From NCBI GenBank assembly GCA_036374055.1, contig DASUUN010000078.1, positions 1 through 39,328 of the forward strand: a stretch of 39,328 bases of DNA, read 5' to 3'. Of the stretch, positions 1-39,328 are shown piece after piece; position 1 is the first letter of the stretch; the number at the start of each line of letters is the position of its first letter. The stretch comes from Burkholderiales bacterium (lineage in GTDB: Bacteria > Pseudomonadota > Gammaproteobacteria > Burkholderiales > SG8-39). The notes under the pieces are model-generated. The model saw nothing but the letters and a program-made list of their open reading frames with translations, had not been told where the DNA came from and did no database searches. The position numbers and the translations under genes were made by a program.

Positions 1-255
1 ACCAAGAAGCGCATCGAGGGCACGCCGGATCCGACGGTGCTGCAGCAGCAGATCGCCGAGCTGCAGGCGGCCGCCGGGCTGAACGCCGCCAACGTGAAGG
101 AGCTCGCGGCCCAGCTGCAAAGCACCGTGGCTGCGCTGGAGCAGGCGGCGGCGCTCGCCGAGCACCGGCTGCGCCGCGCCACCATCATCGCCGCGGTCGC
201 TGCCGCGTTCTCGGTCTCCGCCCTGTTCATCGCCTTGGTGGCCGTTTTCCGCTAG
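1..255 (+). CDS. hypothetical protein, 5' end outside window; Ala/Gln-rich helical segment plus C-terminal TM anchor
   Basis: Frame of ORF 37..255 stays open to base 1. C-terminal hydrophobic helix IIAAVAAAFSVSALFIALVAVF. G/C-rich third codon positions. Confidence 0.45.
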   Translation, partial: TKKRIEGTPDPTVLQQQIAELQAAAGLNAANVKELAAQLQSTVAALEQAAALAEHRLRRATIIAAVAAAFSVSALFIALVAVFR

Positions 256-283
256 CGCGTCGGGCTGGCGCTACACTTGCGCC

Positions 284-550
284 ATGAACATCGAAAAGAT
301 CAAGGTGCGCGTCACCGAAACCGGCCAGACCGTGGAAGTCACCGTGCTCAACAAGCGCGCGGACTTCATCGAAGTCGTCATCGGCGAGGGCGTGCATAGC
401 GTGCGGGGCCAGCTCTCGCCGACGCGCAACGGCCTGGCCTACGCCGGCAAGGTCATGGGCCGCGAGATCGTCTACGAGCGCAGCCGCGAGCAGGTCCAGT
501 CGGACATCGACCGCTTGAATCCGGCGCTGAAAAAGCCGCGCGGTCGCTGA
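284..550 (+). CDS. hypothetical small protein (88 aa)
   Basis: ATG ORF with high GC3. Its stop overlaps the next start (TGATG at 548-552), suggesting co-translation. No recognisable motif. Confidence 0.5.
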   Translation: MNIEKIKVRVTETGQTVEVTVLNKRADFIEVVIGEGVHSVRGQLSPTRNGLAYAGKVMGREIVYERSREQVQSDIDRLNPALKKPRGR

Positions 551-1092
551 TGCGCAACGGGGTGATCATTGCCATGGCGGTGTCGGCGTTCGCCGGGCCC
601 TGTCTGGCGACTCCCCGGATCGAAAGCGTATCCGTGCGGCCCAATCCGGTGCCGTTCACCACCGGCAAGGTGGGCGACGTGGTGATCGCGGTGTCCATCG
701 AGCGTCCGACGCCGCTCGACCTGCGCTGCGAGGCGGCGGTCGACCCGGGCGACGGCGGACCCGAGGTCCACCTGGCGTGGAACATCGGCGACAGCCGCAC
801 CAAGACCGCGCGCTACGAGTACCGCAAGCCCGGCACCTACCGCATCAAGGTCACCGGCAGCGGGCCCAACGCGTGCACCGGCGAGCGCGAGCTCACGGTC
901 AGGGTCGGCGGCGCCTCGGCCCGCGCGCGCCCGCCCGGGAAGGCGCCCGCCTGCCCGCTCGGCTGGGTGCTGATCGAGGACTCGGTGGACGGACCGCGCT
1001 ACACCTGCCGCCCCCGCGCGCCCACGCGCCCGCTGCGCTGCGCCGAGGGCACCAGCTACTTCTCCGAGCGCGGGGAAATCGGCTGCCGGTAG
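550..1092 (+). CDS. secreted hypothetical protein with PKD/Ig-like segment and Cys-rich C-terminus
   Basis: Signal-peptide-like N-terminus MRNGVIIAMAVSAFAGPCLA. PKD-like strand motif YEYRKPGTYRIKVTG. Six Cys in the last 70 aa. Confidence 0.55.
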   Translation: MRNGVIIAMAVSAFAGPCLATPRIESVSVRPNPVPFTTGKVGDVVIAVSIERPTPLDLRCEAAVDPGDGGPEVHLAWNIGDSRTKTARYEYRKPGTYRIKVTGSGPNACTGERELTVRVGGASARARPPGKAPACPLGWVLIEDSVDGPRYTCRPRAPTRPLRCAEGTSYFSERGEIGCR

Positions 1093-1095
1093 GGA

Positions 1096-1166
1096 AATTC
1101 GGGGTCAGTGTCGTAATTCAAGGTAGCGCATAGCGCTTCGGCGAATTACGACACTGACCCCGAATT
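1096..1166. repeat. 24-bp perfect inverted repeat (AATTCGGGGTCAGTGTCGTAATTC / GAATTACGACACTGACCCCGAATT) with 23-nt loop between convergent genes
   Basis: Arms at 1096-1119 and 1143-1166 are exact reverse complements. The right arm overlaps the last codons of the aldolase gene. Confidence 0.9.
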
Positions 1167-1892
1167 CTTGCCGAGCAGCTCCGCGCATCCGGCGCGGGTG
1201 GCCCAGTATTCCCAGGCGCGCCAGGTTTCGGGCGAGTGCGGCTTGTAGCCGGCATTGCGCGCGGCGATCTCGCCGGCCGAAAGCGGCTTGACCGCGCCGA
1301 GCTGCATGGCGGCCATCTGTACCCGGGCGTTGCGCGGCACGTAGACCGACATGCGCACCACCTCGATGAGCGAGCGCGCCGCCGCGACGAAGCCGTGCCC
1401 GCGCATCAACGACACGTTGTGGCCGCCCAGGCGCATGGCAAGGTCGCGGCCCTGCGGCATGCTGGTGACGAGCAGGTTGGTGTCGCCGAACCTGTCGCGG
1501 ATGTCCCATACCGGGACCTGCTCGCCCATGAAGCTGCCCGAGTGGATCACCGGACGCAGGGCGGCGCCGCTTATGCCGAAAGGCAGCACGTCCTCCGCGT
1601 GCGCATGCACCACCGCGACGACGTCGGGCCGGGCCTCGTAGATCGCGCCATGGATGAAGCGCTCGAGGTAGGGCTGGCGCGCGTCGCCTGCCAGCGCGTT
1701 GCCCTCGAGGTCGAACTGCATGATGTCGTCGGGTCCCACCATCGACGGGGCGAGCGAGCGCGCCAGCAGGAAGCGTTGCGGGTCGGCAGGATGGCGCACG
1801 CTGACATGGCCGTAGGCGTCGACCACGTTCTCGTGGGCAAGGATGCGGTTGGCGATCACCAGATCGCCGAGCACGCGGTCCAGATCAGTCAT
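1146..1892 (-). CDS. class II aldolase/adducin family protein
   Basis: Family-typical sequence: NVVDAYGHVSVR, VVAVVHAHAEDVLPF, SLMRGHGFVAAA. Start set at ATG 1892 (MTDLDRVL) behind an AGGAAA RBS rather than at the ORF-track start 1976. Confidence 0.8.
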   Translation of the reverse strand: MTDLDRVLGDLVIANRILAHENVVDAYGHVSVRHPADPQRFLLARSLAPSMVGPDDIMQFDLEGNALAGDARQPYLERFIHGAIYEARPDVVAVVHAHAEDVLPFGISGAALRPVIHSGSFMGEQVPVWDIRDRFGDTNLLVTSMPQGRDLAMRLGGHNVSLMRGHGFVAAARSLIEVVRMSVYVPRNARVQMAAMQLGAVKPLSAGEIAARNAGYKPHSPETWRAWEYWATRAGCAELLGKNSGSVS

Positions 1893-1933
1893 TGCACTTT
1901 TCCTTGTAACGGCGCCCATGCTAATCGTAGCGC

Positions 1934-2974
1934 ATGAAAAAAATAGGGTACGTCCCCATTTTCGGGCGCAGCCCAATCATCATCATGCCGTACCTCGGGT
2001 ACGGCACGCGCCGCCGGGTGCGGTTGTGCGGCCGGCTGCTCCAGGACAAAGGTTTCCGCCCGGCGCGCACGGCGGACGGGCGCTGGCGCAACCTGGTCGC
2101 GTTCTACAAGCGGCTGGAGTCCGACGAGGTTCCCGGCGCGAAGCTGCGCGCCGCTCTCGGCGGACGGGAAACGCAAGTGATCACCGATCGCGAAGGCTAC
2201 TTCTCCGCCACCCTGGACGGATTGTCGCTCGCGCCCGGCTGGCACGAGGTGCGCCTCGAGCTGGTTCGCGACCCGGCCGTCGAGGCGAAAGGCCGCGTGC
2301 TCGTCCCCTCTCCGCGCGCGCGCTTCGGGGTGATCAGCGACATCGACGACACCGTGGTGCGCAGCAACGCGCGCAACAAGCTGAAGATGGTGCTCGCGCT
2401 CGCGCTGTCGAACGCGCGCACGCGCAAGCCGTTCAAGGGCGTGGCGGCGTTCTACCGCGCGCTGCACGCGGGGATCAATCCGCTGTTCTACGTCTCCAAG
2501 AGCCCGTGGAACCTGTACGCGCCGCTGGTCGAGTTCCTCGAGGTGCAGGACCTGCCGGCGGGGCCGCTCGCGCTGCGCGACTTCGGCTTGCGCATGAGGA
2601 AGAGCCACAAGACCGAGGCGATCGAGCGGATCCTGGGCACCTATCCGGAGCTGCCGTTCGTGCTGATCGGCGACAGCGGCGAGCAGGACCCGGAGATCTA
2701 CGCCGACATCGTGCGCCGCTTTCCGGGCCGCATCCGGGTGATCTACATACGCTCGGTGAACGCGAACCGGATCGCGGCAATCCAGGATCTGGTCGAAAAG
2801 GTCAGGTCTACCGGCGCCCAGCTGGTGCTCGCGCCCGACAGCGAGTTCGCCGCGGCGCACGCCGCCGGCGAGGGCCTGATTCAGGCCTCGGACCTGCGCG
2901 CGGTGCGCTCGGACAGGAGGTCGGACGAAAGCAGCTCGCCGAGGCCGCCCGCGTCCAGCGGCGCGCTGAAGTAG
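1934..2974 (+). CDS. App1-family (DUF2183) phosphatidate phosphatase-like protein
   Basis: GVISDIDDTV HAD-type DxDxT motif, YVSKSPWNLY and LIGDSGEQDPEIY are typical of the App1/DUF2183 family. The last ~30 codons lie antisense to the EAL gene. Confidence 0.7.
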   Translation: MKKIGYVPIFGRSPIIIMPYLGYGTRRRVRLCGRLLQDKGFRPARTADGRWRNLVAFYKRLESDEVPGAKLRAALGGRETQVITDREGYFSATLDGLSLAPGWHEVRLELVRDPAVEAKGRVLVPSPRARFGVISDIDDTVVRSNARNKLKMVLALALSNARTRKPFKGVAAFYRALHAGINPLFYVSKSPWNLYAPLVEFLEVQDLPAGPLALRDFGLRMRKSHKTEAIERILGTYPELPFVLIGDSGEQDPEIYADIVRRFPGRIRVIYIRSVNANRIAAIQDLVEKVRSTGAQLVLAPDSEFAAAHAAGEGLIQASDLRAVRSDRRSDESSSPRPPASSGALK

Positions 2975-5829
2975 TGCCCCTGCCACTCCTCGACGCCGAG
3001 CGCGAGCAGGCGCGCGAGCTGCGCCTCGTTCTCGATGCCCTCGGCGGCGGTGCCGATCTCCAGCGTCCTGGCGAGCGCGGCGATGGCGCGCACGATCGCC
3101 TCGTCGGCGGGGTGCGAGTCGATCGCGCGCAGGAACGAGCGGTCGATCTTCAGCTTGTGGATCGGCAGGTGGCGCAGGTAGGCCAGGCTGGAGTAGCCGG
3201 TGCCGAAGTCGTCGATCGCGATGCGCACGCCGAGCGTGCCCAGGCGGCGCAGCGTCTCCAGGTTCTCGTCCAGGTGCGACATCATCACCCGCTCGGTGAT
3301 CTCGAGCTCCAGCATCGACCCCGGCAGGCTGTTGGCCTCGAGCGAGGCGGCGACCTTCTGCACGTAGGCGTCGCCGTGCGCGAGCTCGGTGGCGGAGACG
3401 TTTACCGCGAGCCAGAGGCGTCCGGGATGCTGGCGCTGCCAGGCGCCTGCCTGCGACAGCGCGCGCTCCAGCGTCCACTCGCCGATCTGCCGGATGAGGC
3501 CGCACTCCTCGGCGAGCGGCACGAAATCCTGGGGCATCAGCAGCCCGCGCCCGGGGTGCTGCCAGCGCACCAGCGCCTCGGCGCCCACCACGCGGCGCCG
3601 CCCCCGCACCACCGGCTGCCACTGCAGCACGAGCTCGCTGCGCGCCAGCGCCCCGCGCAGCTCGTTTTCCACCTGCAGGCGCTGCACCGAGCGCGCGTGC
3701 AGCGCCGGCGAGAAGAACCGGAAGGTCCCGCGGCCGCCCTCCTTCGCGTGGTACATGGCGGCATCGGCGCACTTCAGCAGGCCGGGCAGATCGCGGCCGT
3801 CGTTCGGATAGATGCTGATGCCGATCGAGGCGCCGACGCTGACGCTGCGCCCCTCGAGCGTGAACGGCCGCGCCAGCGCGTCGAGGATGCGCTGGGCGTG
3901 GCTGGCGGCCTCTTCCGCGTTGCGGATCTGCCGCAGGAACACGTATTCGTCGCCGCCGATGCGCGCCAGCGTGTCGCCGCCGGCTAGCGGCTCGAGCCGC
4001 TCGGCCACCGCGCGCAGCAGGCCGTCGGCCGCCGGGTGGCCGAACGAGTCGTTCACCAGCTTGAAGCGGTCCAGGTCGATGCACAGCAGCGCGAGCTGCG
4101 CGCGGCTGCGCGCCGCGTGCAGGATCGCCTGGCTGCCGCGGTCGGCGAGCAGGATGCGGTTGGGCAGCCCGGTGAGCGCGTCGCGCGTGGCGAGGTACTC
4201 GATGCGCGCCTCGGCCTGCTTGCGCGGCGTGACGTCGGCGGCGGTGCCGCGGTAGCCGATGAGCCGGCCCTCGGCGTCGCGCACCGGCACGCCGCTCACC
4301 GACTGCCAGATCACGCCGCCGCCCTTGGTGAGCGAGCGGTGCACCAGCTCGCGGAACGGGCGCCCGTCGGGCGCGTGCTGCGCGAGCCACGCCTGCACCG
4401 CGCGCTCTTCGCCCAGCGGCATGAACTCCTGCGGCCGGCGCCCCAGCAGCTCGGCGCGGCTGTAGCCCAGCACCGCCTCGACGCGCTCGGACAGGTAGGT
4501 GAAGCGCCAGGCGGCGTCGGTCTCCCACACGTACTCGCCGGAGGCCTCCGCCACGTCGCGAAAGCGCTGCTCGCGCTCGGCGAGCGCCGCGCGCGCGGCG
4601 CGCTGCTCGGTGACGTCGCGGACGACCGTCAGCACCACCAGGCGGTCGTGCTCGGGAAAGGAGATCGAGGCCACTTCCACCGTGATGGAGGTGCCGTCCA
4701 GGCAGCGGATGCGCCGGTCCTCGAAGCGCGTGACCCCCGGAGCCGACTCGAGCTGGCGCAGGCGCTCGTCGTAGCGCGCCAGCGACTCCGGATGCATCAG
4801 CTCCGCCGGGCGCAGGCCCACCAGCGCGGCAGGCGACGACGCCTTGAGGATGCGCGCCGCGGCGGGGTTGGCGTACTCGACCACGCGCTGGAAGGACACC
4901 AGGATGCCGTCCGGCGCGAGCTCCGCCAGCACCCGATAGCGCTGCTCCGCCTTCTGCTGCGCCTCCTCGGCGCGCTTGCGGTCGTCGATGTCGCTCACCG
5001 TGCCCGAGGCGCGCGTGGCGCGCCCCTGGCGGTTGCGCTGGGTCACCTGCCCTTTCGCGTGCACCCAGCGCCAGGCGCCGTCCTCGGTGCGCACGCGGCA
5101 CTCGACCTCGCAGATCGTCTTGTCGCCCTTCAGCCCGGCGATGAACTCGGTCTTCACCGCCGGCCGGTCATCCGGATGCACCATCTCGTTGAGGTCGGTG
5201 CCGCTGGTGATGCCGGCGACCGGGCGGCGGCCGAGCAGCCCGGCCCAGCCGGAGCCGAGGTAGATCGCGTCGGACTCCAGGTCGTAGTCCCACTCGGCGA
5301 GGTTGGCGCCGCCGAGGGCGAGCTCCAGGCGCTCCTTCGCCTCGGCGAGCGCCCGCTCGGCGCGCCGCTGCTCGGTCACGTCGCGCCCGACGCCGCGGTA
5401 GCCGAGGAAGCGGCCGTCGGCGTCCTTGCGGCTCTGGCCGGAGATGATGTGGATCTGGCGCGCGCCGCGGTTGTCGGTGCGCGCCATCTCGAGGTCGAAG
5501 AACGGCAGCCGCTCGCCCAGGCCTTCCTGCAGCGCCTCGAGAGCGCGCAGGTCCACCTCGACGCCGGGGATTTCCCAGAAGCGCTTGCCGTAGGTCGGGG
5601 TGCCGCCGAAGAAGGTCGCCACCGGCGCGCCGCCGGAGATCCAGGTCACCTTGTGCTCGGCGTCGGTTTCCCAGAACCAGTCCGCCGACAGCTCCGTGAG
5701 GCCGCGGAACCTGGCCTCGCTGATCCTCGCCTGCCTGAGCTCGCGGTCCTTCTTCCGCGAAAGAAAATACATCACGCCGTAGACGGCGCCGCCGGCCACC
5801 AGCACGAGCAGCACGAGGTCGACGATCAC
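2881..5829 (-). CDS. membrane-anchored multi-PAS GGDEF-EAL protein (c-di-GMP turnover)
   Basis: N-terminal TM helix VIVDLVLLVLVAGGAVYGVMYFL and several PAS-like repeats (WFWETD, YVWETD). GGDEF-type motif RIGGDEYVFL. EAL motifs EALVRWQHP, DDFGTGYSSL, KIDRSF. GTG start at 5829 overlaps the upstream stop (GTGA). Confidence 0.85.
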   Translation of the reverse strand: MIVDLVLLVLVAGGAVYGVMYFLSRKKDRELRQARISEARFRGLTELSADWFWETDAEHKVTWISGGAPVATFFGGTPTYGKRFWEIPGVEVDLRALEALQEGLGERLPFFDLEMARTDNRGARQIHIISGQSRKDADGRFLGYRGVGRDVTEQRRAERALAEAKERLELALGGANLAEWDYDLESDAIYLGSGWAGLLGRRPVAGITSGTDLNEMVHPDDRPAVKTEFIAGLKGDKTICEVECRVRTEDGAWRWVHAKGQVTQRNRQGRATRASGTVSDIDDRKRAEEAQQKAEQRYRVLAELAPDGILVSFQRVVEYANPAAARILKASSPAALVGLRPAELMHPESLARYDERLRQLESAPGVTRFEDRRIRCLDGTSITVEVASISFPEHDRLVVLTVVRDVTEQRAARAALAEREQRFRDVAEASGEYVWETDAAWRFTYLSERVEAVLGYSRAELLGRRPQEFMPLGEERAVQAWLAQHAPDGRPFRELVHRSLTKGGGVIWQSVSGVPVRDAEGRLIGYRGTAADVTPRKQAEARIEYLATRDALTGLPNRILLADRGSQAILHAARSRAQLALLCIDLDRFKLVNDSFGHPAADGLLRAVAERLEPLAGGDTLARIGGDEYVFLRQIRNAEEAASHAQRILDALARPFTLEGRSVSVGASIGISIYPNDGRDLPGLLKCADAAMYHAKEGGRGTFRFFSPALHARSVQRLQVENELRGALARSELVLQWQPVVRGRRRVVGAEALVRWQHPGRGLLMPQDFVPLAEECGLIRQIGEWTLERALSQAGAWQRQHPGRLWLAVNVSATELAHGDAYVQKVAASLEANSLPGSMLELEITERVMMSHLDENLETLRRLGTLGVRIAIDDFGTGYSSLAYLRHLPIHKLKIDRSFLRAIDSHPADEAIVRAIAALARTLEIGTAAEGIENEAQLARLLALGVEEWQGHYFSAPLDAGGLGELLSSDLLSERTARRSEA

Positions 5830-7613
5830 CTGCGCTCGCGCACCGGGGGCGCGACCTTGAGGATCTCGTCGATGGTGGTGAGGCCGGCGGCCACCTTCAT
5901 CGCGCCGCTGATGCGCAGCGGCTTCATGCCTTCCTTGAACGCCTGCTCGCGCAGCGCGGCGATGTCCGCCTTGTCGGCCGCCAGGCCCTTGATGGCGCTC
6001 GTGAACAGCAGTGTCTCGTAGATCCCCACCCGTCCCATGTAGCCGGTCATGCGGCACTCGAGGCAGCCGCCCGGCTTGTACACGCGCGCCGGGCGGTTGG
6101 ACTTCCACGGCGCGACCAGCGCATCCCAGGCGTCGTGGTCCTCGGCGCGGTTGAACTCGGACTTCTGCTTGCAGTGCGGGCACAGCGTGCGCACCAGGCG
6201 CTGCGCCATCACCCCGTTCAGCGTCGCGTTGAGCAGGTACGGCGCGACTCCCAATTCCAATAATCTGGTTACTGCACTGGGAGCATCGTTGGTGTGAAGG
6301 GTGGAAAGCACCAGGTGCCCGGTGAGCGCCGACTGCACCGCCATCTCCGCGGTCTCCAGGTCGCGAATCTCGCCCACCATGATGATATCGGGGTCCTGGC
6401 GCATCAGCGCGCGCACGCCCTCGGCGAACCCCAGGTCGATCTGCGCCTGCACCTGCATCTGGTTGAACGCCGGCTCCACCATCTCGATCGGGTCCTCGAT
6501 GGTGCAGACGTTGACCTCGGGCGTGGCGAGGCTCTTCAGCGTCGAGTACAGCGTGGTGGTCTTGCCCGAGCCGGTGGGCCCGGTGACCAGCACGATGCCG
6601 TTGGGCCGGTCGGTCATCTCGTGCCAGCGGCGCTGGTCCTCCTCCGAGAAGCCGAGGTCGGTGAAATCGCGCACCAGCACCTCGGGATCGAAGATGCGCA
6701 TCACGATCTTCTCGCCGAACGCGGTGGGCAGCGTGGCGATGCGCAGCTCGATGTCGCCCGCGTCCGGAGTGCGCGTCTTGATGCGCCCGTCCTGCGGCCG
6801 GCGCTTCTCCACCACGTCCATGCGCGCCAGGATCTTGATGCGGCTGGTCATCGCCGCGAGCACCGCGGCCGGGATCTGGTACACCTGGTGCAGCACGCCG
6901 TCGATGCGAAAGCGCACGATGCCCTGCTCGCGCCGCGGCTCGATGTGGATGTCGCTCGCGCGCTGCTCGAAGGCGTACTGCCACAGCCAGTCGACCACGC
7001 GCACCACGTGCTGGTCGTTGGCGTCGATCTGCTTGTCGGACTTCCCAAGCTCGACCAACTGCTCGAAGTTGGATAATCCCGTTACAGAAGAATTCTTCGT
7101 CGCGCCCTTGATGGACTTGGCCAGGTTGTAGAACTCGACCTGGAAGCGCTCGATGTCCTGCGGGTTGGCGATCACGCGCCGGATGTCGCGCTTGATGATG
7201 CGTGCGAGCTCCGGCTCCCACTCGCGGATGTAGGGCTCGGCGGTGGCGATCACCGCCTCCTTCGCGGTCACGGCCACCGGCAGCACGCGAAAGCGCGTGG
7301 CATAGGCCGAGGACATCACGTCGGTGACCGCGGCGAAGTCGATCTTCAGCGGATCTATGTGCAGGTAGTCGAGGCCGACGCGCCTGGCCAGCCACTCCGA
7401 GAGGTAGTCGAGCGTGAGCGCCGCGCCGCCCTTCTTCCACTTCTGCTCGGCGACGATCGCCAGCGGATGCTGGTTGCCCCGGTAGTAGCGCCGCTCCTTC
7501 TTGAACTCCTCGGCCGCCTGCGCCCCCACCAGCCCGTCCTCCACCATCCAGCCGAGCACCTCGGCCAGTGCCAGCCGGCGCTCCGCCGCACTACTCTTAA
7601 CCGCTTGTTGCAT
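5826..7613 (-). CDS. GspE/PilB-family secretion ATPase (type II secretion / type IV pilus assembly ATPase family)
   Basis: Walker A GPTGSGKTTT, Asp box, Walker B DPDIIMVGEIRD, His box LTGHLVLSTLHTND, tetracysteine CPHC...CLEC. ATG 7613 chosen; an in-frame TTG at 7634 is the alternative start. Confidence 0.85.
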   Translation of the reverse strand: MQQAVKSSAAERRLALAEVLGWMVEDGLVGAQAAEEFKKERRYYRGNQHPLAIVAEQKWKKGGAALTLDYLSEWLARRVGLDYLHIDPLKIDFAAVTDVMSSAYATRFRVLPVAVTAKEAVIATAEPYIREWEPELARIIKRDIRRVIANPQDIERFQVEFYNLAKSIKGATKNSSVTGLSNFEQLVELGKSDKQIDANDQHVVRVVDWLWQYAFEQRASDIHIEPRREQGIVRFRIDGVLHQVYQIPAAVLAAMTSRIKILARMDVVEKRRPQDGRIKTRTPDAGDIELRIATLPTAFGEKIVMRIFDPEVLVRDFTDLGFSEEDQRRWHEMTDRPNGIVLVTGPTGSGKTTTLYSTLKSLATPEVNVCTIEDPIEMVEPAFNQMQVQAQIDLGFAEGVRALMRQDPDIIMVGEIRDLETAEMAVQSALTGHLVLSTLHTNDAPSAVTRLLELGVAPYLLNATLNGVMAQRLVRTLCPHCKQKSEFNRAEDHDAWDALVAPWKSNRPARVYKPGGCLECRMTGYMGRVGIYETLLFTSAIKGLAADKADIAALREQAFKEGMKPLRISGAMKVAAGLTTIDEILKVAPPVRERR

Positions 7614-7687
7614 AAGGAAATCACTATACCTCAAGCGAGCCGACTACACTGGCCGCGGGGCATGCCGCCCCGACCAAGGAGGAGACC

Positions 7688-8011
7688 ATGGCGTACTACA
7701 TGCACCAAGTCTCGTTTACCGCCGAAGCCTGGGCAAAGATGATCCACGAGCCGCAAAACCGCGAGACGGCGATCCGGCCTACGCTCGAGAAGCTGGGCGG
7801 CCGGCTGGTCGGCTACTGGTTCGCCTTCGGCGATTCCGATGCCGTAGTCATCACGCAGATGCCCGACAACGTCTCGGCCGCGGCCGCCGCGCTCGCTGCG
7901 ACTGCGGGCGGCGCGACGCGCTCGCTCAAGACCACGGTACTGATGTCGGTGGACGAATCGATGGAGGCGATGCGCAAGGCAGGCGGCGCCGGCTATCGCG
8001 CCCCGACCTGA
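7688..8011 (+). CDS. GYD domain-containing protein
   Basis: AAGGAGG RBS 6 nt upstream of the ATG. LGGRLVGYWFAFGDSDAVVITQMPD matches the GYD-family core. Confidence 0.7.
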   Translation: MAYYMHQVSFTAEAWAKMIHEPQNRETAIRPTLEKLGGRLVGYWFAFGDSDAVVITQMPDNVSAAAAALAATAGGATRSLKTTVLMSVDESMEAMRKAGGAGYRAPT

Positions 8012-8031
8012 CCCGATCAGCCGCCGGACGC

Positions 8032-9306
8032 ATGCCCCGCGCCCTGGCCTCCGATGTGCATCTGCGCGAGGTCTGGGCGTGGAGCATGTACGACTTCGCC
8101 AACTCGGGCTACACGACGGTGGTGATCACCGCCGTGTTCAGCGCGTTCTTCGTCTCCACCATCAGCGGCAACCAGGCGTGGGCGACCTTCGCCTGGACCG
8201 CCGCCCTGTCGGTCTCCTATGCGCTCATCCTGGTCACCGGCCCGCTGATCGGCGCCTGGGCCGACGCGCACGCGGCGAAGAAGCGGCTGCTCCTTATGTC
8301 CACCGTGGGCTGCGTGGCTTTCACGGCGTTGCTGTACTTCGTGTCTCCGGGCATGGTCGGGGTGGCGCTGCTGCTGATCATTCTGTCCAACTATTTCTTC
8401 GGCACCGGCGAGAACCTGATCGCGGCGTTCCTGCCGGAGCTCGCCGACTCGCGCGCCATGGGGCGCGTGTCGGGCTGGGGCTGGAGCTTCGGCTACCTCG
8501 GCGGCATCGCCGCGCTCGGCCTGTGCCTTTTCTACATTCTGGGAAGCGGCGAAGAAGCGGTGCGCGCGGTCCCGGTCACCATGCTGATCACCGCGGCGTT
8601 CTTCGCCCTCGCGGCGACGCCCACGTTCCTGTGGCTGAAGGAGCGCGCCGCGCCCCAGGGAAAATTCGCCAACCCGTGGCAGCGAGTGAAGCAGACGCTG
8701 CAGCATTCCAGGGACTTCCGCGACCTGCGGCGCTTCCTGGTGTGCGTGCTGTTCTACCAGGCCGGCATCACCGCGGTGGTGTCGCTCGCCGCGATCTACG
8801 CCGAGCAGGCGATGAAGTTCACCATGCAGCAGACCATCGTGCTGATCCTGGTGGTGAACGTCACGGCGGCGCTGGGCGCCTTCGGCTTCGGCTACCTGCA
8901 GGATGCGATCGGGCACGTGCGGGCGGTCGCGCTCACCCTCGTCGGCTGGATCGCCGTGGTGGTCGTGGCCGGGCTTTCCCAGTCGTCCGCTTCCTTCTGG
9001 GTCGCGGCCAACCTGGCCGGCCTGTGCATGGGCTCGGCGCAGGCGGCGGGGCGCGCGATCGTCGGCTACCTCGCGCCGCCGGCGCGGCTCGCGGAGTTCT
9101 TCGGGCTGTGGGGACTGGCGATGAAGGCCGCGAGCATCTTCGGCCCGCTCACCTACGGCGCGGTCACCTGGGCGTTCGCCGGCAACCATCGCCTGGCGAT
9201 CTTCGCCACCGGCCTGTACTTCGTCCTCGGGCTGCTGTCGTTGCGCGGCGTCGATGTCGAGCGAGGTCGCCGCGCCGCGCTATCGGCGCCGTTGCCGCGA
9301 GTGTAG
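8032..9306 (+). CDS. MFS transporter, UMF1/Atg22-like family
   Basis: WAWSMYDFANSGYTTVV N-terminal signature and about 12 hydrophobic helices. ATG 8032 chosen because the longer ORF (7501) overlaps the GYD gene. Confidence 0.75.
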   Translation: MPRALASDVHLREVWAWSMYDFANSGYTTVVITAVFSAFFVSTISGNQAWATFAWTAALSVSYALILVTGPLIGAWADAHAAKKRLLLMSTVGCVAFTALLYFVSPGMVGVALLLIILSNYFFGTGENLIAAFLPELADSRAMGRVSGWGWSFGYLGGIAALGLCLFYILGSGEEAVRAVPVTMLITAAFFALAATPTFLWLKERAAPQGKFANPWQRVKQTLQHSRDFRDLRRFLVCVLFYQAGITAVVSLAAIYAEQAMKFTMQQTIVLILVVNVTAALGAFGFGYLQDAIGHVRAVALTLVGWIAVVVVAGLSQSSASFWVAANLAGLCMGSAQAAGRAIVGYLAPPARLAEFFGLWGLAMKAASIFGPLTYGAVTWAFAGNHRLAIFATGLYFVLGLLSLRGVDVERGRRAALSAPLPRV

Positions 9307-9332
9307 TCTTTGCGTGCAGGAAGCGGTGCCCC

Positions 9333-9704
9333 ATGGCGCGCCACATCCGCATCATCAACGCCCGCGACTTCGTCTCCGCGAAGCCGGACGGCGCGCTCAA
9401 CCTCGAGGAAAGCGAGCAGCTGCTGCGCGAGGTGGTGAGCGTGTCCGATCCGCTGGAGGAGTTCGACATCCTGGTCGATACGCGCGAGTCCGCCAGCACG
9501 CTGTCGGCGACCGACCTGTGGTACCTCGCCGACCGCCTGGTGAAGTACCCGAGGACCTTCGCCGGCCGCACCGCGATCCTGTGCCCGACCGAGCGCTTCG
9601 ACCACGCCAGCTTCTTCGCCCTGTGCGCCGAGAACAAGGGCGTCGAGATGCAGGCCTTCACCTCCTACGAGGAGGCCATGACCTGGCTCAGCGCTGCGCG
9701 CTGA
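9333..9704 (+). CDS. hypothetical protein (123 aa), possibly STAS/SpoIIAA-like fold
   Basis: ATG at 9333 inside the 8079..9704 ORF, with high GC3. The fold guess rests only on the alternating beta/alpha pattern. Confidence 0.5.
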   Translation: MARHIRIINARDFVSAKPDGALNLEESEQLLREVVSVSDPLEEFDILVDTRESASTLSATDLWYLADRLVKYPRTFAGRTAILCPTERFDHASFFALCAENKGVEMQAFTSYEEAMTWLSAAR

Positions 9705-10011
9705 CCGGGATGCCGTTGCGCTGCAGGGAGAGCCAGCGCAGGCGCGCGCTGCGCTCGTGCACCCGCGCGGCGTCGCGCCGCAGGAACGCCGAGTCGGTCA
9801 TGCCGTAGGCGAGGCGCGCGTCGAGGCCGGCCTGCGCGGCCAGGCGCCGCGCGAGCTCGTAGTCGCGCTGCGCGAGCGCTTCCTCGGCGCGCTGCAGGAC
9901 GTCTTCGGCCAGCCGCAGCTGCGCCGGCGCGAACGCGGCGATGGGGGGCTCGGCCCGGGCCGTCCCGCAGGCAAGCAGAACCATCGCGGCGAGGATCACT
10001 CGGCGGAGCAT
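9688..10011 (-). CDS. small lipoprotein, DUF4398-like helical protein
   Basis: Lipobox LLAC|G in MLRRVILAAMVLLACGT, followed by an Ala/Arg/Glu-rich helical body. The start overlaps the upstream gene's end by 16 nt. Confidence 0.6.
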   Translation of the reverse strand: MLRRVILAAMVLLACGTARAEPPIAAFAPAQLRLAEDVLQRAEEALAQRDYELARRLAAQAGLDARLAYGMTDSAFLRRDAARVHERSARLRWLSLQRNGIPVSAQR

Positions 10012-11063
10012 TTGCGCGGCGCGATGCCGTTTTGCCTGCGGCGATCCTCGGGCAGCGGCGCCACCCAGTCGCTGATCGCGTTCCAGCGGCGGCCGTCCCA
10101 GCGCATGAAGCGCACCCGGCCCGAGCCGGCGCCATCGCTGCATCGGGTCGCGAGCGGCGGCATGAAGCCCGCGGCGCCGAGCGCCTTCAGCCGGCGCGCG
10201 TCGAGGTCGAGGTGCTCCAGCGCCCATTGCACCTGCTTGGCGCTCACCGGCCTGCCGTTGCCGAAGCGCTGCTGCGCCACGCGCACCGCCTCCGCGGTCA
10301 TGATGCCGAACACCACGCCGCGGTTGTAGTAGAGCGAGCCGACGCCCGACGGATCCGCCAGTTCGCCGCCCCCCTTGCCGTAGACGTACTTGCGGATGGC
10401 GGCCATTACCGGGTAGGTGTCGCCCGCGGCGTGAAAGCCCGCGACGACGAAGTCCTTGGCGGCCTGGCCCGCCGGGACGACGTCCTCTTCGGCGCCCGAG
10501 GACCATACGCCCAGCATGCGGCCGCGCGGATAACCGATCTTCGCCGCGCTTGTCAGCGCGGCCGAGCTCATCTCGCCCCAACCCCACACGATCACCCAGT
10601 CGGGGCGCAGCTCGCGGATCTGCAGCCACTGCGGCTGCTGCTCGCTTCCGGGAGGCGGCACCGGGATGGTGCTCAGGCCGTAACCGTACTTTTTCGCCAG
10701 GTCGGCGAGCACCGCGATGGGCTCCTTGCCGTACGCCGAGTCGTGATGCAGCAGCGCGATCTTGCGGTCGCGCAGCTTCTCGAAGCCGCCCTCCTCCTCG
10801 CCCATGTAGCGCACCATGGCAGCGGCCTGGTCCCAGTACGTCGTGATCACCGGATACACGTACGGAAAGGCGCGCGCATCGTCGGCGTTCTTCGGCCAGG
10901 TGAACCTCACCCCATTGATGCCGCCGTCGCGGGCGTTCAGCATGTGCAGGTAATCGCGCATGCCCGCCGACATGGCCGGGACGAGCTGCTCTTTGGGCTG
11001 CGCGTGGGCAGGACCCAGGACGAGCGCCGACGTGCCGAGCAGCAATGCCACGAAGCGTTTCAT
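9996..11063 (-). CDS. ABC transporter substrate-binding protein (LivK/Peripla_BP_6-like), orphan and apparently shortened
   Basis: Signal peptide MKRFVALLLGTSALVLGPAHA. Family blocks LNARDGGINGV, HHDSAYGKEPI and WLQIRELRPDWVIVWGWG. No permease or ATPase genes nearby. Confidence 0.7.
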   Translation of the reverse strand: MKRFVALLLGTSALVLGPAHAQPKEQLVPAMSAGMRDYLHMLNARDGGINGVRFTWPKNADDARAFPYVYPVITTYWDQAAAMVRYMGEEEGGFEKLRDRKIALLHHDSAYGKEPIAVLADLAKKYGYGLSTIPVPPPGSEQQPQWLQIRELRPDWVIVWGWGEMSSAALTSAAKIGYPRGRMLGVWSSGAEEDVVPAGQAAKDFVVAGFHAAGDTYPVMAAIRKYVYGKGGGELADPSGVGSLYYNRGVVFGIMTAEAVRVAQQRFGNGRPVSAKQVQWALEHLDLDARRLKALGAAGFMPPLATRCSDGAGSGRVRFMRWDGRRWNAISDWVAPLPEDRRRQNGIAPRKCSAE

Positions 11064-11089
11064 GCAGATTTTATCCTCCCTCGCGCCGG

Positions 11090-11106
11090 CTTAAGGGAGC
11101 CTTAAC
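11090..11106 (-). promoter_or_regulatory. PmrA/QseB-type direct-repeat box CTTAAG-GGAGC-CTTAAC
   Basis: Two hexamers 11 bp apart. The box overlaps the PRC-barrel gene's stop and lies 26 nt upstream of the substrate-binding protein ATG. TAAAAT lies 16 nt from the proximal half-site. Confidence 0.55.
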
Positions 11107-11608
11107 GGCCCGTGTGCTGCACGCGAGGCTCGAGGCGAAGGTCCACGCGCAAGGTGCGCCTGGCGGCGTCTCGCGCGACGATCGCTGAGGCCGCGATTTC
11201 CAGCTTGCGTCCCGGAAGCAGCCAGTCGCGCGTCGCCGCGACCAGGCCGGCAACCGACCAGTCACCGTTGAGGAGCAGGTCATCGGCATGCCCGATGGGA
11301 CGCCCGCTCGCCTCGATGCGATAGCCCCACAGTGCCCGGCCGCTTACCAGCCGCGCGTGCTTGTCCGCGCTGATGCAGCGCCTGAGCTGCTCGCGTGTCA
11401 GGTCCACCCGCATCCCGGCCGACGGATCCAGCGCTACGCGCGCCGCCGGCACAAGTACCCGCCGCCCCGGAAACCGGTCGCCCTGGTCAATGGCCACGTA
11501 ATGCGGCGCGAGGGTGTCCTGTTCGAATAACACGTCGTTCAGCAGGCCGGCGGGACCGTCCCTTGCCGTGATGCAGCTGCCGCGCAGCGCGTTCAAGCGA
11601 TAAGCCAT
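11102..11608 (-). CDS. PRC-barrel domain protein (2 barrels, no signal peptide)
   Basis: Two PRC-barrel-like units: LRGSCITARDGPAGLLNDVLFEQDTLAPHYVAID and LWGYRIEASGRPIGHADDLLLNGDWSVAGLVA. Confidence 0.7.
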   Translation of the reverse strand: MAYRLNALRGSCITARDGPAGLLNDVLFEQDTLAPHYVAIDQGDRFPGRRVLVPAARVALDPSAGMRVDLTREQLRRCISADKHARLVSGRALWGYRIEASGRPIGHADDLLLNGDWSVAGLVAATRDWLLPGRKLEIAASAIVARDAARRTLRVDLRLEPRVQHTGR

Positions 11609-11630
11609 CGCCGCAACCTAGGCCGGCCGG

Positions 11631-11647
11631 CTTAAGGAGGGCTTAAG
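11631..11647. promoter_or_regulatory. PmrA/QseB-type box CTTAAG-GAGGG-CTTAAG in the divergent region between the PRC-barrel gene and the response regulator
   Basis: Perfect palindromic half-sites 11 bp apart. On the minus strand the order is box, 10 nt, TAGGTT, 6 nt, ATG 11608. The box lies 43 nt upstream of the regulator ATG. Confidence 0.7.
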
Positions 11648-11690
11648 CGGCGCAGCCTTGGCCGCGTACGCAACTTGCAAAGGTGGTGGC

Positions 11691-12350
11691 ATGCGCCTTT
11701 TGTTGGTGGAAGACGACCGCATGATCGGCGAAAACATCCGCGACGGGCTGGTGCAGGAAGGCCACGCGGTTGATTGGGTGCGTGACGGCTTGGAGGCCGA
11801 AGCAGCGATCCGCGGCGAGCGCTACGGTGCGGTGCTGCTCGACCTGGGGCTGCCGCGGCGCGACGGCATCGAGGTACTGCGCCGGCTGCGCGCGCTCGAC
11901 AACCCGGTCCCGGTGCTCGTCATTACGGCGCGCGACGCCGTGGCCGACCGCGTGCGCGGGCTGGATGCGGGCGCCGACGACTACCTGGTTAAGCCTTTCG
12001 ACCTGGACGAGCTGGCCGCCCGGGTGCGGGCCCTGACCCGGCGCGCCGCCGGACGCACGGCGGGGATCGTGCGGCACGGTGCGATTACGCTGGACCCGGC
12101 GAGGCGCGAAGTGCGCGTGAGCGGCAGGCCCGTAGCGCTGTCCGCGCGCGAGTATGCGGTGCTCGAAGCGCTCATCGAGCGGCCGGGGAGCGTGCTGTCG
12201 CGGGCGCAGCTCGAGGAGCGGCTCTACGGCTGGGGCGAAGAAGTGGCGAGCAATGCGGTCGAAGTCCACGTGCACAACCTTCGGCGCAAGCTGGGCGCCG
12301 ATCTCATCCGCAACGAGCGCGGCGTCGGCTATTCCATGCCGGTGACCTAG
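11691..12350 (+). CDS. OmpR/PhoB-family response regulator (PmrA/QseB/TctD-like)
   Basis: Receiver RLLLVEDD...LLDLGLP...DDYLVKPF and winged-helix LSAREYAVLEAL...VEVHVHNLRRKL...RGVGY. ATG 11691 lies behind AAGGTGG. Confidence 0.9.
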   Translation: MRLLLVEDDRMIGENIRDGLVQEGHAVDWVRDGLEAEAAIRGERYGAVLLDLGLPRRDGIEVLRRLRALDNPVPVLVITARDAVADRVRGLDAGADDYLVKPFDLDELAARVRALTRRAAGRTAGIVRHGAITLDPARREVRVSGRPVALSAREYAVLEALIERPGSVLSRAQLEERLYGWGEEVASNAVEVHVHNLRRKLGADLIRNERGVGYSMPVT

Positions 12351-13669
12351 TGTCGCTGCGGCGCCGCCTGCTGCTCGCGCTGCTCGGCGCGGTGCTCGCG
12401 TGCGGACTGCTGGCGAGCGCGGCCACCTACTACGCCGCGCGCTCCGAGGTGCAGGCGCTGCTGGACGAGGAGCTTCGCCAGGTGGCGCTGTCGCTGCGGG
12501 ATCACGCGCTGCTGGATCTGCGACCGCTCGGTTCGCCGGCGGGCGAGCACGGTCGCCGCGTCGTGGTGCAGATCTGGGACCGGCACGGATTCGCGAGCTA
12601 CCTCTCGAATGCCACCACGCCGCTGCCCTTGACCCTTACGCCCGGCTTCTCGACCCTGCCCCACGAGGGACGCGAGTGGCGCATGTTCACTCTGCGCGCG
12701 GGCGCGCAGGTGATCCAGGCGGCGCAGCCGACGGCCGAGCGCACCCAGCGCGCAGCAGCCGCCGCGCTGCGCGTGCTCGTTCCGGTGCTCGGCGCGCTGC
12801 CCTTGCTCACGGTGCTGGTGTGGCTGATCCTGGACCGCGGCTTCGCGCCGCTTTCGCGCCTGGCCAGCGCCGTCGGCGCGCGCAGCGCCCCGGCGCTCGA
12901 GCCGCTGCCCGCCGAGCGGGTGCCCGAGGAAGTGGCTCCGCTCGTCGGCGCGCTGAACAACCTTCTCGCGCGCCTGCGCGAGGCGTTCGACGTGCAGCGC
13001 CGCTTCGCCGCCGACGCGGCGCACGAGCTGCGCACGCCGCTCACCGCGCTCAAGCTGCAGATCCAGCTCCTCGAGCGGGCCCGGGGCGGCGACGAGCGCG
13101 CCACCGCCATTGCCGGCCTGAAGGAGCGAGCGCAGCGCGCGGAGCGCATCGTGCAGCAGCTCCTGGCCATGGCGCGGCTCGAGCCGGAAGCCGTCGAGCA
13201 CGCGCCGCAGCGCGTGGCCCTGGATGAAGTTGCGCGTGCGGTGGTCCGGGAGCTGTCGCCTCTGGCGACGCAGAAAGGCGTCCGGCTGCACCTCGCGCGC
13301 GCCCAGCCCGCCGGTGTACGGGGCGCGGAGGAAGCGCTGCGCCTTCTCGCCACGAACCTGGTCGACAACGCCATCCGCTACACACCGGCGGGCGGTGAAG
13401 TGCAGGTAAGCACGACGGGCGCGGAAGGTCTGGCGATTCTTCAGGTGAGCGACGACGGCCCGGGGATTCCCGCTGCCGAGCGCGAGCGGGTGTTCGATCG
13501 CTTCTATCGCGGCGCGGCGGCGCCGGAAGGCGGCAGCGGGCTCGGTCTGGCGATCGTGCGCCGGGTGGCCCAGCTCCATGGCGCTCGCGTGGAGCTGGCC
13601 GAGGGCCTGCAGGGCCGTGGGCTGACGACGCGCTTGGTTGCGCCGGCCGCAGACCAAGCGACGCCTTAA
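12350..13669 (+). CDS. sensor histidine kinase (QseC/PmrB-like, 2CSK_N-type periplasmic loop)
   Basis: GTG start overlaps the regulator stop (TAGTG). Two TM helices, H-box FAADAAHELRTPLT, N box NLVDNAIRYTP, G boxes DDGPGIP and GSGLGLAIV. Confidence 0.9.
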   Translation: MSLRRRLLLALLGAVLACGLLASAATYYAARSEVQALLDEELRQVALSLRDHALLDLRPLGSPAGEHGRRVVVQIWDRHGFASYLSNATTPLPLTLTPGFSTLPHEGREWRMFTLRAGAQVIQAAQPTAERTQRAAAAALRVLVPVLGALPLLTVLVWLILDRGFAPLSRLASAVGARSAPALEPLPAERVPEEVAPLVGALNNLLARLREAFDVQRRFAADAAHELRTPLTALKLQIQLLERARGGDERATAIAGLKERAQRAERIVQQLLAMARLEPEAVEHAPQRVALDEVARAVVRELSPLATQKGVRLHLARAQPAGVRGAEEALRLLATNLVDNAIRYTPAGGEVQVSTTGAEGLAILQVSDDGPGIPAAERERVFDRFYRGAAAPEGGSGLGLAIVRRVAQLHGARVELAEGLQGRGLTTRLVAPAADQATP

Positions 13670-13681
13670 GCGCCAGCTAAG
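13665..13681 (+). promoter_or_regulatory. imperfect PmrA/QseB-type box CTTAAG-CGCCA-GCTAAG upstream of DegQ-1
   Basis: Overlaps the kinase stop codon. It is followed by 10 nt, then CAAGCT (-10-like), then a 34-nt leader with an AGGAGA RBS before ATG 13732. Confidence 0.5.
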
Positions 13682-13731
13682 CGTCGCGGGTCAAGCTGGC
13701 GCCCCGGCTCATAACGAACCCAGGAGACAGC

Positions 13732-15150
13732 ATGAACTCAGCAGCAACCTTCAAGCGCCCGCTGATCGCGCTCGCCGTTGCCTCGGTACTGGCAGCGGGC
13801 TGCAGCGAAGTGACGCTTCCCGGCGTGCGCAATGCCAATGCGGTGGCCGTACAGCCCTTCGCCGCACAAGCAGCGGCGAGCGCCCTTCCAGACTTCGCCT
13901 CGCTGGTCGAGCAGCACGGGCCGGCGGTAGTGAAGATCGAGGTGAGCAAGGTGCAGCGCGCCTCGCTGCCCGAGCAGGCGCCGCCCCAGCTCGACGAATT
14001 CTTCCGGCACTTCGGCGTTCCGCGGCCCGAGGGCCGCCTCATGCCGAACCCCGCGCCCGCGCAGGGCGTGGGCTCGGGCTTCGTCGTCAGCCCGGACGGC
14101 ACGATCCTCACCAATGCGCACGTGGTCGACGGCGCCGGCGAAGTGACCGTGAAGCTGTCGGACAAGCGCGAATTCACGGCCAAGGTGGTCGGCGTGGATC
14201 GCATGACCGACGTCGCGGTCGTCAAGGTCGAAGCATCCGGCCTTCCGACCGTGAAGATCGGCGACCCGGCGAAGACGCGGGTCGGCGAATGGGTGGCGGC
14301 GATCGGCTCGCCGTTCGGCATGGACCACTCCGTCACCTCGGGCATCGTGTCGGCCAAGTCGCGCAACCTGCCGAACGAGCGCCTCGTGCCGTTCCTCCAG
14401 ACCGACGTCGCGGTGAACCCGGGCAACTCCGGCGGGCCGCTCTTCAACATGGCGGGCGAAGTGATCGGCATCAACTCGCAGATCTACAGCACCACGGGCG
14501 GCTACATGGGGATGTCGTTCGCCATCCCGATCGACGTGGCGATGAAGGTCAAGGAGCAGCTCGTGGCGCACGGCAAGGTGACGCGCGGGCGCATCGGCGT
14601 GACCGTCCAGCAAGTGACCCCGGCGCTCGCGCAGTCGTTCGGCCTGGACAAGCCGCGCGGCGCGCTCGTTTCGGGCATCGAGCCCGGCGGTCCGGCCGCT
14701 GACGGCGGCCTGCAGGCGGGCGACGTGGTCGTGGCCTTCAACGGCAAGCCGATCGCGAGCTCCGGCGAGCTGCCGGCGCTGGTGGCGGAGACCAAGCCCG
14801 GCGAGACCGTAAAGGTGGGCGTCGTGCGCAAGGGCGCCGAGCGGCAGATGCAGCTCACCGTAGGCGAAATGCCTTCGGAGCGCACCAGCGTCGCGGGCGC
14901 GCCGGCCCTGCAGCAGGGCAAGCTCGGCGTGTCCGTGCGGCCCGGCGACAAGGGGCTGGAGATCGAGCAGGCCGAGGGGCCGGCGGCCAAGGCCGGCCTG
15001 CGCGCCGGCGACATCATCGTCGGTGTCAACGGCACCCCGGTGCGCTCCATCGACGAGCTGCGAAACGCGGTAGAGGGCGCGGGCGGCAACCTGGCCATCC
15101 TCGTGCAGCGCGGCAACGCGCGCCTTTACGTTCCGGTGCAGATCGGCTAG
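13732..15150 (+). CDS. DegQ/MucD-family periplasmic serine endoprotease (HtrA), 2 PDZ domains
   Basis: Signal peptide. Catalytic motifs TNAHVV, DVAVVKV, GNSGGPL. Two PDZ segments (GALVSGIEPGGPAADGGLQAGDVV and GLRAGDIIVGVNG). Confidence 0.9.
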   Translation: MNSAATFKRPLIALAVASVLAAGCSEVTLPGVRNANAVAVQPFAAQAAASALPDFASLVEQHGPAVVKIEVSKVQRASLPEQAPPQLDEFFRHFGVPRPEGRLMPNPAPAQGVGSGFVVSPDGTILTNAHVVDGAGEVTVKLSDKREFTAKVVGVDRMTDVAVVKVEASGLPTVKIGDPAKTRVGEWVAAIGSPFGMDHSVTSGIVSAKSRNLPNERLVPFLQTDVAVNPGNSGGPLFNMAGEVIGINSQIYSTTGGYMGMSFAIPIDVAMKVKEQLVAHGKVTRGRIGVTVQQVTPALAQSFGLDKPRGALVSGIEPGGPAADGGLQAGDVVVAFNGKPIASSGELPALVAETKPGETVKVGVVRKGAERQMQLTVGEMPSERTSVAGAPALQQGKLGVSVRPGDKGLEIEQAEGPAAKAGLRAGDIIVGVNGTPVRSIDELRNAVEGAGGNLAILVQRGNARLYVPVQIG

Positions 15151-15175
15151 GCGCTCAGCCTCCTACCTTGGCGCC

Positions 15176-15214
15176 GCAGCGGCTTCGCGCCGGATTCGGG
15201 ACCGAAGCCGCTGC
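15176..15214. terminator. 12-bp GC-rich hairpin between convergent genes (bidirectional terminator candidate)
   Basis: GCAGCGGCTTCG (15176-15187) pairs with CGAAGCCGCTGC (15203-15214), with a 15-nt loop. There is no clear U-tract. Confidence 0.5.
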
Positions 15215-15229
15215 GCCCGCCTTAGGCGC

Positions 15230-15871
15230 TTACTTGCGGTACTTGCTGTACTCGGACCGGCTCAAGCTGCCGTCGTTATCGGTATCAAGCCGCTGGAACG
15301 TCGATCCCGAGGAGGCGCTGCCGCCCGAGGAGGCGCTGCTGCCGCCCTGGCCGGACTGCGCTGTGGGCGAGCCGCCCGTGCACGCCACCTTGACCGAGCT
15401 GATGTCCTCGAAGAAGCCCAGCTTTTCGTCTAGGTCCGCCACCTTCTGCCCGGGCTTGAAGGTCGCCGCCCTTTGCTCGTAGTTCTCATTGTCGTACACG
15501 GTCAGCCTGGCCTTCGGCCCGACGGCGATGCTGTCGAATTCACCGCTCCAATCCGTGCCGAATGCGGTGCGCATGTTCGGCATGTCGACCGGACCGACCA
15601 GCGACAGCTGGTTGCCCTCGAAGTTGGTGCTGTCGTACAAGCGCGCCCAGCAGCCATTGCTGAAACTGTCCCGGCTCGCCACCTGAACCGGCACCAGCAC
15701 GATGAGCGGAGCGTTGGCGGCCGCGGTTGCGCCGCTCGAGCCGCTTTGCTTCTTGCTGCTCTGGCTGGGGCCGGAGGACTGCGGCTTATCCTGTTGGTTC
15801 TGCGCCATGGCGCCGGTTGCGGCGAAGGCCGCGGCTACACCTACTGCGAGAAGCTTCATCGAATGCATCAT
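15230..15871 (-). CDS. secreted beta/gamma-crystallin-like domain protein with C-terminal EF-hand
   Basis: Signal peptide MKLLAVGVAAAFAATGAMA. Greek-key motifs YDSTNFEG and YDNENYEQ. EF-hand loop DTDNDGSLSRSE. AGGAGG RBS. Confidence 0.7.
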   Translation of the reverse strand: MMHSMKLLAVGVAAAFAATGAMAQNQQDKPQSSGPSQSSKKQSGSSGATAAANAPLIVLVPVQVASRDSFSNGCWARLYDSTNFEGNQLSLVGPVDMPNMRTAFGTDWSGEFDSIAVGPKARLTVYDNENYEQRAATFKPGQKVADLDEKLGFFEDISSVKVACTGGSPTAQSGQGGSSASSGGSASSGSTFQRLDTDNDGSLSRSEYSKYRK

Positions 15872-15908
15872 TTCCTCCTATGGCGTTGAAGGTTCAGCCA
15901 TCGGATTT

Positions 15909-15924
15909 CGCAAGCCCCGTTCCC
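15909..15924 (-). promoter_or_regulatory. sigma-54-type -24/-12 promoter GGGAACGGGGCTTGCG for the crystallin/EF-hand gene
   Basis: GG-N10-GC spacing with a TTGC -12 element. The predicted TSS is near 15898, giving a ~27-nt leader that contains the AGGAGG RBS. Confidence 0.5.
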
Positions 15925-15973
15925 GCGATGACCGCGCGCGGCCGGGCCGGAAAATGCGCAATCCATACATCGG

Positions 15974-15996
15974 CCCGCTGTAACGCGTTCAGCGGG
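15974..15996 (-). terminator. hairpin CCCGCTG-N9-CAGCGGG downstream of gene 16004..16486
   Basis: 7-bp stem, extendable through the palindromic AACGCGTT loop, 8 nt after the stop. No U-tract. Confidence 0.35.
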
Positions 15997-16003
15997 AGAA
16001 ACC

Positions 16004-16486
16004 TCAACGCTTCTGGCTGGTGCGCAGGTCCGGCGGCAGCTGCACCATCGCCTGCTGGGTGTCGAACAGCGCCTGGTTCGCCTGCTGCATGGCTTCGTTG
16101 CGCCGCGGTCCGGCAGGCTGCTTCGCCATCGCCTGCACTGCATCGCGCAGGCGCTGCGCCGCCTCCTGCAGTCGCTCCATCGACTTCGTGTAATTGGGCT
16201 CGGTGCCCGCCCCCATGCGCAGCTCCGGCGGCAGGTCGATCATGGCGCGCTGCGTCTCCACGATGGCTTCGCGGGCTTCGTCTGCTGCGGCATTGCGCCG
16301 CTCACCGGCGGGCTGCTGCGCCATCGCCTGCACCGCCTCACGCAGCTTCTGCGCCGCCTGCTGCAGGCGTACCATCGACTCGCCGTAGTTGGTGGGCGCA
16401 GTTGCGCCGCTGCTTTGCGCGGATGCCGCTCCTGCGCCGCCCAGGAAAGCAGCCGCCACCACGCTAACCAAGAATTTGCGATCCAT
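16004..16486 (-). CDS. periplasmic all-helical protein with two ~58-aa tandem repeats (unknown family)
   Basis: GAGGAGG RBS and signal peptide MDRKFLVSVVAAAFLGGAGAASA. The repeats are NYGESMVRLQQAAQKLREAVQAMAQQPAG...LPPELR and NYTKSMERLQEAAQRLRDAVQAMAKQPAG...LPPDLR. Confidence 0.7.
   Translation of the reverse strand: MDRKFLVSVVAAAFLGGAGAASAQSSGATAPTNYGESMVRLQQAAQKLREAVQAMAQQPAGERRNAAADEAREAIVETQRAMIDLPPELRMGAGTEPNYTKSMERLQEAAQRLRDAVQAMAKQPAGPRRNEAMQQANQALFDTQQAMVQLPPDLRTSQKR
16025..16390 (-). repeat. in-frame tandem duplication (2 x ~174 nt, period 192 nt) inside gene 16004..16486
   Basis: Repeat units at about 16217-16390 and 16025-16198 encode clearly related peptide units. Confidence 0.7.
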
Positions 16487-16516
16487 AGGACCTCCTCGTG
16501 TAAATGGCGCCTGCCG

Positions 16517-16532
16517 TGCAAAGGCCGTTCCG
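16517..16532 (-). promoter_or_regulatory. sigma-54-type promoter CGGAACGGCCTTTGCA for gene 16486(-)
   Basis: GG-N10-GC spacing with a perfect TTGCA -12 element. The predicted TSS is near 16506, giving a 20-nt leader with GAGGAGG. Confidence 0.55.
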
Positions 16533-16547
16533 GGCACGGCCGTTGCA
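16532..16547 (+). promoter_or_regulatory. sigma-54-type promoter GGGCACGGCCGTTGCA for the PRC-barrel operon
   Basis: Matches GGCACG-N4-TTGCA. Its -24 element shares G16532 with the divergent promoter. GTG 16559 lies exactly 13 nt after the -12 C. Confidence 0.65.
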
Positions 16548-16558
16548 CCGGGGACGGC

Positions 16559-17773
16559 GTGCAGCCCGTGAACAACTTTCTCTTTGCATCTTTTCGCGCC
16601 GGCGCGCTTATCGGGACGCTGCTGCTGGCGTGCGGCGCGCAGGCGGCGCCGGTAAGCGCAGGCGCGCTGCTGGGTGCCCGCGTGGCCGACGCTGAAGGCG
16701 CGCAGCTCGGGACGATTCACGACCTTGCAGTGGACGTCGCTGCCGGTTACGTGCGCTATGCGATCGTCGAAAAAGCCGAGACCAGCCGTAACCAGCGCGA
16801 AGTGCGCGCCGCACCGATCACCGCGCTGCGGCCCGGGCTTGCGCGCGGCCAGCTGGTGCTGGAGTCGCGCACTCAGGTTCCGCCGGGCAATGCCGGCGGC
16901 TACCTCATGCGGGCCAAAGCGATCCTCGGCAGGCCGATCGATCATCCGACCGGCGCCGATTACGGAACCATCCGCGACGTCTTCTTCGAGCTGGAAAGCG
17001 GGCGCGTGCTGCACGCCGAGGTTTCCCTGGAGGCGGCAGCGAACGGCGTAAAGCGCAAGGTGCCATTCGATGCGCTGCGTTTTCCGCCGGCCCAGCCCAA
17101 CGCCATCCTGACGCTCGGGTCCGCCACCCTGCCGGCAAGCCAGCTGATCGGCATGGAGGTGCGCAACCGGGATGCCGGCACCAAAGGCCGCATCGACGAG
17201 CTGGTGGTGGACTTGCATAACAGCCGCGTGCACTACGTCGTGCTCGACATGGAGCACCGGTTGATCACCGAGCCCCTCGAGCGACTATCGTTTACGCCGG
17301 GCAGGCAATACGCCGTATTGCCGAACGCGACCCGCGGCATCGCAGAGCCGCGCGCCGGAATGACGCTGGCACGCGCGAGCGAGCTGATCGGCTGGGAGTT
17401 CGAGAACGAGCCCGGCGTCGACTTGGGCGTCATCAGCGATCTTTCCATCGACCCGCAAACCGGCAGGGTTTCGCACGCGCTCGTGCGGCTGCACGAGGCG
17501 CCGGGCCGTATGCAGCGGCTCGAGCTCAGCCGATTTTCGATGTCGCCGTGGCGCGAGAACCTGGTGCTCGCCGAGCCCTCCGCCGCCGCCGGCGCCACCA
17601 CACCCGCCGGCGGCGTCAATCTCTTCGAGCGGCTCGATCGCGACGGCAATGGTTTTATCGAGGATTCCGAGCTCGATAGCGGTATCGTCGGCCGCAGAAA
17701 CTGGATCGCCGTCGACCTCGATCGCGATGACCGGATCAGTCGGGACGAGTTCACCGCCATGCGCACGCAATGA
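16559..17773 (+). CDS. secreted protein with four PRC-barrel domains and a C-terminal EF-hand pair
   Basis: Signal peptide FRAGALIGTLLLACGAQA. Four units of type LLGARVADAEGAQLGTIHDLAVDVAAGYVRYAIV. EF loops DRDGNGFIEDSE and DLDRDDRISRDE. GTG 16559 chosen, with GTG 16568 as the alternative. Confidence 0.75.
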   Translation: MQPVNNFLFASFRAGALIGTLLLACGAQAAPVSAGALLGARVADAEGAQLGTIHDLAVDVAAGYVRYAIVEKAETSRNQREVRAAPITALRPGLARGQLVLESRTQVPPGNAGGYLMRAKAILGRPIDHPTGADYGTIRDVFFELESGRVLHAEVSLEAAANGVKRKVPFDALRFPPAQPNAILTLGSATLPASQLIGMEVRNRDAGTKGRIDELVVDLHNSRVHYVVLDMEHRLITEPLERLSFTPGRQYAVLPNATRGIAEPRAGMTLARASELIGWEFENEPGVDLGVISDLSIDPQTGRVSHALVRLHEAPGRMQRLELSRFSMSPWRENLVLAEPSAAAGATTPAGGVNLFERLDRDGNGFIEDSELDSGIVGRRNWIAVDLDRDDRISRDEFTAMRTQ

Positions 17774-18321
17774 AGCTGATCCTCGTGCTCCTGGCGGGTG
17801 CCCTGCTCGCTCCCGCCGCGCCCTTGCACGCCGACAACAAGGCGCAGGTACGCGCAACGGAGCTTTTCGGCAGCCGGCTCATAGACAAGGGTGGCGAGGC
17901 GCTCGGCGAAATCGGCGACCTGGTGTTCGACGCGCGCAACGGGGCGCTGCGCTCGGTGGTGGTCGACGGCGTTGCTTTGCCGGTGAGCCGGCTGCTGCCC
18001 GAGGCGGGCGGCCGGCGCTACATCCTGACGGAGCCCGACGACACCCGCCCGACCGCCTTTGCCGAGCCCCGCTGGCCTTCGATGCGCGCAAGCCGCCTGG
18101 TCAGCCATGAGGTAGTCGACCGCCTGCACCGCGATTTCGGCGAGATTCGGGACGTCCTGGTGGATCTCGACCGACGCCGGGTGGGCGGAGTGATCATCGA
18201 TCGCAGAGACGACTGGCAGGCCGGACAGGCGCTGGTCACCGTCCCTGTCGAGGCGCTGTCGCTGCCGCGCGATCTGGGCGACAAGGTGGCGCTCAACTAC
18301 TCCCGCGAGCGCCTCGAATAG
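17770..18321 (+). CDS. secreted PRC-barrel protein (2 barrels)
   Basis: ATGA start/stop overlap with the upstream gene. Signal peptide MKLILVLLAGALLAPAAPLHA. Barrel units LFGSRLIDKGGEALGEIGDLVFDARNGALRSVVV and LVSHEVVDRLHRDFGEIRDVLVDLDRRRVGGVII. Confidence 0.75.
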   Translation: MKLILVLLAGALLAPAAPLHADNKAQVRATELFGSRLIDKGGEALGEIGDLVFDARNGALRSVVVDGVALPVSRLLPEAGGRRYILTEPDDTRPTAFAEPRWPSMRASRLVSHEVVDRLHRDFGEIRDVLVDLDRRRVGGVIIDRRDDWQAGQALVTVPVEALSLPRDLGDKVALNYSRERLE

Positions 18322-18322
18322 C

Positions 18323-18338
18323 GGGCCCGCCGATTGCA
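18323..18338 (+). promoter_or_regulatory. sigma-54-like element GGGCCCGCCGATTGCA upstream of DegQ-2 (internal promoter candidate)
   Basis: GG-N10-GC spacing with a perfect TTGCA -12 element; the -24 lacks the A of GGCAC. The predicted TSS is near 18349, 26 nt before ATG 18375. Confidence 0.4.
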
Positions 18339-18374
18339 TCGAGCTTCTCCGTCCCGATCCCCAAAGGCCCCGCC

Positions 18375-19811
18375 ATGAAAGTCCTCGCCTTCGTTCTAGC
18401 GGCCGTGCTGGCCGCGCCCGCCGCCGCCCAGGCTCAATCCCCGTCACAGGGCGCCACCGCGCCAACCCGGGAGGCCAACCTTCCGGATTTCACCGCGCTC
18501 GTGAAAAAGCAGGGACCGGCGGTCGTCAACGTAATCACTACACGCGCCGCTGCCCAAGGCGGGCCGGCGGGGCTGTCGCCCGATGATCCGTTCTACGAGT
18601 TCTTCCGCCGGTTCATGCCCGAAATGCCGGAAGGCGGGCCGCCGGGGCAGGGCGAAGGGCCGGGCGGCCAGGGCATCGGCTCGGGGTTCATCATCAGCCC
18701 GGACGGCTACATCCTCACCAACGCGCACGTCGTGGCCGGTTCGAAGGAAGTGACGGTGCGCATGGCCGACGCCAAGCGCGAGTTCAAGGCGCAAGTGGTG
18801 GGCACGGACGAGCGCACCGACGTGGCGCTGCTCAAGGTGGATCAGGACAACCTGCCGGTGGTGAAGCTCGGCAAGTCCAGCACGCTGGAGCCTGGCCAAT
18901 GGGTCGCGGCCATCGGCTCGCCGTTCGGATTCGCTAACACCATCACGGCCGGCATCGTCAGCGCCACCGAGCGCGCGCTGCCCGCGGAGACCTACCTGCC
19001 GTTCATCCAGACCGACGTGGCCGTGAATCCCGGCAACTCCGGAGGGCCGCTGCTCAACCTCGACGGCGAAGTGGTCGGCATCAACTCCATGATCTACAGC
19101 CGCACCGGCGGCTACATGGGCGTGTCCTTCGCCATCCCCATCGAAGAGGCGCTCGATGTCTCCAAGCAGCTGCGCGAGCACGGCAAGGTGACGCGCGGCC
19201 GCCTGGGCATCGGCATCCAGCCGGTCACCAAGGAGCTGGCGCAGTCCTTCAAGCTGGATTCCGCCAATGGCGTGGTGGTGGTGCAGGTCGAGCCGGGCAG
19301 CCCGGCGGAAAAGGCCGGCCTGCAAGTCGGCGACGTGATTCTCAGCTACAACGGCAAGACGATCGAAGAAGGCAACATGCTGCCGCGCCTGGTGGGCAAC
19401 ACCAAGCCCGGCCAGCAGGCGAAGCTCGAGATCTGGCGCAAAGGCGAACGCCAGACCGTGACCACGACGGTCGGCGAGCTCCAGCCACGGGCGGAACAAG
19501 CGGCGGCCGGCAAGGCACCCTCGGACGACAAGCCCAGCAAGCTCGGCCTTTCCGTGCGCGAGCTCGCGCCGGACGAGCGCAAGAAGCTCGGGGTCGAGTT
19601 CGGCGTGGTCGTCACCGACATCGCCCAGGGCGCCGCCGCGGCGCGCACGCCGATCCGGCGCGGCGACGTCATCGTGGCGGTCAACCAGGCGCGCTTCAAG
19701 AGCATCGAGGAGTTCAACAAGCTGATCGAGGCGCAGAAGAAAGGCGAGACCGTGGCGCTGCTCGTGCGTCGTGGCGAGGGTGCCATCTATGTCCCCATGG
19801 AAGTGGGGTAG
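18375..19811 (+). CDS. DegQ/MucD-family periplasmic serine endoprotease (HtrA), second copy
   Basis: Signal peptide MKVLAFVLAAVLAAPAAAQA. Catalytic motifs TNAHVV, DVALLKV and GNSGGPL. Two PDZ segments. By eye roughly 60% identical to the 13732 copy across the protease core. Confidence 0.9.
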   Translation: MKVLAFVLAAVLAAPAAAQAQSPSQGATAPTREANLPDFTALVKKQGPAVVNVITTRAAAQGGPAGLSPDDPFYEFFRRFMPEMPEGGPPGQGEGPGGQGIGSGFIISPDGYILTNAHVVAGSKEVTVRMADAKREFKAQVVGTDERTDVALLKVDQDNLPVVKLGKSSTLEPGQWVAAIGSPFGFANTITAGIVSATERALPAETYLPFIQTDVAVNPGNSGGPLLNLDGEVVGINSMIYSRTGGYMGVSFAIPIEEALDVSKQLREHGKVTRGRLGIGIQPVTKELAQSFKLDSANGVVVVQVEPGSPAEKAGLQVGDVILSYNGKTIEEGNMLPRLVGNTKPGQQAKLEIWRKGERQTVTTTVGELQPRAEQAAAGKAPSDDKPSKLGLSVRELAPDERKKLGVEFGVVVTDIAQGAAAARTPIRRGDVIVAVNQARFKSIEEFNKLIEAQKKGETVALLVRRGEGAIYVPMEVG

Positions 19812-20415
19812 CGTGCTGGCGGCGCTCCTCGCGCCGCCCATCGCGCTCGCCGCCGGGTGGATCCGGATGCCGGCGAGCGAGCTGCTCGGCAAGCCGGTGA
19901 TCGACATGCAAGGCGACCGGCTCGGCCGGGTACAGGACCTCGTGGTTGACGTGCGCAATTCGCGGGTGAGCTACGCGATCGTAGGCTTCAACGGCTGGGG
20001 GACGTTGGGCGAAGAGCTGTTCCCCGTCCCGCTGAAATCGCTGGCGCCCGAGCCGGGCGGCTCGCGCGTGACGCTGCAGGTGGCTCCACGCACGCTGCGC
20101 GATGGCGCCTCGATCGACGCGCAAAGCGAGCCGCGGCTGCCGGCCGATGCGCCCCTCAAGCAACACGTACGCGCGAGCGAGCTCGTTGGCCGCCGCGTCA
20201 GCGACCGCACCGGCACGCATGCCGGCGAGATCGAGGAGGCGGTGATCGACATGAACAGCGGGCTCGTGCTTTTCCTCCTGTTCGACTACGACGAGGCCTG
20301 GGGGCTCGATCAGCCGGCGCTGCGCATGGCGCCGCAGGCCTTCAGCTTCCCGGCCGATGGCGGCCCTGCCGTCGTCAACGTGGCGCGCGAGCGCCTTGAA
20401 GACCCCGGTCGCTAG
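19789..20415 (+). CDS. secreted PRC-barrel protein (2 barrels)
   Basis: ATG 19789 overlaps the DegQ-2 3' end by 23 nt. Signal-like MSPWKWGSVLAALLAPPIALAAG. Barrel units LLGKPVIDMQGDRLGRVQDLVVDVRNSRVSYAIV and LVGRRVSDRTGTHAGEIEEAVIDMNSGLVLFLLF. Confidence 0.7.
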   Translation: MSPWKWGSVLAALLAPPIALAAGWIRMPASELLGKPVIDMQGDRLGRVQDLVVDVRNSRVSYAIVGFNGWGTLGEELFPVPLKSLAPEPGGSRVTLQVAPRTLRDGASIDAQSEPRLPADAPLKQHVRASELVGRRVSDRTGTHAGEIEEAVIDMNSGLVLFLLFDYDEAWGLDQPALRMAPQAFSFPADGGPAVVNVARERLEDPGR

Positions 20416-20577
20416 CGTCGCCGCCGCTCGTATCGCCGCCGGCGAGCGGCGGCATGCCACGAAGCGGGCGTAGAACACCGCGATGAGCTGAAAGCCGAAC
20501 AGCGCCTGGATGCCCGGCAGCACCATGCGGCACTCTTCCAGGAGATGACTGGTGGCGGCATCGATCGCCGACCGCAC
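20416..20577 (-). pseudogene. possible 5' remnant of a DUF6328-type membrane protein gene
   Basis: The translation SHLLEECRMVLPGIQALFGFQLIAVFYARF resembles the conserved first TM region of DUF6328 proteins as I recall it. The rest of the family is missing, and the frame runs on as antisense of the PRC gene. Confidence 0.3.
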
Positions 20578-20613
20578 CGCAACTCCCGTGCCGGCCGCGG
20601 CCGCGGCTCCAAG

Positions 20614-20629
20614 GGGAACGCAGCTTGCG
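20614..20629 (+). promoter_or_regulatory. sigma-54-type element GGGAACGCAGCTTGCG upstream of small ORF 20655
   Basis: GG-N10-GC spacing with TTGC. The predicted TSS is near 20640, followed by GGAGGA (20643-20648) and GTG 20655. Confidence 0.45.
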
Positions 20630-20654
20630 GTGTGCCGTATTTGGAGGAAGCGTC

Positions 20655-20882
20655 GTGCTGCGATTGCGCTCATTAGGACCCGGCGATCTTTTCATCGTCC
20701 CGGAGGGCGAGCAGGGATGCTGGGCGAGCTTTTTCTCCGGCAAGGAATACCGCCCGCCCGGGGTGCAGTTCACCGGGCGCACGTATATCGAGTCCTTCGA
20801 GCCGAAGGCTCAGGCGGTGGTGGAGCCGCCGCTGCAGCAGGTGGCGGCGCGCGGTTCCTCAAGCAGGCCGAAAGCCTGGTGA
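20655..20882 (+). CDS. small hypothetical protein (75 aa) with cupin-like strand motif
   Basis: GTG start 6 nt after GGAGGA. LGPGDLFIVPEGEQGCW resembles the C-terminal strands of small cupins. GC3 is only moderately high. Confidence 0.4.
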   Translation: MLRLRSLGPGDLFIVPEGEQGCWASFFSGKEYRPPGVQFTGRTYIESFEPKAQAVVEPPLQQVAARGSSSRPKAW

Positions 20883-20952
20883 ACCGGCGATCGGCTTCCA
20901 TCACGAGGTGCGGTCCTTCAAGCTGTTCTGCGCAGAAAAGGAGTAGCGAATC

Positions 20953-22755
20953 ATGGCGAAAACCACGGTGGGAGATTTTCTGCTGGCGCGCCTCGCGCAA
21001 TGGGGCGTGCGGCGCGTCTACGGTTATCCGGGCGACGGCATCAACGGCATCATGGGCGCCTTCGGGCGCGCCGAGGGAACGCCCGCGGGCAAGCTGCAGT
21101 TCGTGCAGGCGCGCCACGAGGAACTCGCCGCCTTCATGGCCTGCGCCCACGCCAAGTTCACGGGCGAGGTGGGGGTGTGCCTTGCGACCTCGGGCCCGGG
21201 CGCGATCCACCTGCTGAACGGGCTGTACGACGCGAAGCTCGACCACCAGCCGGTGCTCGCCATCATCGGCCAGCAGAAGCGCGCCGCCATGGGCGGCGAC
21301 TACCAGCAGGAAGTCGACCTGATGACGCTCTTCAAGGACGTGGCGCACGAGTACGTGCACACGGCGATGAACCCGGCGCAGGTGCGCCACCTGGTCGACC
21401 GCGCGATGCGCATCGCCATGGACCGGCGCACCGTCACCTGCCTCATCTTCCCGAACGACGTGCAGGAGCTCGACGCGGTCAAGGTCCCGCCACACAAGCA
21501 CGGCACGGTCCACACCGGCATCGGCTACACCGCGGCCGCGGGCGCGCCCAACGCCCACGAGCTGAAGCACGCCGCCGAAGTGCTCAATGCCGGCAAGCGC
21601 GTGGCGATCCTCGTGGGCGCCGGGGCGCTGCACGCGACCGATGAGGTCATGGAAGTCGCGGAGCTCCTCGGCGCCGGCGTGGCCAAGGCCCTGCTCGGCA
21701 AGGCCGCGCTGCCCGACGAGCTGCCGTACGTGACCGGCTCCATCGGCCTGCTCGGCACTACGCCGAGCTGGGAAATGATGACCGGTTGCGACACGCTGCT
21801 CATGGTGGGCTCGGGATTCCCGTATTCCGAATTCCTGCCGGAGGAAGGCCAGGCGCGCGGCGTGCAGATCGACATCGACGGGCGCATGCTCAGCCTACGC
21901 TACCCGATGGACGTGAATCTCGTCGGCGACAGCAAGGAGACGCTGCGCGCGCTGATGCCTTTCCTCATGAAAAAGACCGACCGGCAGTGGCGCAGCGGGA
22001 TCGAGGCGAGCGTGGCCCGCTGGTGGCAGGTGCTCGAAGCGCGCGCCATGAACGAAGCAAAGCCGATCAACCCCCAGCGCGTATTCTGGGAGCTCTCGCC
22101 GCGGCTGCCGGACAACTGCATCCTTACCTGTGATTCCGGCTCCGCCGCCAACTGGTATGCGCGCGACCTGAAGATCCGGCGCGGCATGATGGCATCGCTT
22201 TCGGGCGGCCTGGCCACCATGGGCCCCGCGGTGCCCTACGCCATCGCGGCGAAGTACGCGCATCCCGAGCGCCCGGTGATCGCGCTGCTCGGCGACGGCG
22301 CCATGCAGATGAACGGCATGAACGGCCTCATCACCATCGCCAAGATCTGGAAGGAATGGCGCGATCCGCGCCTCACCGTGATGATGCTGAACAACGGCGA
22401 CCTGAACCAGGTGACCTGGGAGCAGCGCGCGATGCAGGGCGACCCGAAGTTCGAAACCTCGCAGGTGGTACCGGATTTCCCGTATGCGGAATACGCGCGC
22501 CTGCTCGGCCTGGGCGGCATCCGGGTCGAGCGGCCGGAGGATATCGGGCCCGCCTGGGAGCGCGCGCTCGCCGCCGACAAGCCCACGGTGCTGGAGATGG
22601 TCACGGACCCCAACGTGCCGCCGCTGCCGCCGCACATCACTTTCGAGCAGGCCAAGGCCTACCTTTCGGCGCTCATCAAGCGCGACCCGGATTCGGTGCG
22701 CATGGTGACCGCCTCGGCCAAGGAATGGTGGGACGGCGTCAGGCCGCGAAGGTGA
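20953..22755 (+). CDS. thiamine pyrophosphate-dependent enzyme, pyruvate oxidase/pyruvate dehydrogenase (quinone)-like
   Basis: TPP N-domain GYPGDGINGIM...ATSGPGAIHLLNGLYDA and TPP-binding motif LLGDGAMQMNG...NNGDLN. 600 aa. Confidence 0.85.
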   Translation: MAKTTVGDFLLARLAQWGVRRVYGYPGDGINGIMGAFGRAEGTPAGKLQFVQARHEELAAFMACAHAKFTGEVGVCLATSGPGAIHLLNGLYDAKLDHQPVLAIIGQQKRAAMGGDYQQEVDLMTLFKDVAHEYVHTAMNPAQVRHLVDRAMRIAMDRRTVTCLIFPNDVQELDAVKVPPHKHGTVHTGIGYTAAAGAPNAHELKHAAEVLNAGKRVAILVGAGALHATDEVMEVAELLGAGVAKALLGKAALPDELPYVTGSIGLLGTTPSWEMMTGCDTLLMVGSGFPYSEFLPEEGQARGVQIDIDGRMLSLRYPMDVNLVGDSKETLRALMPFLMKKTDRQWRSGIEASVARWWQVLEARAMNEAKPINPQRVFWELSPRLPDNCILTCDSGSAANWYARDLKIRRGMMASLSGGLATMGPAVPYAIAAKYAHPERPVIALLGDGAMQMNGMNGLITIAKIWKEWRDPRLTVMMLNNGDLNQVTWEQRAMQGDPKFETSQVVPDFPYAEYARLLGLGGIRVERPEDIGPAWERALAADKPTVLEMVTDPNVPPLPPHITFEQAKAYLSALIKRDPDSVRMVTASAKEWWDGVRPRR

Positions 22756-22770
22756 GCCAATAAGCGGATG

Positions 22771-22803
22771 GCCGCCCGAGGGCTGCAGAGCCCTCAGGGC
22801 GGC
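22771..22803. terminator. GC-rich hairpin between convergent genes
   Basis: GCCGCCCGAGGGCT-GCAG-AGCCCTCAGGGCGGC with one bulge, starting 16 nt after the TPP enzyme stop. It includes the stop codon of the minus-strand gene. Confidence 0.5.
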
Positions 22804-23216
22804 AGGCGGCTCGCGATCACCGCGCGAAAGCGCTCGGCCGCGGCCTCCCAGCCGTAACGTGCGTGCCATTCGGGCAGATCGATGAGGTCGAGCTGCGTCA
22901 GTTCCCTGCACGCCCGGTGCACGGCCGCCATCGCCGCCGGATTCAGGCAGCTCGGCAGGAACCGGCAGCAGTGGAATGGAAGGTCGCGGGTCGCGGGGTT
23001 GCTCTTCACCTTGTCGAGCAGCACCGGCATCAGCGAGTCGTCGAAGTGCAGCCCGGCCACGATCGCATGGATGCCGCCTTGCGCGAGGCGCACGAGCGCT
23101 TCCTCGATGGTGAAGACGTAGTGAAGCTCGGCGAACCCGTCCAGGCACCGGGCGACGATGTGGCTGGACTTCCGGCTGGCCGCCACAAGGATGCAGGGCT
23201 TTGCTGAGTGGCCCAC
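22794..23216 (-). CDS. CheY-like pseudo-receiver protein (phospho-acceptor position not Asp)
   Basis: The receiver-like pattern CILVAAS...IHAIVAGLHFDDSLMPVLLDKVK has Gly where the acceptor Asp is expected. GTG 23216 is preferred. The longer form, starting at ATG 23291, would contain both divergent promoters and sit 14 nt from the neighbour's ATG. Confidence 0.5.
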   Translation of the reverse strand: MGHSAKPCILVAASRKSSHIVARCLDGFAELHYVFTIEEALVRLAQGGIHAIVAGLHFDDSLMPVLLDKVKSNPATRDLPFHCCRFLPSCLNPAAMAAVHRACRELTQLDLIDLPEWHARYGWEAAAERFRAVIASRLPP

Positions 23217-23226
23217 CACCAGGCGT

Positions 23227-23242
23227 TGCACGCGTTGTGCCC
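23227..23242 (-). promoter_or_regulatory. sigma-54-type promoter GGGCACAACGCGTGCA for the pseudo-receiver gene
   Basis: GGCAC -24 and GTGCA -12 elements. GTG 23216 lies 12 nt after the -12 C. Confidence 0.5.
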
Positions 23243-23256
23243 GGGCGGACGGCGCA

Positions 23257-23272
23257 TGGCACGCGCTTTGCG
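23257..23272 (+). promoter_or_regulatory. sigma-54 promoter TGGCACGCGCTTTGCG for the EF-hand/PG-binding gene
   Basis: Full consensus TGGCAC-N5-TTGC. The predicted TSS is near 23283, giving a 23-nt leader with AAGGAGG 6 nt before ATG 23306. Confidence 0.75.
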
Positions 23273-23305
23273 AGTTCTTCCGCAAATCCATCAAGGAGGT
23301 CTTAT

Positions 23306-23893
23306 ATGAATATGCGCCTTACCGTATCCATTCTGCCTGCAGCAGTCGCGCTCGCCCTGGCCGGTCCGCTTCACGCCGCCGACGTGCCGAACTTCAATCA
23401 GATGGACAAGAACAACGACGGCCAGCTTACGAAAAGCGAGGCTCAGGCAAACCCGAAGCTTGCCGACCAGTTCAGCCAGGTCGACGACGACAACAACGGC
23501 ACGTTAAGCCGCCCCGAGTATCTCGCCATCATGGGGCGCCAGGACCTGCACAACCTGCGCGAAAATCTCGCCGAGTTCCTCGATCCCGAGGGCAAGCCGC
23601 CGCTTGCCGCCAGCGGCGAGCAGGGCAAGCAGGAGCCGACGAAAGCCGTAAGCGAGCAGCTGGTGCGCAACGTGCAGCAGACGCTTTCCGACAAGGGCAT
23701 CGACGCCGGCCCGGTGGACGGCATCTGGGGTGCGCGCACCAGCTCCGGCGTGCGCCAGTTCCAGAAGGCCCAGGGCATGCAGCCCACCGGCCAGCTCAAC
23801 GCGAAGACGCTTAGCGCGCTTGGCATCGCCGAGGGCTCGGCCTCAGCTGGACAAAGCGGCGCGCCCGCTGAAGAAAGCGGCAAGCAGCGCTGA
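23306..23893 (+). CDS. secreted EF-hand pair protein fused to a peptidoglycan-binding (PG_binding_1-like) domain
   Basis: Signal peptide MNMRLTVSILPAAVALALAGPLHA. EF loops DKNNDGQLTKSE and DDDNNGTLSRPE. The C-terminal VQQTLSDKGIDAGPVDGIWGARTSSGVRQFQKAQGMQPTGQLNAKT is a typical PG-binding repeat. Confidence 0.8.
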   Translation: MNMRLTVSILPAAVALALAGPLHAADVPNFNQMDKNNDGQLTKSEAQANPKLADQFSQVDDDNNGTLSRPEYLAIMGRQDLHNLRENLAEFLDPEGKPPLAASGEQGKQEPTKAVSEQLVRNVQQTLSDKGIDAGPVDGIWGARTSSGVRQFQKAQGMQPTGQLNAKTLSALGIAEGSASAGQSGAPAEESGKQR

Positions 23894-23929
23894 AAATCTG
23901 ACCCAGAGAGCGGAGGAACGAGCATCGAG

Positions 23930-25042
23930 ATGCAGGGTCGCCTGTCCTGCCCTCGCATGGAACGCGCATCGGTCGCGGCGTACACGGTCCCGACGGAAGC
24001 GCTGCAGTCGGACGGCACGCTGGAGTGGCGCTCGACTACGCTGGTCTGCGTGCATCTCGATGCCGCGGGCACCCACGGCTTCGGCTACACCTATGCCGAC
24101 AAGGCGACCGCAGCGTTGATCAAGGACCGGCTGCTGCCGCTCGTCGAGGGCCGCGAGCCGCTCGACCCGCCGGCGCGCTTCGCCGAGATGGTGCGCGCCA
24201 TCCGCAACCTGGGCCGGCCCGGCATCGCGTCCATGGCGATTTCCGCGGTCGATGCGGCGCTCTGGGACCTGAAGGGCAAGTTGCTTGGCGCGCCGCTCGC
24301 TGCCCTGCTCGGAACGGCGCGCGATGCGATCGCGGTCTACGGCAGCGGCGGCTTCACGAGCTACTCGATCCGGGAAGTGCGCGCCCAGCTCGGCGAATGG
24401 GCGGCCGGCGGCCTGCCATTCGTGAAGATGAAAGTGGGCCGCGATGCCGCCGTGGACGGCGACCGCGTGAAACAGGCGCGCGACGCGATCGGCACCAAGA
24501 CCGCGCTTTTCGTCGACGCGAACGGCGCCTACGAGCGCAAGCAGGCTCTGGAGCAGGCGCAGCGCTTCTCGGAAAGCGGCGTGGTCTGGTTCGAGGAACC
24601 GGTGTCCTCGGACGATCTGCAGGGCCTGCGCCTGCTGCGCGACCGCGGACCGGCCGGCATGGACATAAGCGCCGGCGAATACGGCTACGACCTGCCGTAC
24701 TTTCGGCGCATGCTCGAGGCGCAGGCTGTCGACGTCCTGCAGGCCGACGCCACGCGCTGCGGCGGCATCACCGGATTCATGGCGGTCGCCGCGCTCGCCG
24801 ACGCCTTCGGCGTGCCGCTGTCCAGCCACTGCGCGCCTTCGCTGCACATCGCCCCGTGCTGCGCCGCCCGTCGTGCGGTGCATCTGGAGCACTTCCACGA
24901 TCACGTGCGCATCGAGCGGATGCTGTTCGACGGCTTTCGCGAGCCTCAGGACGGCGCCCTCGGCCCCGACCGCTCGCGGCCGGGACTGGGCATCGAGCTC
25001 AAGGCCGCCGATGCCGAACGCTATCGCGCGTCACTGGCATGA
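23930..25042 (+). CDS. enolase-superfamily enzyme (mandelate racemase/muconate lactonizing family)
   Basis: Family blocks AISAVDAALWDLKGK, KMKVG, FVDANGAY, WFEEP and LQADATRCGGITG. ATG 23957 is an alternative start. Confidence 0.8.
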   Translation: MQGRLSCPRMERASVAAYTVPTEALQSDGTLEWRSTTLVCVHLDAAGTHGFGYTYADKATAALIKDRLLPLVEGREPLDPPARFAEMVRAIRNLGRPGIASMAISAVDAALWDLKGKLLGAPLAALLGTARDAIAVYGSGGFTSYSIREVRAQLGEWAAGGLPFVKMKVGRDAAVDGDRVKQARDAIGTKTALFVDANGAYERKQALEQAQRFSESGVVWFEEPVSSDDLQGLRLLRDRGPAGMDISAGEYGYDLPYFRRMLEAQAVDVLQADATRCGGITGFMAVAALADAFGVPLSSHCAPSLHIAPCCAARRAVHLEHFHDHVRIERMLFDGFREPQDGALGPDRSRPGLGIELKAADAERYRASLA

Positions 25043-27834
25043 GGGAGGCTGGCCCGGGGCTGGCCACGGCGCTGGCGCGTTCCATCGAGGGGGAAGTGCG
25101 CTTCGACCCGGGCAGCCGCGCCCTCTACGCCACCGACGCGTCCAATTACCGCCAGACCCCGATCGGCGTGGTGATCCCCAGGAAGGTCGCCGACGTGGTG
25201 GAGACCGTGCGCCTGTGCCGCGAGCACGACGCGCCGCTGCTTTCGCGCGGCGGCGGCACCAGCCTGTGCGGCCAATGCTGCAACGAGGCGGTAGTGCTCG
25301 ACTTTTCCAAGTTCATGAACCGTGTGCTCGAGATCGACCCGGCGGGCAAGCGTGCGCGCGTGCAGCCCGGGGTAGTGCTCGACGACTTGCGCAAAGCCGC
25401 ACGCCGGCACGGCCTCACCTTCGCGCCCGATCCCGCCACCCACAACCACAACACGCTGGGCGGGATGATCGGCAACAATTCCTGCGGTCCGCATTCGGTG
25501 ATGGGCGGCAACACGGTCGACAATGTGCTCGCGCTCGACGTCCTCACGTACCGCGGTAAGCGCATGCGGGTCGGAAAAGGCGATGCGGGAGACGCCGCGA
25601 TCGGTTCCCGGCTCGCGCGCATCCGCGACCGCTACGGCGAGGAAGTACGGCGGCGTTACCCGAAGATCCCGCGCCGCGTCTCCGGATACAACCTGGGCGC
25701 GCTGCTTCCCGAGCGCGGCTTCGACATCGCGCAGGCGCTGGTGGGCTCGGAAGGCACCTGCGTTGTGGTGCTCGAGGCGGAGCTGCGCCTGGTCGACGCC
25801 CCGCCGTGCACCGCGCTGCTCGTCCTCGGCTACGACGATGTCTACGACGCCGGCGACGATGTGCCGCGCGTGATGCGCACCGGCCCGATCGCGCTGGAAG
25901 GCATCGACGACCGGCTGGTCGGGGACATGCGCGCGCTCGGCATGCATCCGGACAAGGTGACGCTGCTGCCCGAAGGACGCGGCTGGCTGATCGTCGAGTA
26001 CGGCGGCGCTACGCCGCAAGAGGCCGCCGGGAAAGCGCAACGCGCTGCGCGGGACGGCCGCCCCTGCCGGATCTTCCAGGATCCCGAGGAGCAGCACGCC
26101 ATCTGGAAGGTGCGCGAATCCGGGCTCGGCGCCACCGCGCACGTGCCGAACAAGCCGCTCACCTGGGAGGGCTGGGAAGATTCCGCCGTGCCGCCCGAGC
26201 GCCTGGGCGAGTACCTGCGCAAGCTGCGCGCGCTGTTCGACAAGTACGGCTACGACGGCGATCTGTACGGCCATTTCGGCCAGGGCTGCGTGCACACGCG
26301 CATCGATTTCGACCTGCAGAGCGCCGAGGGCATCGCCACCTACCGCCGCTTCCTGCACGAGGCCGCCGAGCTGGTGGTCGGCGTGGACGGATCGATCTCC
26401 GGCGAGCACGGCGACGGCCAGTCCAAGGCCGAGGTGCTCGAGACCATGTTCGGGCCGCGTCTCATGCAGGCGTTCCGCGAGTTCAAGGCTACCTGGGATC
26501 CCGACGGGCGCATGAACCCCGGCAAGGTGGTGGATGCCTACGGCGCCGACCAGAACCTGCGCCTGGGCACTTCGTACGACCCGCCGCCGGTGCAGGTGCA
26601 TTTTCACTACAAGGACGACGCCGGCAGCTTCCCGCGCGCGATGCTGCGCTGCGTGGGCGTGGGCGAGTGCCGCAAGCAGGAAGGCGTCATGTGCCCGAGC
26701 TACATGGCGACCGGCGAGGAGATGCACAGCACCCGCGGCCGCGCGCGCCTGCTTTGGGAGATGCTGAACGCCGACACGCTCAAAGAGGGATGGAAGAGCC
26801 CGGCGGTGAAAGAAGCGCTCGACCTGTGCCTGTCCTGCAAGGGCTGCAGGAGCGAATGCCCGGTGAAGGTCGACATGGCAACCTACAAGGCGGAGTTCAT
26901 GGCGCACTATTACGCCCGCCGGCTGCGCCCGCTGCACGCGTATGGCTTCGGCATGATTGACCGCTGGGCGCGCCTCGCCTCGCACATGCCTTCTCTTTCG
27001 AATTTCCTTTCGAACAATGCCCTCGTGAAGCGCATCGCCGGCATCGCGAACGAGCGGCGCGTGACGCCGTTCGCAACGAAGAGCTTTTCAAGCAGCTACC
27101 AGCCCCGAGGCGACGGTATGGATGTCGTGCTCTGGCCCGACACGTTCAACAACTATTTTCACCCCGAGGTGGCGCACGCCGCCGCGCAGGTGCTGGAGGC
27201 GGCCGGCTGCCGCGTACGCCTGCCGACGCGGCCGCTGTGCTGCGGCCGGCCGCTCTATGAATTCGGGATGCTCGACCGCGCGAAGGCCTATCTCGTGCGG
27301 ATTCTCGAAACGCTGGGCGAGGACATCCGCGCCGGCACGCCGGTGGTAATGCTGGAACCGGCTTGCGCCTCGGTGTTCCGCACCGAGCTCGGGGAGCTCT
27401 TGCCTTTCAGCGAGCAGGCGAAGCGCCTCGCCGGCCAGACGTTCCTGCTCTCGGAGTATCTGCAGCGCAAGGCGCCGCGCTTTCCGTTTCGCCGCGACGC
27501 GCGCGCCATCGTTCATGGACATTGCCACCACAAGTCGGTGCTCGGCATGGACGACGAGCTCGCGGTGATGCAGCGAGCCGGGCTCGAGTATGAAGTGCTC
27601 GATTCGGGCTGCTGCGGCATGGCCGGCTCGTTCGGCTTCGAGAAGGAGAAGTACGCGGTGTCGATGCGCTGCGCCGAGCGCGTCCTCGCCCCGGCGGTGC
27701 GCGCCGCGTCCGAGGAGACGCTGATCGTCGCCAACGGCTTCAGCTGCCGCGACCAGATCGCGCATGCCACCGGGCGTCGGGCGCTGCACCTTGCCGAGGT
27801 GCTCGCCCGGTCGCGGGTTGCGCGCGACGCGTAA
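25039..27834 (+). CDS. FAD-binding oxidase fused to Fe-S/CCG domains (GlcD-GlcF / D-lactate dehydrogenase-like)
   Basis: ATGA overlap with the upstream gene. FAD_binding_4-type RGGGTSLCGQ, 4Fe-4S motif CLSCKGCRSECP, and C-terminal Cys-rich CCG-like repeats (PLCCGRPL, DSGCCGMAGSFG). Confidence 0.85.
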   Translation: MREAGPGLATALARSIEGEVRFDPGSRALYATDASNYRQTPIGVVIPRKVADVVETVRLCREHDAPLLSRGGGTSLCGQCCNEAVVLDFSKFMNRVLEIDPAGKRARVQPGVVLDDLRKAARRHGLTFAPDPATHNHNTLGGMIGNNSCGPHSVMGGNTVDNVLALDVLTYRGKRMRVGKGDAGDAAIGSRLARIRDRYGEEVRRRYPKIPRRVSGYNLGALLPERGFDIAQALVGSEGTCVVVLEAELRLVDAPPCTALLVLGYDDVYDAGDDVPRVMRTGPIALEGIDDRLVGDMRALGMHPDKVTLLPEGRGWLIVEYGGATPQEAAGKAQRAARDGRPCRIFQDPEEQHAIWKVRESGLGATAHVPNKPLTWEGWEDSAVPPERLGEYLRKLRALFDKYGYDGDLYGHFGQGCVHTRIDFDLQSAEGIATYRRFLHEAAELVVGVDGSISGEHGDGQSKAEVLETMFGPRLMQAFREFKATWDPDGRMNPGKVVDAYGADQNLRLGTSYDPPPVQVHFHYKDDAGSFPRAMLRCVGVGECRKQEGVMCPSYMATGEEMHSTRGRARLLWEMLNADTLKEGWKSPAVKEALDLCLSCKGCRSECPVKVDMATYKAEFMAHYYARRLRPLHAYGFGMIDRWARLASHMPSLSNFLSNNALVKRIAGIANERRVTPFATKSFSSSYQPRGDGMDVVLWPDTFNNYFHPEVAHAAAQVLEAAGCRVRLPTRPLCCGRPLYEFGMLDRAKAYLVRILETLGEDIRAGTPVVMLEPACASVFRTELGELLPFSEQAKRLAGQTFLLSEYLQRKAPRFPFRRDARAIVHGHCHHKSVLGMDDELAVMQRAGLEYEVLDSGCCGMAGSFGFEKEKYAVSMRCAERVLAPAVRAASEETLIVANGFSCRDQIAHATGRRALHLAEVLARSRVARDA

Positions 27835-27881
27835 AGCTCCGTTCGTCGCAACGTCGCGACAGTCCGGCCGAACTTCCCCGC

Positions 27882-27897
27882 GGGCACGTTCGCTGCT
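27882..27897 (+). promoter_or_regulatory. sigma-54-type promoter GGGCACGTTCGCTGCT for PRC-barrel/EF-hand gene 27937
   Basis: GGCACG-N4-CTGCT. The predicted TSS is near 27908, giving a 29-nt leader with an AAAGGAGA RBS. Confidence 0.65.
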
Positions 27898-27936
27898 TCC
27901 CAGTGGACACCCCCATGGTGACAAAGGAGACGACGC

Positions 27937-29103
27937 ATGAAATCGCTTAAACCTCTATTGCTGAGCTTCTCGCTGCTCGCCTTCACCGGCGCGTACGCGC
28001 AGGACGCAAAGAAGGAAAAGGACCAGACGCAGGCAAAACCTGCCATGTCCCAGGCCGATTCGAAGGATGACAAGGCCTCCGGCAGCGCAGCGAAGCAGTC
28101 GCAGCAAAGCTCCGGCGCTTCGGCCGGCGCGAGCAGCTCCACCAGCGGCGCCGGGATGGCGGGCGGGATGAGCGTCAAGAACCTGCGCGGCATGGACGTG
28201 GTGGACTCGCAGGGCAAGGACCTCGGCGAGATCGACGAGGTGATGCTCGACATGGCCGACGGCCGCGTGCATTCCGTGGTGCTCGGCTTCGGCGGTTTTC
28301 TCGGCCTGGGCGAGAAGCACTTCGCCTTCCTGGTAAGCGACCTGCAGCCCGCCAAGGAAAAGAACAAGCTGCAGCTCAACGTCGACAAGGAGAAGCTGAA
28401 GGACCGCGAAGGCTTCGCCAAGGGCAAGTACCCGGCCCCCGACGATGATTACTGGGCGAAAGTCGGCCAGGGCGACAAGTCGGGCGCGGCCGCCGGGGCG
28501 ACCGGCCAGAAGGCGAGCGTCATGCGCGCGAGCAAGGTCATCGGCCAGGACGTCCAGGACAAGAGCGGCCAGGATGTCGGCGAGGTGAAGGACATCGTGC
28601 TCAGCTCGGACCGTACGCGCATCCAGCACGTCGTGCTCGACGTGAAAGGCGCCGGCGAAGCCACGCTCCCGCCGAAGTCCCTGTCGATGGGCAAGGAAGG
28701 CGACAAGCTGGTCGTCGATATGTCGAGCGAGCAGCTGAAGAGCCAGGCGAAGCCCGCTGCCGGCGCGAGCAGCGGCGCGAGCACCACCCGTACGGTCCCG
28801 ATCGAGCGGGACAAGCAGTCCCAGGCCGATACCAAGCCTTCGGGCAGCGCCTCCGCCGGCGCCGGCAGCAGCTCGGCCGGGACGAGCGCGTCGAAGAAGG
28901 GCTTCGCCGAGCTCGACCGCGATAACGACGGCTCCCTGAGCCGGATGGAAGCCGCGGCCGACGCCAACGCCAAATCCAACTTCGAGTCGCTGGACAAGAA
29001 CAGCGACAAGAAGCTGTCACGCTCCGAGTACGAGGGTGGCCAGGGCGCCGCGGCCGGCGCGACGGGCTCGAAGCAAAGCGAGCAGAAGGATAAGTCGAAG
29101 TAA
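27937..29103 (+). CDS. secreted protein with two PRC-barrel domains, low-complexity linkers and a C-terminal EF-hand pair
   Basis: Signal peptide MKSLKPLLLSFSLLAFTGAYA. Barrel units LRGMDVVDSQGKDLGEIDEVMLDMADGRVHSVVL and VIGQDVQDKSGQDVGEVKDIVLSSDRTRIQHVVL. EF loops DRDNDGSLSRME and DKNSDKKLSRSE. Confidence 0.8.
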   Translation: MKSLKPLLLSFSLLAFTGAYAQDAKKEKDQTQAKPAMSQADSKDDKASGSAAKQSQQSSGASAGASSSTSGAGMAGGMSVKNLRGMDVVDSQGKDLGEIDEVMLDMADGRVHSVVLGFGGFLGLGEKHFAFLVSDLQPAKEKNKLQLNVDKEKLKDREGFAKGKYPAPDDDYWAKVGQGDKSGAAAGATGQKASVMRASKVIGQDVQDKSGQDVGEVKDIVLSSDRTRIQHVVLDVKGAGEATLPPKSLSMGKEGDKLVVDMSSEQLKSQAKPAAGASSGASTTRTVPIERDKQSQADTKPSGSASAGAGSSSAGTSASKKGFAELDRDNDGSLSRMEAAADANAKSNFESLDKNSDKKLSRSEYEGGQGAAAGATGSKQSEQKDKSK

Positions 29104-29122
29104 GCACGCTTACGGCAGCTCA

Positions 29123-29155
29123 GGAAACGGGCTTTCGGGCCCGTTTCCCTTTTTT
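29123..29155 (+). terminator. rho-independent terminator
   Basis: GGAAACGGGC-TTTCGG-GCCCGTTTCC is a 10-bp stem followed by CTTTTTT, starting 20 nt after the stop at 29103. Confidence 0.85.
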
Positions 29156-29191
29156 GGGCCCGGGCGTGCGGAAAATTGAAATGAGGACATC

Positions 29192-29278
29192 GTGCTGAAA
29201 GTGCTGGCCTGGATCGTCGGGATCATCTTCCTGATCGGCCTGCTGGTGGTGATCGGGGTCTTCGACTTCCTCTTCTGA
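29192..29278 (+). CDS. 28-aa hydrophobic peptide (single TM helix), not in the ORF track
   Basis: GTG lies 5 nt after GAGGA. The translation is MLKVLAWIVGIIFLIGLLVVIGVFDFLF, with G/C-rich third positions, ending at TGA 29276-29278. Confidence 0.45.
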   Translation: MLKVLAWIVGIIFLIGLLVVIGVFDFLF

Positions 29279-29311
29279 GCCGCTGGGACTCCGCACTGTC
29301 GTCGCGGCCGC

Positions 29312-29327
29312 GGGCACGCCGGCTGCT
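29312..29327 (+). promoter_or_regulatory. sigma-54-type promoter GGGCACGCCGGCTGCT for the PPC/DUF296 gene
   Basis: Same GGGCACG-N4-CTGCT form as at 27882 and 35432. ATG 29341 lies 15 nt after the -12 C, a near-leaderless placement. Confidence 0.6.
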
Positions 29328-29340
29328 TGCGTCTACCGAC

Positions 29341-29787
29341 ATGCGTGCAAAACTGCTCAACAGCGACGGCGAGCGGGTGTTCGCCGTCATCTTCGACATC
29401 GGCGAGGACCCGGTCAGCGGCCTCGTTCGCTTCGCCGAGGAGCGGGACCTGAGCGCTTCAGGCTTCACCGCGATCGGCGCTTTCAGCGAGGCGCTGCTCG
29501 GCTACTTCGACTGGGAAAAGAAGGACTACGAGCGCATCCCGGTGAACGAGCAAACCGAGGTGCTCGCCCTGGTCGGCGACATCGCCGTGCAGGAGGGCGG
29601 GCAAAAGAAAGTGCATGCGCACGTGGTGCTTGGGCGGCGGGACGGGGCGGCCTGCGGCGGACATCTCCTCTCGGCGAAGGTGCGGCCTACGCTCGAAGTG
29701 ATTCTCACCGAGTCGCCCGGATACCTGACCCGGGTGCACGACCCCGAGACCGGCCTTGCCTTGATCCGCATCGGGCGCGGCGCATAG
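29341..29787 (+). CDS. PPC (DUF296) domain protein
   Basis: The FAVIFDIGEDPVSGLVRFAEE...GFTAIGAFS...GDIA...HAHVVLG pattern is typical of the PPC/DUF296 fold. Confidence 0.65.
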   Translation: MRAKLLNSDGERVFAVIFDIGEDPVSGLVRFAEERDLSASGFTAIGAFSEALLGYFDWEKKDYERIPVNEQTEVLALVGDIAVQEGGQKKVHAHVVLGRRDGAACGGHLLSAKVRPTLEVILTESPGYLTRVHDPETGLALIRIGRGA

Positions 29788-29791
29788 GTGC

Positions 29792-30190
29792 CTAGCCGCG
29801 TTCGCACAGGATCTTGAGCGAGGCCACGCGCCCTGGAAAGCCGAGCTCGCGCAGGTCTTGTACCTCGCGCTGTGGCTCCAGGGAGAAGACCTCTTTGCGG
29901 AAGCCGGGCTCGGCATACGCGACGAGCCTCGCCTCGGGGCCGACCACCACGCTTCGGGCCTGGCGGAAGAACTGCTCCTCGTTCAGCGTCCCGATCAATC
30001 CCGGACCGGCGATCGAGTTGATGTAGAGCGCGCCGGCCAGCCGCCCCATCGGGCGCTCGAAGCCAGGCTCGCTGAAAAAGCCCACCCAGCAGCCCTCGCC
30101 GTAAATCGGGTCGAGCTGCGGCGGGTTGATGTCCGCCGCGCCCGCGGACAAGACGGTCGAAAGCGCAGCGACAAGCGCGAGCCTCACCAT
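29792..30190 (-). CDS. secreted beta/gamma-crystallin-like protein (paralogue of the 15230 domain, degenerate Greek-key motifs)
   Basis: Signal peptide MVRLALVAALSTVLSAGAA. CWVGFFSEPGFERP...VVGPEARLVAYAEPGFRKEVF...SLKILC aligns with CWARLYDSTNFEGN...AVGPKARLTVYDNENYEQ...SVKVAC. The ATG overlaps the upstream stop (ATGGTGA). Confidence 0.6.
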   Translation of the reverse strand: MVRLALVAALSTVLSAGAADINPPQLDPIYGEGCWVGFFSEPGFERPMGRLAGALYINSIAGPGLIGTLNEEQFFRQARSVVVGPEARLVAYAEPGFRKEVFSLEPQREVQDLRELGFPGRVASLKILCERG

Positions 30191-30789
30191 TGCCTGTCCC
30201 ACTCGTGATCGTGCAGGCGCCGGCGCTCGTCCGACGGCTCGCGGCGCACGAATCCCTGCCGCTCCGATACATCGGCCGGCGGATGCTCCACCTGCCAGCG
30301 GGTCAACGGCGGAAAGCGCCCGTGGGCCAGCACCGCGGGCGGCATGTTGCGCCTGCCCCGGTCGGTCTCGACCACCACCCGCTCCACGCGGCCGGACCCC
30401 GGCTCGAACTCGATGTCCGCAATCGTGCCGATGCGGCCGTCGCCGGGATGGGTGACCGGCTGGCCGATGAGCCGGCCGGCGCGGCGAAACTTCGCATCTT
30501 CGCGCGACTTGTCATGGGCTACGGCATTGGTGAGATCCATGTTGAGCCGCATGTGCTCGTCCAAGGCGCGCACCGGCAGCGTATAGAACCTGTCGTGGGC
30601 ATCGAGGATCACGTACACCACGCGTCCGGCGCGCACATCGACGATCAGCTCCTCGACCGCGCCGATCTTCTCGCCGCGCCGGTTCTCTACGGTGTCACCC
30701 AACACGCGGTTAACCGCTGCCGCGCGCGCCTCCAGCACCGGCAGGCTTGCGACCGCCACGAACACGGCGATCATTGCGTTCTTGAGCAT
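30184..30789 (-). CDS. secreted PRC-barrel protein (2 barrels)
   Basis: Signal peptide MLKNAMIAVFVAVASLPVLEARA. Barrel units VLGDTVENRRGEKIGAVEELIVDVRAGRVVYVIL and LIGQPVTHPGDGRIGTIADIEFEPGSGRVERVVV. Confidence 0.75.
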   Translation of the reverse strand: MLKNAMIAVFVAVASLPVLEARAAAVNRVLGDTVENRRGEKIGAVEELIVDVRAGRVVYVILDAHDRFYTLPVRALDEHMRLNMDLTNAVAHDKSREDAKFRRAGRLIGQPVTHPGDGRIGTIADIEFEPGSGRVERVVVETDRGRRNMPPAVLAHGRFPPLTRWQVEHPPADVSERQGFVRREPSDERRRLHDHEWDRQW

Positions 30790-30800
30790 GTGATTCCTGT

Positions 30801-30816
30801 CGCACGAATCGTGCCG
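30801..30816 (-). promoter_or_regulatory. sigma-54-type promoter CGGCACGATTCGTGCG for the PRC-barrel/crystallin operon
   Basis: GGCACG -24 and GTGCG -12 elements. ATG 30789 lies exactly 13 nt after the -12 C. Confidence 0.6.
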
Positions 30817-30831
30817 GGCGCGGCGCTTGCA
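30816..30831 (+). promoter_or_regulatory. sigma-54-like promoter GGGCGCGGCGCTTGCA for ORF 30843
   Basis: GG-N10-GC spacing with a perfect TTGCA. It shares G30816 with the divergent promoter. GTG 30843 lies exactly 13 nt after the -12 C. Confidence 0.5.
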
Positions 30832-30842
30832 GGTCGTAGACG

Positions 30843-31430
30843 GTGCGCGTCCTTGTCGCCATTGCAGTGCACGCCTTCGCCCGTTCCTGGCGACCGGAGG
30901 GCGGAATCGCGCTTGGAAAGACCATCCTGCGCATCGGCGCAGCTGCGGCGCTGCTCTTTTCCAGCCTGGCCATTGCGCAGGCGGGCAAGGACTTGATCCG
31001 CGCCTCGGGCGAGGTGCTCGGCACGTTGCAGATCCGCACAAGCAGCGGGACCACGCGCGAACTGGTCAAGCTGCAGCGAGCCGACGGCGGCCGCGTGGTG
31101 GTCGATCTGGGCAAGGCCGCCGCGCGCGTGCAGCGGGGGGAACGCGTATTTGTCCAGGGGCATCCGGGGAGGATCAGCGGCAAGCCGGTGATTTTCGCCC
31201 GCTATGTCGCCGAGCTGCCGGAAGTGGATAGGCGCGGCGAGCCCGGTGCCTCGACCGGCACGAGCGGCGCGCCGCTCGGCCAATTGAAGCGCGACGATTT
31301 CGGCTACTACCACGACGGCTTGGAATGGACCTCGGCGGATCCCGCGTTCGAATCCTTCTATAGCGACGCCGAGAACGCCTGGGATGCCTACGGCACGACG
31401 TCGACCCGGCCGCCGCCTCGCACGAGGTAG
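30843..31430 (+). CDS. hypothetical secreted protein
   Basis: High GC3 and an internal signal-like segment KTILRIGAAAALLFSSLAIAQA. The start is uncertain: GTG 30843 fits the promoter geometry, and GTG 30867 is the alternative. Confidence 0.5.
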   Translation: MRVLVAIAVHAFARSWRPEGGIALGKTILRIGAAAALLFSSLAIAQAGKDLIRASGEVLGTLQIRTSSGTTRELVKLQRADGGRVVVDLGKAAARVQRGERVFVQGHPGRISGKPVIFARYVAELPEVDRRGEPGASTGTSGAPLGQLKRDDFGYYHDGLEWTSADPAFESFYSDAENAWDAYGTTSTRPPPRTR

Positions 31431-32092
31431 GTGGCGCCGTCGCGCGCACGGCCGCTGAAGGGCGCCGGAGTTTCCATGGCGAGCTGCATCGGGCGGCACA
31501 CGCTGTGCGTGCGCTCCGCGCGCGGCGGGAGCGAGAAGCGCCGCTCCCCGGCGCGATACGCCACTCGCTCGCCCGATCGGTTGCGCACCGTGAAGGTGAT
31601 CGCAGCGCTTTTCGGCCGGCCGAACATCTGCACCCCGTAATAGCGGCCGCTCGCGCTTTGGGCGATGCCGACGCCGACCTGACTCACCGCCGGGTCCACC
31701 ATGGCCTCGCGGTGCTCCGGGGACTGCTTCCAGCCTTCCACCATCTCGCGCGCCAGGGTGGGCGCGTCGTAGCCCTGCGAGCGGTAGAGGTAGGCGATGT
31801 TTTCCGACACGATGCACGCCTCGTAGCCCTGCGCCGCCGCGCGCTGCGCCGGCCTTCGGCCGTCGGCGGTATGGGAGTATTTGCCGCTTTCGGCCATGAA
31901 GCGCGCGAACTCGCGCGCGGCCGCCCGGAGCTCGGCGTTCGGCTGCACCGGCTCCAGCCCCTGCGCCTTTCGGAACGCATTGGTTCGCTCCGCCACCCCC
32001 TTTGCCGCCTGCTCGACATCGGCGGCAATCGCGTACGCCACGCCGCAGGCGAGCAGCATGGCGACGGTGAAGGCCGTGTCACGCTGGCTCAT
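31388..32092 (-). CDS. CAP/SCP (PR-1-like, YkwD-type) domain protein with C-terminal extension
   Basis: N-terminal hydrophobic segment, then TNAFRKAQGL...GKYSHTADGR...ENIAY...GWKQSPEHREAM...GVGIA, which is typical of CAP domains. ATGA overlap with the upstream DUF748 gene. Confidence 0.7.
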   Translation of the reverse strand: MSQRDTAFTVAMLLACGVAYAIAADVEQAAKGVAERTNAFRKAQGLEPVQPNAELRAAAREFARFMAESGKYSHTADGRRPAQRAAAQGYEACIVSENIAYLYRSQGYDAPTLAREMVEGWKQSPEHREAMVDPAVSQVGVGIAQSASGRYYGVQMFGRPKSAAITFTVRNRSGERVAYRAGERRFSLPPRAERTHSVCRPMQLAMETPAPFSGRARDGATYLVRGGGRVDVVP

Positions 32093-35000
32093 CGCGTGCC
32101 GCCCGCGGCGGCGCTGCGGCCGGTGTCCAGCGCCAGCACCGTGGGGACGCCTTCCTTTCCGGCTTCGCGGCTGTCCGGTGCATCCAGCCGCACGCGCGAG
32201 GGCTCCACACCGTGCGAAAGGAGCGCGGCGCGCACCGTCTCGGCGCGGGCGCGGGCGAGCGTCTCGACGCTTTGCGCATCGACCTGCAGCGTGCCGGCCA
32301 GCGCCTGGAGGAGCGCGCGCGGATAGCGCGGCTCCTTCTCGCGCAGCTCGAGCATCTGCAGCCGGTTGCCGACGCGCTCAAGGTACAGACGCTCCGCCGC
32401 CTGCAGCACCTTGGGATCGGTGAAATCGAGCGGCCCCCGCCCTTCGACGCCCGCGCGCTGCGCGATTGCGCGCCTTGCGGTATCGCGGCGCAGCGCCTCG
32501 AGGTCGGCCTGCGGGTCGTAGCCTCCTTGCACCGCGATGTCGAGCCGCGGGCGCTCCGCGAGCGCCTTGGCCACCTGCGCCACCGTTTCCTCCGCGGGCG
32601 GGGTAAGCGAAGCCGAGCCGGGCGCGAAAGCCACGCGGTCCAGGTTTTCGCCGCCCTTGCCGAAAACGCCGGCGAGGACGCGAAACGGCGCGGAGGCGAT
32701 CTTGCCGACCACGTTGCCCAGCGCGCGTGCGATCAGGCCGCCGAAATCGAACTGCGGGTCGTTCAGGTCGCCGCTCACCGGAATGTCGAGGTTGATCCGC
32801 CCCTTGGCATCGGCGAGCAGCGCCACCACCAGCTCGAGCGGCAGGTCGCGCACGCCGGCGCCGCGCACCTTGTCGCCAAGCTGCAGCTTCTCGAAGGTGA
32901 GATCGTTCTCCCCCACGAGACGCCCCTGGCGCACGCGGTAGCGCAGCTCGGCTGAAACGCGCCCCGACTCCACGCGGTACCCCGCGAAGCGCACGACGTA
33001 CGGGGTGAGCGCCGCGAGATCGAGGTTGCGAAAATTGGCGCGGATGTTGGTAAGCGAGGTCGGCTGGTCGAGATTCACCGTGCCGCCGATGCGCGCGGCG
33101 CCGTAGTCGCCCACGCGGCCCGAAAGCTGCACCCGCGCCGGATTGCCTGGCTCGGTGCTGAACCCGGTGACGGTCCCGGAGAGCTCGGCCACCGTGACGG
33201 CGAAGTCGTTCTCGAGCGAGCGGTCCGCAAAATCCAGCGTGCCGTTCTCGATGCGCAGCCGGCGCACGGCTACCTGCGTCTTCGGCGCATCGTCAGCGCC
33301 CTTCTTGTCGCTGCTCACGACCGCGGCGAAGTTGAGCTGGCCCGTCTCCTCGATTACCAGGCGCCCGGCCGGGGCGCGGGCCACCACTTCGCCGAGCTGC
33401 GCTCGGAAGGGGTCGAGCGAGAGCGCCGCCTCGTCGGTCCGCAGGCTCTCCCAGGCGAGCAGCAGGTCGCCGGAGGCGCGCTCCTCGATGCGCGCATCGC
33501 GCACGGCAAGCGATCCCTCGTAGCGCGCGCCTGCTTCATCCCACACGACTTGCCCGTCGACGGCAAGCCGCCCGGATACGATGTTGAGCGCCACGCTTTC
33601 GGGAAGCCAGCGGTTGGCTTGCGCGAGCGGCACGCCCTCGGCGTGCACCTGGAGGGCGGCGGCGAAAGGCTGGGTCGCTATCGTTCCGCTCGCGCGCACC
33701 GGTATCGGCTCCTCATCCGGCAGCACCACGTTGGCGTTGCGCAGCTCGATGCGCGCCGGCTCATCCTGCGTGGTGCTGAAGCCGGCAACTTCACCCTCTA
33801 TATCGCGCACCGCGAGCGCGACTTCGGGATGAGAAAGCTGCAGCGCGCCGCGTTCCACACGCAGCCGCTCCACCGACACCGGGGGGCGAGCTTCGCTTCG
33901 CGCCTCGCCGCCTGTCCCGTCCAACACAAGCCGGCCGGTCGGCGCCTGGGCGAGGACCTCGCCGAGCTCCGCGCGAAACGGTGCGAAGGACAAGGCCGCC
34001 TGGCCGGTCTCCAGATTGTCCCAGGCGACCAGCAGCTCACCCGAGCCGCGTTCTTCCAGGCGCGCCTCGCGCAGCGCGAGCGCACCCTCGTAGCGCGCGC
34101 CCTGCGCTTCGATGGCGAGACGGCCATCGGCATCCAGCCGGCCCGAGGCGACTTGCACGCCCGCGTCCTCCGGCAGCCAGGGATTGGCCTGCGCAAGCGG
34201 CAGCCCTTCGGCCTGCGCCTGCAAGTCGGCCGAAAAGGGGGCGATGCCGATGCGGCCCGACGCATGGATCGTCCCCTCGGGGGCGACGCGCGCCGTGGCG
34301 CTCGCCTCGAACGGCGCTTCCACCGGTAGGGCGATGCGAGGCGCCCGCAGCACGAGTTGCGAGAGCTCGACGCCGGCGTGCGCGAGGCGCGTGCCCTCGA
34401 GCGTCACCTCGCTCAACACGAGCTGCTCCCCGTCGTAAGCGTACGCGGCCGAGCCGCGGATCTGACCGCTGCCCGGCTCGCTCGCCGGCGCGGCGAGCGA
34501 CCAGACGGTCTCGAGCGCGACATCGGCGATGCTCAGCTTTCCCTGCGCCGACAGCGGATCGAGCGCGAGGCTGCCCTCGGACGACAAGGCGCCGCCCTGC
34601 GCGGTGCGCGCCTGCAGCTCATAGCGACCGCGCTCTCCTTGCCGGGTGGACAGGCCGTCGGCCCGAAGCTCGATCGCCTCGAAGCGAATCTCCACCGGCG
34701 CGGCGCGCGAGCGGTCGACAAAGCGCAGGGCGCCGCCCTGGACGGTAAGCTGCTCGATCAGCCAGGCAAGCCGCGGCTCGGCCGCCTCGCCGGCGCTGGC
34801 GTTGCGCGCCGCCGGCCAGTTCAGCTCGCCCTGCGGACCGAGCTCGACCTCGGCCCAGGGCTCGTGCAGCGCCGCCGCCTGCAGGCGCCAGGCATCGCTC
34901 CAGAGCGACGACCATGCGAGGTCGGCGCCGAAGCGCTGCGCGCGGGCGAGCTCGCGCCCGTCTGCGAGCACGCGCGCACCGTCCACCGAGAGGGTGAGGG

Positions 35001-35166
35001 AAAAAGGATTGGTGCGGACTTCGCCTAGCTCGAGCGCCAGCCCCAGCCGCGCGGCCCGCTCGATGAGCGCGTCGCGCACGAAACGCGGCGCAAGCCAGTA
35101 GCCGGCGGCCGCGTAGAGGACGATGGCAAGCCCGGCAATCGCCGCAGCGAGCAGGGCTTTGCGCAT
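32089..35166 (-). CDS. large envelope protein, DUF748/AsmA-like with internal domain duplication
   Basis: ATG 35166 (MRKALLAAAIAGLAIVLYAAAGYWLAP, an N-terminal anchor). Repeated blocks GLPLAQANPWLPE...GARYEGALALREARLEE are typical of DUF748 proteins as I recall them. Confidence 0.65.
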   Translation of the reverse strand: MRKALLAAAIAGLAIVLYAAAGYWLAPRFVRDALIERAARLGLALELGEVRTNPFSLTLSVDGARVLADGRELARAQRFGADLAWSSLWSDAWRLQAAALHEPWAEVELGPQGELNWPAARNASAGEAAEPRLAWLIEQLTVQGGALRFVDRSRAAPVEIRFEAIELRADGLSTRQGERGRYELQARTAQGGALSSEGSLALDPLSAQGKLSIADVALETVWSLAAPASEPGSGQIRGSAAYAYDGEQLVLSEVTLEGTRLAHAGVELSQLVLRAPRIALPVEAPFEASATARVAPEGTIHASGRIGIAPFSADLQAQAEGLPLAQANPWLPEDAGVQVASGRLDADGRLAIEAQGARYEGALALREARLEERGSGELLVAWDNLETGQAALSFAPFRAELGEVLAQAPTGRLVLDGTGGEARSEARPPVSVERLRVERGALQLSHPEVALAVRDIEGEVAGFSTTQDEPARIELRNANVVLPDEEPIPVRASGTIATQPFAAALQVHAEGVPLAQANRWLPESVALNIVSGRLAVDGQVVWDEAGARYEGSLAVRDARIEERASGDLLLAWESLRTDEAALSLDPFRAQLGEVVARAPAGRLVIEETGQLNFAAVVSSDKKGADDAPKTQVAVRRLRIENGTLDFADRSLENDFAVTVAELSGTVTGFSTEPGNPARVQLSGRVGDYGAARIGGTVNLDQPTSLTNIRANFRNLDLAALTPYVVRFAGYRVESGRVSAELRYRVRQGRLVGENDLTFEKLQLGDKVRGAGVRDLPLELVVALLADAKGRINLDIPVSGDLNDPQFDFGGLIARALGNVVGKIASAPFRVLAGVFGKGGENLDRVAFAPGSASLTPPAEETVAQVAKALAERPRLDIAVQGGYDPQADLEALRRDTARRAIAQRAGVEGRGPLDFTDPKVLQAAERLYLERVGNRLQMLELREKEPRYPRALLQALAGTLQVDAQSVETLARARAETVRAALLSHGVEPSRVRLDAPDSREAGKEGVPTVLALDTGRSAAAGGTR
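33151..34290 (-). repeat. in-frame tandem duplication (2 x ~570 nt, ~190 aa units) within the DUF748 gene
   Basis: Residues ~293-482 and ~483-672 align. For example FSADLQAQAEGLPLAQANPWLPEDAG pairs with FAAALQVHAEGVPLAQANRWLPESVA, and GARYEGALALREARLEERGSGELLVAWDNL pairs with GARYEGSLAVRDARIEERASGDLLLAWESL. Confidence 0.75.
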
Positions 35167-35431
35167 TACTGCTTTCTTGCGAGCGCCCGCGCAAGCTCCT
35201 TCTTGCTCATCCCCGAGCGTCCGGCGTGTCGGGAAGCTTCTGTCGGCCAGGCATGAAGTTCTCCTTTCACGCCTTTTGCAAACAAAGTTCGTGCCTGAAC
35301 CCAGGCCGTTCTTTGCATTCGGGCGTCGCTCTGCGCGCGGCACGCGTCCCGGGAGGGAAATCGGTGCAACGGCCCGCTGTAAGAAAGTCGCGCGCCTTCG
35401 GCGGCAGGCGCGCTCTCGCTGCGCAGCAGCC

Positions 35432-35447
35432 GGGCACGCTGTCTGCT
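35432..35447 (+). promoter_or_regulatory. sigma-54-type promoter GGGCACGCTGTCTGCT for PRC-barrel gene 35491
   Basis: GGCACG-N4-CTGCT. The predicted TSS is near 35458, giving a 33-nt leader with an AAAGGAA RBS. Confidence 0.65.
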
Positions 35448-35490
35448 CTCAGGAGAGTCTGCGGTTTACCCTCGTTAAAAGGAACTCATT

Positions 35491-36225
35491 ATGAAATTCG
35501 CCAAGCCATTCCTCATCAGCTTCTCGCTGCTCGCCTTTGCCGGCGCCGCCCAGGCACAGAGCGGTCAGCAGCAAGGCGCGCGGCAACAGCTAGGCGTGCA
35601 GCAGCAATCGCAGCAAAAGGGCGAGATGCGCACGAGCGAGCTGATCGGCCAGAAGGTGAAGGACAGCCAGGGCAAGGAGCTCGGCGAGATCAAGGACGTG
35701 GTGCTCGACTTGCAGGGCGGCAAGGTGCACGCCGCGGTGCTCGAGTTCGGCGGCTTCATGGGCGTCGGCGAGAAGAACTTCGCCTTCCCCCTCCGCCAGC
35801 TCGAGCCCGGCGGCGAGCAGGGGCAGCTGACGATGAACATCGACAAGCAGAAGCTCGAGAACGCCGAGGGCTTCGCGCAGGGCCAGTGGCCGGCGATGGA
35901 TGACGAGTACTGGGGCCGCATCGGCGGCCAGGCGAGCACCGGCGAGACCCGGCCGCAGGGCGAGCCGCAGCGCAAGGTGCTGGTGCGGGCGAGCGAGCTC
36001 GACGGCAAGACGGTGCAGGACAACAGCGGCCAGGACGTCGGCGAGATCCGCCACGTGATGGTCGACATGAAGAGCGGCCAGCTGCGCGACATCGTCGTCG
36101 ACGTGAAAGACGCCGGCCAGGCACGCGTGCAGGCGAGCTCGCTCTCCATAGGTACCGGCGACAAGCTGGTGCTCGACATGGACGCCGGGCAGCTCAAGCG
36201 CCAGGGCGGCGGCAACCGTCAGTAA
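35491..36225 (+). CDS. secreted PRC-barrel protein (2 barrels), paralogue of 27937 without EF-hands
   Basis: Signal peptide MKFAKPFLISFSLLAFAGAAQA. Barrel units LIGQKVKDSQGKELGEIKDVVLDLQGGKVHAAVLEFGGFMGVGEKNFAF and LDGKTVQDNSGQDVGEIRHVMVDMKSGQLRDIVV. Confidence 0.8.
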   Translation: MKFAKPFLISFSLLAFAGAAQAQSGQQQGARQQLGVQQQSQQKGEMRTSELIGQKVKDSQGKELGEIKDVVLDLQGGKVHAAVLEFGGFMGVGEKNFAFPLRQLEPGGEQGQLTMNIDKQKLENAEGFAQGQWPAMDDEYWGRIGGQASTGETRPQGEPQRKVLVRASELDGKTVQDNSGQDVGEIRHVMVDMKSGQLRDIVVDVKDAGQARVQASSLSIGTGDKLVLDMDAGQLKRQGGGNRQ

Positions 36226-36237
36226 ATCCGCGCGCCG

Positions 36238-36831
36238 CTAGGCGAACGCCCGTGCGAGCCGCCGGCTCGGGTGCTCGAGCTCGGCGGCGCGCGCGCGGCT
36301 GAAGTACCAGACGCAGGCGATGGCCACCGCGATGTCGACGGCAAGCGGAGCCGCGAACGTCAGCTGCGCCATGGTGAGCAGGACTATCACGGCAAGCAGC
36401 CCCTTGCCGCCGCCGAAGACCAGCCAGCAGGCGAGGCCGTAAGCCGTCGCCGCCGCGATGGCGAGCGGCGGCGCCGCGTGGAGCCCGAGGCCGAGGCGCA
36501 GCTCGCCGAAGGGCGCGAAGGGCAGCTGCTGCGCGTGCAGGGCGAGATCGAGCAAGAGGTGCAGCACGATGGCGAGCGCAGCGGCCGCCCCCAGCGCGCG
36601 CCGGCGCAGCAGCCGCCCGACGAGCAGCCACGCCACGGCGGCGGCGAGCAGCAGGGAAACCACCGAATGGGAGTAGGGCATGCCCATGCCCGCACCTTCG
36701 ATGCCGGCGAAGCCCAGGCCCACCCAGGCGATCGCCGGCAGCTCGGCCGCAAGGAGAATCCATCCCATGCGTGCCTCCGGATAGCGCCGCTTCACGAGCA
36801 GCGCGGTTGCCGCGTGGCTTATGGCCAGCAT
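36238..36831 (-). CDS. integral membrane protein, possibly YdjM/DUF457-type metal-dependent hydrolase
   Basis: Five to six hydrophobic helices. His-containing motifs SHAATALL, YSHSVV and HLLLD resemble the family. Confidence 0.5.
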   Translation of the reverse strand: MLAISHAATALLVKRRYPEARMGWILLAAELPAIAWVGLGFAGIEGAGMGMPYSHSVVSLLLAAAVAWLLVGRLLRRRALGAAAALAIVLHLLLDLALHAQQLPFAPFGELRLGLGLHAAPPLAIAAATAYGLACWLVFGGGKGLLAVIVLLTMAQLTFAAPLAVDIAVAIACVWYFSRARAAELEHPSRRLARAFA

Positions 36832-36873
36832 TCTTCTCTCCCTTCCCCGCGCGTGCAGTCTGCAGGAGACCGG

Positions 36874-36890
36874 CTTAAGGACGACTTAAC
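36874..36890 (-). promoter_or_regulatory. PmrA/QseB-type box CTTAAG-GACGA-CTTAAC in a divergent intergenic region
   Basis: On the minus strand the order is box, 11 nt, CAGACT, then a 25-nt leader with GGGAGAG before ATG 36831. Confidence 0.6.
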
Positions 36891-36955
36891 GCCCGGCGCG
36901 ACGCAACACCGTGCTTTTGCAAGGATTCCTCCCGATGGCCGGTGAAACGCCGGCA

Positions 36956-36971
36956 GGGCCTGAACTTTGCA
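36956..36971 (+). promoter_or_regulatory. sigma-54-like promoter GGGCCTGAACTTTGCA for the chalcone-isomerase-like gene
   Basis: GG-N10-GC spacing with a perfect TTGCA. ATG 36983 lies exactly 13 nt after the -12 C. Confidence 0.45.
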
Positions 36972-36982
36972 GCGCCAGGGGC

Positions 36983-37474
36983 ATGAAGCTCAGCGCCGTT
37001 CTACTCGCGGTCTTCGCCGCCACGGCATCGGCCGACCCGGCGCTGCAGCCCGCAGCCTGCGGGGTGCGCAACACGCTCTGGATCCAGCACTACGCCGCCC
37101 GGCTGTATGTCCCCGCCGGCACCTCCATCGAGGCGCTCAGCGATCCGGCGAAGCCGAAGATGCTGAGGATGCGCATGCTCAACACGTTTCTCATGCCGCC
37201 CGAGATCCCGCGCAAGTGGCGCGAGGCGCTGCAGCCGGTGCTCGACCCGGATGCCATGAAGCGGCTGCAGGCGGGCTATGACGGATTGCGCGACGGCGAT
37301 AGCGTCGTCGTCACCTACCAGCCGCAGAAGGGCATCGCGCTCAGCATCAACGATCGCACGGTGGCAACCGCCAAGGGGCACGCGGCGATCGACGCGCTGC
37401 TTGCCGCATGGGCGGACGACGCGCCGCTCGAGCAGAAGCTGGCCGGCACCGCCTCGCGGAACCGCTGCGCCTGA
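36983..37474 (+). CDS. secreted chalcone-isomerase-like (Chalcone_3) family protein
   Basis: Signal peptide MKLSAVLLAVFAATASA. The HYAARLYVPAG...KMLRMRMLNTF pattern resembles the bacterial CHI-like family. Confidence 0.5.
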   Translation: MKLSAVLLAVFAATASADPALQPAACGVRNTLWIQHYAARLYVPAGTSIEALSDPAKPKMLRMRMLNTFLMPPEIPRKWREALQPVLDPDAMKRLQAGYDGLRDGDSVVVTYQPQKGIALSINDRTVATAKGHAAIDALLAAWADDAPLEQKLAGTASRNRCA

Positions 37475-37477
37475 CGC

Positions 37478-38386
37478 TCAGGCTTCGCTGCGCGGCACGA
37501 CGTTGCCGAAGGGCACCGCGTACCTGCGCAGGAAGCGCTCCACCGCCGGCACCCAGTAGCGCGCGCCGGCGCCGCTGAAGATGTAGTGGCCGTTGTCGCT
37601 GAAGGGGGGCTGCAGGACGTAGTGCGCCGGAGCGCCGCCGGCGTTGAAGCGCTCGAACCACAGCTGCGAAGTGGTGGCGTTGAAGTACAGATCGTTGGCG
37701 GCGTAATGGAACAGCACCGGCACCTTGACCTGCCGGCCGAGGTCGGAAAACACCTTGGCGAGCGGCTCGACCGCGCACGGCACCCCGGGATGGCTCACCG
37801 GATCGCCGCCGCGCCCGGCGGCGAAGGCGAGCACCGCGACCAGGCCCTTGGGCGCACGCGTGCCGGCGGCGAACAGCGACGCCACTCCGCCGGCCGATTG
37901 CCCGGCGAGGATCATGCGGGAGGCGTCCACGTAAGGCAGCCGGCGCGCGAAGTCGTAGGCCGCCATGATGTCGTCCGCGGCGGCGGCTTCGCCCCGCAGG
38001 TAGTTCGGGTTGCCGCACGAGCCGGCGTCTTCGGCGAACCAGCCGCCGGTGGCGCCGAAGCCGCGCCGCAGCGGCATGATCACGGCGTAGCCGCGCTCCG
38101 CGAACACTTCCGCCGCGGGCCTGAGCAGCGCGGCCGATTCCCGCTCGCGCTCGCGCGCAGTCAGCGGCACGCCGTGGTTCAGCACGATCGCGCCGAACGG
38201 ACCCGGGCCCGCCGGCCGCAGGATGGTCGTGGCAATCGTGTAGCGGCCCCCGAGCGCCGGGATCCGGATGTGCTCCTCGACCAGCCGCACGCCGTCGTCG
38301 CTGACGTAGTTGGGAAGCCGTCCCGCGTCGCTGGCGGGCCAGGACAGCAGCAGGACGATCGCGACCAGCAAGCCCTTCGTACCCAT
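37478..38386 (-). CDS. secreted alpha/beta hydrolase (dienelactone hydrolase-like)
   Basis: Signal-like MGTKGLLVAIVLLLSWPASDA and nucleophile elbow GQSAGG. Overall DLH-like order. An in-frame GTG at 38392 is the alternative start. Confidence 0.7.
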   Translation of the reverse strand: MGTKGLLVAIVLLLSWPASDAGRLPNYVSDDGVRLVEEHIRIPALGGRYTIATTILRPAGPGPFGAIVLNHGVPLTARERERESAALLRPAAEVFAERGYAVIMPLRRGFGATGGWFAEDAGSCGNPNYLRGEAAAADDIMAAYDFARRLPYVDASRMILAGQSAGGVASLFAAGTRAPKGLVAVLAFAAGRGGDPVSHPGVPCAVEPLAKVFSDLGRQVKVPVLFHYAANDLYFNATTSQLWFERFNAGGAPAHYVLQPPFSDNGHYIFSGAGARYWVPAVERFLRRYAVPFGNVVPRSEA

Positions 38387-38409
38387 CGCCACATACTGTA
38401 GCGCGAATC

Positions 38410-38426
38410 ATTAAGCCGGCCTTAAG
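38410..38426 (-). promoter_or_regulatory. PmrA/QseB-type box (minus strand CTTAAG-GCCGG-CTTAAT) upstream of the hydrolase gene
   Basis: On the minus strand the order is box, 9 nt, TACAGT, 8 nt, ATG 38386. Confidence 0.65.
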
Positions 38427-38492
38427 ACGGCTTGCCCACCTCCCGCGAGACGGCGATCGGGCTGTCGTAGGCGCGATCGGGCAGCCGGCCCA

Positions 38493-38528
38493 GGGCGCCC
38501 ATCACTTGCAGGCGTCAGCATGGCGCCC
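38493..38528 (-). terminator. hairpin immediately downstream of the 58-aa ORF
   Basis: GGGCGCCCAT (38493-38502) pairs with ATGGCGCCC (38520-38528) with one bulge and a 17-nt loop. It starts 2 nt after the stop. No U-tract. Confidence 0.4.
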
Positions 38529-38529
38529 G

Positions 38530-38706
38530 TCAGTGCACCACGCCCTTCTGCGCAGGCTGGCCGGCCTGCGCTTCGTTCGCGCAGCGCACCGTGATGAGAA
38601 AACGGCCCGCCGGCATGTCGATGTGAAGCACCGGCTGCGTGCTGTCGAACTCGATGACCTCGCCGTCCGGCTCGCTGCGGATGGTGACGTGGAAAAGCGC
38701 GTTCAT
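38530..38706 (-). CDS. 58-aa hypothetical protein, not in the ORF track
   Basis: ATG 38706 to TGA 38530, translated as MNALFHVTIRSEPDGEVIEFDSTQPVLHIDMPAGRFLITVRCANEAQAGQPAQKGVVH. Almost all third positions are G/C. It has its own box, -10-like hexamer and hairpin. Confidence 0.55.
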   Translation of the reverse strand: MNALFHVTIRSEPDGEVIEFDSTQPVLHIDMPAGRFLITVRCANEAQAGQPAQKGVVH

Positions 38707-38728
38707 GGCCCCATTGTGCCGGCGCTCG

Positions 38729-38745
38729 ATTAAGCCGGGCTTATG
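38729..38745 (-). promoter_or_regulatory. PmrA/QseB-type box (minus strand CATAAG-CCCGG-CTTAAT) upstream of the 58-aa ORF
   Basis: On the minus strand the order is box, 10 nt, CACAAT, 6 nt, ATG 38706. This is the same 10/6/6 geometry as at 11608. Confidence 0.6.
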
Positions 38746-38757
38746 GCCTGCCGGCGG

Positions 38758-38774
38758 CTTAAGGGAGCCTTAAG
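38758..38774 (+). promoter_or_regulatory. PmrA/QseB-type box CTTAAG-GGAGC-CTTAAG upstream of the K+-channel-like gene
   Basis: Perfect half-sites with the same GGAGC spacer as box 11090. It lies 12 nt from box 38729 and 33 nt upstream of ATG 38808. Confidence 0.6.
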
Positions 38775-38807
38775 CTTTCCTTGCGCGGTTAGCATGTCCA
38801 TTTCCCG

Positions 38808-39134
38808 ATGGGAGAGCCGCCATGGACGAGCCGGAGCGCGAAAGCACCTTGCAGCAGCGCGCTGGAGCGCGAAGCGCCTGGCGGCGGCTTCGACAGCTAC
38901 GCCACGGCGTTGTGGTGGACCGCCATGATCATGACCACCATGGGCTCGGAGTCCTGGCCCCGGACCGGCGACGGCCGCGTCCTGTGCCTGTTCCTTGCGC
39001 TCTACGCCTTCGCCGTCTTCGGCTACGTCACGGCGACGCTCGCCACCTTCTTCATCGGGCAGGATGAGAGGAGCGGGCTGAAGGAGGAGCTTGCAGCGCT
39101 GCGCGCGGAGCTGCGGGCGCTAAGGCGCTCCTGA
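38808..39134 (+). CDS. K+-channel-like pore module (pore helix, degenerate filter, inner helix, coiled-coil tail) lacking the outer TM helix; possibly a remnant
   Basis: LEREAPGGGFDSYATALWWTAMIMTTMGSESWPRTGDGRVLCLFLALYAFAVFGYVTATLATFFIGQDE aligns in my memory with the KcsA region AERGAPGAQLITYPRALWWSVETATTVGYGD...TWFVGREQ. The filter is TTMGSES instead of TTVGYGD. There is no room upstream for TM1. Confidence 0.55.
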   Translation: MGEPPWTSRSAKAPCSSALEREAPGGGFDSYATALWWTAMIMTTMGSESWPRTGDGRVLCLFLALYAFAVFGYVTATLATFFIGQDERSGLKEELAALRAELRALRRS

Positions 39135-39328
39135 GCTGCGCCGCGCGGGCAAGCACGGCCTCGCGCGCATGCGGCGCGGCGAGAGTGCGTTGCGCGCACT
39201 CGGCGACCCGCTCGAGCTCATCGGCGAGCGCTGCGCGCCGGTGGGGGTTGCGGGTCGCCGCTGCGATGCGCTCGATGCTCGAGAGCAGGCGCGCCAGCAC
39301 TGCCGGCTTGCCGGCTGCGCTTTCGCGC
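39052..39328 (-). CDS. hypothetical protein, 5' end outside window
   Basis: The frame stays open to the right edge and GC3 is high from 39328 to about 39140. The last ~28 codons overlap the channel-like gene antisense and have poorer GC3. Confidence 0.35.
   Translation of the reverse strand, partial: RESAAGKPAVLARLLSSIERIAAATRNPHRRAALADELERVAECAQRTLAAPHAREAVLARAAQLRSALAPAAPRAALQAPPSARSSHPAR

Follow-up and report, generated by a model that had tools for sequence, protein, structure and literature searches.

The exported PRC-barrel proteins presented here share the fold of their tandem pair with the archaeal division proteins CdpB1 and CdpB2 (PDB 8QZO, 8ONW), MTH1859 and YlmC, the closest described systems. 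These proteins form dimers that chain into filaments and serve as self-associating adaptors (10.1101/2023.03.28.534543). CdpB1 and CdpB2 are single-barrel, cytoplasmic and SepF-binding, with ~15% identity to our proteins, whereas the latter are exported, carry two or four barrels in a covalent tandem, in some cases with EF-hands, and belong to a Gram-negative host. Among uncharacterised bacterial PRC-barrel proteins, 3HTR from Rhodopseudomonas palustris was the closest relative by sequence that has a solved structure (profile E 1.3e-13). Proteins of this type share with ours a glycine-rich loop, GG.LG.G.K, and a GF..WP.M.D..W tail, both of which also occur in a PRC protein of B. multivorans. 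The PRC members of alphaproteobacterial stress regulons have EcfG promoters (GGAAC-N16/17-CGTT), whereas the genes analysed here have sigma-54-type promoters instead; the EcfG motif had no match in the window, i.e. the whole 39,328-nucleotide stretch, which belongs to an uncultured member of the Burkholderiales from soil. P. aeruginosa EfhP and Caulobacter CaBP are exported proteins with canonical EF loops and a link to stress adaptation (PMC9132961, PMC13171946). Both are stand-alone EF-hand proteins, unlike the EF-hand pair of the window, which is a module placed on PRC, crystallin and peptidoglycan (PG)-binding domains. None of the papers found by text searches described PRC/EF-hand fusions or operons that join PRC genes to DegQ and crystallin genes.

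A preliminary description of the window had proposed an expansion of seven genes with sixteen PRC barrels. All seven ORFs (P1 to P7) were found where it had placed them, and the sixteen units aligned in register, with pairwise identities of 12-51%. Both the HMM search and the predicted fold upheld the repeats as PRC barrels, and six ORFs (P2-P7) exceeded the Pfam PF05239 gathering threshold of 21.2 bits. P2 (16559-17773, + strand; 87 bits over four stretches) is exported and consists of four PRC barrels followed by a C-terminal pair of EF-hands, whose loops are DRDGNGFIEDSE and DLDRDDRISRDE. Its AF2 model contained the four barrels, with the EF-hand parts at low confidence, and the search for homologues found only 11, all metagenomic. 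The remaining exported proteins have two barrels each, matched in two stretches: P3 (17770-18321, +; 48 bits), P4 (19789-20415, +; 70 bits), P5 (27937-29103, +; 83 bits), P6 (30184-30789, −; 53 bits) and P7 (35491-36225, +; 87 bits). P5 also has linkers that are hydrophilic and of low complexity, and it ends in an EF-hand pair (DRDNDGSLSRME, DKNSDKKLSRSE); its gene is monocistronic, with a terminator hairpin at 29123-29148. P7 is a paralogue of P5 (~50% identity), and these two are the only close paralogues; the other units share 12-41% identity, so that the expansion, if understood as recent, did not hold.

The AF2 model of P7 (pLDDT 82) had only PRC barrels as its best Foldseek matches, namely 8QZO, 3HTR and reaction-centre H subunits. 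The entire P7 tandem superposed on the CdpB1:CdpB2 heterodimer of 8QZO with E values of 5e-12 to 2e-10 and a target-normalised TM of 0.69-0.78 over ~195 columns. The tandem pair may be a PRC-barrel dimer copied within one chain, and the exported PRC proteins would therefore associate with themselves and serve as protein-protein scaffolds in the periplasm. We infer this self-association from the model of a single chain and from cytoplasmic relatives in archaea, which share ~15% identity. In the reading that we prefer, to which we assign slightly less than even odds (about 0.45), the exported PRC proteins are self-associating, Ca2+-dependent periplasmic scaffolds that are policed by DegQ, belong to one RpoN regulon and lie beside a cation-sensing two-component system.

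Cleavable-looking signal peptides had been proposed for six of the proteins, and we found the n-region, h-region and AxA-type N-terminus in P2-P7, as judged by a heuristic and by inspection of the sequences, and not in P1. The same kind of N-terminus was present in 116 of 120 homologues of the P5/P7 family, 52 of which (43%) also contained EF loops, with the EF-hands placed either N- or C-terminal of the PRC pair. The earlier count of seven EF loops in four proteins was exact for canonical 12-residue loops, and P2 and P5 do end in EF-hand pairs. The Pfam EF-hand models scored above threshold in the EF-hand/PG-binding protein and just under it in P2 (25.2 versus 25.4 bits), P5 and Cry1. The former, EF-PG (23306-23893, +), is an exported protein that combines an EF-hand pair (EF-hand_5, 36.5 bits) with a PG_binding_1 domain (56 bits), as had been described; its orthologue in L089, a close relative, lies directly upstream of a PRC-EF gene.

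Two beta/gamma-crystallin-like neighbours had been noted, with the remark that this fold binds Ca2+ in microbes; the fold was upheld and Ca2+ binding was not supported. Cry1EF (15230-15871, −) is an exported, nitrollin-like crystallin with one C-terminal EF-hand (DTDNDGSLSRSE); its crystallin part matched Crystall_3 with 43 bits and PDB 3ENT/3ENU with E 5e-25. Cry2 (29792-30202, −), also exported, is homologous to Cry1 but has diverged from it (BLASTP E 3e-12), and its Pfam Crystall score of 17.7 bits is below threshold. The canonical Ca2+ motif, N/D-N/D-x-x-S/T-S, was absent from the crystallin domains, which are nitrollin-like, and these domains therefore cannot be counted as Ca2+ binders. 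Three modules are shuffled in the exported set: tandem PRC barrels, nitrollin-like crystallin domains and EF-hand pairs. The PRC, crystallin and EF-hand proteins are hydrophilic and cysteine-free, except for two Cys in the crystallin proteins. In the scaffold reading, the EF-hand pairs, on PRC, crystallin and PG-binding modules alike, would render folding or association Ca2+-dependent and would tie the assembly to the cell wall. A Ca2+ link of the set is plausible from sequence features, namely the frequency of EF loops in the P5/P7 family and the resemblance of the adjacent two-component system to CarSR/BqsRS.

The genes of the exported proteins were also connected by their predicted promoters. 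We searched for TGGCACG-N4-TTGCW with at most two mismatches and with GG and GC fixed, and obtained 11 matches in the window versus 3.6 ± 2.1 in shuffled sequences. Eight of the 11 lay 12-44 nt upstream of a start codon on the same strand, although only ~6% of the window is intergenic. Back-to-back −24/−12 elements, CGGAACGGCCTTTGCA and GGGCACGGCCGTTGCA, occupy 16517-16547 between Rep (−, element at 16517-16532) and P2 (+, 16532-16547) and are conserved in the related loci L002, L003 and L089. Further sigma-54-type motifs precede DegQ2 (18323-18338), EF-PG (23257-23272; TGGCACGCGCTTTGCG), P5 (27882-27897), PCC, g30843 (30816-30831) and P7 (35432-35447). Weaker matches were observed at Cry1EF (15909-15924) and P6 (30801-30816), with three mismatches each, and at cry3. 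The motif recurred upstream of the P2, Rep, EF-PG and P5/P7 orthologues in L002, L003, L085-L091 and L093. Coding overlaps outline the operons: the last 4 nt of P2, stop codon included, also belong to P3, the last 23 nt of DegQ2 also belong to P4, and P6 overlaps the start of the downstream Cry2 gene, with which it is probably co-transcribed, by 19 nt.

Since eight or more transcription units (Rep-Cry1, P2-P3, DegQ2-P4, EF-PG, P5, PCC, g30843 and P7) have promoters of this type in common, we predict one RpoN regulon, and the exported-protein genes look like one co-regulated cell-envelope programme on the strength of these motifs. This agrees with the general connection of sigma-54 with the bacterial exterior (PMC3162934). 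For P2, PCC, g30843 and P6, no more than 12-21 nt separate the predicted promoter from the annotated start, so that either the leaders are very short or the start codons are wrongly set; in P2, the start may be a GTG at 16568. In the Psp and ZraSR-ZraP systems, sigma-54 promoters likewise drive periplasmic or envelope stress proteins. The present set differs from them in its unrelated proteins, in its far larger number of transcription units and in having no adjacent enhancer-binding protein; no GAFTGA-containing activator was encoded in the window or in ~90 related loci. The regulon would be switched on by an enhancer-binding activator that is encoded elsewhere and reacts to a cue from the envelope, from cations or from a dehydration-type stimulus.

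The shared promoters claimed in the preliminary description thus apply to the exported set, and P1 falls outside it. P1 (11102-11608, −) scored only 16.6 bits with Pfam PRC, below threshold. Nevertheless, we regard it as a diverged two-barrel PRC protein because all five relatives at 30-38% identity matched PRC (best E 4e-13), and hhalign aligned it with the P5/P7 family profile (70% probability, E 4e-5). No signal peptide was found in P1, and the sequence upstream of it is too short to hold one; it is assigned to the cytoplasm. Boxes of the PmrA/BqsR type flank it at 11090-11106 and 11631-11647, and by these motifs it is a member of a separate predicted regulon. Such boxes, CTTAAG-N5-CTTAAG, were found 12 times versus 2.7 expected; with at most two mismatches there were six sites (five with at most one), all intergenic. 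They precede a second set of genes, comprising the Peripla_BP_6 protein PBP6 (9996-11063, −), P1, the two-component operon itself, DegQ1 (box at 13665-13681) and the YdjM and hydrolase genes, and are conserved in L009, L018, L085, L089 and L090. In L009, L018 and further related contigs, the two-component system and DegQ are again accompanied by PBP6 and by a small protein with a DUF4398 domain (9688-10008, − in the window), a conserved partnership.

The two-component system (11658-13669, +) resembles PmrAB, QseBC and BqsRS. The start codon of its response regulator is probably the ATG at 11691, and the sensor kinase (12350-13669, +) has a periplasmic HExxE motif (HEGRE, residues 105-109) flanked by two hydrophobic segments. 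P. aeruginosa BqsRS/CarSR and Salmonella PmrAB likewise have an OmpR-family regulator and an HExxE motif, and their operators have the same architecture as the boxes of the window (PMC3973317 for PmrA; PMC4358008, PMC13522522 for BqsR/CarR). In contrast to these systems, the best NCBIfam matches (QseB/PmrA and QseC/PmrB) were all under the equivalog cutoffs, and the neighbours include neither PepSY bqsP/Q nor LPS-modification genes.

The boxes and the HExxE kinase would also fit a set that mainly serves the buffering or tolerance of Fe, Ca and further divalent or trivalent metals in the periplasm under this sensor, with EF-hands as sinks and PRC barrels as inert carriers. Fe2+ and Ca2+ are signals for BqsRS/CarSR, which raises tolerance to cationic stress (PMC4358008, PMC13522522). 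Moreover, ChaB and Na_Ca_ex genes lie close to the cluster in related contigs, and many stand-alone EF-hand proteins occur within related clusters. However, the boxes do not precede the exported PRC and EF-hand genes, which have predicted sigma-54 promoters, and a total of seven EF loops could buffer only little. In lanmodulin, EF loops typically have a proline at position 2, which those of the window lack. We consider cation buffering improbable.

Two DegQ proteases had been noted among the neighbours, and both proved genuine, with TIGR02037 scores above the 416-bit cutoff: DegQ1 (13732-15150, +; 473 bits), a Do-family protease, and DegQ2 (18375-19811, +; 498 bits), an HtrA/Do-family periplasmic serine protease with Trypsin_2 and two PDZ domains. 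They share 47% identity. In the scaffold reading, DegQ2 would supply quality control or turnover. DegQ2 lies between P3 and P4, with its coding overlap into P4, and DegQ adjoins PRC genes in L002-L004, L085, L089, L090, L093 and another related contig, an arrangement also expected if the PRC proteins were clients, adaptors or regulators of DegQ, for example in substrate delivery or gating of PDZ, and the module served quality control. DegQ also has the predicted sigma-54 promoter type, and a small PDZ-only protein with such a promoter follows DegQ in relatives. Of 78 genome loci, 12 had the motif in front of full-length DegQ (1 of 78 for the reversed-motif control), but most DegQ orthologues with the motif have no PRC gene nearby. 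Furthermore, P5, P6 and P7 adjoin no DegQ gene, and the PRC C-termini all differ, with no common PDZ-ligand-like motif. We consider a role centred on DegQ quite unlikely.

The preliminary description had named two findings that would speak against it: repeats outside the PRC fold, and genes neither syntenic nor co-expressed in relatives. The HMM, fold and synteny results gave PRC repeats and a recurring neighbourhood. PRC, EF-hand and DegQ genes with varying crystallin, DUF748 and two-component partners were found in ~10 independent related contexts despite rearrangement; the order P2-P3-DegQ is kept in L002-L004, and a divergent or adjacent DUF748/PRC pair recurs in related contigs. The DUF748/AsmA-like large envelope protein of the window (32089-35343, −; PF05359, 705 bits) has an OmpA-like segment, and its gene is divergent from P7. 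The 25-kb span did not stand as a single module, being broken by metabolic genes (TPP enzyme, MR/MLE, FAD oxidase), although L089 has its secreted-protein genes in one uninterrupted run, with no metabolic genes between them. Every recurrence belongs either to one Burkholderiales clade or to unassigned contigs from metagenomes, and the synteny may therefore be partly inherited.

Alternatively, the PRC proteins could be independent, individually acting general-stress proteins with no joint machine, comparable to uncharacterised PRC members of stress regulons in Alphaproteobacteria and cyanobacteria. Their genes would lie in a region inherited as a block within one clade, and the EF-hands would be no more than structural Ca2+ sites of a kind usual in exported proteins. 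The age of the paralogues and the interspersed metabolic genes agree with this, as does the finding that, of 80 species genomes, only 8 have a PRC gene within 8 kb of the DegQ orthologue, and that these 8 are all among the 16 nearest relatives. The PRC family is huge (20,060 clusters) and mostly stand-alone, and isolated PRC-barrel genes belong to stress regulons elsewhere (PMC6599016, PMC9804601). On the other hand, the predicted sigma-54 promoters are common to exactly the exported genes, and PRC genes are translationally coupled to DegQ and crystallin genes. The gene set is still adjacent after rearrangement in L089, L091, L093 and another related contig, and repeated fusions have placed one EF-hand module on proteins of the PRC, crystallin and PG-binding kinds. 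We consider wholly independent proteins unlikely.

Three further genes lie in the window. Rep (16004-16486, −), divergent from P2 and counted, like EF-PG and DegQ2, as part of the conserved exported set, encodes an exported 160-aa helical protein with two ~55-aa repeats that had no significant match in Pfam or PDB and is kept beside P2 or Cry1 in L002, L003 and L089. The exported 195-aa protein g30843 (30843-31430, +), recognised by a signal-peptide-like segment, had no Pfam match. A third crystallin-like gene, cry3 (20625-20946, +), lies 3' of P4 and is apparently frameshifted near 20870; in the three-frame translation, its Cry2-like N-terminal part and the C-terminal GFHHEVRSFKLFC fall in different frames.

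Genes in the window (G+C ~69%) were mapped by codon-position G+C. The seven open reading frames read as PRC-barrel proteins in the preliminary description, P1 (11102-11608), P2 (16559-17773), P3 (17770-18321), P4 (19789-20415), P5 (27937-29103), P6 (30184-30789) and P7 (35491-36225), gave the same translations in our hands. Six of the seven scored 48-87 bits on Pfam PF05239, above the gathering score of 21.2 bits, with 4, 2, 2, 2, 2 and 2 matched stretches. P1 scored 16.6 bits, below this cutoff. Because PRC was matched in all five P1 relatives from related genomes (30-38% identity, best E 4e-13), and the P1-family profile aligned to the P5/P7-family profile in hhalign (70% probability, E 4e-5), P1 is, judged by profile comparison, a diverged two-barrel PRC protein. 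The 16 barrel units aligned in register with pairwise identities of 12-51%. Since P5 and P7 were the only close paralogues, the “expansion” of the preliminary description is better seen as an old, diverse paralogue set than as a recent burst. Sec-type signal peptides were predicted for the six other proteins by eye and with a crude rule, as had been proposed; P1 has none, and its upstream coding space is insufficient for one. The six exported proteins are Cys-free and hydrophilic (GRAVY -0.19 to -0.76). In the P5/P7 family the signal peptide is unusually conserved (M..KP...SFSLLAFAGA), and the barrels are joined by the invariant motif GF..G.WP.MDDEYWG.

Structure prediction also returned the PRC fold. 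The AlphaFold2 model of P7, based on a 61-sequence alignment, had a mean pLDDT of 82, with values >90 in both barrels. All of its top 50 Foldseek matches in the PDB were PRC barrels, among them 8QZO (archaeal CdpB1:CdpB2), 3HTR (R. palustris), 1PM3/MTH1859 and many reaction-centre H subunits. Moreover, the whole P7 tandem aligned to 8QZO over ~195 columns with a target-normalised TM of 0.69-0.78 (Foldseek), which leads us to predict that its two covalently joined barrels pack as in the CdpB heterodimer. The CdpB1:CdpB2 dimer, MTH1859 and YlmC form chains, that is, open-ended filaments (10.1101/2023.03.28.534543). The model of P2, built from only 9 sequences, contained four PRC barrels; its EF-hand region was of low confidence, with the flanking helices present.

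By comparing the regions upstream of the exported genes with those of their orthologues, we found sigma-54-type -24/-12 elements. A scan with TGGCACG-N4-TTGCW, with GG and GC fixed and ≤2 mismatches allowed, gave 11 matches in the window, where shuffled sequence gave 3.6 ± 2.1. Of these 11, eight are placed 12-44 nt 5′ of a same-strand start, in a window whose intergenic share is ~6%. The genes concerned are Rep (16004-16486), P2, DegQ2 (18375-19811), EF-PG (23306-23893), P5, PCC, g30843 (30843-31430) and P7. Three further sigma-54-like sites, with 3 mismatches each, precede Cry1EF (15230-15871), P6 and the frameshifted cry3 (20625-20946). The consensus searched at ≤3 mismatches without fixed GG/GC was not enriched (75 matches, 74 expected), so the evidence for sigma-54 is positional and comparative. 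Likewise, across 80 genome loci the total number of matches was at the level of the reversed-motif control (105 and 94, respectively), and the signal was positional only. The motif is kept 5′ of P2 orthologues in two of the loci fetched for comparison (L002, L003), 5′ of Rep and EF-PG in a close relative (L089), 5′ of P5/P7-like genes (L085-L091, L093) and in front of an EF-hand/PRC operon (L091). For full-length DegQ, too, 12 of 78 genome loci have the motif upstream, 10 of them among the 14 closest; the reversed control gave 1 of 78. Neither rpoN nor an enhancer-binding protein (GAFTGA) was found in the window or in the fetched loci around the cluster. From these motifs we predict that the exported PRC, EF-hand and crystallin proteins, together with DegQ2, form a sigma-54-dependent regulon. 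In this respect they differ from the alphaproteobacterial general-stress PRC genes, which carry the EcfG-type promoter GGAAC-N16/17-CGTT; the form GGAAC-N15-18-CGTT had 0 matches in the window. Two other upstream candidates were discarded. A 12-mer that occurs upstream of both P2 and P7 did not exceed chance and corresponds, in the P2 region, to the -12 element; ‘GGAACGG’, found 5′ of Cry1, Rep and P6, was weak alone and could later be accounted for as the -24 half of sigma-54 promoters.

The preliminary description had staked its grouping on synteny in related genomes, and the same gene set was indeed found together in several contexts. In L002-L004, Rep is divergent from P2-P3-DegQ. A distant P2 relative (29% identity) lies with PRC, M48 peptidase and Peripla_BP_6 genes, a response regulator/kinase pair, a small PDZ protein and DUF4398. 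The metagenome-assembled genome GCA_035649175.1 (L085-L088) carries DegQ, a TPP enzyme, PRC, PCC, an EF-hand protein, DUF748 and a hydrolase in the order of window positions 18375-38392. In L089, Peripla_BP_6, DegQ, hydrolase, PRC, M48, PRC, Crystall_3, Rep, single-barrel PRC, EF-PG and PRC-EF genes form one contiguous run, and the metabolic genes that separate them in the window are absent. A 32-kb JGI contig holds a two-component system, DegQ, three PRC genes, three small EF-hand proteins, Peripla_BP_6 and DUF748 divergent from a further PRC gene. L090 has DegQ divergent from PRC, followed by a crystallin-like gene, PCC, EF-hand and DUF748; L091/L092 has four PRC genes (one EF-hand-fused), an EF-hand protein, Chalcone_3 and Crystall_3; and L093 has PRC, EF-hand, DegQ and PRC, adjoining a Na+/Ca2+ exchanger. 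We also observed ChaB (a cation transport regulator) and the Na+/Ca2+ exchanger next to the PRC/EF-hand cluster at L085 14572-14955, L089 2569-2952 and L093 1576-2598; neither is present in the window. The conserved neighbourhood could also be explained by independent stress proteins whose synteny was merely inherited. The hydrophilic low-complexity linkers of P5, P7 and Cry1EF, and the BON, CBS, DUF892 and ChaB genes recurring nearby in relatives, fit a stress, cation or dehydration programme, and coding overlaps of 4 nt (P2/P3), 23 nt (DegQ2/P4) and 19 nt (P6/Cry2) add links between PRC, DegQ and crystallin genes at the operon level.

The two DegQ neighbours, DegQ1 (13732-15150) and DegQ2, were borne out as Do-family proteases (TIGR02037, 473 and 498 bits, cutoff 416), each with a trypsin-like domain and two PDZ domains. 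Both scored below the DegQ- and DegP-specific equivalog models, so “DegQ” is used here as a convenience name. The closest relatives of DegQ2 come from uncultured soil Burkholderiales metagenome-assembled genomes, with identities ≤73%. A PRC gene occurs ≤8 kb from the DegQ2 orthologue in 8 of 80 species genomes; it is mostly P1-like and lies beside DUF4398 and a small PDZ protein. Because all eight genomes are among the 16 closest, the PRC/DegQ association, which is real, is confined, as far as seen, to one Burkholderiales clade and unassigned metagenome contigs. The association would also agree with an alternative in which the PRC proteins are clients or adaptors of DegQ. A small PDZ-only protein (~110-145 aa) is encoded 3′ of DegQ in L005-L018 (e.g. 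L018 4742-5227) and on the contig of the distant P2 relative. In relatives a separate sigma-54-type promoter precedes its gene; the window showed no counterpart of this protein.

The count of seven canonical EF loops in four proteins (P2, P5, Cry1EF and EF-PG) proved exact in a regular-expression scan of all called proteins for 12-residue loops of the form D-x-[DNS]-x-[DNSG]...[DE]; canonical loops are helix-flanked and usually paired. P2, P5 and EF-PG have one pair each, and Cry1EF has a single loop. EF-hands normally fold as pairs, so the lone EF-hand of Cry1EF would require a partner. The neighbour EF-PG is, as described, an EF-hand pair fused to PG_binding_1, and it exceeds the Pfam EF-hand_5 cutoff (36.5 vs 25.9). 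The EF-hand scores of P2 (25.2 vs 25.4), P5 (21.3 vs 25) and Cry1EF (20.8 vs 25.9) are just below the cutoff. Lanmodulin EF loops have a proline at position 2, unlike the loops of the window (0 of 7). The crystallin-like neighbours were upheld as such: Cry1 scored 43 bits on Crystall_3 (cutoff 27.3), its domain matches PDB 3ENT/3ENU (E 5e-25), and the diverged Cry2 (29792-30202) is classed as a beta/gamma-crystallin solely via its homology to Cry1 (BLASTP E 3e-12). Microbial Ca2+-binding beta/gamma-crystallins carry the motif N/D-N/D-x-x-S/T-S in each Greek key (PMC3551895). The suggestion that these crystallins provide a Ca2+-binding fold found no support in a direct reading of the Cry1 sequence for this canonical motif; GEFDSI in key 1 does not match and FEDISS in key 2 matches partially. 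The missing motif and the sub-threshold EF-hand scores of P2, P5 and Cry1EF thus appear to limit the Ca2+ reading. The third beta/gamma-crystallin-like gene, cry3, lies directly 3′ of P4 and lacks a clear signal peptide; its frameshift near 20870 means either that it is a pseudogene or that the assembly is wrong there.

The EF-hand pair is a mobile module: PRC, crystallin and PG-binding proteins carry it, and in relatives it also occurs as stand-alone small proteins. We propose that the exported tandem PRC proteins act as self-associating protein-protein scaffolds in the periplasm, whose stability or association the EF-hand pairs would make Ca2+-dependent; cell-wall anchoring of the assembly would fall to EF-PG and quality control to DegQ2. 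We give this overall picture slightly less than even odds (roughly 0.45). A bolder version strikes us as unlikely: the exported tandem PRC proteins would polymerise into CdpB-like filaments and, with the EF-hand, crystallin and PG-binding partners, form a Ca2+-crosslinked, wall-anchored periplasmic lattice, a sigma-54-controlled, inducible ‘periplasmic matrix’ guarding soil Burkholderiales against dehydration or cation stress. If true, such a matrix would be the first function for a family of ~20,000 protein clusters.

A second candidate regulatory element relates to the two-component system (11658-13669). Tandem CTTAAG-N5-CTTAAG occurs 12 times in the window against 2.7 expected, as an operator form with two (C)TTAAG half-sites 11 bp apart. 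All six sites with ≤2 mismatches are intergenic: 5′ of Peripla_BP_6 (11090-11106; gene 9996-11063), between P1 and the response regulator (11631-11647), 5′ of DegQ1 (13665-13681), between the YdjM and Chalcone_3 genes (36874-36890), 5′ of the hydrolase gene (38410-38426) and before an ion-channel fragment (38758-38774). The boxes are kept at equivalent places in L009, L018, L085, L089 and L090. Their form is that of the Salmonella PmrA box (PMC3973317) and of the P. aeruginosa BqsR/CarR box TTAAG-N6-TTAAG (PMC4358008); the PAO1 BqsR/CarR site is CTTAAGCGAGCCTTAAG (PMC13522522). We take the boxes to be the putative operator of the adjacent QseB/PmrA-like response regulator. The best families of the regulator (QseB 243 vs 345, PmrA 234 vs 330) and of the kinase at 12350-13669 (QseC 235 vs 475, PmrB 199 vs 314) were below the equivalog cutoffs, and by these scores the system is in the same broad subfamily as PmrAB/BqsRS (CarSR), not an equivalog. 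The kinase carries HEGRE, an HExxE motif (residues 105-109), in a predicted periplasmic loop between two hydrophobic segments. HExxE also occurs in the Fe3+-sensing PmrB, and BqsS, which responds to Fe2+/Ca2+, carries the related RExxE. Ca2+ homeostasis is under the control of BqsRS/CarSR, a system responsive to Fe2+ and to Ca2+ in the millimolar range (PMC13522522).

These likenesses would suit a further alternative, a metal buffer under cation-sensor control. The exported PRC/EF genes have no CTTAAG boxes in front, so two neighbouring regulons are predicted for the window. The second, predicted to depend on the cation sensor, comprises P1, DegQ1, Peripla_BP_6, the sensor’s own operon and the YdjM and hydrolase genes. 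The scaffold reading applies to the sigma-54-type set. Overall, the observation in the preliminary description holds, and its interpretation is supported in part and refined. What is new here is the link of exported PRC forms to a defined promoter class (sigma-54) and to a fixed partner set (DegQ, EF-hand, crystallin, PG-binding protein, DUF748), beside a cation-sensing two-component system.

Four PRC functions are known, and many bacterial members are uncharacterised (10.1101/2023.03.28.534520). The PRC barrel is among the most widespread bacterial domains without a function beyond the reaction-centre H subunit, RimM, YlmC and archaeal division proteins, and in our literature search no paper connected PRC barrels with the periplasm, EF-hands or RpoN. 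The feature is a variant of a functionally uncharacterised kind already known, and the present data turn a ‘domain of unknown function’ into testable hypotheses on periplasmic organisation, Ca2+ and envelope stress in soil bacteria. The P2 family (four barrels plus EF-hand) has only 11 members, all metagenomic, and its alignment found no relative in 185,579 species genomes and JGI metagenome contigs. The P5/P7 family comprises at least 148 clusters in a word-limited search; among 120 listed, 116 share the conserved signal peptide and 52 have EF loops. The P5/P7 profile matched 20,060 representatives at 50% identity (E ≤ 1e-3; 818 at E ≤ 1e-30), with signal-peptide-like N-termini in 81% of the best 147 of these matches, so exported multi-PRC proteins are common in databases, where they are labelled ‘PRC-barrel domain-containing protein’ or ‘sporulation protein YlmC’. 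The number of PRC stretches reaches ten in some matches, and in some the EF-hands lie on the N-terminal side of the barrels.

A tblastn search of 72,556 plasmids with P7 gave single-barrel matches only (31-43% identity), in Burkholderia, Cupriavidus, Legionella, Sinorhizobium and sphingomonads. Two of the three plasmid contexts inspected were uninformative. The third, on pC3 of B. multivorans (L094, NZ_CP020399.1, 300842-313132), encodes a cytoplasmic single-barrel PRC protein sharing the GF..WP.M.D..W tail, 3 kb from a second sigma-54 gene (rpoN). The surrounding island contains Ku, DUF892, DUF1328, DUF3008, CBS and DUF4142 genes and at least seven correctly oriented sigma-54-like promoters within 12 kb, one of them before the sigma-54 gene itself. 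From this one example, the PRC-barrel/sigma-54 link may extend past the uncultured clade. With its second rpoN and related PRC-barrel gene, the island offers a culturable entry point. No link emerged from the papers on the Burkholderia lxa locus.

Several smaller features accompany the cluster. Rep (16004-16486, - strand) is an exported protein of 160 aa with two ~55-aa helical repeats (NY..SM.RLQ.AAQ.LR.AVQAMA.QPAG.RRN...LPP.LR); it had no meaningful relative in Pfam or the PDB and is kept beside P2 or a crystallin gene in L002, L003 and L089. A palindrome, CCGCTGAA-N5-TNCAGCGG, follows its stop codon (15975-15995, - strand) and recurs in 5′ leaders or intergenic regions of exported-protein genes, in relatives at L085 9941-9961, L086-L088, L089 9222-9242 and L090 9943-9963. 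In L085 and L090 the palindrome sits 3′ of the sigma-54 promoter, so a role as an activator site was rejected; a hairpin in the transcript or a REP-like element is the likelier reading. The exported 195-aa protein encoded at 30843-31430 is unassigned to a family, and its sigma-54-type motif (30816-31) is back to back with the P6 promoter region. Downstream of P5 we observed a clean intrinsic-terminator hairpin (29123-29148), followed by a 28-codon reading frame (29192-29278) for the purely hydrophobic peptide VLKVLAWIVGIIFLIGLLVVIGVFDFLF. The left flank (2881-9704) encodes a PAS-GGDEF-EAL protein, an MshE-type T2SSE ATPase, GYD, an ATG22-like MFS transporter and a SpoIIAA-like protein; the order is identical in L090, so the two contigs come from related genomes. 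At the other edge of the window, an Ion_trans_2 (K+-channel-like) reading frame (38808-39134) is preceded by several CTTAAG boxes (38729-38785).

Follow-up and report, generated by a model that had tools for sequence, protein, structure and literature searches.

PmrA/BasR, the response regulator known from Salmonella, Klebsiella and E. coli, recognizes a tandem box of the form XTTAAY-N5-XTTAAY that overlaps the -35 position (PMC10570014), the Salmonella version of which reads CTTAAG-N5-xTTAAT (PMC3973317). In the structure PDB 4S05, the TAA bases are contacted by T187, N188, V192 and H195 of PmrA (PMC10570014), and H193, R171, R198 and R210 are further DNA-contact residues (PMC3973317). A PhoB site (-41 to -25) is located 4 bp upstream of the pmra-box (PMC10570014), and from this offset a position of about -37 to -21 can be derived for the pmra-box of pbgP. 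The related regulator QseB of A. actinomycetemcomitans binds CTTAA-N6-CTTAA flanking the -35, and PmrA has been suggested as a binder of the qseBC promoter (PMC5053249); true QseBC systems are, by the account given in that review, confined to Enterobacteriaceae and Pasteurellaceae (PMC5053249). [quoted passage not shown] In the literature searched, we found no description of an operator for this Burkholderia cluster.

A preliminary description of a 39,328-nt stretch of Burkholderiales DNA (hereafter the window) had pointed out CTTAAG direct repeats next to a two-component system and proposed them as its operators, with reference to recognition sequences of PmrA/BasR and QseB that agree with the published ones (PMC3973317, PMC5053249). 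Herein we describe the repeats, their presumed binder and their conservation in related loci.

Response regulator and sensor kinase

The gene at 11691..12350 (plus strand) encodes a response regulator of 219 aa that carries the Pfam domains Response_reg (97.5 bits) and Trans_reg_C (77.1 bits) of the OmpR/PhoB family, and its receiver Asp51 aligns with the corresponding Asp of PmrA. The best NCBIfam matches were QseB (243.4 bits) and PmrA (234.6 bits), and the best solved relative was Klebsiella PmrA (PDB 4s04 and 8jo2), the alignment to 4s04 being gapless; the earlier assignment to the PmrA/QseB subgroup was thus confirmed. Both scores, however, fell below the equivalog cut-offs, which are 330 bits for PmrA/BasR (NF007928) and, for QseBC (NF007663/NF007664), 345 bits for the regulator and 475 bits for the kinase. 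The CpxR model gave 114 bits against a cut-off of 341. The adjacent gene (12350..13669, plus strand) encodes a QseC/PmrB-like sensor histidine kinase of 439 aa with HisKA and HATPase_c domains, for which QseC was likewise the top NCBIfam match, at 234.5 bits against the cut-off of 475. Judged by these models, the regulator is an orthologue of neither PmrA nor QseB, and no ygiW-like gene was seen beside the pair among the window ORFs searched with Pfam.

The DNA-contact positions of PmrA are kept in the ungapped alignment (S187, N188, V192, H193, H195, R171, R198 and R210). N188, V192 and H195, which contact the TAA bases in PmrA, are identical, as are the further contact residues, and T187 of PmrA is replaced by Ser.

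Boxes in the window

CTTAAG occurs eight times in the window (11090, 11631, 11642, 13665, 36874, 38421, 38758 and 38769), whereas dinucleotide-preserving shuffles averaged 1.53 copies and never exceeded 5, so that none of 100 reached eight; every copy belongs to a pair spaced by 11 bp. The paired pattern gave 12 matches versus 2.7 expected, a count also reached in none of 100 shuffles. The excess of the hexamer and its constant 11-bp pairing, both noted before, were therefore borne out. The pairs constitute seven boxes, A to G, starting at 11090, 11631, 13665, 36874, 38410, 38729 and 38758, all of them intergenic between ORFs. On the plus strand, six of these read CTTAAGGGAGCCTTAAC (11090), CTTAAGGAGGGCTTAAG (11631), CTTAAGCGCCAGCTAAG (13665), CTTAAGGACGACTTAAC (36874), ATTAAGCCGGCCTTAAG (38410) and CTTAAGGGAGCCTTAAG (38758), and the seventh, at 38729, is degenerate (ATTAAGCCGGGCTTATG). 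The three boxes at 11090, 11631 and 13665 had been given earlier with the same coordinates and sequences, and they hold as reported; the full set is larger by the four at 36.8-38.8 kb, 23-25 kb from the regulator gene, of which the hexamers had been counted and the boxes left unlisted.

The majority of the window hexamers are the palindrome CTTAAG itself, and the orientation of boxes E and G thus rests on gene context and on the relatives. A repeat search of the window revealed no longer repeat family covering the boxes, and a mobile repeat or REP element was ruled out as their origin because they lie outside any such family.

Conservation in related loci

For comparison at the level of the family, we collected by means of the kinase 160 regulator-kinase loci from other Betaproteobacteria, 80 from genomes (L001-L080) and 80 from metagenomes (L082-L161); at identities of at most 54%, these served for family-level conservation and not for footprinting of boxes A, B and D to G. 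Closer relatives, including L162, L163, L167 and L168, were reached via homologues of two presumed target proteins, the PRC-barrel-like protein and the hydrolase described below.

In the 160 loci the box occupies fixed positions, most commonly directly after the kinase stop codon and before a DegQ/HtrA gene. In 934 kb of sequence from the genome loci, 54 of the 73 box matches cluster at +1200 to +1500, -900 to -700 and -2400 from the kinase start, and all three clusters precede a DegQ-like gene or the regulator gene. The position directly after the kinase gene accounts for 32 of these 73 matches, and the metagenome loci replicated the pattern with 42 of 63 matches at that position and a box at 43 of the 56 DegQ-like genes. 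An unbiased count of k-mers over the 300 nt that precede 47 DegQ-like genes gave TTAAG 79 times versus 2.8 expected, and 48 pairs of TAAG in the same regions were spaced by 11 nt. The half-sites of the relatives are directional, with TTTAAG found 29 times versus once for CTTAAA and CTAAG 22 times versus once for CTTAG, which indicates that the repeats are direct and point at the gene. A -10-like hexamer follows the box after 10-11 nt with the consensus yAcnCT, in which A29 is present in 23 and T33 in 26 of the 33 aligned foreign sites, and a -35 element was found neither in these sites nor in boxes B, C, D, E and F. Several of the predicted -10 hexamers are weak. At the sequence level, the 11-nt spacing, the directional half-sites and the placement of the -10 at 10-11 nt are thus those of an OmpR/PhoB-type tandem direct repeat.

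A matrix built from the foreign sites only, whose core columns are fixed by the selection of these sites (at most one mismatch to TTAAG-N6-TTAAG), singled out the seven boxes and no other site of the window with scores above 12 bits, as compared with a mean maximum of 8.6 bits in random sequence. The closer relatives conserve six boxes with the same genes downstream: A, B and C are retained with diverged spacers in the syntenic L162, and D, E and F before orthologous genes in L163, L167 and L168. The other window targets gave no match by tblastn against the 160 kinase-anchored loci; they are clade-specific.

Box C and the DegQ/HtrA protease

Box C (CTTAAGCGCCAGCTAAG, 13665..13681, plus strand; 14.7 bits with the 19-column matrix and 18.5 bits with the 33-column matrix) overlaps the end of the kinase gene, the TAA stop codon of which (13667-13669) sits within half-site 1. 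The same overlap was found in L162, L002, L006, L036, L038, L050, L057 and L074, and the box itself is conserved in L162 and L163. It is followed after 10 nt by the -10-like hexamer CAAGCT (13692..13697, plus strand; positions 28-33 of the family alignment), and L071 and L080 carry the identical hexamer with this offset. Downstream, 13732..15150 (plus strand) encodes a DegQ/HtrA-type periplasmic serine protease of 472 aa (TIGR02037 degP_htrA_DO, 473 bits, above the cut-off). From its matrix score, position and conservation, box C is predicted to be an activating site for this degQ-1 gene.

The window genes at 11691-15150 form a regulator-kinase-HtrA neighbourhood of the type known from B. cenocepacia, and a DegQ homologue adjoins the pair in 48 of the 80 genome loci and 57 of the 80 metagenome loci. 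The Burkholderia loci L017, L022 and L023 show the order regulator-kinase-DegQ and carry two boxes in tandem ahead of the protease gene; their kinases are only about 45% identical to that of the window. The proposal that DegQ-1 is under control of the system has thereby gained strong support, with a box ahead of the DegQ-like gene beside the pair in more than 70 other loci. We predict from these sequence comparisons that the DegQ/HtrA protease is the core target, conserved across Betaproteobacteria.

Boxes A and B

Box B (minus-strand reading CTTAAGCCCTCCTTAAG, 11631..11647) lies within the 82-bp divergent region between the regulator gene and a PRC-barrel-like gene, and scored 24.3 bits with the 19-column matrix and 25.2 bits with the 33-column matrix, the latter being the best such score in the window. 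On the minus strand, the -10-like hexamer TAGGTT (11615..11620) follows the box at 10 nt and is separated by 6 nt from the ATG (11608) of the PRC-barrel-like gene, and from this closeness a leaderless mRNA is predicted for the gene. In L162, the half-sites, the -10 (TAGGCT, same offsets) and the distance to the ATG are all kept in spite of the diverged spacers. The product, P168 (11102..11608, minus strand), is a cytoplasmic protein of 168 aa with a weak Pfam PRC match (E = 0.008); only 16 homologues were found, most of which carry PF05239.

The stop codon of P168 (11102-11104) in turn sits within half-site 1 of box A (minus-strand reading GTTAAGGCTCCCTTAAG, 11090..11106; 25.3 bits), immediately upstream of a binding-protein gene. 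In L162 (GTTAAGGCTGCCTTAAGCCGGC) and L163 (CATAAGGCTGCCTTAAGCCGGCGC), the conservation of box A extends to the spacer and the 3' flank. A canonical -10 was absent at 10-11 nt from this box, and TAAAAT is found 16 nt away. The gene that follows (9996-11063, minus strand) encodes a Peripla_BP_6 substrate-binding protein by Pfam, and is overlapped by a gene for a small lipoprotein (about 9689-9998, minus strand) that reads as DUF4398-like; the two follow boxes in L162, L163 and L168 as well. A further minus-strand ORF at 9164-9661, first taken as a gene on GC3 grounds, was rejected since its translation resembles that of a wrong reading. Control of the PRC-barrel/substrate-binding/DUF4398 operon, as formerly proposed, is supported by the conservation of boxes A and B in the syntenic L162 and also in L163; as a correction to that proposal, the binding protein is periplasmic because it possesses a signal peptide.

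On the side of the regulator gene, the nearest -10-like hexamer (TACGCA) is 19 nt from box B, and 23 nt in L162, so that the spacing is non-canonical and box B has a canonical -10 only toward the divergent PRC-barrel-like gene. The autoregulation inferred earlier from the box positions thus finds no support in the geometry of box B, yet among 80 more distant relatives there are 14 with a box placed canonically before the regulator gene. Of all parts of the regulon prediction, autoregulation is the weakest.

Boxes D to G

Box D (minus-strand reading GTTAAGTCGTCCTTAAG, 36874..36890; 21.1 bits) is followed after 11 nt by CAGACT (36857-36862) and by the gene for a YdjM-like membrane protein (36238-36831, minus strand). 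The same arrangement of box, 11 nt and CAGACT occurs in L168 (TTTAAGTCGTCCTTAAG) ahead of the gene for a 61%-identical protein, and in L167 (TTTAAGTTTTGCTTAAG). Box E (minus-strand reading CTTAAGGCCGGCTTAAT, 38410..38426), which scored 20.6 bits in plus-strand and 14.8 bits in minus-strand orientation, is separated by 11 nt from CAGTAT (38393-38398), and a further 6 nt lead to the ATG (38386) of the gene for a secreted alpha/beta hydrolase (37478-38386, minus strand); this layout is repeated before the genes of 80-85%-identical hydrolases in L163, L167 and L168. The weak box F (minus-strand reading CATAAGCCCGGCTTAAT, 38729..38745; 12.1 bits in plus-strand and 8.1 bits in minus-strand orientation) precedes CACAAT (38713-38718) by 10 nt, and 6 nt further follows the ATG (38706) of a 58-aa protein (38530-38706, minus strand). 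Its counterpart in L163 (GCTAAGGCGCGCTTAAC) is followed by 10 nt, GACAAT, 7 nt and the ATG of a 74%-identical 60-aa protein.

Box G (CTTAAGGGAGCCTTAAG, 38758..38774), 29 nt upstream of box F, has palindromic halves that form a perfect 7-3-7 inverted repeat, CTTAAGG-gag-CCTTAAG, and scored highest of all window sites with the 19-column matrix (27.4 bits). No -10 is found 10-11 nt from this box, the canonical distance. Box G also faces a short divergent ORF with an Ion_trans_2 match in Pfam (38808-39134), and its candidate targets are the 58-aa gene, this channel-like ORF or both. In L163, a second box stands 19 nt upstream of the F-like box, a spacing that differs from that of box G by one helical turn.

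Discussion

The seven boxes share with the PmrA/BasR site the xTTAAy-N5-xTTAAy form, a position at or in place of the -35 (about -39 to -23 here) and, as predicted, the head-to-tail mode of binding; the second half-site differs in that TTAAG is mostly found there instead of TTAAT or CTAAG. CTTAA-N6-CTTAA of QseB is the same repeat. Taking the motif, its positions and the contact residues of the regulator together, we consider it highly probable that the boxes are operators bound by the response regulator whose gene lies at 11691-12350. Once an inducing signal is received, the kinase would phosphorylate Asp51 and the regulator would dimerise, so that its two winged-helix domains could occupy, in head-to-tail arrangement, a pair of yTTAAG half-sites with 11-bp spacing. 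The box would substitute for the -35 at most targets, with a weak -10 (yAnnnT) 10-11 nt downstream, and the bound dimer would recruit sigma70 RNA polymerase as PmrA and PhoB do. The predicted regulon would comprise DegQ/HtrA and, as clade-specific members, the PRC-barrel-like protein, the binding protein with the DUF4398 lipoprotein, the YdjM-like protein, the alpha/beta hydrolase and the 58-aa protein.

The boxes could be real operators and nevertheless be bound by another protein, such as a paralogous PmrA/QseB/TctD-type regulator with its gene beyond the window, or a dimer that reads the palindromic CTTAAG halves symmetrically. The palindromic nature of most window hexamers, the perfect inverted repeat of box G and the distance of four boxes from the regulator gene would fit such a binder, and cross-binding is plausible in a subgroup that shares its recognition residues, as the suggested binding of PmrA at the qseBC promoter illustrates (PMC5053249). 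However, the box travels with the regulator-kinase pair in well over 100 independent loci and moves along where the DegQ-like gene is upstream of the pair instead of downstream; the asymmetric, direct half-sites of the relatives speak against a symmetric dimer, and the window ORFs scanned contain no further DNA-binding regulator. We thus regard another binder as improbable. That the boxes are not regulatory at all, being chance pairs in AT-rich intergenic DNA, remnants of mobile repeats or copies of the AflII site CTTAAG, has a negligible probability: AT-rich words do gather in the intergenic DNA of a genome of 69% G+C, and CTTAAG is a palindromic restriction site, but the shuffles and the lack of a longer repeat family argue against this explanation, neither the strict 11-nt spacing nor the non-palindromic variants TTTAAG and CTAAG fit it, and conservation ahead of orthologous genes in several genera effectively refutes it.

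As for the mode of action, the regulator might bind the boxes and act mainly as a repressor or roadblock instead of a class II-type activator, for example by occluding the promoter of its own gene at box B or blocking read-through at boxes A and C. Boxes A and C do overlap the stop codons of the preceding genes with no terminator-like site between the genes flanking them (a scan found no terminator at any box), boxes A and G are without a -10 at the canonical distance, and box B overlaps the location expected for a -35 of the TACGCA hexamer before the regulator gene. On the other hand, the 33 foreign sites and boxes B, C, D, E and F combine a -10-like hexamer 10-11 nt downstream with the lack of a -35, a layout that is that of the activator-dependent PmrA and PhoB promoters (PMC10570014), and a promoter scan detected no self-sufficient sigma70 promoter in the box regions. 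We therefore infer activation rather than repression, and rate a mainly repressive role as slightly less probable still than a different binder.

What lies behind the boxes differs from the known PmrA regulon. No lipid A/LPS modification genes (arn/pbgP, eptA/pmrC, ugd) were found behind boxes in the window and related contigs, the predicted targets here being a protease of the DegQ/HtrA type together with envelope proteins. A regulon so composed suggests a response for the quality control of envelope or periplasmic proteins, by analogy with CpxR driving degP. In CpxRA of E. coli, an OmpR-family pair activates a DegP-family protease and envelope proteins via tandem direct repeats near the -35, and the likeness is one of functional analogy only. 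The CpxR box, GTAAA-N5-GTAAA, differs from the motif found here, and CpxR belongs to another subfamily.

A wider reading, which we put forward tentatively as a serious possibility short of an even chance, is that the pair is the sensor-regulator of an uncharacterised Betaproteobacteria-wide envelope quality-control response, a Cpx counterpart built on a PmrA/QseB-type regulator, in which, as two unusual design features, half-site 1 doubles as the upstream stop codon and the box-dependent promoters initiate exactly at the start codon, so that the PRC-barrel-like protein, the hydrolase and the 58-aa protein are translated from leaderless mRNAs. If this reading is true, the operator and the core regulon, HtrA/DegQ plus clade-specific envelope proteins, would be readable from the sequence. 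An operator defined at that level, yTTAAG-N6-TTAAG followed by a -10 after 10-11 nt, provides a testable regulon for an uncharacterised two-component system linked to HtrA/DegQ in Burkholderia, Ralstonia, Massilia, Cupriavidus and many uncultured Betaproteobacteria, and such a defined box would allow regulon prediction in pathogens. The sequence comparison also indicates that DNA specificity of the PmrA type has been put to use again, without change, in a regulon that has no relation to lipid A modification, which is conceptually what may be expected of an OmpR-family regulator.

Paired CTTAAG boxes in the window

The window, with a G+C content of 69%, contains eight exact copies of CTTAAG, as counted in the preliminary description, and 100 dinucleotide-preserving shuffles of the window, used as the null expectation, gave 1.53 copies on average and never more than 5, so that none of the 100 reached 8. 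Every copy proved to have a partner hexamer 11 bp off, so that the hexamer is indeed always paired, and the three boxes originally listed were found at 11090 (box A), 11631 (box B) and 13665 (box C). Together with those at 36874 (box D), 38410 (box E) and 38758 (box G) there are six clear boxes, and a seventh at 38729 (box F) is degenerate. The four additional boxes lie 23-25 kb away from the regulator gene. All seven are intergenic, between ORFs, and a repeat search of the window revealed no longer repeat family covering them. When a weight matrix trained on foreign sites alone was run on the window, only the seven boxes scored above 12 bits, the mean maximum for random sequence under this matrix being 8.6 bits.

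The regulator and its neighbouring genes

The response regulator (11691-12350, +) had been described as PmrA/QseB-type, and its top family models were accordingly QseB (243 bits) and PmrA (235 bits), both scores falling below the equivalog cut-offs; the kinase (12350-13669, +) was QseC/PmrB-like, likewise below the cut-offs. The following ORF (degQ-1, 13732-15150, +) encodes a Do-family (DegP/DegQ/HtrA) protease scoring above the subfamily cut-off. On the divergent side, the minus strand carries genes for a 168-aa PRC-barrel-like protein (weak Pfam match, only 16 homologues), a signal-peptide-bearing Peripla_BP_6 binding protein, and a small DUF4398-like product.

The nearest solved structure to the regulator was Klebsiella PmrA, with a gap-free alignment. 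In the PmrA-DNA crystal structure, the TAA bases are contacted by T187, N188, V192 and H195 (PMC10570014), and H193, R171, R198 and R210 have also been implicated in DNA contact (PMC3973317). The regulator has S187, N188, V192, H193, H195, R171, R198 and R210 at these positions, and since the contact residues are kept, a PmrA-like half-site is expected. The recognition sequences given in the preliminary description agreed with the literature, the PmrA box being xTTAAy-N5-xTTAAy overlapping the -35 (PMC3973317, PMC10570014) and the QseB site of A. actinomycetemcomitans CTTAA-N6-CTTAA flanking the -35 (PMC5053249).

Conservation of the boxes in related loci

With the kinase as query and each species represented by a single genome, a scan yielded 80 loci, all Betaproteobacteria-like, at 37-54% identity. 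CTTAAG-N5-CTTAAG with up to two mismatches occurred 73 times in their 934 kb, and 54 of the 73 matches clustered in three tight classes of distance from the kinase start, namely +1200 to +1500 (just past the kinase stop), -900 to -700 (just before the regulator gene) and about -2400. A DegQ-like gene adjoins the regulator-kinase pair in 48 of these loci, on the downstream side or, in loci of the Massilia type, on the upstream side; because the first and third classes both directly precede that gene, the box tracks it in either arrangement. An annotated Ralstonia megaplasmid has the same box layout ahead of a 'peptidase' gene. The pattern was reproduced in 80 metagenome loci gathered independently, where 42 of 63 matches lay just past the kinase gene; of the 56 DegQ-like genes there, 43 had a box.

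A seedless k-mer count over the 300 nt upstream of 47 DegQ-like genes identified TTAAG as the top enriched 5-mer (79 versus 2.8 expected), with 48 TAAG-TAAG pairs at a distance of 11 nt and minor peaks at 21-22 and 32-33 nt. The half-site was directional (TTTAAG 29 versus CTTAAA 1; CTAAG 22 versus CTTAG 1), indicating that the repeats are direct and oriented towards the gene.

Among closer relatives, a contig reached via homologues of the PRC-barrel-like protein (L162) is syntenic with 8000-15150 of the window and has exactly three strong sites, the counterparts of boxes A, B and C. Around box B, L162 retains the half-sites, the TAGGyT hexamer and the 6 nt between it and the ATG, with diverged spacers; at box A the spacer and flank are conserved along with the box. 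Homologues of the secreted alpha/beta hydrolase (37478-38386, -), 80-87% identical, were found on contigs L163-L169, next to genes for DegQ paralogues, the binding-protein/DUF4398 pair and a PDZ protein, and on L163 also near the same regulator-kinase-DegQ unit. Upstream of every hydrolase gene stands a box with CAkkAT 11 nt further on, and another 6 nt lead to the start codon; the relatives' YdjM-like gene (61% identical) has a box followed 11 nt later by CAGACT. A relative's gene for the 58-aa-type protein (74% identical) has an F-like box and a second box upstream; on L163 the distance between the two is shorter than in the window by one helical turn. On L163, the NfeD/Band7 genes and the gene for the PDZ protein have boxes ahead of them as well.

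The 58-aa ORF itself (38530-38706, -) has no family match, and a 74% identical 60-aa ORF occupies the same position beside the L163 hydrolase gene; judged by this conservation, it is a real gene.

Architecture of the predicted box-dependent promoters

In 33 aligned foreign sites, a -10-like hexamer yAcnCT lies exactly 10 nt past the box (A at the second position in 23/33, T at the sixth in 26/33), so that the box spans roughly -39 to -23. For comparison, the PhoB site at pstS spans -41 to -25, 4 bp upstream of the pmra-box (PMC10570014), which we accordingly take as about -37 to -21. In the window, CAAGCT (13692-13697) stands at the canonical distance from box C (+). Of the boxes read on the minus strand, B and F have their hexamers (TAGGTT and CACAAT, respectively) 10 nt further on, and D and E theirs (CAGACT and CAGTAT) 11 nt further on; another 6 nt separate the hexamers of B, E and F from the start codons (ATG) of the PRC-barrel-like gene, the hydrolase gene and the 58-aa ORF, respectively. 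The two boxes with the top core-matrix scores, A and G, nevertheless lack a -10 at 10-11 nt.

At three of these predicted promoters (11606-11620, 38384-38398 and 38704-38718, all -), the -10-like hexamer is exactly 6 nt from the ATG and no Shine-Dalgarno was found; leaderless mRNAs are therefore predicted, with transcription beginning at 11608 for the PRC-barrel-like gene, 38386 for the hydrolase gene and 38706 for the 58-aa ORF (all -). For degQ-1 the predicted start is about 13704 (+). The geometry is kept in L162, L163, L167 and L168, the L163 hydrolase start being GTG. The TAA stop of the kinase gene (13667-13669) forms part of the first TTAAG half-site of box C, an overlap recurring in L162, L002, L006, L036, L038, L050, L057 and L074; that of the PRC-barrel-like gene (11102-11104) is likewise contained in the first half-site (TTAAG) of the next gene's box.

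As regards possible autoregulation, box B is separated by 19 nt (23 nt in L162) from TACGCA, the closest -10-like hexamer on the side of the regulator gene; among the 80 genome loci, 14 have a box in canonical position ahead of that gene. A 37-nt stretch (11664-11700, +; GCGTACGCAACTTGCAAAGGTGGTGGCATG...) with two small palindromes (GCGTACGC and CTTGCAAG) lies in the interval from box B to the start codon of the regulator gene. It is 36/37 identical at L162 5040-5077 and largely kept in L163, the neighbouring intergenic DNA having diverged, and its distance to box B varies (19 versus 23 nt). This stretch could represent the promoter and 5' UTR of the regulator gene itself, or the site of another factor.

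Other features of the window

PRC-barrel proteins are unusually concentrated (15230-15871, 16415-20415, 27937-29103, 30184-31041 and 35491-36225), several with EF-hand motifs, and the window also encodes a beta/gamma-crystallin and EF-hand protein and a PG_binding and EF-hand protein (23201-23893); similar genes adjoin regulon genes in L167. A second DegQ-type paralogue (18375-19811, +), 76% identical to degQ-1 over a 300-nt stretch, is set in a PRC-barrel operon and has no upstream box. At 1096-1166, two convergent ORFs are separated by an almost perfect inverted repeat of 34 nt (88% complementary, with a loop of 3 nt), possibly a terminator acting in both directions or the remnant of a repeat element; its arms (AATTCGGGGTCAGTGTCGTAATTC...) appear by eye relatively AT-rich for the window. 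The ORF at 9164-9661 (-) has high GC3, but was rejected as a gene since its Arg/Ser-rich translation has the look of a wrong reading; the true gene here probably runs on the plus strand (about 9310-9704, ~130 aa), ending at 9704 and convergent with the DUF4398-like gene.

Proposed function of the boxes

The motif statistics, the conservation of the boxes and the kept DNA-contact residues together supported the original proposal that the boxes are the regulator's own operators, which they very probably are. A phosphorylated regulator dimer would bind head-to-tail on the two half-sites, in place of a -35 element, and would recruit sigma70 polymerase like PmrA and PhoB. Binding by the regulator, the direction of control and the inducing signal are inferred. 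The system resembles PmrA/QseB in its DNA-level working, whereas the regulator, with family-model scores below the cut-offs, is orthologous to neither, and the targets here, in contrast to those of PmrA, are not lipid A genes. By gene content, the module matches the B. cenocepacia BCAL2831-2830-HtrA cluster (2007), as summarised in PMC5295037; no published operator for that cluster was found in the literature searched. DegQ/HtrA as the conserved target, together with the envelope location of most other products, suggests that the regulon constitutes a periplasmic quality-control response.

What the first reader, a model, noticed from the sequence alone, without database searches (positions are those of the whole stretch)
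15909..36971. Thirteen -24/-12 (sigma-54-type) promoters wire the PRC-barrel, EF-hand, crystallin and DegQ genes into one regulon, with no activator in the window
Elements matching TGGCACG-N4-TTGCW (GG-N10-GC) lie in intergenic DNA, correctly oriented, upstream of these starts. 15871(-) GGGAACGGGGCTTGCG; 16486(-) CGGAACGGCCTTTGCA; 16559(+) GGGCACGGCCGTTGCA; 18375(+) GGGCCCGCCGATTGCA; 20655(+) GGGAACGCAGCTTGCG; 23216(-) GGGCACAACGCGTGCA; 23306(+) TGGCACGCGCTTTGCG; 27937(+) GGGCACGTTCGCTGCT; 29341(+) GGGCACGCCGGCTGCT; 30789(-) CGGCACGATTCGTGCG; 30843(+) GGGCGCGGCGCTTGCA; 35491(+) GGGCACGCTGTCTGCT; 36983(+) GGGCCTGAACTTTGCA. From base composition I estimate fewer than one chance hit to the stricter core GGCAC-N5-NTGC on both strands of 39 kb. 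Seven sites carry that core, and all seven are promoter-positioned. Most products are signal-peptide proteins of unknown function. No NtrC-type AAA+ enhancer-binding protein and no rpoN is encoded here, so the activator and its signal are unknown. This density of sigma-54 promoters on a block of uncharacterised secreted proteins is unusual.
Basis: partly seen in the sequence, partly recalled or inferred. Interest (0 to 1): 0.85.

Follow-up and report, generated by a model that had tools for sequence, protein, structure and literature searches.

The report
Cluster of sigma-54-type promoters
A 21-kb block of mostly secreted stress and envelope proteins in an uncultured soil Burkholderiales bacterium is preceded, gene after gene, by a conserved promoter signature of the alternative sigma factor sigma-54, so the block looks like a previously undescribed sigma-54 stress island whose activator lies elsewhere in the genome.

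Summary
All 13 listed 16-mers exist. As a class they are real, non-random, promoter-like -24/-12 elements. Only the canonical GG-N10-GC spacing is enriched in intergenic DNA. Their density is 15 times higher in intergenic than in coding DNA in the window, and 9-30 times higher in seven diverged syntenic loci. In tandem intergenic regions 16 of 17 sites point at the downstream gene. The element recurs upstream of orthologous PRC-barrel, DegQ, EF-hand and unknown secreted genes in relatives, sometimes in fully canonical TGGCACG-N4-CTGCT form. The distance to the start codon is bimodal: 10-13 nt, or 25-45 nt with a Shine-Dalgarno sequence, and none at 14-24 nt. That is the pattern expected if transcription starts about 11 nt after TTGCW. 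ECF-type (GGAAC-N16-17-CGTT) and chance readings are rejected. It occurs 9 times, not 7. Site 36956 is weak, and 23227 and 30816 have no comparative support. One strong site, 20578(-), was missed. T(-26) is usually replaced by C or G. No enhancer-binding protein or rpoN is in the window, only 1 of about 105 related loci carries a candidate, and no shared upstream activator site was found. Sigma-54 dependence and "one regulon" remain untested. Verdict: a new member of a known kind, of moderate interest.

The parts
15909..15924 (-). -24/-12 element GGGAACGGGGCTTGCG, 37 nt before the start of the crystallin+EF-hand gene 15230-15871(-)
   Evidence: Ranks 4 of 78.6k window positions with a PWM trained only on other loci. 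The L092 orthologue has a site, the L091 orthologue does not. Scores low (5.6 bits) with the literature PWM. A Shine-Dalgarno sequence follows.
16517..16532 (-). -24/-12 element CGGAACGGCCTTTGCA, 30 nt before the unknown secreted-protein gene 16004-16486(-)
   Evidence: Ranks 1 in the window. Orthologues in L092 (gap 31) and L091 (gap 38) carry the element.
16532..16547 (+). -24/-12 element GGGCACGGCCGTTGCA, back-to-back with the previous site (1-nt overlap), 11 nt before the GTG of the PRC x3+EF-hand gene 16559-17773(+); probable operon with the PRC gene 17770-18321
   Evidence: Ranks 2 with the lineage PWM and 1 with the literature PWM. The same back-to-back pair occurs in L091 at 8735(-)/8750(+). 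Belongs to the short-gap class.
18323..18338 (+). -24/-12 element GGGCCCGCCGATTGCA, 36 nt before the DegQ/HtrA gene 18375-19811(+); probable operon with the PRC gene 19771-20415
   Evidence: Orthologous DegQ genes in L091 (gap 37), L081 and L085 (gap 34), L090 (gap 10) and L097 all carry an element.
20578..20593 (-).
   Evidence: Ranks 3 in the window. It is the only wrongly oriented hit in a tandem intergenic region. The minus-strand reading frame downstream looks like the start of a membrane protein, then runs antisense into the PRC gene.
20614..20629 (+). -24/-12 element GGGAACGCAGCTTGCG, 25 nt before the 75-aa ORF 20655-20882(+), which is followed by the TPP enzyme gene 20953-22755
   Evidence: Ranks 10. 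The TPP-enzyme gene has a -24/-12 element directly upstream in the distant loci L002, L003, L007, L024, L039 and L055.
23227..23242 (-). -24/-12-like element GGGCACAACGCGTGCA, 10 nt before the GTG of the unknown gene 22794-23216(-)
   Evidence: Ranks 13. No orthologue was available, so there is no comparative support. Short-gap class.
23257..23272 (+). -24/-12 element TGGCACGCGCTTTGCG, 33 nt before the EF-hand+PG-binding gene 23306-23893(+); possibly co-transcribed with the MR_MLE gene 23930-25042 and the FAD/FeS oxidase gene 25045-27834
   Evidence: The best match to the textbook consensus (one mismatch). The L091 orthologue has CGGCATGGCCCTTGCA at gap 25.
27882..27897 (+). -24/-12 element GGGCACGTTCGCTGCT, 39 nt before the PRC+EF-hand gene 27937-29103(+)
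   Evidence: The element is conserved upstream of PRC homologues in L081, L085, L086, L087 and L092 and in L095-L102.
29312..29327 (+). -24/-12 element GGGCACGCCGGCTGCT, 13 nt before the ATG of the PCC/DUF296 gene 29341-29787(+)
   Evidence: Scores 12.1 bits with the literature PWM. A strong terminator at 29123-29148 lies just upstream, so the gene needs its own promoter. The L099 orthologue has a strong site 12 nt before its ATG. Orthologues in L081, L085 and L086 lack a strong site.
30801..30816 (-). -24/-12-like element CGGCACGATTCGTGCG, 11 nt before the ATG of the PRC gene 30184-30789(-); probable operon with the crystallin-like gene 29792-30202
   Evidence: Ranks 20. The L086 orthologue has CGGGCATGAATCCTGCGA at the same 11-nt gap. 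Scores poorly with the literature PWM.
30816..30831 (+). -24/-12-like element GGGCGCGGCGCTTGCA, upstream of the unknown secreted-protein gene (likely start TTG 30912, end 31430)
   Evidence: Ranks 11 with the lineage PWM but scores only 6.7 bits with the literature PWM. No orthologue was found. The start codon was revised from the sequence.
35432..35447 (+). -24/-12 element GGGCACGCTGTCTGCT, 43 nt before the PRC gene 35491-36225(+)
   Evidence: In alignment A1 the element is the only conserved block upstream of nine PRC homologues, apart from the SD and ATG. Seven related loci and eight further metagenome loci carry it.
36956..36971 (+). Weak candidate GGGCCTGAACTTTGCA, 11 nt before the chalcone-isomerase-like gene 36983-37474(+)
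   Evidence: Ranks 49 with the lineage PWM. The L092 orthologue lacks it. The same intergenic region holds the other conserved motif, TTAAG-N6-CTTAA, at 36875.

Best explanation
The elements are genuine sigma-54 (RpoN)-class -24/-12 promoters. In this uncultured Burkholiales-like lineage the consensus is c(C/G)GG(C/A)A(C/T)G-N4-TTGC(A/T). About a dozen of them head about a dozen transcription units between 15.9 and 36 kb. These units encode mostly signal-peptide proteins: PRC-barrel, EF-hand, beta/gamma-crystallin, DegQ, a PG-binding protein and unknowns. They also include a widely conserved cassette of TPP enzyme, enolase-superfamily enzyme, FAD/FeS oxidase and PCC protein. Inferred mechanism: RNA polymerase carrying sigma-54 sits on each element as a closed complex. 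It fires only when an AAA+ enhancer-binding protein, encoded elsewhere in the genome, is switched on, plausibly by an envelope, cation or desiccation stress. Transcription is inferred to start about 11 nt after TTGCW. That gives two kinds of mRNA: leaders of about 15-35 nt carrying a Shine-Dalgarno sequence, and leaderless or nearly leaderless transcripts. Shown here: the motif, its exact spacing, its intergenic and orientation bias, its conservation across diverged relatives, and its fixed geometry relative to start codons. Inferred: sigma-54 binding, dependence on an activator, the start sites, the inducing signal, and co-regulation of the units.
For: Only the spacer that gives GG-N10-GC is enriched in intergenic DNA: window 11 intergenic against 4 coding, other loci 29 against 16; every other spacer from 2 to 11 gives 0-4 intergenic hits. 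PWM hits are 15 times denser in intergenic DNA in the window (Fisher p = 2.6e-8; shuffled intergenic DNA gives 1.2 hits against 11 observed) and 9-30 times denser in seven related loci. A PWM built from 52 validated or curated promoters (PMC12316311 S2 table) puts its top five window hits all in intergenic DNA, at claimed sites, with none in coding DNA at 12 bits or more. In tandem intergenic regions 16 sites are correctly oriented and 1 is not; convergent regions hold none. Unbiased dyad enrichment recovers ACG-N5-TGC, CAC-N6-TGC, GGG-N9-TGC and ACG-N4-TTG. Information content is confined to the 16-17 nt element. The element is conserved upstream of orthologues that share 45-83% protein identity, including the canonical CTGGCACGCTTTCTGCT in L095-97 and TGGCAC/TGGCAT forms upstream of the TPP operon in other proteobacterial lineages. 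The distance to the start codon is bimodal: 10 of 38 sites at 10-13 nt, none at 0-9 or 14-24 nt, and 21 at 25-45 nt (p = 3e-6 to 1e-2 against a positional null). No sigma-70-like consensus promoter occurs in 15.8-35.6 kb.
Against: There is no experimental evidence and no start-site data, because the window is a metagenome contig. T at -26, present in 49 of 52 reference promoters, is replaced by C or G in most sites here. The sites therefore score 5-14 bits, against a reference median of 17. No shared upstream activator sequence was found in the 200 nt upstream of 43 sites. No enhancer-binding protein lies in the window, and only one candidate turned up in about 105 related loci. Several divergent pairs are back-to-back, with their -24 boxes touching (16517/16532, 30801/30816). 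This leaves no intergenic room for an enhancer and probably no room for two holoenzymes at once. Sigma-54 promoters that give leaderless mRNAs are not something I could find described. Whether this genome has rpoN cannot be checked.
Confidence: 0.75

Rival explanations
1. The 16-mer is the operator of a sequence-specific transcription factor that is not a sigma factor. It sits next to ordinary promoters, and its resemblance to the sigma-54 consensus is coincidental.
For: T(-26) is missing, so scores against reference promoters are low. No enhancer and no enhancer-binding protein are nearby. The back-to-back pairs form near-palindromes, for example the 31-nt TGCAAAGGCCGTTCCGGGCACGGCCGTTGCA at 16517-16547. 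An OmpR-type two-component system is encoded in the window.
Against: The unit is asymmetric, and most sites are single. Orientation is strictly towards the gene (16 to 1). The conserved bases and the exact spacing are those of sigma-54. Relatives carry fully canonical TGGCACG-N4-CTGCT/TTGC forms at the same positions. The spacing between paired sites varies (15, 30 and 36 nt in the window; 15, 26 and 28 nt in relatives), which a dimer operator would not tolerate. The gap distribution with a void at 14-24 nt fits a core promoter element. OmpR-family proteins bind direct repeats, which this is not (own knowledge).
Confidence: 0.12
2. The GGAAC-containing sites are -35 boxes of an ECF sigma factor: an EcfG-like general stress sigma or an RpoE/AlgU-like envelope stress sigma. 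Both classes are known to drive PRC-barrel and DegP-type genes in other bacteria.
For: Several sites read GGAAC (15909, 16517, 20614, and many in L081 and L085). [quoted passage not shown] The gene content resembles a general stress regulon.
Against: Nothing is conserved where a -10 box would lie; information content is about 0.1 bit or less at positions 17-32. GGAAC-N16-17-CGTT occurs once, and the RpoE-type pattern once, in all intergenic DNA of eight loci, against 44 hits for the sigma-54 pattern. GGAAC and GGCAC interchange between orthologous promoters. With GGAAC at -35, the 25-45 nt gaps would leave leaders too short to hold the Shine-Dalgarno sequences seen.
Confidence: 0.03
3. The sites do bind sigma-54 holoenzyme, but many are not productive promoters. 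Examples are the back-to-back partners and the short-gap sites. These could act as roadblocks, insulators or competitors rather than driving the adjacent gene.
For: Site 20578(-) has no intact gene downstream. Paired sites with touching -24 boxes probably cannot both be occupied. Six window sites end 10-13 nt before the start codon, and some have an SD-like sequence inside that gap (30801: AGGA; L099 3602: GGAGG). Non-productive and intragenic sigma-54 sites are known in enterobacteria (PMC3844500 and PMC4551910, titles and abstracts).
Against: The short-gap class is conserved at the same distance in orthologues (30801 with L086; 29312 with L099) and is strongly over-represented. That pattern argues for a functional link to the start codon.
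Confidence: 0.05
4. The matches are chance products of 69% G+C composition.
For: The loose consensus shows no overall enrichment in the window (75 against 74). The strict core is expected about 3.5 times.
Against: Intergenic enrichment, spacing specificity, orientation bias and cross-locus conservation all contradict it.
Confidence: 0.02

Closest known systems
Canonical sigma-54 (RpoN) -24/-12 promoters, consensus TGGCACG-N4-TTGCW (compilation of Barrios et al. 1999; 720-promoter seed set of PMC12316311)
   Same: Invariant GG and GC exactly 10 nt apart, A at -22, C/T at -21, G at -20, TT before GC, A/T after it. Located upstream of genes and oriented towards them.
   Different: T at -26 is usually C or G. 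C at -23 is often A. No recognisable enhancer and no linked activator. A sizeable subclass lies 10-13 nt from the start codon, which implies leaderless mRNA.
The ZraPSR and Psp envelope stress responses of enterobacteria: sigma-54 promoters driving periplasmic or envelope protectants, with zraP and zraSR transcribed divergently from sigma-54 promoters (PMC4987338)
   Same: Sigma-54-type promoters in front of exported envelope-quality-control proteins (DegQ here), and divergent promoter pairs sharing one intergenic region.
   Different: In Zra and Psp the activator (ZraR, PspF) is encoded next to its targets and binds between or upstream of the promoters. Here no activator is linked, the pairs leave no space for one, and the regulon is far larger and made of different protein families.
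The alphaproteobacterial general stress response (PhyR-NepR-EcfG), whose regulon includes PRC-barrel and small secreted proteins (PMC6599016)
   Same: Similar cargo: PRC-barrel proteins, small exported proteins of unknown function, and in related loci BON/CBS, ferritin-like and OmpA-like proteins.
   Different: A different sigma factor class. The EcfG motif GGAAC-N16-20-(C)GTT is absent. The organism is betaproteobacterial.
Dense sigma-54 gene clusters such as the Klebsiella nif cluster, with roughly 7-8 sigma-54 promoters in about 24 kb (own knowledge, not checked here)
   Same: Many sigma-54 promoters packed into one 20-25 kb block, nearly one per operon.
   Different: nif carries its own activator (nifA) and NifA-binding enhancers (TGT-N10-ACA). 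This block has neither.
The proposal that sigma-54 is a central controller of the bacterial exterior (Francke et al. 2011, PMC3162934)
   Same: The putative targets are overwhelmingly exported or envelope-associated.
   Different: PRC-barrel, EF-hand and crystallin proteins are not linked with sigma-54 or RpoN in any paper of the searched library.

Membership tests
sigma-54-dependent (-24/-12) promoter | Conserved GG and GC dinucleotides separated by exactly 10 nt | tested here: met
   Of spacers 2-11, only the one giving GG-N10-GC is enriched in intergenic DNA: 11 of 15 window hits and 29 of 45 hits in other loci are intergenic. GG and GC are invariant in 29 of 29 sites from other loci, with one exception at the first G.
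sigma-54-dependent (-24/-12) promoter | Extended consensus TGGCACG-N4-TTGCW | tested here: inconclusive
   Positions -25 to -20 and -15 to -11 agree with the consensus. T(-26) is C or G in most sites, so the 13 claimed sites score -0.7 to 14.4 bits, against a median of 17.1 and a minimum of 7.7 for 52 reference promoters. Canonical T(-26) versions occur at orthologous positions in L095-97, L087 and L091.
sigma-54-dependent (-24/-12) promoter | Lies upstream of a gene and is oriented towards it | tested here: met
   16 of 17 sites in tandem intergenic regions are correctly oriented, and none lie in convergent regions. Intergenic density is 9-30 times the coding density.
sigma-54-dependent (-24/-12) promoter | Transcription starts about 12 nt downstream of the GC | not testable with these tools
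   There are no transcript data. The only evidence is indirect: start codons lie either 10-13 nt after the element or at least 25 nt after it with a Shine-Dalgarno sequence, and never at 0-9 or 14-24 nt.
sigma-54-dependent (-24/-12) promoter | Transcription requires rpoN and an AAA+ enhancer-binding protein | not testable with these tools
   The window has no rpoN and no enhancer-binding protein. The rest of the genome is not available.
sigma-54-dependent (-24/-12) promoter | Enhancer (UAS) for the activator, typically 80-150 nt upstream (usual, but not obligatory) | tested here: not met
   No dyad is significantly shared among the 200-nt upstream regions of 43 sites. Many intergenic regions are only 55-110 nt long and are occupied by a divergent partner site.
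ECF sigma (EcfG or RpoE type) promoter | A GGAAC -35 box followed at 16-17 nt by a CGTT or TCnnA -10 box | tested here: not met
   One intergenic match for each pattern in eight loci, against 44 for the sigma-54 pattern. No information content at the expected -10 position.
Single regulon (one shared activator) | Common activator-binding site or demonstrated co-expression | tested here: inconclusive
   No shared upstream motif was found. Co-expression cannot be tested. The shared promoter class and the conserved clustering across loci are compatible with one activator or with several.

The most novel reading that the evidence does not exclude
In a lineage of uncultured soil Burkholderiales, sigma-54 rather than RpoS or an ECF sigma drives a general-stress-like envelope island. 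The island encodes PRC-barrel, EF-hand, crystallin, DegQ, BON and DUF748 proteins. An unlinked activator acts on the promoters without a promoter-proximal enhancer, perhaps because it lacks a DNA-binding domain. About a quarter of the promoters produce leaderless mRNAs, and divergent promoter pairs abut so closely that only one of the two can be occupied at a time.
Probability: 0.2. Interest if true: 0.7.

Novelty: new member of a known kind. Interest (0 to 1): 0.55.

Why it matters
If confirmed, this gives a first regulatory handle on PRC-barrel, bacterial EF-hand and beta/gamma-crystallin secreted proteins, which are very common in soil bacteria and have no known function. They would be co-controlled with periplasmic proteases by an ATP-dependent, tightly switched sigma-54 system. 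It would also extend the idea that sigma-54 governs the cell exterior to a large stress island in uncultured Burkholderiales. Three mechanistic oddities could then be tested: promoters without a nearby enhancer, abutting divergent sigma-54 promoters, and sigma-54 promoters placed so that the mRNA would be leaderless. The promoter class itself is textbook, so the advance lies in regulon content and architecture, not in a new principle.

Tried and rejected
1. The ECF (EcfG, RpoE) reading of the GGAAC sites was rejected: there is no -10 element and the patterns are absent.

2. A palindromic dimer-operator reading of the back-to-back pairs was rejected. Most sites are single and asymmetric, and the spacing within pairs varies.

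3. An RNA-motif reading found nothing: Rfam gives no family in the window, and the only self-complementarity is a 3-bp GCA/TGC.

4. A search for a shared enhancer in the 200 nt upstream of 43 sites gave nothing significant.

5. A search for the activator gave no Sigma54_activat domain or GAFTGA motif in the window. Among 94 loci there was one GSFTGA ORF, in L041, and none in 11 further loci.

6. An exact-protein look-up of the window's PRC+EF-hand protein found no record.

7. A metagenome scan with the single PRC protein found nothing. Repeating it with an alignment gave 12 loci.

8. One JGI contig with a very similar island could not be read because no DNA was held for it.

9. The supplementary 'S3 matrix' of PMC12316311 turned out to hold protein motifs, not the DNA matrix. 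I built the reference PWM from the promoter sequences in its S2 table instead.

10. The fragment downstream of 20578(-) has no homologue in the related loci.

11. The cultured Burkholderiales among the TPP-enzyme loci (Variovorax, Ramlibacter, Duganella, Cupriavidus) showed no strong site upstream of that gene. No cultivable model was identified.

Full report
**What the window is.** The window is 69% G+C and is itself a metagenome contig of 39,328 nt. Its closest relatives are uncultured Burkholiales-type MAGs: the TPP enzyme is 86% identical to one in a Burkholderiales MAG, and homologues of the PRC protein are named Burkholderiales.

I mapped genes by GC3 phase and ORFs and annotated them with Pfam. 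The left third holds:
- a PAS-GGDEF-EAL protein, an MshE/T2SSE ATPase, an MFS transporter and a periplasmic binding protein;
- a weak PRC-like gene;
- an OmpR-type response regulator with its histidine kinase, and a DegP.

- crystallin+EF-hand, 15230-15871(-);
- an unknown secreted protein, 16004-16486(-);
- PRC x3+EF-hand, 16559-17773, followed by PRC, 17770-18321;
- DegQ, 18375-19811, followed by PRC, 19771-20415;
- a 75-aa ORF followed by a TPP enzyme, 20953-22755;
- an unknown gene, 22794-23216(-);
- EF-hand+PG-binding, 23306-23893, then an enolase-superfamily gene and an FAD/FeS oxidase gene;
- PRC+EF-hand, 27937-29103;
- PCC, 29341-29787;
- PRC, 30184-30789(-), with a crystallin-like gene, 29792-30202(-);
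- an unknown secreted protein, 30912-31430;
- CAP and DUF748 on the minus strand;
- PRC, 35491-36225.

By eye, nearly all the non-enzymatic products begin with a signal peptide. No predictor was run.

**Checking the observation.** All 13 strings exist.
- The strict core GGCAC-N6-TGC occurs 9 times against 3.45 expected.
- The loose consensus with up to 3 mismatches is not enriched at all, 75 against 74.

The signal is positional. Only 6% of the window is intergenic, yet 7 of the 9 core hits lie there.

With a PWM of the textbook consensus, the window has 11 intergenic hits in 2.7 kb against 10 hits in 36.7 kb of coding DNA. That is a 15-fold difference in density (Fisher p = 2.6e-8). Dinucleotide-shuffled intergenic DNA gives 1.2 hits.

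I also built a PWM from 52 validated or curated promoters taken from the S2 table of PMC12316311. Its five best window hits are all claimed intergenic sites, and no coding hit reaches 12 bits.

**Unbiased tests.**
- Dyad enrichment in intergenic DNA, run without any prior motif, recovers ACG-N5-TGC, CAC-N6-TGC and GGG-N9-TGC in the window, and ACG-N4-TTG in the related loci.
- I varied the spacer between GG[CA]A[CT] and TGC from 2 to 11 nt. Only the spacer that gives GG-N10-GC is enriched: 11 intergenic against 4 coding in the window, and 29 against 16 elsewhere. Every other spacer gives 0-4 intergenic hits.
- Information content is confined to c(C/G)GG(C/A)A(C/T)G-N4-TTGC(A/T). Nothing is conserved downstream, where a -10 box would sit, or upstream.
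- In tandem intergenic regions, 16 sites point at the downstream gene and 1 does not. Convergent regions hold none.

**Comparative evidence.** Homologues of the PRC protein led to syntenic islands in other contigs: L081 from a Burkholderiales MAG, plus L085, L086, L087, L090, L091 and L092. These share only 75-85% DNA identity with the window, over parts of their length.

The same element sits in their intergenic DNA upstream of orthologues:
- DegQ: gaps of 34, 34, 37 and 10 nt;
- the unknown 160-aa secreted protein: gaps of 31 and 38 nt;
- EF-hand+PG-binding: gap of 25 nt;
- every PRC homologue used as bait.

In an alignment of nine upstream regions of PRC homologues, the only conserved block besides the SD and ATG is GGGCACG-N4-cTGC. 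A second, independent set of metagenome loci gave the element in 8 of the 9 cases with enough upstream DNA. These include the fully canonical CTGGCACGCTTTCTGCT at a 42-nt gap, and a strong site 12 nt before the PCC orthologue's ATG.

The TPP-enzyme operon is a cassette found across many phyla. It carries a -24/-12 element directly upstream in Rhodocyclaceae, other Betaproteobacteria, Gammaproteobacteria and a deltaproteobacterial MAG, several with TGGCAC or TGGCAT.

With a PWM trained only on the other loci, 12 of the 13 claimed sites rank within the top 23 of 78,600 window positions. Site 36956 ranks 49. An unlisted site at 20578(-) ranks 3.

**Geometry.** I measured the distance from the last base of the element to the start codon for 38 intergenic sites in eight loci:

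| Distance to start codon | Sites | Null fraction | p |
|---|---|---|---|
| 0-9 nt | 0 | 14% | 3e-3 |
| 10-13 nt | 10 | 4% | 3e-6 |
| 14-24 nt | 0 | 11% | 1e-2 |
| 25-45 nt | 21 | 19% | 7e-7 |

The remaining 7 sites lie further away. Sites in the 25-45 nt class are followed by good Shine-Dalgarno sequences.

This is what one expects if transcription starts about 11 nt after TTGCW. A start codon is then either at the start site, giving a leaderless mRNA, or far enough downstream to leave room for a ribosome-binding site. Six of the ten short-gap cases come from database gene calls that are independent of my own. Two are conserved between orthologues: 30801 with L086, and 29312 with L099. This is indirect evidence for the start site, not a measurement.

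**What speaks against the sigma-54 reading, or stays open.**
- T(-26) is present in 49 of 52 reference promoters but is mostly C or G here. Scores are therefore low relative to references.
- No shared enhancer motif was found.
- No enhancer-binding protein or rpoN is in the window, and only one candidate appeared in about 105 related loci.
- Four window pairs are back-to-back (16517/16532, 20578/20614, 23227/23257, 30801/30816). In two of them the -24 boxes touch, which leaves no room for an enhancer and probably none for two polymerases.
- Site 20578(-) precedes only a gene fragment.
- Some short gaps contain SD-like sequences.
- Nothing shows that the units are co-regulated.

**Rivals.**
- ECF-type promoters are excluded by the absence of a -10 box and of the EcfG and RpoE patterns. 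This holds even though PRC-barrel genes are EcfG targets in an alphaproteobacterium (PMC6599016).
- A transcription-factor operator that mimics the sigma-54 consensus is hard to reconcile with the asymmetry, the orientation bias, the exact spacing, the canonical forms in relatives and the gap distribution. I cannot exclude it without experiments, and give it 0.12.
- Chance is excluded.

**Per-site verdict.**
- Strong comparative support: 16517, 18323, 23257, 27882, 35432.
- Moderate support: 15909, 16532, 20614, 29312, 30801.
- Decent score but no comparative support: 23227, 30816.
- Weak: 36956.
- Additional sites: 20578(-), and possibly 35281(-) AGGCACGAACTTTGTT upstream of DUF748, if that gene starts at the internal MRKALL.

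**Comparison with known systems.** The promoter class is the textbook sigma-54 class. The closest functional analogues are the sigma-54-dependent envelope stress systems Zra and Psp; zraP and zraSR also use divergent sigma-54 promoters (PMC4987338). The finding also fits the general proposal that sigma-54 controls the cell exterior (PMC3162934). The local promoter density, about 0.6 per kb, is comparable to a nif cluster (own knowledge).

What is new is the cargo, the lack of a linked activator or enhancer, the lineage-specific -26 base, and the apparent leaderless subclass. No paper in the searched library links PRC-barrel proteins with sigma-54 or RpoN.

**Verdict.** I class this as a new member of a known kind, with interest 0.55.

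Noticed in passing
window 11091-11104, 11632-11645, 36875-36888, 38411-38424, 38759-38772 (weaker: 38730); also L081 5194 and 18650, L085 8265, L087 3260, 3616 and 7573, L090 10469-10569 and 11979, L091 409, 2509, 3596 and 4559, L092 285, 4327 and 6485: A second conserved intergenic motif, and the strongest signal in the unbiased dyad analysis: the palindrome (c)TTAAG-N6-CTTAA(g). It almost never occurs in about 100 kb (both strands) of coding DNA. It lies 19-46 nt before the start codons of a different gene set: the periplasmic binding protein, the PRC-like gene 11102-11608, the OmpR-type regulator operon, the YdjM-like membrane protein, the S9/S15 hydrolase and an ion-channel-like gene. It is conserved upstream of the hydrolase orthologues in three other loci. 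Its 5-N6-5 layout resembles a CRP-family site. It could be the operator of a dimeric regulator or another promoter class. It is not generally found upstream of the -24/-12 sites.
   Followed up: partly
window 20953-22755, 23930-27834, 29341-29787; loci L001-L080: The genes for the TPP enzyme, the enolase-superfamily (MR_MLE) enzyme, the FAD/FeS (GlcD-CCG type) oxidase and often the PCC/DUF296 protein form a cassette. It is conserved across Proteobacteria, Acidobacteriota, Verrucomicrobiota, Actinomycetota and Chloroflexota. In the window it is interrupted by inserted genes: 22794-23893 and the PRC+EF-hand gene 27937-29103. Each inserted gene has its own -24/-12 element.
   Followed up: partly
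window 20416-20577 (-): Downstream of the unlisted site 20578(-), the minus strand encodes VRSAIDAATSHLLEECRMVLPGIQALFGFQLIAVFYA. This looks like the N-terminus of a small membrane protein. The frame then runs antisense into the PRC gene without a stop. It is probably a truncated gene remnant that has kept its promoter. No homologue occurs in the related loci.
   Followed up: partly
window 16517-16547 and 30801-30831; L091 8735-8765: Divergent -24/-12 elements abut, with a 1-nt overlap of their upstream ends. At 16517-16547 this forms a 31-nt near-palindrome. The arrangement is conserved in L091. Two sigma-54 holoenzymes are unlikely to fit at once, and there is no intergenic room for an enhancer.
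   Followed up: no
window 30843 versus 30912: The ORF called from GTG 30843 more likely starts at TTG 30912, which is preceded by GGAGGGAGG and followed by a clean signal peptide (MGKTILRIGAAAALLFSSLAIAQA). This moves site 30816(+) from the short-gap class to an 80-nt gap.
   Followed up: yes
window 29123-29148 (+): A strong intrinsic-terminator-like hairpin (11 pairs, followed by a T run) lies right after the PRC+EF-hand gene. It separates that gene from the PCC gene and its own -24/-12 element at 29312.
   Followed up: no
window 11688-15150 (+): An OmpR-type response regulator, a histidine kinase and a DegP form an apparent operon directly left of the promoter-rich block. The same trio, followed by PRC genes, occurs on a JGI contig whose DNA could not be read. 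It cannot be the sigma-54 activator because it has no AAA+ domain, but it may belong to the same stress circuit.
   Followed up: no
window 35281-35296 (-): AGGCACGAACTTTGTT has a -12 box TTGT, as in E. coli pspA. It lies inside the 5' end of the annotated DUF748 ORF. If that gene really starts at the internal MRKALLAAAIA (about 35166), this would be a further -24/-12 candidate with a gap of about 114 nt. The L085 DUF748 orthologue has a clear element at a 63-nt gap.
   Followed up: no

Follow-up and report, generated by a model that had tools for sequence, protein, structure and literature searches.

Abutting -24/-12 motifs as probable divergent sigma-54-type promoter pairs among genes for exported proteins in a Burkholderiales contig

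The window analysed here is a 39,328-nt metagenomic Burkholderiales contig of 69% G+C. Between 11102 and 36225 it carries an unusual concentration of PRC-barrel genes, several of them fused to EF-hands. Six exported PRC-barrel genes are assigned with confidence (at 16568, 17770, 19771, 27937, 30184, and 35491), a weak match lies at 11102, and two DegP/HtrA and two beta/gamma-crystallin-like genes are interspersed among them. Genes were called from open reading frames and Pfam matches; GC3 frame plots were too noisy for gene calling. An Rfam scan of the window returned no RNA family, and the best plasmid-borne relatives of two window proteins, found by tblastn, are in Mitsuaria (57% identity) and Cupriavidus (73% identity). 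These are weak taxonomic hints; taken with the Burkholderiales genomes that carry the module described below, they make a betaproteobacterial source likely. At 11688–15150, the genes for a response regulator of the OmpR type, a sensor kinase, and DegP stand in a row, an order that is repeated on a related JGI contig. In addition to the sigma-54-type regulon described below, the window may thus hold another envelope-stress circuit here, of sigma-70 type; the OmpR-type regulator next to the DegP gene is no sigma-54 activator.

Between 15.9 and 37 kb, approximately 15 sites match the -24/-12 motif of sigma-54 promoters, four divergent pairs plus about seven arms that stand alone (Table 1). One pair, W1, occupies the 31-bp segment TGCAAAGGCCGTTCCGGGCACGGCCGTTGCA at 16517–16547, which carries the motif on each strand, as the initial annotation had read it. 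The minus arm (16532 to 16517) and the plus arm (16532–16547) are 13/16 identical, and base pair 16532, at which the annotation had the GG elements abut, is indeed common to both, forming the -26 position of each. The GG doublets lie 3 bp apart in the geometry CC, one base, GG. Measured against the 12 specified consensus positions, plus arm GGGCACGGCCGTTGCA has one mismatch and minus arm CGGAACGGCCTTTGCA two. The pair yields position-weight-matrix scores of 13.0 and 15.0, ranks 4 and 2 in the whole window. If both are promoters, the minus arm would transcribe the gene for a secreted 160-aa protein and the plus arm the PRC-barrel/EF-hand operon from 16559 or 16568, with starts about 12 nt past each 16-mer, at roughly 16505 and 16559 and ~54 bp apart. 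A third match, on the plus strand at 16505–16520 (TGGCGCCTGCCGTGCA), scores 9.3 and runs into W1 from the left; it is probably an incidental reuse of palindromic TGCA.

Table 1 Arms matching the -24/-12 motif, the genes they face, and compared loci. Offset gives, in nt, how far past the 16-mer end the start codon lies; SD, Shine-Dalgarno; empty cells, no entry.
Feature	Position	Strand	Sequence	Predicted start and downstream gene	Start codon
W1 minus arm	16517..16532	-	CGGAACGGCCTTTGCA	start ~16505-16506; gene 16004-16486, secreted 160-aa repeat protein	SD GAGGAGG, ATG at offset 31
W1 plus arm	16532..16547	+	GGGCACGGCCGTTGCA	start ~16558-16559; PRC-barrel/EF-hand gene ending at 17773, then PRC gene 17770-18321 in the same operon	in-frame GTG 16559 (offset 12) or GTG 16568
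W2 minus arm	30801	-	CGGCACGATTCGTGCG	PRC-barrel gene 30184-30789	ATG 30789, offset 12
W2 plus arm	30816	+	GGGCGCGGCGCTTGCA	ORF 30843-31430	GTG 30843, offset 12
W3, 14-bp gap between arms	23227..23272				
W3 minus arm	23227-23242	-	GGGCACAACGCGTGCA	gene 22794-23216	GTG 23216, offset 11
W3 plus arm	23257-23272	+	TGGCACGCGCTTTGCG	EF-hand/PG-binding gene 23306-23893	SD, ATG at offset 34
Fourth pair, 20-bp gap between arms	20578..20629				
Fourth pair, minus arm	20578-20593	-	CGGCACGGGAGTTGCG	short ORF	
Fourth pair, plus arm	20614-20629	+	GGGAACGCAGCTTGCG	small ORF 20652-20882; TPP enzyme gene 20953-22755 also downstream	SD, GTG at offset 26
Single arm	15909..15924	-	GGGAACGGGGCTTGCG	crystallin/EF-hand gene 15230-15871	
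Single arm	18323..18338	+	GGGCCCGCCGATTGCA	DegP/HtrA gene 18375-19811 and PRC gene 19771-20415	
Single arm	27882..27897	+	GGGCACGTTCGCTGCT	PRC/EF-hand gene 27937-29103	
Single arm	29312..29327	+	GGGCACGCCGGCTGCT	PCC-domain gene 29341-29787	ATG 29341, offset 14, no SD
Single arm	35432..35447	+	GGGCACGCTGTCTGCT	PRC-barrel gene 35491-36225	
Single arm	36956..36971	+	GGGCCTGAACTTTGCA	chalcone-isomerase-like gene 36983-37474	ATG 36983, offset 12
Weaker candidate	35281..35296	-	AGGCACGAACTTTGTT	faces DUF748/AsmA-like gene 32089-35166	
L061 short-class start codons	1608, 1664, 2842				offsets 14, 12, 12
Actinomycetota palindrome loci	L004, L008, L010-L014, L016, L017, L019, L021-L027, L029-L031, L033-L037, L040, L041, L043, L044, L046-L051, L053-L056				

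The initial annotation had also reported that the 31-bp architecture recurs at 30801–30831 and, with a 14-bp gap, at 23227–23272, and the sequence bears out both. In the former, W2 (CGCACGAATCGTGCCGGGCGCGGCGCTTGCA), the arms abut with the CC-N-GG geometry of W1 in an intergenic space of 53 bp and are weaker, the minus arm having GTGCG as its -12 element (30801(-)) and the plus arm GGCGC as its -24 element (30816(+)). The latter is W3. The fourth pair (20578/20614), the ~seven single-arm sites, the ~15-promoter regulon, and the start codons at the predicted start were not part of that annotation. The short ORF faced by the 20578 minus arm (ATG 20528, MVLPGIQALFGFQLIAVF...) is a doubtful target: it runs antisense into the PRC gene 19771–20415, no Pfam match was found for it in 20416–20577 on the minus strand, and it may represent either what is left of a gene or antisense transcription.

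The call at 35281..35296 is uncertain because its -12 element is poor, and sites at 11676(-) (TGCC for TGGC), 266(+), and 7689(+) were excluded as unconvincing. The sites share the local consensus (G/C)GG(C/A)ACG-N4-(T/C)TGC(A/G/T), which matches the canonical TGGCACG-N4-TTGCW and keeps a spacing of exactly 10 bp between the GG and GC doublets. Given the single arms and the variable arm spacing of the pairs (1, 14, and 20 bp), the functional unit is the 16-bp arm. The genes behind the sites encode mostly exported proteins (PRC-barrel, EF-hand, crystallin-like, and DegP proteins), and the ~15 sites together look like one regulon for exported/envelope proteins, whose members would be co-regulated. 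A strong hairpin resembling an intrinsic terminator, GGAAACGGGCTTTCGGGCCCGTTTCC followed by CTTTTTT, lies at 29123–29148, between the PRC/EF-hand gene 27937–29103 and the promoter at 29312.

Start-codon offsets follow a bimodal distribution. Seven window sites have a Shine-Dalgarno sequence and a start codon 26–44 nt away, while six window sites and three in L061, which includes the W2 ortholog, have a start codon at 11–14 nt, no Shine-Dalgarno sequence, and no room for a leader. The offset is exactly 12 in 6 of these 9 short-class sites. A genome-wide sigma-54 study places the transcription start 19 bp from the motif centre, which corresponds to an offset of 11–12 (PMC4591121). The sharp peak at offset 12 thus supports the promoter reading on both W2 strands and on the plus strand of W1, and the position of the start codons relative to the predicted start suggests that the short-class mRNAs may be leaderless. 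One metagenomic gene-pair family includes a YpfJ-like Zn_peptidase whose ATG lies at offset 13–14 and whose Pfam alignment begins at residue 1. The ORF at 30843–31430 calls for caution, since its first 25 residues are absent from most homologues (171–174 aa), and its first 25 codons (30843–30917) resemble the N-terminus of a different L061 gene (1664–1720) behind the same promoter arm. This odd N-terminus indicates a local rearrangement, and the comparison suggests a possible deletion or fusion in the window.

Orthologous loci were identified through protein homology, with the motif itself left out of the search. Homologues of the PRC/EF-hand protein are rare, all metagenomic, and at most 53% identical, and three contigs found through this protein include the upstream region. 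L001 reads ...AGCAACCGGCGTTCC-A-GGAATGCCGATTGCA, and in L057 the sequence is identical but for a central G; both retain the CC-N-GG geometry of W1. L002 reads CGCAAGACCCGTTCC-G-GGCAT..., its plus -12 element being displaced by a 12-bp tandem duplication (GGGCATGGTGAT GGGCATGGCGGT, at 1018–1050 of that contig). The GGAAC-N5-TTGC of the W1 minus arm is kept in all three. The W2 ortholog in L061, CGCATGAAACGTGCC-G-GGCGCAGCGCTTGCT, adjoins the orthologous PRC gene and has start codons at offsets 14 and 12. Both arms and their abutting geometry persist at ~50–70% protein identity (L001, L057, and L061; partly L002).

We scanned 185,579 species genomes with a strict symmetric pattern of 19 specified bases and obtained 53 stretches, versus ~4 expected under a uniform model. 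Burkholderiales account for 11/53 (Paraburkholderia bannensis, P. eburnea, P. sp. J67, P. sp. JHI869, Burkholderia sp. Ax-1719, and several MAGs), and in every one of the 11 the module separates two divergent genes that encode small secreted proteins and whose start codons stand 23–54 nt from the arms. The P. bannensis locus, L052, comes from strain NBRC 103871, and the P. eburnea locus, L007, from JCM 18070. Such a genome search for further quasi-palindromic modules had been proposed in the initial annotation, which had also suggested a reused module; the suggestion has held up, the abutting layout recurring not only within this contig but also in cultured Paraburkholderia, Burkholderiales MAGs, and soil metagenomes. 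Within the Paraburkholderia set the spacers drift and the -24 and -12 elements hold, the arm toward a Cys-rich gene always being GGAAC and the other arm always GGCAC. A stem-loop, CGCTGC-N6/7-GCAGCG followed by CCTC, is conserved between the module and the gene for a 145-aa secreted protein, in the predicted 5' leader of that gene (L005, L007, L015, L018, L020, L028, L042, and L052), with a compensatory change to CGCCGC...GCGGCG in L015.

The remaining 42/53 genome matches come from Actinomycetota MAGs and are perfect palindromes of 31 bp, of which a genome has many copies, placed in intergenic contexts of every kind. Their carriers are Gaiellales, Thermoleophilia, Anoxymicrobiaceae, and unclassified MAGs, and each palindrome (for example TGCAACAAACGTGCCWGGCACGTTTGTTGCA) amounts to two back-to-back perfect sigma-54 consensus sites. 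It is odd that a repeat should equal two such sites, but these palindromes behave like a dispersed repeat and are a phenomenon distinct from the Burkholderiales modules.

A metagenome scan that allowed 0–30 bp between the arms gave at least 121 matches. Among the matches listed, 5 have a gap of 0 and none of these (0/5) has plausible gene starts on both sides; gaps of 1, 2, and 3 are represented by 23, 7, and 3 matches, respectively, with plausible gene starts on both sides in 25/33; and gaps of 4–30 contribute 83 matches, ~3.1 per gap, with such gene starts in 14/83. A 1-nt gap is ~7 times commoner than larger gaps among the matches listed, many of the gap-1 matches being orthologs of one locus and hence not independent. 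Abutment with a gap of 1–3 is found in at least six gene-pair families: W1, W2, the Paraburkholderia Cys-rich/145-aa pair, the MRKLF/MRKLL secreted pair, the Zn_peptidase/DUF4142 pair, and the PBP1A/small-protein pair. Inside a family the gap can vary by one base; compactness is preferred, with no strict helical phase.

In GC-rich DNA the matches could be a product of chance. With a loose consensus (≤3 mismatches) the whole window gave 159 matches versus 151 expected, that is, no enrichment, and bare GG-N10-GC is as common in the window as in shuffles, so the bare pattern proves nothing. However, a position-weighted scan, using a matrix for TGGCACG-N4-TTGCW set from the published consensus, found 13 matches in 3009 intergenic bases, whereas 300 dinucleotide shuffles of the intergenic segments gave 0.70 ± 0.77 with a maximum of 3. 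The density of matches is 4.3 per kb in intergenic versus 0.30 per kb in coding DNA; of the 21 best window matches, 14 belong to the DNA classed as intergenic, which makes up 7.65% of the window, and all intergenic matches are oriented toward a downstream gene start. These statistics, the fixed start-codon distance, and the conservation in orthologs already contradict an origin by chance, to which we assign a negligible probability.

We consider it likely, from the sequence, that both arms of the 31-bp segment are sigma-54 (RpoN)-type -24/-12 promoters. The W1 finding is real, and the pairs are probably functional divergent sigma-54-type promoter pairs, for which we infer recognition by sigma-54 holoenzyme, activator dependence, co-regulation, and, if there is any, competition between the arms. 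It is possible that only one arm of each abutting module works, the mirror arm being a by-product of quasi-palindrome homogenisation through template switching between closely spaced inverted repeats, with the facing gene transcribed from elsewhere. W1, L001, and several Paraburkholderia loci have arms that are near-copies down to their non-consensus spacers, which suggests copying, and the weaker W2 arms have imperfect -12 or -24 elements. Yet both flanking genes need a promoter and the intergenic spaces of 53–72 bp hold nothing else, W2 and L061 place a start codon at offset 12–14 for both arms, the arms are kept where the spacers are not complementary (W2, L061, L039, and L042), and the Paraburkholderia arms stay different according to the gene that they face. 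We regard a single working arm as unlikely. Alternatively, a dimeric regulator could bind the 31-bp unit as a palindromic operator, or the unit could form a cruciform or hairpin, its likeness to sigma-54 promoters being incidental in either case. W1, L001, and L052 do fold as extended hairpins (z -3.5 to -4.6), W1 and L001 being palindromic through their spacers (z = -3.5 each), and the strict pattern also retrieves the many repeat-like Actinomycetota palindromes. However, W2, L061, L039, and L042 form no hairpins (z +1.6 to -1.0), lone half-sites stand at seven unidirectional genes at an equal start-codon distance, and the arms are spaced variously, by 1, 14, or 20 bp in the window and 1–3 bp within families, with a 12-bp displacement in L002. 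The positions that do not vary, moreover, are the GG and GC doublets of sigma-54 sites, not contacts of dyad symmetry. A hairpin or operator was rejected as a general explanation because dyad symmetry of the whole unit at fixed spacing is not kept across the members, and this alternative is very improbable; the identical spacers in some lineages would be better explained by copying between close inverted repeats.

The bipartite motif might instead be a promoter for a different or specialised factor, either an unknown sigma factor or a second RpoN paralogue whose preference has changed, with activation rules that differ from those of textbook sigma-54. Several features of the sites would fit such a factor: no activator or enhancer was found in the window or compared loci, GGAAC often stands for GGCAC, G/C replaces T at -26, the promoters are unusually dense, many of the genes are probably leaderless, and many Burkholderiales, e.g. 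Ralstonia, have two rpoN genes. The Ralstonia case also figures in the title of PMC4371752. Against this, a GG-GC spacing of exactly 10 bp together with G at -20 and TTGC at -12 makes up the signature of sigma-54 itself, and we judge a specialised factor quite improbable. An ECF-type reading, with GGAAC as -35 and a -10 element 16–17 bp on, was also tried and rejected; the spacing is unfit, nothing is conserved 16–17 bp past GGAAC, and such a layout conflicts with start codons at offset 12.

Some observations count against sigma-54-type promoters as we read them. Fifteen such promoters within 21 kb are unusually dense, some arms are weak (both of those at W2), and the palindromic spacers of W1 and L001 are not required by two independent promoters. 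No rpoN gene is present in the window, a single 39-kb metagenomic contig, or in the compared loci, which are short contigs. No activator gene bearing a GAFTGA, Walker A, or ESELFGH signature was detected in the window or the compared loci, and no enhancer-like word is shared upstream of the 15 sites, where only the CGTTGCA of the partner arm emerged. No sigma-70-consensus promoter was found in 15–32 kb either, a result that speaks for the sigma-54-type reading.

Because the -24 elements abut, an activator site cannot fit between the two promoters; activation would have to rely on sites within the flanking genes or farther out, or on an activator without nearby DNA sites. In the closed complex, the RpoN box binds the -24 and the HTH the -12 element (PMC7057263). 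In the back-to-back arrangement the polymerase bodies would point away from each other and only the small -24-binding domains would be neighbours, which makes steric exclusion less obvious; the exclusion of two holoenzymes at abutting -24 sites, as proposed in the initial annotation, is therefore reasonable and plausible but not obvious.

The E. coli zraP and zraSR promoters are ZraR-activated sigma-54 promoters and offer the nearest parallel among textbook systems. Like W1, they are opposed -24/-12 promoters in one intergenic region and serve envelope/periplasmic stress proteins. In E. coli K-12, however, the GG doublets lie ~142 bp apart with the activator gene adjacent, and the inverted repeats between the promoters are taken to be ZraR sites, whereas the W1 doublets are 3 bp apart with nothing between them and no activator gene nearby. 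A zraP/zraSR-type pair, in which activator sites lie between promoters ~100 bp or more apart, does not fit W1 with its 3 bp. Warman et al. in 2021 reportedly described bidirectional sigma-70 promoters that arise from a symmetric -10 element. Those promoters resemble the present modules in that closely spaced divergent transcription issues from one compact DNA segment, but they use one symmetric element, whereas here each direction has a complete -24 and -12 and only the -26 bp is shared. The preponderance of exported and envelope proteins among the target genes agrees with the theme of sigma-54 as a controller of the bacterial exterior, reportedly set out by Francke et al. in 2011.

The usual sigma-54 scheme combines upstream activator sites with DNA looping (PMC7057263); the recognition elements and the predicted start distance found here equal those of canonical single sigma-54 promoters. 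Unlike the canonical case, upstream of each W1 promoter lie the other promoter and then the beginning of the divergent gene, the search upstream of the 15 sites detected no motif resembling an enhancer, and several promoters put the start codon at the start site. As far as the partial coverage of the sigma-54 literature surveyed extends, it contains neither the PRC-barrel, EF-hand, beta/gamma-crystallin, and DegP families nor the abutting architecture, and it describes no back-to-back or bidirectional sigma-54 layout, no PRC-barrel genes with RpoN, and no leaderless transcripts with sigma-54. We view the abutting pairs as a compact form of the known divergent sigma-54 layout, set apart by probable leaderless starts and by an apparent lack of a local enhancer.

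All of these features could be joined in a single reading, which we offer tentatively and think doubtful as a whole. The module would be a true bidirectional sigma-54 unit without a local enhancer, on which one holoenzyme or activator hexamer acts at a time, so that the two genes fire alternately or in a set ratio. Many transcripts would be leaderless, and the sites would belong to an undescribed envelope-stress regulon (PRC-barrel, EF-hand, DegP) in soil Burkholderiales, possibly under a dedicated RpoN paralogue or an activator lacking a DNA-binding domain.

Sigma-54 promoters are the bacterial model of enhancer-dependent transcription, with textbook activator sites ~100 bp upstream and DNA looping. 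In the recurrent back-to-back layout, only 3 bp separate the -24 doublets and an enhancer has no upstream DNA to occupy, which raises the questions of where the activator is positioned, whether two holoenzymes can fit on one site, and whether the two genes are coupled in expression. The leaderless geometry, if real, would tie the choice of a sigma-54 start site directly to the translation start. The presence of the module in cultured Paraburkholderia strains makes these points testable at the bench. If the promoter reading is true, it would assign a class of regulator to the poorly understood exported PRC-barrel/EF-hand proteins.

Follow-up and report, generated by a model that had tools for sequence, protein, structure and literature searches.

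Introduction

Sigma-54 promoters and leaderless mRNAs are both textbook items, studied in largely separate organisms. Leaderless mRNAs of the sigma-70 type, as in Deinococcus-Thermus, Actinobacteria and lambda cI, have a -10 box 6-8 nt before the ATG; in rhizobia and Cupriavidus a minority of the genes are of this kind, and to our knowledge the leaderless-rich phyla lack sigma-54. In E. coli a 5'-terminal AUG is required, GTG is a poor leaderless start and leaders of 1-3 nt reduce leaderless translation; GUG is tolerated in mycobacteria. Two reports describe the leaderless motif of Bradyrhizobium as an extended -10 (PMC4842269) and give 4.7% of Cupriavidus mRNAs as leaderless, with no reported link to sigma-54 (PMC7563307).

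Canonical sigma-54 promoters such as glnAp2, nifH and Pu, which are activated by enhancer-binding proteins, follow the consensus TGGCACG-N4-TTGCW. The end of the Campylobacter sigma-54 motif lies 8-13 nt before the transcription start site (TSS) (PMC3847290), in E. coli the sigma-54 TSS is placed 19 bp from the centre of the motif, and the 5' UTRs of known sigma-54 mRNAs are ordinary or unusually long (PMC4591121). In the openly accessible literature that mentions leaderless together with sigma-54, RpoN or enhancer-binding protein, we found no description of leaderless mRNAs driven by sigma-54.

In gene content the closest described system is the alphaproteobacterial general stress regulon (sigma-EcfG/PhyR), in which small secreted PRC-barrel, BON and EF-hand proteins are encoded in scattered islands and each gene has its own alternative-sigma promoter. 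The 39,328-nt stretch of DNA analysed here (the window) appears to be part of a stress-type gene island of an uncultured soil Burkholderiales-like betaproteobacterium, with many predicted sigma-54 (-24/-12) promoters. Its products are mostly secreted and include PRC-barrel, EF-hand, DegP, CAP, DUF748, PCC and chalcone-isomerase-like proteins, an overlap with the sigma-EcfG/PhyR regulon that we treat as a functional analogy only, since the promoter there is GGAAC-N16-17-CGTT and the one here is of the -24/-12 type, in a betaproteobacterium. We rejected the idea that the GGAAC-containing sites are ECF-type promoters, because their two conserved blocks lie 4 nt apart and not 16-17 nt.

The promoters of the window share the consensus and orientation of canonical sigma-54 promoters, and a leadered class with Shine-Dalgarno (SD) sequences is present in the same locus. 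They differ in that about 40% of the predicted promoters, in the window organism and its relatives, lie next to the start codon, whereas canonical sigma-54 mRNAs have ordinary or long 5' UTRs; in that the -24 elements of divergent, back-to-back pairs overlap; and in that neither an activator gene nor an upstream activator site was found nearby. The sites next to start codons resemble sigma-70-type leaderless genes in having no SD, no predicted 5' UTR, a start codon at the predicted +1 and starts mis-placed by gene callers, but their GC-rich spacers contain no -10 box of the TANNNT or TGnTA kind.

Results

Two spacing classes of sigma-54-type promoters in the window

We found 13 sites on the two strands of the window that match cGGGCACG-N4-yTGCa just 5' of genes (Table 1). 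All 13 keep GG and GC exactly 10 nt apart, as sigma-54 promoters do, and share the block G-G-C/A-A-C-G...T-G-C, with columns conserved in 10-13 of the 13; each has one to three mismatches to TGGCACG-N4-TTGCW. Thirteen of the 14 best weight-matrix matches lie directly 5' of a gene and are oriented towards it. Counts of looser patterns (GG-N10-GC, or the consensus with 3 mismatches) are not above those in shuffles and are hence useless as evidence; the signal lies in position and spacing. From these features we infer that sigma-54 uses the sites.

Measured between the -12 C and the start codon, the spacings form a bimodal distribution, with 12, 13, 13, 13, 13 and 15 nt in one class and 27, 32, 35, 38, 39, 41 and 45 nt in the other. 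The six short spacings, which the preliminary description had reported, came out the same on re-measurement, and the coexistence of two classes that it noted is seen both in the window and in relatives. The short-spacing genes (3 ATG, 3 GTG) are without an SD, their anti-SD duplex energies being only -1.7 to -5.7 kcal/mol, and the long-spacing genes mostly have GGAGG. The latter distances correspond to leaders of about 14-33 nt; the lower bound of 20 nt given for them in the preliminary description was too high, the leader of 20655 being only ~15 nt. Likewise, a clear ribosome-binding site had been claimed for every leadered gene except 18375. Five of the seven do have a strong one (-8.7 to -13 kcal/mol), but 35491 is also weak, and the energies of 18375 (-3.2 kcal/mol) and 35491 (-5.6 kcal/mol) overlap those of the six short-spacing sites.

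In two divergent gene pairs the genes lie 53 and 72 nt apart. The shorter of these gaps (30790-30842) consists entirely of two back-to-back promoters, 30816(+) and 30801(-), which have base 30816 in common. The leadered 16517(-) promoter is likewise back-to-back with 16532(+). The leadered 20614 promoter precedes a 75-aa ORF followed by a TPP-enzyme operon.

Table 1. Predicted sigma-54-type promoters and the intrinsic terminator in the window, with distances counted from the -12 C to the start codon
Feature	Coordinates	Strand	-12 C	Start codon, distance	SD	Gene, product and remarks
Short-spacing promoter GGGCACGGCCGTTGCA	16532..16547	+	16546	GTG 16559, 13 nt		16559-17773, secreted PRC-barrel/EF-hand protein; matrix 18.9 bits
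Short-spacing promoter GGGCACAACGCGTGCA	23227..23242	-	23228	GTG 23216, 12 nt		22794-23216, 140 aa, no Pfam match
Short-spacing promoter GGGCACGCCGGCTGCT	29312..29327	+	29326	ATG 29341, 15 nt		29341-29787, PCC/DUF296 protein
Short-spacing promoter CGGCACGATTCGTGCG	30801..30816	-	30802	ATG 30789, 13 nt		30184-30789, secreted PRC-barrel protein
Short-spacing promoter GGGCGCGGCGCTTGCA	30816..30831	+	30830	GTG 30843, 13 nt		30843-31430, 195-aa protein of unknown function
Short-spacing promoter GGGCCTGAACTTTGCA	36956..36971	+	36970	ATG 36983, 13 nt		36983-37474, secreted chalcone-isomerase-like protein
Leadered promoter	15909..15924	-		ATG 15871, 39 nt	AGGAGG	Crystallin/EF-hand protein
Leadered promoter	16517..16532	-		ATG 16486, 32 nt	GGAGG	
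Leadered promoter	18323..18338	+		ATG 18375, 38 nt	weak	DegP-like protease
Leadered promoter	20614..20629	+		GTG 20655, 27 nt	GGAGG	
Leadered promoter TGGCACGCGCTTTGCG	23257..23272	+		ATG 23306, 35 nt	AGGAGG	EF-hand/peptidoglycan-binding protein
Leadered promoter	27882..27897	+		ATG 27937, 41 nt	AAGGAG	PRC/EF-hand protein
Leadered promoter	35432..35447	+		ATG 35491, 45 nt	weak, AAGGAA	PRC-barrel protein
Strong intrinsic terminator	29123..29148	+				11-bp stem, then T-run; between PRC gene 27937-29103 and the PCC gene

Start codons and conserved spacing in orthologues

Four of the six short-spacing starts (29341, 30789, 23216 and 36983) coincide with orthologue N-termini or signal peptides, and three of the six agree with the choice of independent gene callers. 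Promoter sites are conserved in six orthologous loci (L081, L082, L092, L093, L087 and L104), and orthologues at 51-86% identity retain the distance of 13-15 nt with diverged spacer sequence. The PRC-barrel gene at 30789, whose signal-peptide N-terminus is common to 46 aligned orthologues, has spacings of 13 nt in L081, L093 and L087 and 14 nt in L092, each with a distinct spacer. The family signal peptide is restored in L093 by no start but the ATG at 13 nt; the ATG at 70 nt picked by the gene caller cuts it short. Orthologues of the chalcone-isomerase-like gene at 36983 have 15 nt (L092, 3976(-)) and 13 nt (L093, 13156(-)), with unrelated spacers; its exact product is not on record among the protein records searched. 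The N-terminus MRAKLL of the 29341 product recurs in L001, L006 and L082-84 and, less exactly, in L013 and L015. The start at 23216 aligns with the N-terminal residue of the orthologues P0091 and P0093, and the spacing in this family is 12 nt in the window and 13 nt in L104, where the orthologue (78%) has TGGCACGCGCCATGCA, 11 nt and then ATG. By eye, the N-terminus of the 140-aa product resembles a response-regulator receiver. Among the leadered promoters, 18323 is conserved in L082, L099 and L101, and 23257 in L082.

Support is weakest for the three GTG starts, especially 30843 and 16559. The start of the 16559 gene is fixed only to within three codons, the database gene caller having picked GTG 16568, 9 nt downstream, and orthologue signal peptides being of similar length; in L101 and L099 its orthologues have a leader or lie within an operon. 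The support for GTG 30843 is that a stop codon two codons upstream makes it the first possible start, the sole other in-frame start being GTG 30867, 24 nt downstream. The N-terminus of this product is odd, with two hydrophobic stretches, and its first 16 residues hold four of the seven amino-acid differences from the 99% relative L081; codon-position substitution counts against L081 comprise too few differences to inform. L093 has the same back-to-back architecture as the 30801/30816 pair, with an ATG at 13 nt, and homology between its divergent gene and the 30843 product is not detectable.

The spacing recurs in related contigs

With a weight matrix derived solely from the window sites, we searched related contigs from other samples, 109 kb in all. 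The metagenome search with the PRC alignment gave only seven related loci, and exact-protein matches gave more. Among 47 matrix matches, 14 have an ATG at exactly 13 nt, compared with a mean of 0.71 per other offset (Poisson P about 5e-14), and six more have an ATG at 12, 14 or 15 nt. At least 15 gene families show a spacing of exactly 13 nt. No 13-nt peak was seen with the reversed matrix as a decoy or in control loci, which were 80 other proteobacterial and acidobacterial loci from a FAD-oxidase contig search with only the metabolic core syntenic with the window. The leadered class is present in the related islands as well, with the same motif 27-57 nt upstream of many genes and then an SD.

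Transcription start sites favour a pyrimidine at -1 and a purine at +1. In 15 of 22 short-spacing cases a C immediately precedes the start codon, as would be expected if transcription began at its A or G. Comparable sites in relatives have ATG in 15 of 16 cases, and in L086 a Tat signal begins at an ATG 14 nt past the -12 C.

A predicted promoter gained by insertion at 29341

Alignment of the PCC gene with its close relatives L082 and L083 revealed a segment of ~50 nt (29287..29336, +) that is present in the window and absent from both. The segment carries the 29312 promoter and displaces an ancestral GAGGG ribosome-binding site; the PCC orthologues in L001, L006, L082-84, L013 and L015 all have an SD and no sigma-54 motif. 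As read from these alignments, the predicted promoter of the PCC gene is a gain through a 50-nt insertion that removed the SD.

Discussion

The motif, the spacing conserved in orthologues, the N-termini, the C at -1 and the back-to-back geometry together make leaderless sigma-54 transcripts the best explanation for the short-spacing class, and we consider it probably correct. The leaderless mRNAs proposed in the preliminary description thus gain support in silico from the spacing, the lack of an SD, the start codons, the conserved distance and the recurrence. At six of the 13 promoters the -12 element would be fused to the coding sequence, so that RNA polymerase-sigma-54 would start at the A or G of the start codon or 1-2 nt before it; the TSS is predicted ~12-13 nt past the -12 C, and the published sigma-54 start positions (PMC3847290, PMC4591121) agree with a TSS at the start codon. 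The resulting mRNA would have no leader and no SD, and a 70S ribosome or a 30S-IF2-tRNA complex would bind the 5'-terminal AUG or GUG, which would then be the translated start. From the other seven promoters, ordinary leaders of 14-33 nt with an SD would be transcribed. It counts against the leaderless reading that an mRNA would carry a leader of 1-3 nt where the spacing is 14-15 nt, and that three of the six window starts are GTG.

A different reading accepts the sigma-54 promoters and makes the mRNAs short-leadered, with a downstream in-frame start or a short unstructured leader free of an SD. It fits mainly the GTG genes at 16559 and 30843 with their in-frame alternatives, the first of which the database gene caller used, and it gains from the fast evolution of the 16 N-terminal residues of the 30843 product and from the rarity of GTG among comparable sites in relatives. 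However, the alternative GTGs have no SD, both GTGs lie at the exact 13 nt of the sharp ATG peak seen elsewhere, and at the ATG genes downstream starts would remove conserved signal peptides; we regard this reading as unlikely. That the match of spacing and start codon reflects chance or selection bias, GG-N10-GC being everywhere at 69% GC and start codons having been picked to fit, is in keeping with the lack of enrichment of loose patterns over shuffles. It is hardly credible given a peak found with a window-trained matrix in contigs from other samples, the peakless decoy, the three starts chosen by independent gene callers and the four backed by orthologue N-termini; the related-contig peak and the peakless control loci effectively refute it.

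We also see only a slim chance that promoters inside neighbouring genes give leadered mRNAs and that GG-N10-GC is a regulatory site, whether an inactive bound sigma-54 holoenzyme, a transcription-factor operator or a translational operator. In its favour, most E. coli sigma-54 binding sites are not classical promoters (PMC4591121). Our searches also found no sigma-54 activator gene (GAFTGA/AAA+ and related motifs) in the window or any related locus, and no significant k-mer emerged as a common upstream activator sequence; the activator may be encoded elsewhere or act without binding DNA, and rpoN itself is not within the 39-kb window. Yet the same motif stands at 27-57 nt, followed by an SD, before many island genes, as expected of a promoter, and a fixed 13 nt with C at -1 is what a TSS predicts and an operator does not. 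Read-through into any of the six short-spacing genes is unlikely, since each is preceded by a divergent neighbour or a strong terminator, the terminator at 29123..29148 arguing against it for 29341; a scan before the six starts found no sigma-70-type consensus promoter, and a search of Rfam gave no match to an RNA family.

Leaderless sigma-54 transcription may belong to a wider arrangement, and we lean, with some reserve, towards the view that an uncultured soil and groundwater Burkholderiales clade evolved a dedicated leaderless sigma-54 regulon for secreted envelope and stress proteins. In such a regulon ~40% of promoters would be fused, with +1 at the A of the start codon, many in back-to-back pairs that form the whole intergenic region; expression would need an ATP-dependent activator, possibly without an adjacent binding site, and 70S-type translation, and new members would arise by small SD-deleting promoter insertions as at 29341. 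A search for a cultured host with the PRC protein (tblastn against plasmids) returned no match. We speculate that, under stress, an activator-dependent promoter and leaderless translation together impose two gates on expression. If correct, this suggests a two-key control of stress genes, at transcription through the activator and at translation; leaderless expression would not be tied to sigma-70 -10 boxes, and these mRNAs would be natural substrates for studying how the proteobacterial ribosome handles a 5'-terminal AUG or GUG.

There is also a consequence for annotation. Gene callers built around an SD or a -10 box set such starts wrongly, so that signal peptides are truncated or extended in metagenome annotations, and a rule of '-12 GC plus 13 nt' could correct them. 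Apparently mis-placed starts occur at 10001 in L093, at 12732 in L096 and, in the window, at 16568 and at 23231, the last being a GTG inside the -12 element of the 23216 gene.

Spacing between sigma-54-type promoters and start codons

The window contains 13 sites matching cGGGCACG-N4-yTGCa, in which GG and TGC are invariant and the distance from GG to GC is exactly 10 nt. All 13 are oriented towards the immediately downstream gene, and in every sequence-level comparison they agree with sigma-54 promoters. Loose consensus counts in the window are not above shuffled expectation; 13 of the 14 best weight-matrix matches there lie directly upstream of a gene. Measured from the -12 C to where the start codon begins, the spacing is short at six sites, being 12 nt at 23216 (minus strand), 13 nt at 16559, 30843, 36983 and 30789 (the last on the minus strand) and 15 nt at 29341, a layout we refer to as fused. 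These recomputed values are identical to those of the preliminary description. The seven remaining sites lie 27, 32, 35, 38, 39, 41 and 45 nt from the start. The 20-33-nt leaders formerly assigned to them were slightly off, that of 20655 being only ~15 nt, and the clear ribosome-binding site claimed for all but 18375 is present in five of the seven, as GGAGG-type sequences (-8.7 to -13 kcal/mol); 18375 and 35491 are weak. Predicted anti-Shine-Dalgarno pairing is weak in all six short-spacing genes (-1.7 to -5.7 kcal/mol).

A weight matrix trained only on the 13 window sites was applied, with a threshold of at least 10 bits, to 109 kb of contigs reached through orthologous proteins (L002, L081-83, L085-87, L089, L092, L093, L096, L099 and L101-104, drawn from bins at NCBI and metagenomes of JGI, ENA and Logan). 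There were 47 distinct matches, 14 of them with an ATG at exactly 13 nt and a further 2, 3 and 1 with an ATG at 12, 14 and 15 nt. The other 52 offsets had a mean of 0.71 and a maximum of 4 (Poisson P ~5e-14 for the 13-nt peak). The reversed-matrix decoy gave no peak. A different set of beta- and gammaproteobacterial loci (L003-L012, 156 kb) gave 23 matches, none with an ATG at 12-15 nt, and the usual cluster lay near 39-42 nt; 1.26 Mb of mostly acidobacterial loci also lacked a 13-nt peak. The spacing observation is thus confirmed and extends to relatives of these predicted promoters' host. Because the peak recurs in independent relatives and is missing from decoy and controls, the pattern is specific to this organism group, and it cannot stem from our choice of predicted sites.

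Start codons and upstream regions

That the true start codons lie further downstream is argued against by orthologue N-termini or signal peptides at 29341, 30789, 23216 and 36983, but less so at 16559 and 30843. The N-terminus encoded at 29341 (PCC/DUF296), MRAKLL/MRHKLL, is shared by homologues from L001, L006 and three close relatives, L082-84, and the more diverged homologues of L013 and L015 start at the same aligned position. For 30789, a secreted PRC-barrel protein, the signal peptide has equal length in 46 aligned orthologues (47-99% identity). GTG 23216 aligns with the first residue of the orthologues P0091 (MAVSPKPCILVAAS) and P0093; the database gene caller's start, GTG 23231, makes the gene 5 codons too long and lies within the -12 element. 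Orthologues of the chalcone-isomerase-like 36983 start at the aligned position with MRLAVLLL (L092) and MKLLLAFA (L093). Orthologue signal peptides are compatible with 16559, whose start may instead be GTG 16568, 3 codons on and the database caller's pick. A stop two codons upstream makes GTG 30843 the earliest possible start of its gene, the only in-frame alternative being GTG 30867; this is the weakest of the six cases because the N-terminus is odd and fast-evolving. The starts at 29341, 30789 and 30843 were also chosen independently by the collection's gene caller.

Automatic calls in the public collection appear misplaced at four promoters: window 16568 (3 codons short) and 23231, L093 10001 (19 codons short, truncating the signal peptide) and L096 12732 (~40 codons too long).

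A divergent gene lies immediately upstream of five of the six short-spacing genes, across intergenic regions of 72, 89, 53 (common to two genes) and 151 nt. Upstream of 29341 there is a strong terminator (29123-29148) followed by a 28-codon ORF. The 53-nt region 30790-30842 consists of two back-to-back 16-mers overlapping at base 30816 and two 11-nt spacers, with nothing else, and 16517-16547 has the same geometry. No sigma-70 consensus promoter was found in 15-24 kb or 28.9-37.1 kb of the window, and no Rfam family matched.

Such back-to-back divergent sigma-54 promoters, with overlapping -24 elements (CCGGG core), occur in the window at 16517-16547 and 30801-30831 and in relatives at L093 ~9890-10001, L096 6128-6187, L101 166-264 and L086 ~1593-1632. 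Simultaneous binding of two holoenzymes would hardly be possible there. The pairs leave no space between the genes for an upstream activator site. Any activator would need either a binding site within coding sequence or the ability to work from solution.

Conservation and turnover of the fused layout

The spacing is conserved while its sequence is not. In the 30789 PRC family it is 13 nt in the window (acaggaatcac), 14 nt in L092 (gcggggagcacc; 86% protein identity), 13 nt in L093 (gcggccaaggc; 60%) and 13 nt in L087 (gcgcgcaggcg; 51%). In L093 the caller's ATG at 70 nt cuts the signal peptide, which reappears when the in-frame ATG at 13 nt is used (MRKHPTFEVAALLLAAVLG...). The chalcone-isomerase-like family has distances of 13, 15 and 13 nt, and the 23216 family 12 nt (GTG) in the window versus 13 nt (ATG) in L104. 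The same layout is found in DUF2254, DUF748, DUF179, CAP, a cytoplasmic PRC protein (L002) and a Tat-signal protein (L086). Of 22 fused sites, 15 have a C immediately ahead of the start codon, against a background of 0.35. RNA polymerase prefers a pyrimidine at -1 and a purine at +1, a preference that the C-rich position fits.

Genes evidently switch between predicted leadered and fused states. The 16559 orthologue lies at 30 nt with an AGGAGG in L101 and is operonic, behind a BON-domain gene, in L099; the 23216 orthologue of L102 lies at 45 nt. The PCC genes of L001, L006, L013, L015 and L082-84 have a Shine-Dalgarno sequence and no promoter, and that of L103 has a promoter at 35 nt and a Shine-Dalgarno sequence. 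Compared with L082/L083, the window PCC gene carries a clean ~50-nt insertion (29287-29336) that brings the promoter and takes the place of a GAGGG ribosome-binding site.

In the window stretch 35166-35296 (minus strand), the DUF748 gene probably starts at ATG ~35166 (MRKALLAAAIAG), not at the longest-ORF GTG 35343. Upstream of this start lie a weak sigma-54-like site without GC (AGGCACGAACTTTGTT) and a pair of tiny ORFs, one of 15 codons and then one of 14 that overlaps the start as TAATG. The L096 orthologue of the gene has a weak 7.3-bit sigma-54-like site with an ATG at 15 nt.

Predicted leaderless transcripts

In the proposed mechanism, sigma-54 holoenzyme would bind the -24/-12 element, the complex would be remodelled by an AAA+ activator, and initiation ~12-13 nt past the -12 C would place +1 either directly on the start codon or 1-2 nt ahead of it, the transcript then being translated via the leaderless route. 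Initiation at this distance is supported by studies placing the Campylobacter motif end 8-13 nt before the transcription start site (PMC3847290) and taking the E. coli start to lie 19 bp away from the centre of the motif (PMC4591121). We infer, rather than prove, leaderless sigma-54 transcripts, a reading that comparative genomics supports and that we consider likely. Against it, the window has no gene for a sigma-54 activator (PF00158), and neither an activator gene nor a shared upstream activator site was found in the window and related loci. In addition, GTG is the start codon at half of the window's short-spacing sites, versus almost exclusively ATG in relatives.

The window sites lack the -10 box of sigma-70-type leaderless promoters and do not match that type. 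The E. coli sigma-54 mRNAs have 5' UTRs from ordinary to very long (PMC4591121), unlike the predicted fused transcripts. Transcription start site atlases of Sinorhizobium, Bradyrhizobium, Leptospira, Campylobacter and Cupriavidus treat leaderless mRNAs separately from sigma-54 promoters and draw no link between the two; the Bradyrhizobium paper states that, apart from an extended -10, no specific promoters had been described for leaderless genes. A Myxococcus study mentions a leaderless sigma-A transcript adjoining a sigma-54 promoter, which is a different arrangement. The searchable literature outside subscription journals yielded no description of sigma-54-driven leaderless mRNAs.

Gene content and other regulatory signals

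The 39.3-kb window has a GC content of 66-73%, and the closest relatives of its conserved FAD-oxidase (75-78% identity) are in bins labelled Burkholderiales or Betaproteobacteria. Most of its small proteins have N-terminal signal peptides. Seven PRC-barrel proteins are encoded at 15.2-38.4 kb, several of them, and two other proteins, with EF-hand motifs.

Coordinates of features in the window and related loci
Feature	Locus	Position	Remark
Two-component system, OmpR-type	window	11658-13669
DegP-like protease	window	13732-15150	just upstream of 15.2-38.4 kb
DegP-like protease	window	within 15.2-38.4 kb
Beta/gamma-crystallin, CAP, DUF748/AsmA-like, PCC (DUF296), chalcone-isomerase-like	window	15.2-38.4 kb
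TPP-enzyme / MR-MLE / FAD-oxidase metabolic operon	window	within 15.2-38.4 kb
28-codon ORF (VLKVLAWIVGIIFLIGLLVVIGVFDFLF)	window	29192-29278	between terminator and PCC gene; own GAGGA ribosome-binding site
CTTAAG-N5-CTTAAG pairs	window	11631-11647, 38758-38774	11-bp period
Single CTTAAG copies	window	11090, 13665, 36874, 38421
TPP-enzyme operon sigma-54 promoter	window	20614
TPP-enzyme operon sigma-54 promoter	L002	6448
TPP-enzyme operon sigma-54 promoter	L003	6965
TPP-enzyme operon sigma-54 promoter	L004	6972
TPP-enzyme operon sigma-54 promoter	L005	4478

This island is highly plastic. It shares PRC, EF-hand, DegP, CAP, DUF748, PCC, chalcone-isomerase-like, hydrolase, DUF2795 and BON genes with L082, L092, L093 and L096, in strongly rearranged order, and the same junction holds a sigma-54 promoter in L083 versus a terminator in L082, so that promoters and terminators are exchanged. 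The 28-codon ORF, whose product is a small hydrophobic peptide, presumably of the membrane, is near-identical in L082-84, where the PCC gene and its Shine-Dalgarno sequence follow directly after a 12-nt gap.

CTTAAG, rare in 69% GC DNA, occurs 8 times in the window (1.5 expected). Its pairs closely precede the OmpR-type regulator gene 11658, and one lone copy is found upstream of DegP 13732; the same 'gccTTAAGgc' pairs fill intergenic regions in L082, L092 and L096. They are probably the operator of that two-component regulator, marking a further regulon intermingled with that of sigma-54. A good sigma-54 promoter (TGGCACA-N4-CTTGC) precedes the TPP-enzyme operon in several Oxalobacteraceae and betaproteobacterial bins, with a normal leader in every case, and this recurrence would make the operon part of a sigma-54 regulon that reaches far outside the clade of the window.

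Follow-up and report, generated by a model that had tools for sequence, protein, structure and literature searches.

A candidate envelope stress gene set combining tandem PRC-barrel proteins with a Do-family HtrA protease in an uncultured soil Burkholderiales bacterium

A four-gene cluster encoding three secreted tandem PRC-barrel proteins and a Do-family HtrA protease was analysed within a 39,328-nt contig from a Burkholderiales bacterium (GCA_036374055.1 DASUUN010000078.1:1-39328, contig C78; hereafter the window). With a little better than even confidence, the cluster is read here as a lineage-specific, co-regulated set of periplasmic (envelope) stress genes of sigma-54 type in an uncultured soil bacterium. 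Observed directly were the structure of the genes, their export signals and folds, a conserved gene order and promoter-like motifs that are likewise conserved. The arrangement of PRC and HtrA genes exceeds chance and is conserved across independent contigs.

All four genes are real open reading frames on the same strand, and signal-peptide-like N-termini are present on g1, g2, HtrA2 and g4 (Table 1). The packing described in the sequence-only reading was found again at every junction. The g1 stop codon (TGA, 17771-17773) overlaps the g2 ATG at 17770 within an ATGA, 53 nt lie between the end of g2 and the start of HtrA2, and the ATG of g4 falls 23 nt inside the 3' end of HtrA2 with a GAGGG Shine-Dalgarno sequence 5' of it. 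The start assigned to g1 by the gene caller is a GTG at 16568. An Rfam scan of the window gave no matches. Genes for exported Ca2+-related or envelope proteins are abundant in the window (beta/gamma-crystallin with EF-hand, EF-hand with PG_binding_1, DUF748/OmpA), BON and DUF4398/OmpA genes are found in the related loci L021 and L148, and a decayed junction of 537 nt lies 3' of g4.

Table 1. Genes and promoter-like elements of the cluster, in window coordinates
Feature	Position	Strand	Description
Helical-repeat gene	16004-16489	-	Divergent, secreted; back-to-back with g1
Sigma-54-like -24/-12 element CGGAACGGCCTTTGCA	16517-16532	-	Pattern scan; faces the divergent helical-repeat gene
Sigma-54-like -24/-12 element GGGCACGGCCGTTGCA	16532-16547	+	Pattern scan; 12-21 nt 5' of g1 start
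g1	16559-17773	+	Exported; four PRC barrels and putative C-terminal EF-hand pair
g2	17770-18321	+	Exported PRCx2; start overlaps g1 stop (ATGA)
Sigma-54-like -24/-12 element GGGCCCGCCGATTGCA	18323-18338	+	Pattern scan; inside the 53-nt g2-HtrA2 gap
HtrA2	18375-19811	+	Do-family (DegP/DegQ-like) periplasmic serine protease; H-D-S triad intact, two PDZ
g4	19789-20415	+	Exported PRCx2; start 23 nt inside HtrA2 3' end

The products of g1, g2 and g4 belong to the PRC-barrel domain family (PF05239), with Pfam scores of 87.1, 47.9 and 69.6 bits respectively against a gathering threshold of 21.2, and with the barrel fold. A custom PRC HMM placed four barrels in g1 (16649-17590) and two in each of g2 and g4, and the AF2 models of g1 and g4 concurred with this, g1 forming four beta modules and the g4 model reaching a pLDDT of 80.7 and a pTM of 0.76. 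Foldseek comparison of the AF2 models with the PDB returned 8QZO, 3HTR and RC-H subunits at probability 1.0, where the best match of the g1 model was CdpB1/B2 (8QZO) and the g4 model matched 8QZO and 3HTR; 3HTR was also matched in a PDB sequence search (E=2e-5). Homologues of g1 with 47-64% identity share its architecture, g2 and g4 are paralogues with 34% identity, and the MSPWKW... start of g4 is kept as MCRWKW... in its homologues P0002 and P0004. Two canonical 12-residue EF-hand loops, DRDGNGFIEDSE and DLDRDDRISRDE, are readable at the C-terminus of g1 and kept in homologues, with a Pfam EF-hand_1 score of 25.2 against a cut-off of 25.4 and low AF2 confidence in this region; the pair would bind Ca2+. 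The C-termini read from the translations (g1 …AMRTQ, g2 …SRERLE, g4 …LEDPGR) are, as in the homologues, charged or polar, which ruled them out as PDZ-activating ligands of the OMP-like YxF or hydrophobic kind. The open reading frame at 11102-11608 gave no PRC match with Pfam or the custom HMM in the window, while its homologues in relatives do match.

HtrA2 scored 497.9 bits against TIGR02037 (cut-off 416.2), placing it in the Do/HtrA family (MEROPS S1C), and contains a Trypsin_2 domain at residues 102-236 together with two PDZ matches in Pfam. The TNAHV, DVALLK and GNSGGP motifs are intact, and the N-terminus read from the translation is MKVLAFVLAAVLAAPAAAQA/Q. The name DegQ-2, which the gene had been given from its sequence, has been replaced by Do-family HtrA, as the protein falls below the cut-offs of both the DegQ and DegP equivalog models. 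Other HtrA paralogues in the genome are 49-51% identical to HtrA2, which is orthologous to the conserved HtrA that related MAGs encode next to genes for a T2SSE-type ATPase and MFS. HtrA2 is a conserved housekeeping Do-type protease and the main periplasmic quality-control protease of its host. Contig C78 was ruled out as a binning contaminant, the T2SSE ATPase, MFS and HtrA2 genes being syntenic and 61-81% identical with those of related Burkholderiales MAGs.

The sigma-54-like elements show GG-N10-GC spacing, TGGCAC/TTGCW-like boxes, correct upstream placing and conservation in orthologous regions; the spacing is exact in five lineages for the HtrA2 element and in four for the g1 element. 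The elements are consensus matches, and in the one 5' of HtrA2 the -24 box is GGCCC or GGCGC, not GGCAC. Counterparts occur 5' of g1, or of a BON gene and g1, in L147, L148 and L150/151, and back-to-back partner genes are likewise present in L147, L148 and L150. Within the g2-HtrA2 gap the element is the best-conserved block across five lineages, with an AAAGG/GGAGG Shine-Dalgarno sequence 3' of it. Where HtrA2 orthologues have no PRC genes upstream, GGCGCGAAGCTTGCAG stands before the ATG, and sigma-54-like elements lie 5' of the orthologues in L022, L023, L024, L029, L031, L033 and L035. The same motif is found within 100 nt 5' of PRC genes at 27937, 35491, 30789 (-), C116:16771, C397:2338 (-) and C397:5839 (-), and C78 and C397, both rich in PRC genes, carry it at 3.5-4.3 times its mean density in the genome. 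The genome encodes two copies of rpoN and approximately eight bEBP (Sigma54_activat) genes; the PRC contigs yielded no bEBP gene and no upstream activator site. A sigma-70 promoter scan found none, and terminator-like sites were at background level with no such site at the four-gene junctions on the + strand. Sigma-54 dependence, co-expression and function are inferred.

The sequence-only reading had treated the four genes as one operon. The shared strand, the short or overlapping junctions and the lack of an internal terminator all agree with this, but the gap before HtrA2 holds a conserved promoter-like element. Because this element is conserved and elements of this kind precede HtrA2 orthologues that have no PRC neighbour, a single four-gene operon is doubtful, and the cluster is probably not one simple operon. 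Most likely there would be two tandem sigma-54-type units, g1-g2 and HtrA2-g4, with translational coupling through the ATGA overlap in the former and the 23-nt overlap in the latter. Transcription of g1-g2 may run on into HtrA2-g4, as a terminator is absent between them.

At least four further metagenomic lineages have the g1-g2-HtrA order, with PRC proteins 48-73% identical (g1 48-54%, g2 52-73%) and HtrA2 80-89% identical. With the helical-repeat gene on the opposite strand ahead of g1, g2 and HtrA2, the order is present in L147, L148/149, L150-152 and partly in L154; the 4-nt g1/g2 overlap is conserved in L147, L148/149 and L150/151, and the g2-HtrA gap remains approximately 50-66 nt long in the conserved-order lineages. 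A check of gene-order conservation in other genomes, proposed in the sequence-only reading, showed the order kept in a narrow clade; the link does not extend beyond it, with no same-strand adjacent PRC gene at any of the 80 nearest HtrA2 homologues and no HtrA or M48 gene within 1.5 kb at any of 29 order-wide PRC loci.

PRC relatives are present in 98 of 401 sampled Burkholderiales genomes. This genome holds approximately 29-36 PRC domains, compared with 0-7 in 36 congeners, in some 16-20 PRC genes, most of which are not beside an HtrA. The count is somewhat inflated, since contigs C174 and C282 resemble rearranged strain variants of C397. A pattern scan of the genome contigs with the g4-family alignment found no relatives, and the matches of the same alignment in metagenomes were chiefly remote PRC proteins from short contigs, with HtrA within 5 kb only in L102 and L104.

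On the reading as an envelope stress gene set, HtrA2 would have gained neighbours for secreted tandem PRC-barrel proteins, with g1 and g2 upstream and g4 downstream. Many of the genome's further genes for PRC, EF-hand and crystallin proteins appear to carry an identical promoter type, through which their products would be co-produced and meet in the periplasm. There the PRC proteins may act as protein-binding scaffold or shield modules, possibly hetero-oligomerising like the tandem-PRC CdpB1/CdpB2, and would work beside HtrA2 in envelope stress, whether desiccation, osmotic or Ca2+-linked. Co-regulation accounts for the layout without partnership. Counting against this, HtrA2 is tightly coupled to g4 in translation, as is a g2-like gene to M48 in L153, a pattern that characterises physical partners more than genes sharing only their regulation, and the stress role suggested for the PRC barrels is drawn by analogy from distant, mostly non-secreted relatives.

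A somewhat unlikely alternative is that the PRC(+EF) and PRCx2 proteins are dedicated partners of HtrA2, or of an M48 metalloprotease in other lineages, serving as Ca2+-responsive adaptors, regulators or preferred substrates in the manner of NlpI for Prc, LbcA for CtpA, or CpxP as a DegP-degraded stress-signalling protein. The protease is bracketed by the paralogues g2 and g4, and one further contig (P0002) repeats the HtrA/g4 overlap at an identical 23 nt, with a g4 orthologue of 62% identity and, as here, a TPP-enzyme gene 3' of it. The g1-g2-HtrA order has survived PRC divergence of approximately 50%, and PRC barrels in tandem are modules that bind proteins (8QZO). A PRC gene lies directly downstream of the HtrA1-type paralogues on C174 and C397; 10 of 36 congeners have one approximately 5 kb or less from HtrA (at distances of 54 nt to 5.1 kb and in several arrangements), and L022, L026 and L104 likewise have one near HtrA. 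Two contigs also place a related PRC/EF cassette beside M48, a second envelope protease unrelated to HtrA: in L153 a g2-like gene and an M48 lipoprotein gene overlap by 4 nt, and in P0018 a PRC-EF gene follows an M48 gene. Against partnership stand the 0/80 and 0/29 results, L147, where g4 is absent and g2 is frameshifted, and the location of most PRC genes of this genome away from proteases, none of its 12 M48 matches being on a PRC contig. Moreover, the charged PRC C-termini are unlike the hydrophobic tails bound by HtrA PDZ domains, and a literature search for PRC-barrel proteins with HtrA or serine proteases found no link. If right, this model would give HtrA a new form of regulation in addition to gating by PDZ peptides.

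Rather unlikely is the more specific proposal that the PRC(+EF-hand)/PRCx2 pair is a mobile cassette of Ca2+-responsive periplasmic adaptors or regulators, whose partner would be Do/HtrA in this clade and an M48 lipoprotein protease in others. Such a cassette would hold the first dedicated HtrA-family partner proteins described and give secreted PRC barrels their first molecular function.

That the adjacency is a by-product of PRC expansion into a rearrangement-prone region around HtrA2, with the order reflecting recent common descent rather than function, is improbable: the large lineage-specific expansion, the presence or absence of g4 among close relatives, the decayed junction 3' of g4, the rearranged C397 variants C174 and C282, and the MFS gene directly 5' of HtrA2 in relatives, by which a stretch of approximately 9 kb with g1-g2 in it seems to have been inserted here, all agree with it, but in at least four lineages gene order, ATGA overlap and the length of the gap have outlasted the divergence of g1 and g2 to approximately 50-70% identity, the genes have a promoter type in common, and different PRC subfamilies have been recruited beside two different HtrA subfamilies.

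Dedicated non-catalytic periplasmic partners of envelope proteases exist in Prc-NlpI of E. coli and CtpA-LbcA of Pseudomonas. Prc and CtpA are S41 family proteases with TPR lipoprotein adaptors, usually not encoded in overlapping genes; we know of no NlpI- or LbcA-like partner of a Do/HtrA protease. In the E. coli ZraP/ZraSR system, as proposed for the cluster, small periplasmic stress proteins are expressed from sigma-54-type promoters in divergent or back-to-back arrangement, and in the Cpx response the HtrA-family protease DegP is co-regulated with non-enzymatic periplasmic proteins such as CpxP. Unlike these systems, the cluster has no recognised ZraP/CpxP/Spy-family protein and no adjacent bEBP or sensor. 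To our knowledge, HtrA is not sigma-54-dependent in model organisms. The elements described here suggest that the main HtrA is under sigma-54 control in some soil Burkholderiales, unlike the textbook sigma-E/Cpx arrangement.

The closest structural relatives are CdpB1 and CdpB2, archaeal cytoplasmic cell-division proteins that are tethered by SepF and form hetero-complexes as paralogous pairs (PDB 8QZO; bioRxiv 10.1101/2023.03.28.534520). These two-barrel proteins are the best structural match of both AF2 models (target-normalised TM-score 0.66-0.78 over 162-180 columns), but share only 13-14% identity with the cluster proteins and have no secretion signal, EF-hand or protease link. Among stand-alone PRC stress proteins, the AvaK proteins of Anabaena function in dehydration tolerance, for which AvaKa is needed (PMC9804601), and PRC-barrel genes belong to the alphaproteobacterial EcfG/RpoE2 general stress regulons (PMC6599016, PMC6180224). 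These proteins and those of the cluster share PF05239 barrels without an enzymatic domain, and the former are placed in a stress regulon under an alternative sigma factor or response regulator. The cluster differs from them in its signal peptides, its tandem x2 and x4 barrels, the fusion of one protein to a putative EF-hand pair and the HtrA gene lying between the PRC genes; its promoters are sigma-54-like rather than EcfG-type, and AvaK carries a DUF2382. Secreted PRC-barrel proteins are widespread and stress-induced in several phyla, and this clade gives them a concrete conserved context of a periplasmic protease, Ca2+ binders of the EF-hand and crystallin kinds and promoters of sigma-54 type, leading to hypotheses on Ca2+-dependent binding, scaffolding and protease adaptation.

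Four plus-strand open reading frames, n = 4, fill the cluster region of the window (16559-20415), and both the frames and the junction sequence bear out the sequence-only reading of four tightly packed same-strand genes joined by an ATGA overlap, a 53-nt gap and a 23-nt overlap. The ATG of g4 lies within HtrA2 and is preceded by GAGGG, and its MSPWKW start is kept in homologues. No terminator-like site was found between the four genes in a terminator scan. All four proteins begin with Sec signal-peptide-like N-termini, as judged by eye (AQA|AP, LHA|D, AQA|Q and LAA|G, in gene order). HtrA2 had been named a DegQ; it passes the Do-family model TIGR02037 (498 bits, cut-off 416) but falls below both the DegQ and DegP equivalog cut-offs, so that only the family assignment stands. 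The catalytic motifs TNAHV, DVALLK and GNSGGP, read from the translation, are all intact.

Coordinates of the four-gene cluster and associated features in the window
Feature	Coordinates	Strand	Description
ORF	11102-11608	-	Without signal peptide
HtrA1	13732-15150		Do-family paralogue
Helical-repeat gene	16004-16489	-	Divergent from g1
Sigma-54-like -24/-12 element	16532-16547		Upstream of g1; GGGCACGGCCGTTGCA
g1	16559-17773 (alternative GTG start 16568)	+	PRC-barrel matches and C-terminal EF-hand pair
g1/g2 junction	17770-17773		ATGA
g2	17770-18321	+	PRCx2
g2-HtrA2 gap	18322-18374		53 nt
Sigma-54-like element	18323-18338		In g2-HtrA2 gap; GGGCCCGCCGATTGCA
HtrA2	18375-19811	+	Trypsin_2 and two PDZ domains
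g4	19789-20415	+	PRCx2
g4-TPP-enzyme junction	20416-20952		Non-coding, 537 nt
Sigma-54-like element	20578-20593	-	In g4-TPP-enzyme junction
Sigma-54-like element	20615-20628	+	In g4-TPP-enzyme junction

A PRC HMM built from the Pfam PRC matches of the source genome itself recognized four barrels in g1 and a pair of barrels in both g2 and g4. The AF2 model of g1 contains four beta-modules (mean pLDDT 71.5) with a poorly modelled EF-hand region, and that of g4 two packed barrels (pLDDT 80.7, pTM 0.76). For both models the top PDB fold match was the archaeal tandem-PRC CdpB1/CdpB2 (8QZO; TM 0.66-0.78 on the target), followed by the R. palustris PRC-barrel protein 3HTR and then reaction-centre H subunits. 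Tandem PRC barrels act in archaeal division as hetero-oligomerising protein-binding modules (10.1101/2023.03.28.534520). By sequence, g2 and g4 are paralogues, with 34% identity over their full length.

The gene order recurs in at least four other metagenomic lineages and is conserved within a narrow clade. Locus L147, from a farmland metagenome, carries the minus-strand helical-repeat gene, then g1 (52% identical), a frameshifted g2, HtrA2 (89%) and a TPP enzyme, without g4. In L148/L149 the helical-repeat gene (-) is followed by BON, g1 (54%), g2 (73%) and HtrA2 (80%, the gene being cut by the contig end), and in L150-L152 a crystallin gene (-), a PRC gene and the helical-repeat gene (-) precede g1 (48%), g2 (60%) and HtrA2 (82-89%); L154 holds a partial copy of the cluster. 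These loci retain the overlap of 4 nt between g1 and g2 and a spacing of ~50-66 nt upstream of HtrA2. The other end of the cluster is kept on a JGI contig with a 62%-identical g4 orthologue, where HtrA runs into g4 through an identical 23-nt overlap and the genes downstream (TPP enzyme, EF-hand/PG_binding_1, MR_MLE) correspond to those of the window.

The g2 orthologue at L147:1643-2223 is split by its frameshift into pieces of 139 and 54 aa, through assembly error or decay. The helical-repeat gene encodes a secreted protein of ~160 aa with two helical repeats (…LQQAAQKLREAVQAMAQQPAG…) and without a Pfam family; in the conserved loci it is always divergent from g1, at 47-81% identity. The junction between g4 and the TPP-enzyme gene measures only 11 nt in the orthologous contig; in the window it contains another back-to-back pair of sigma-54-like elements and a minus-strand membrane-protein ORF apparently represented by its N-terminal part alone.

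The element upstream of g1 stands back to back with another facing the helical-repeat gene. An alignment of the g2-HtrA2 gap from five lineages retained a GGsCCG-N4-(A/C)TTGCAT block and a GGAGG Shine-Dalgarno sequence. HtrA2 orthologues without upstream PRC genes have GGCGCGAAGCTTGCAG, with GGAACCGATCTTGC as the L022 variant, and this conserved GG-N10-GC/TTGCA element precedes HtrA2 in L022, L023, L024, L029, L031, L033 and L035. In six of these loci only ~13-14 nt separate its end from the ATG, against ~34 nt in L022; transcription from the closer element, were it a sigma-54 promoter, would yield a nearly leaderless mRNA. g1 in the window shares this geometry: its element ends at 16547 and its start is at 16559 or 16568. 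Comparable elements occur in the 100 nt preceding further PRC genes (27937, 35491, 30789(-), C116:16771, C397:2338(-) and C397:5839(-)) and also ahead of an EF-hand/PG-binding gene at 23306, and motif density reaches 3.5-4.3 times the genome average on the window contig and contig C397. The genome has two rpoN copies and ~8 bEBP genes, none of the latter on PRC contigs. The rpoN genes are both full-length (C194:1666-2982(-) and C374:11169-12542(-)) and may be paralogues or come from a second strain.

Together these observations suggest two tandem sigma-54-type units. These would comprise g1-g2 and HtrA2-g4, with read-through possible, and both would sit in a wider regulon whose members are exported PRC and Ca2+-binding proteins.

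The PRC family is expanded in this genome. PF05239 matches number 36, against 0-7 in 36 congeners, where RimM is typically the only one, and seven strong Do-family matches were found. Three of these form an HtrA1-type subfamily, 74-86% identical (HtrA1, C397:16935-18359(-) and C174:2801-4189), from which HtrA2 is a separate paralogue (49-51% identity). Each HtrA1-type gene lies directly downstream of an OmpR-type RR and HK, and a PRC gene directly follows the C174 and C397 copies. The source MAG (4.29 Mb, 484 contigs, G+C ~69%) has a completeness of 87% and a contamination of 7.4%. Contigs C174 and C282 match rearranged parts of C397 at 85-94% nucleotide identity, so ~7 of the 36 PF05239 hits may be strain duplicates; the bin probably contains recent segmental duplications or a pair of related strains, and the PRC and HtrA counts would be inflated accordingly.

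The link does not extend beyond the clade. Of the 80 HtrA2 homologues closest in sequence within GTDB representative genomes (49-73% identity), not one is adjacent to a PRC gene on the same strand; the closest of these loci are from uncultured soil 'Burkholderiales bacterium' MAGs. In L022 (73%), L026 (65%) and the metagenomic L104 (70%), the opposite strand upstream of HtrA2 carries a secreted PRCx2 gene from a different subfamily; it is immediately divergent in L022 and in L104, and ~1.7 kb off in L026. In L023, L024, L031, L033 and L035 a convergent PRCx2 gene lies 2-4 kb downstream. Since an MFS gene stands upstream of HtrA2 in relatives wherever the upstream flank is readable, ~9 kb appears inserted between the two in the source genome, a stretch that holds g1-g2 as well as the RR-HK-HtrA1 module and the genes for the crystallin and helical-repeat proteins. 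In 10 of 36 same-genus genomes (G009, G011, G012, G013, G015, G016, G024, G025, G030 and G031), the coordinates place a PRC match and a full-length HtrA 54 nt to 5.1 kb apart, a proportion far above the ~1% expected per gene; given the shared ancestry of the ten, these proximities are not independent events.

Neither Pfam nor the PRC HMM matches the 11102-11608 ORF of the window. Related MAGs encode homologues of it (~30% identity) 2-4 kb downstream of HtrA2, and these are clear PRCx2 proteins. L168 (G091:C93), which belongs to a different family of Burkholderiales, has a PRCx2 gene directly ahead of an RR (59% identity to the RR of the window) and an HK, echoing the 11102-RR-HK order of the window.

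These data lean towards a periplasmic stress module, lineage-specific and under sigma-54-type co-regulation, that would produce HtrA2 together with Ca2+-linked PRC-barrel proteins. The sequence-only reading went further, to one operon of a protease and its partners: tight packing, the lack of terminators and conserved order agree with it, but the promoter-like element before HtrA2 does not. A dedicated partner role for the PRC proteins is less probable. In its favour, HtrA2 and g4 are translationally coupled, the protease is bracketed by paralogues, PRC genes recur beside two HtrA subfamilies, and a related PRC cassette adjoins a different protease, M48. At L153:2921-5069 the order is PRCx2, a small EF-hand protein, a g2-like PRCx2 (51%) and a Peptidase_M48 lipoprotein gene with intact HEVAH motif, the last two overlapping by 4 nt, and on the P0018 contig (JGI 3300043331 / 3300056388) an M48 gene lies directly upstream of a PRC-EF gene. 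M48 is a second envelope protease family, unrelated to HtrA, beside a like cassette. Against a partner role, relatives of the g2/g4 family occur in 98 of 401 genomes sampled evenly across the order, and neither an HtrA nor an M48 gene lies within 1.5 kb of any of the 29 best non-own loci; L147 has lost g4 and its g2 is frameshifted; no M48 genes were found on the PRC contigs of the source genome; the PRC C-termini are charged or polar, unlike PDZ-activating tails; and a literature search found no link of PRC barrels to HtrA. That the adjacency is a by-product of PRC family expansion is less probable again, because the junctions are conserved.

The proposed stress module would be of a known kind, an envelope-stress regulon around HtrA, with accessory proteins of a class not described before. 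In other bacteria, PRC-barrel proteins are part of stress regulons: their genes belong to the Sphingomonas EcfG and Sinorhizobium RpoE2 regulons (PMC6599016, PMC6180224), and the PRC-barrel protein AvaKa is involved in Anabaena dehydration tolerance (PMC9804601).
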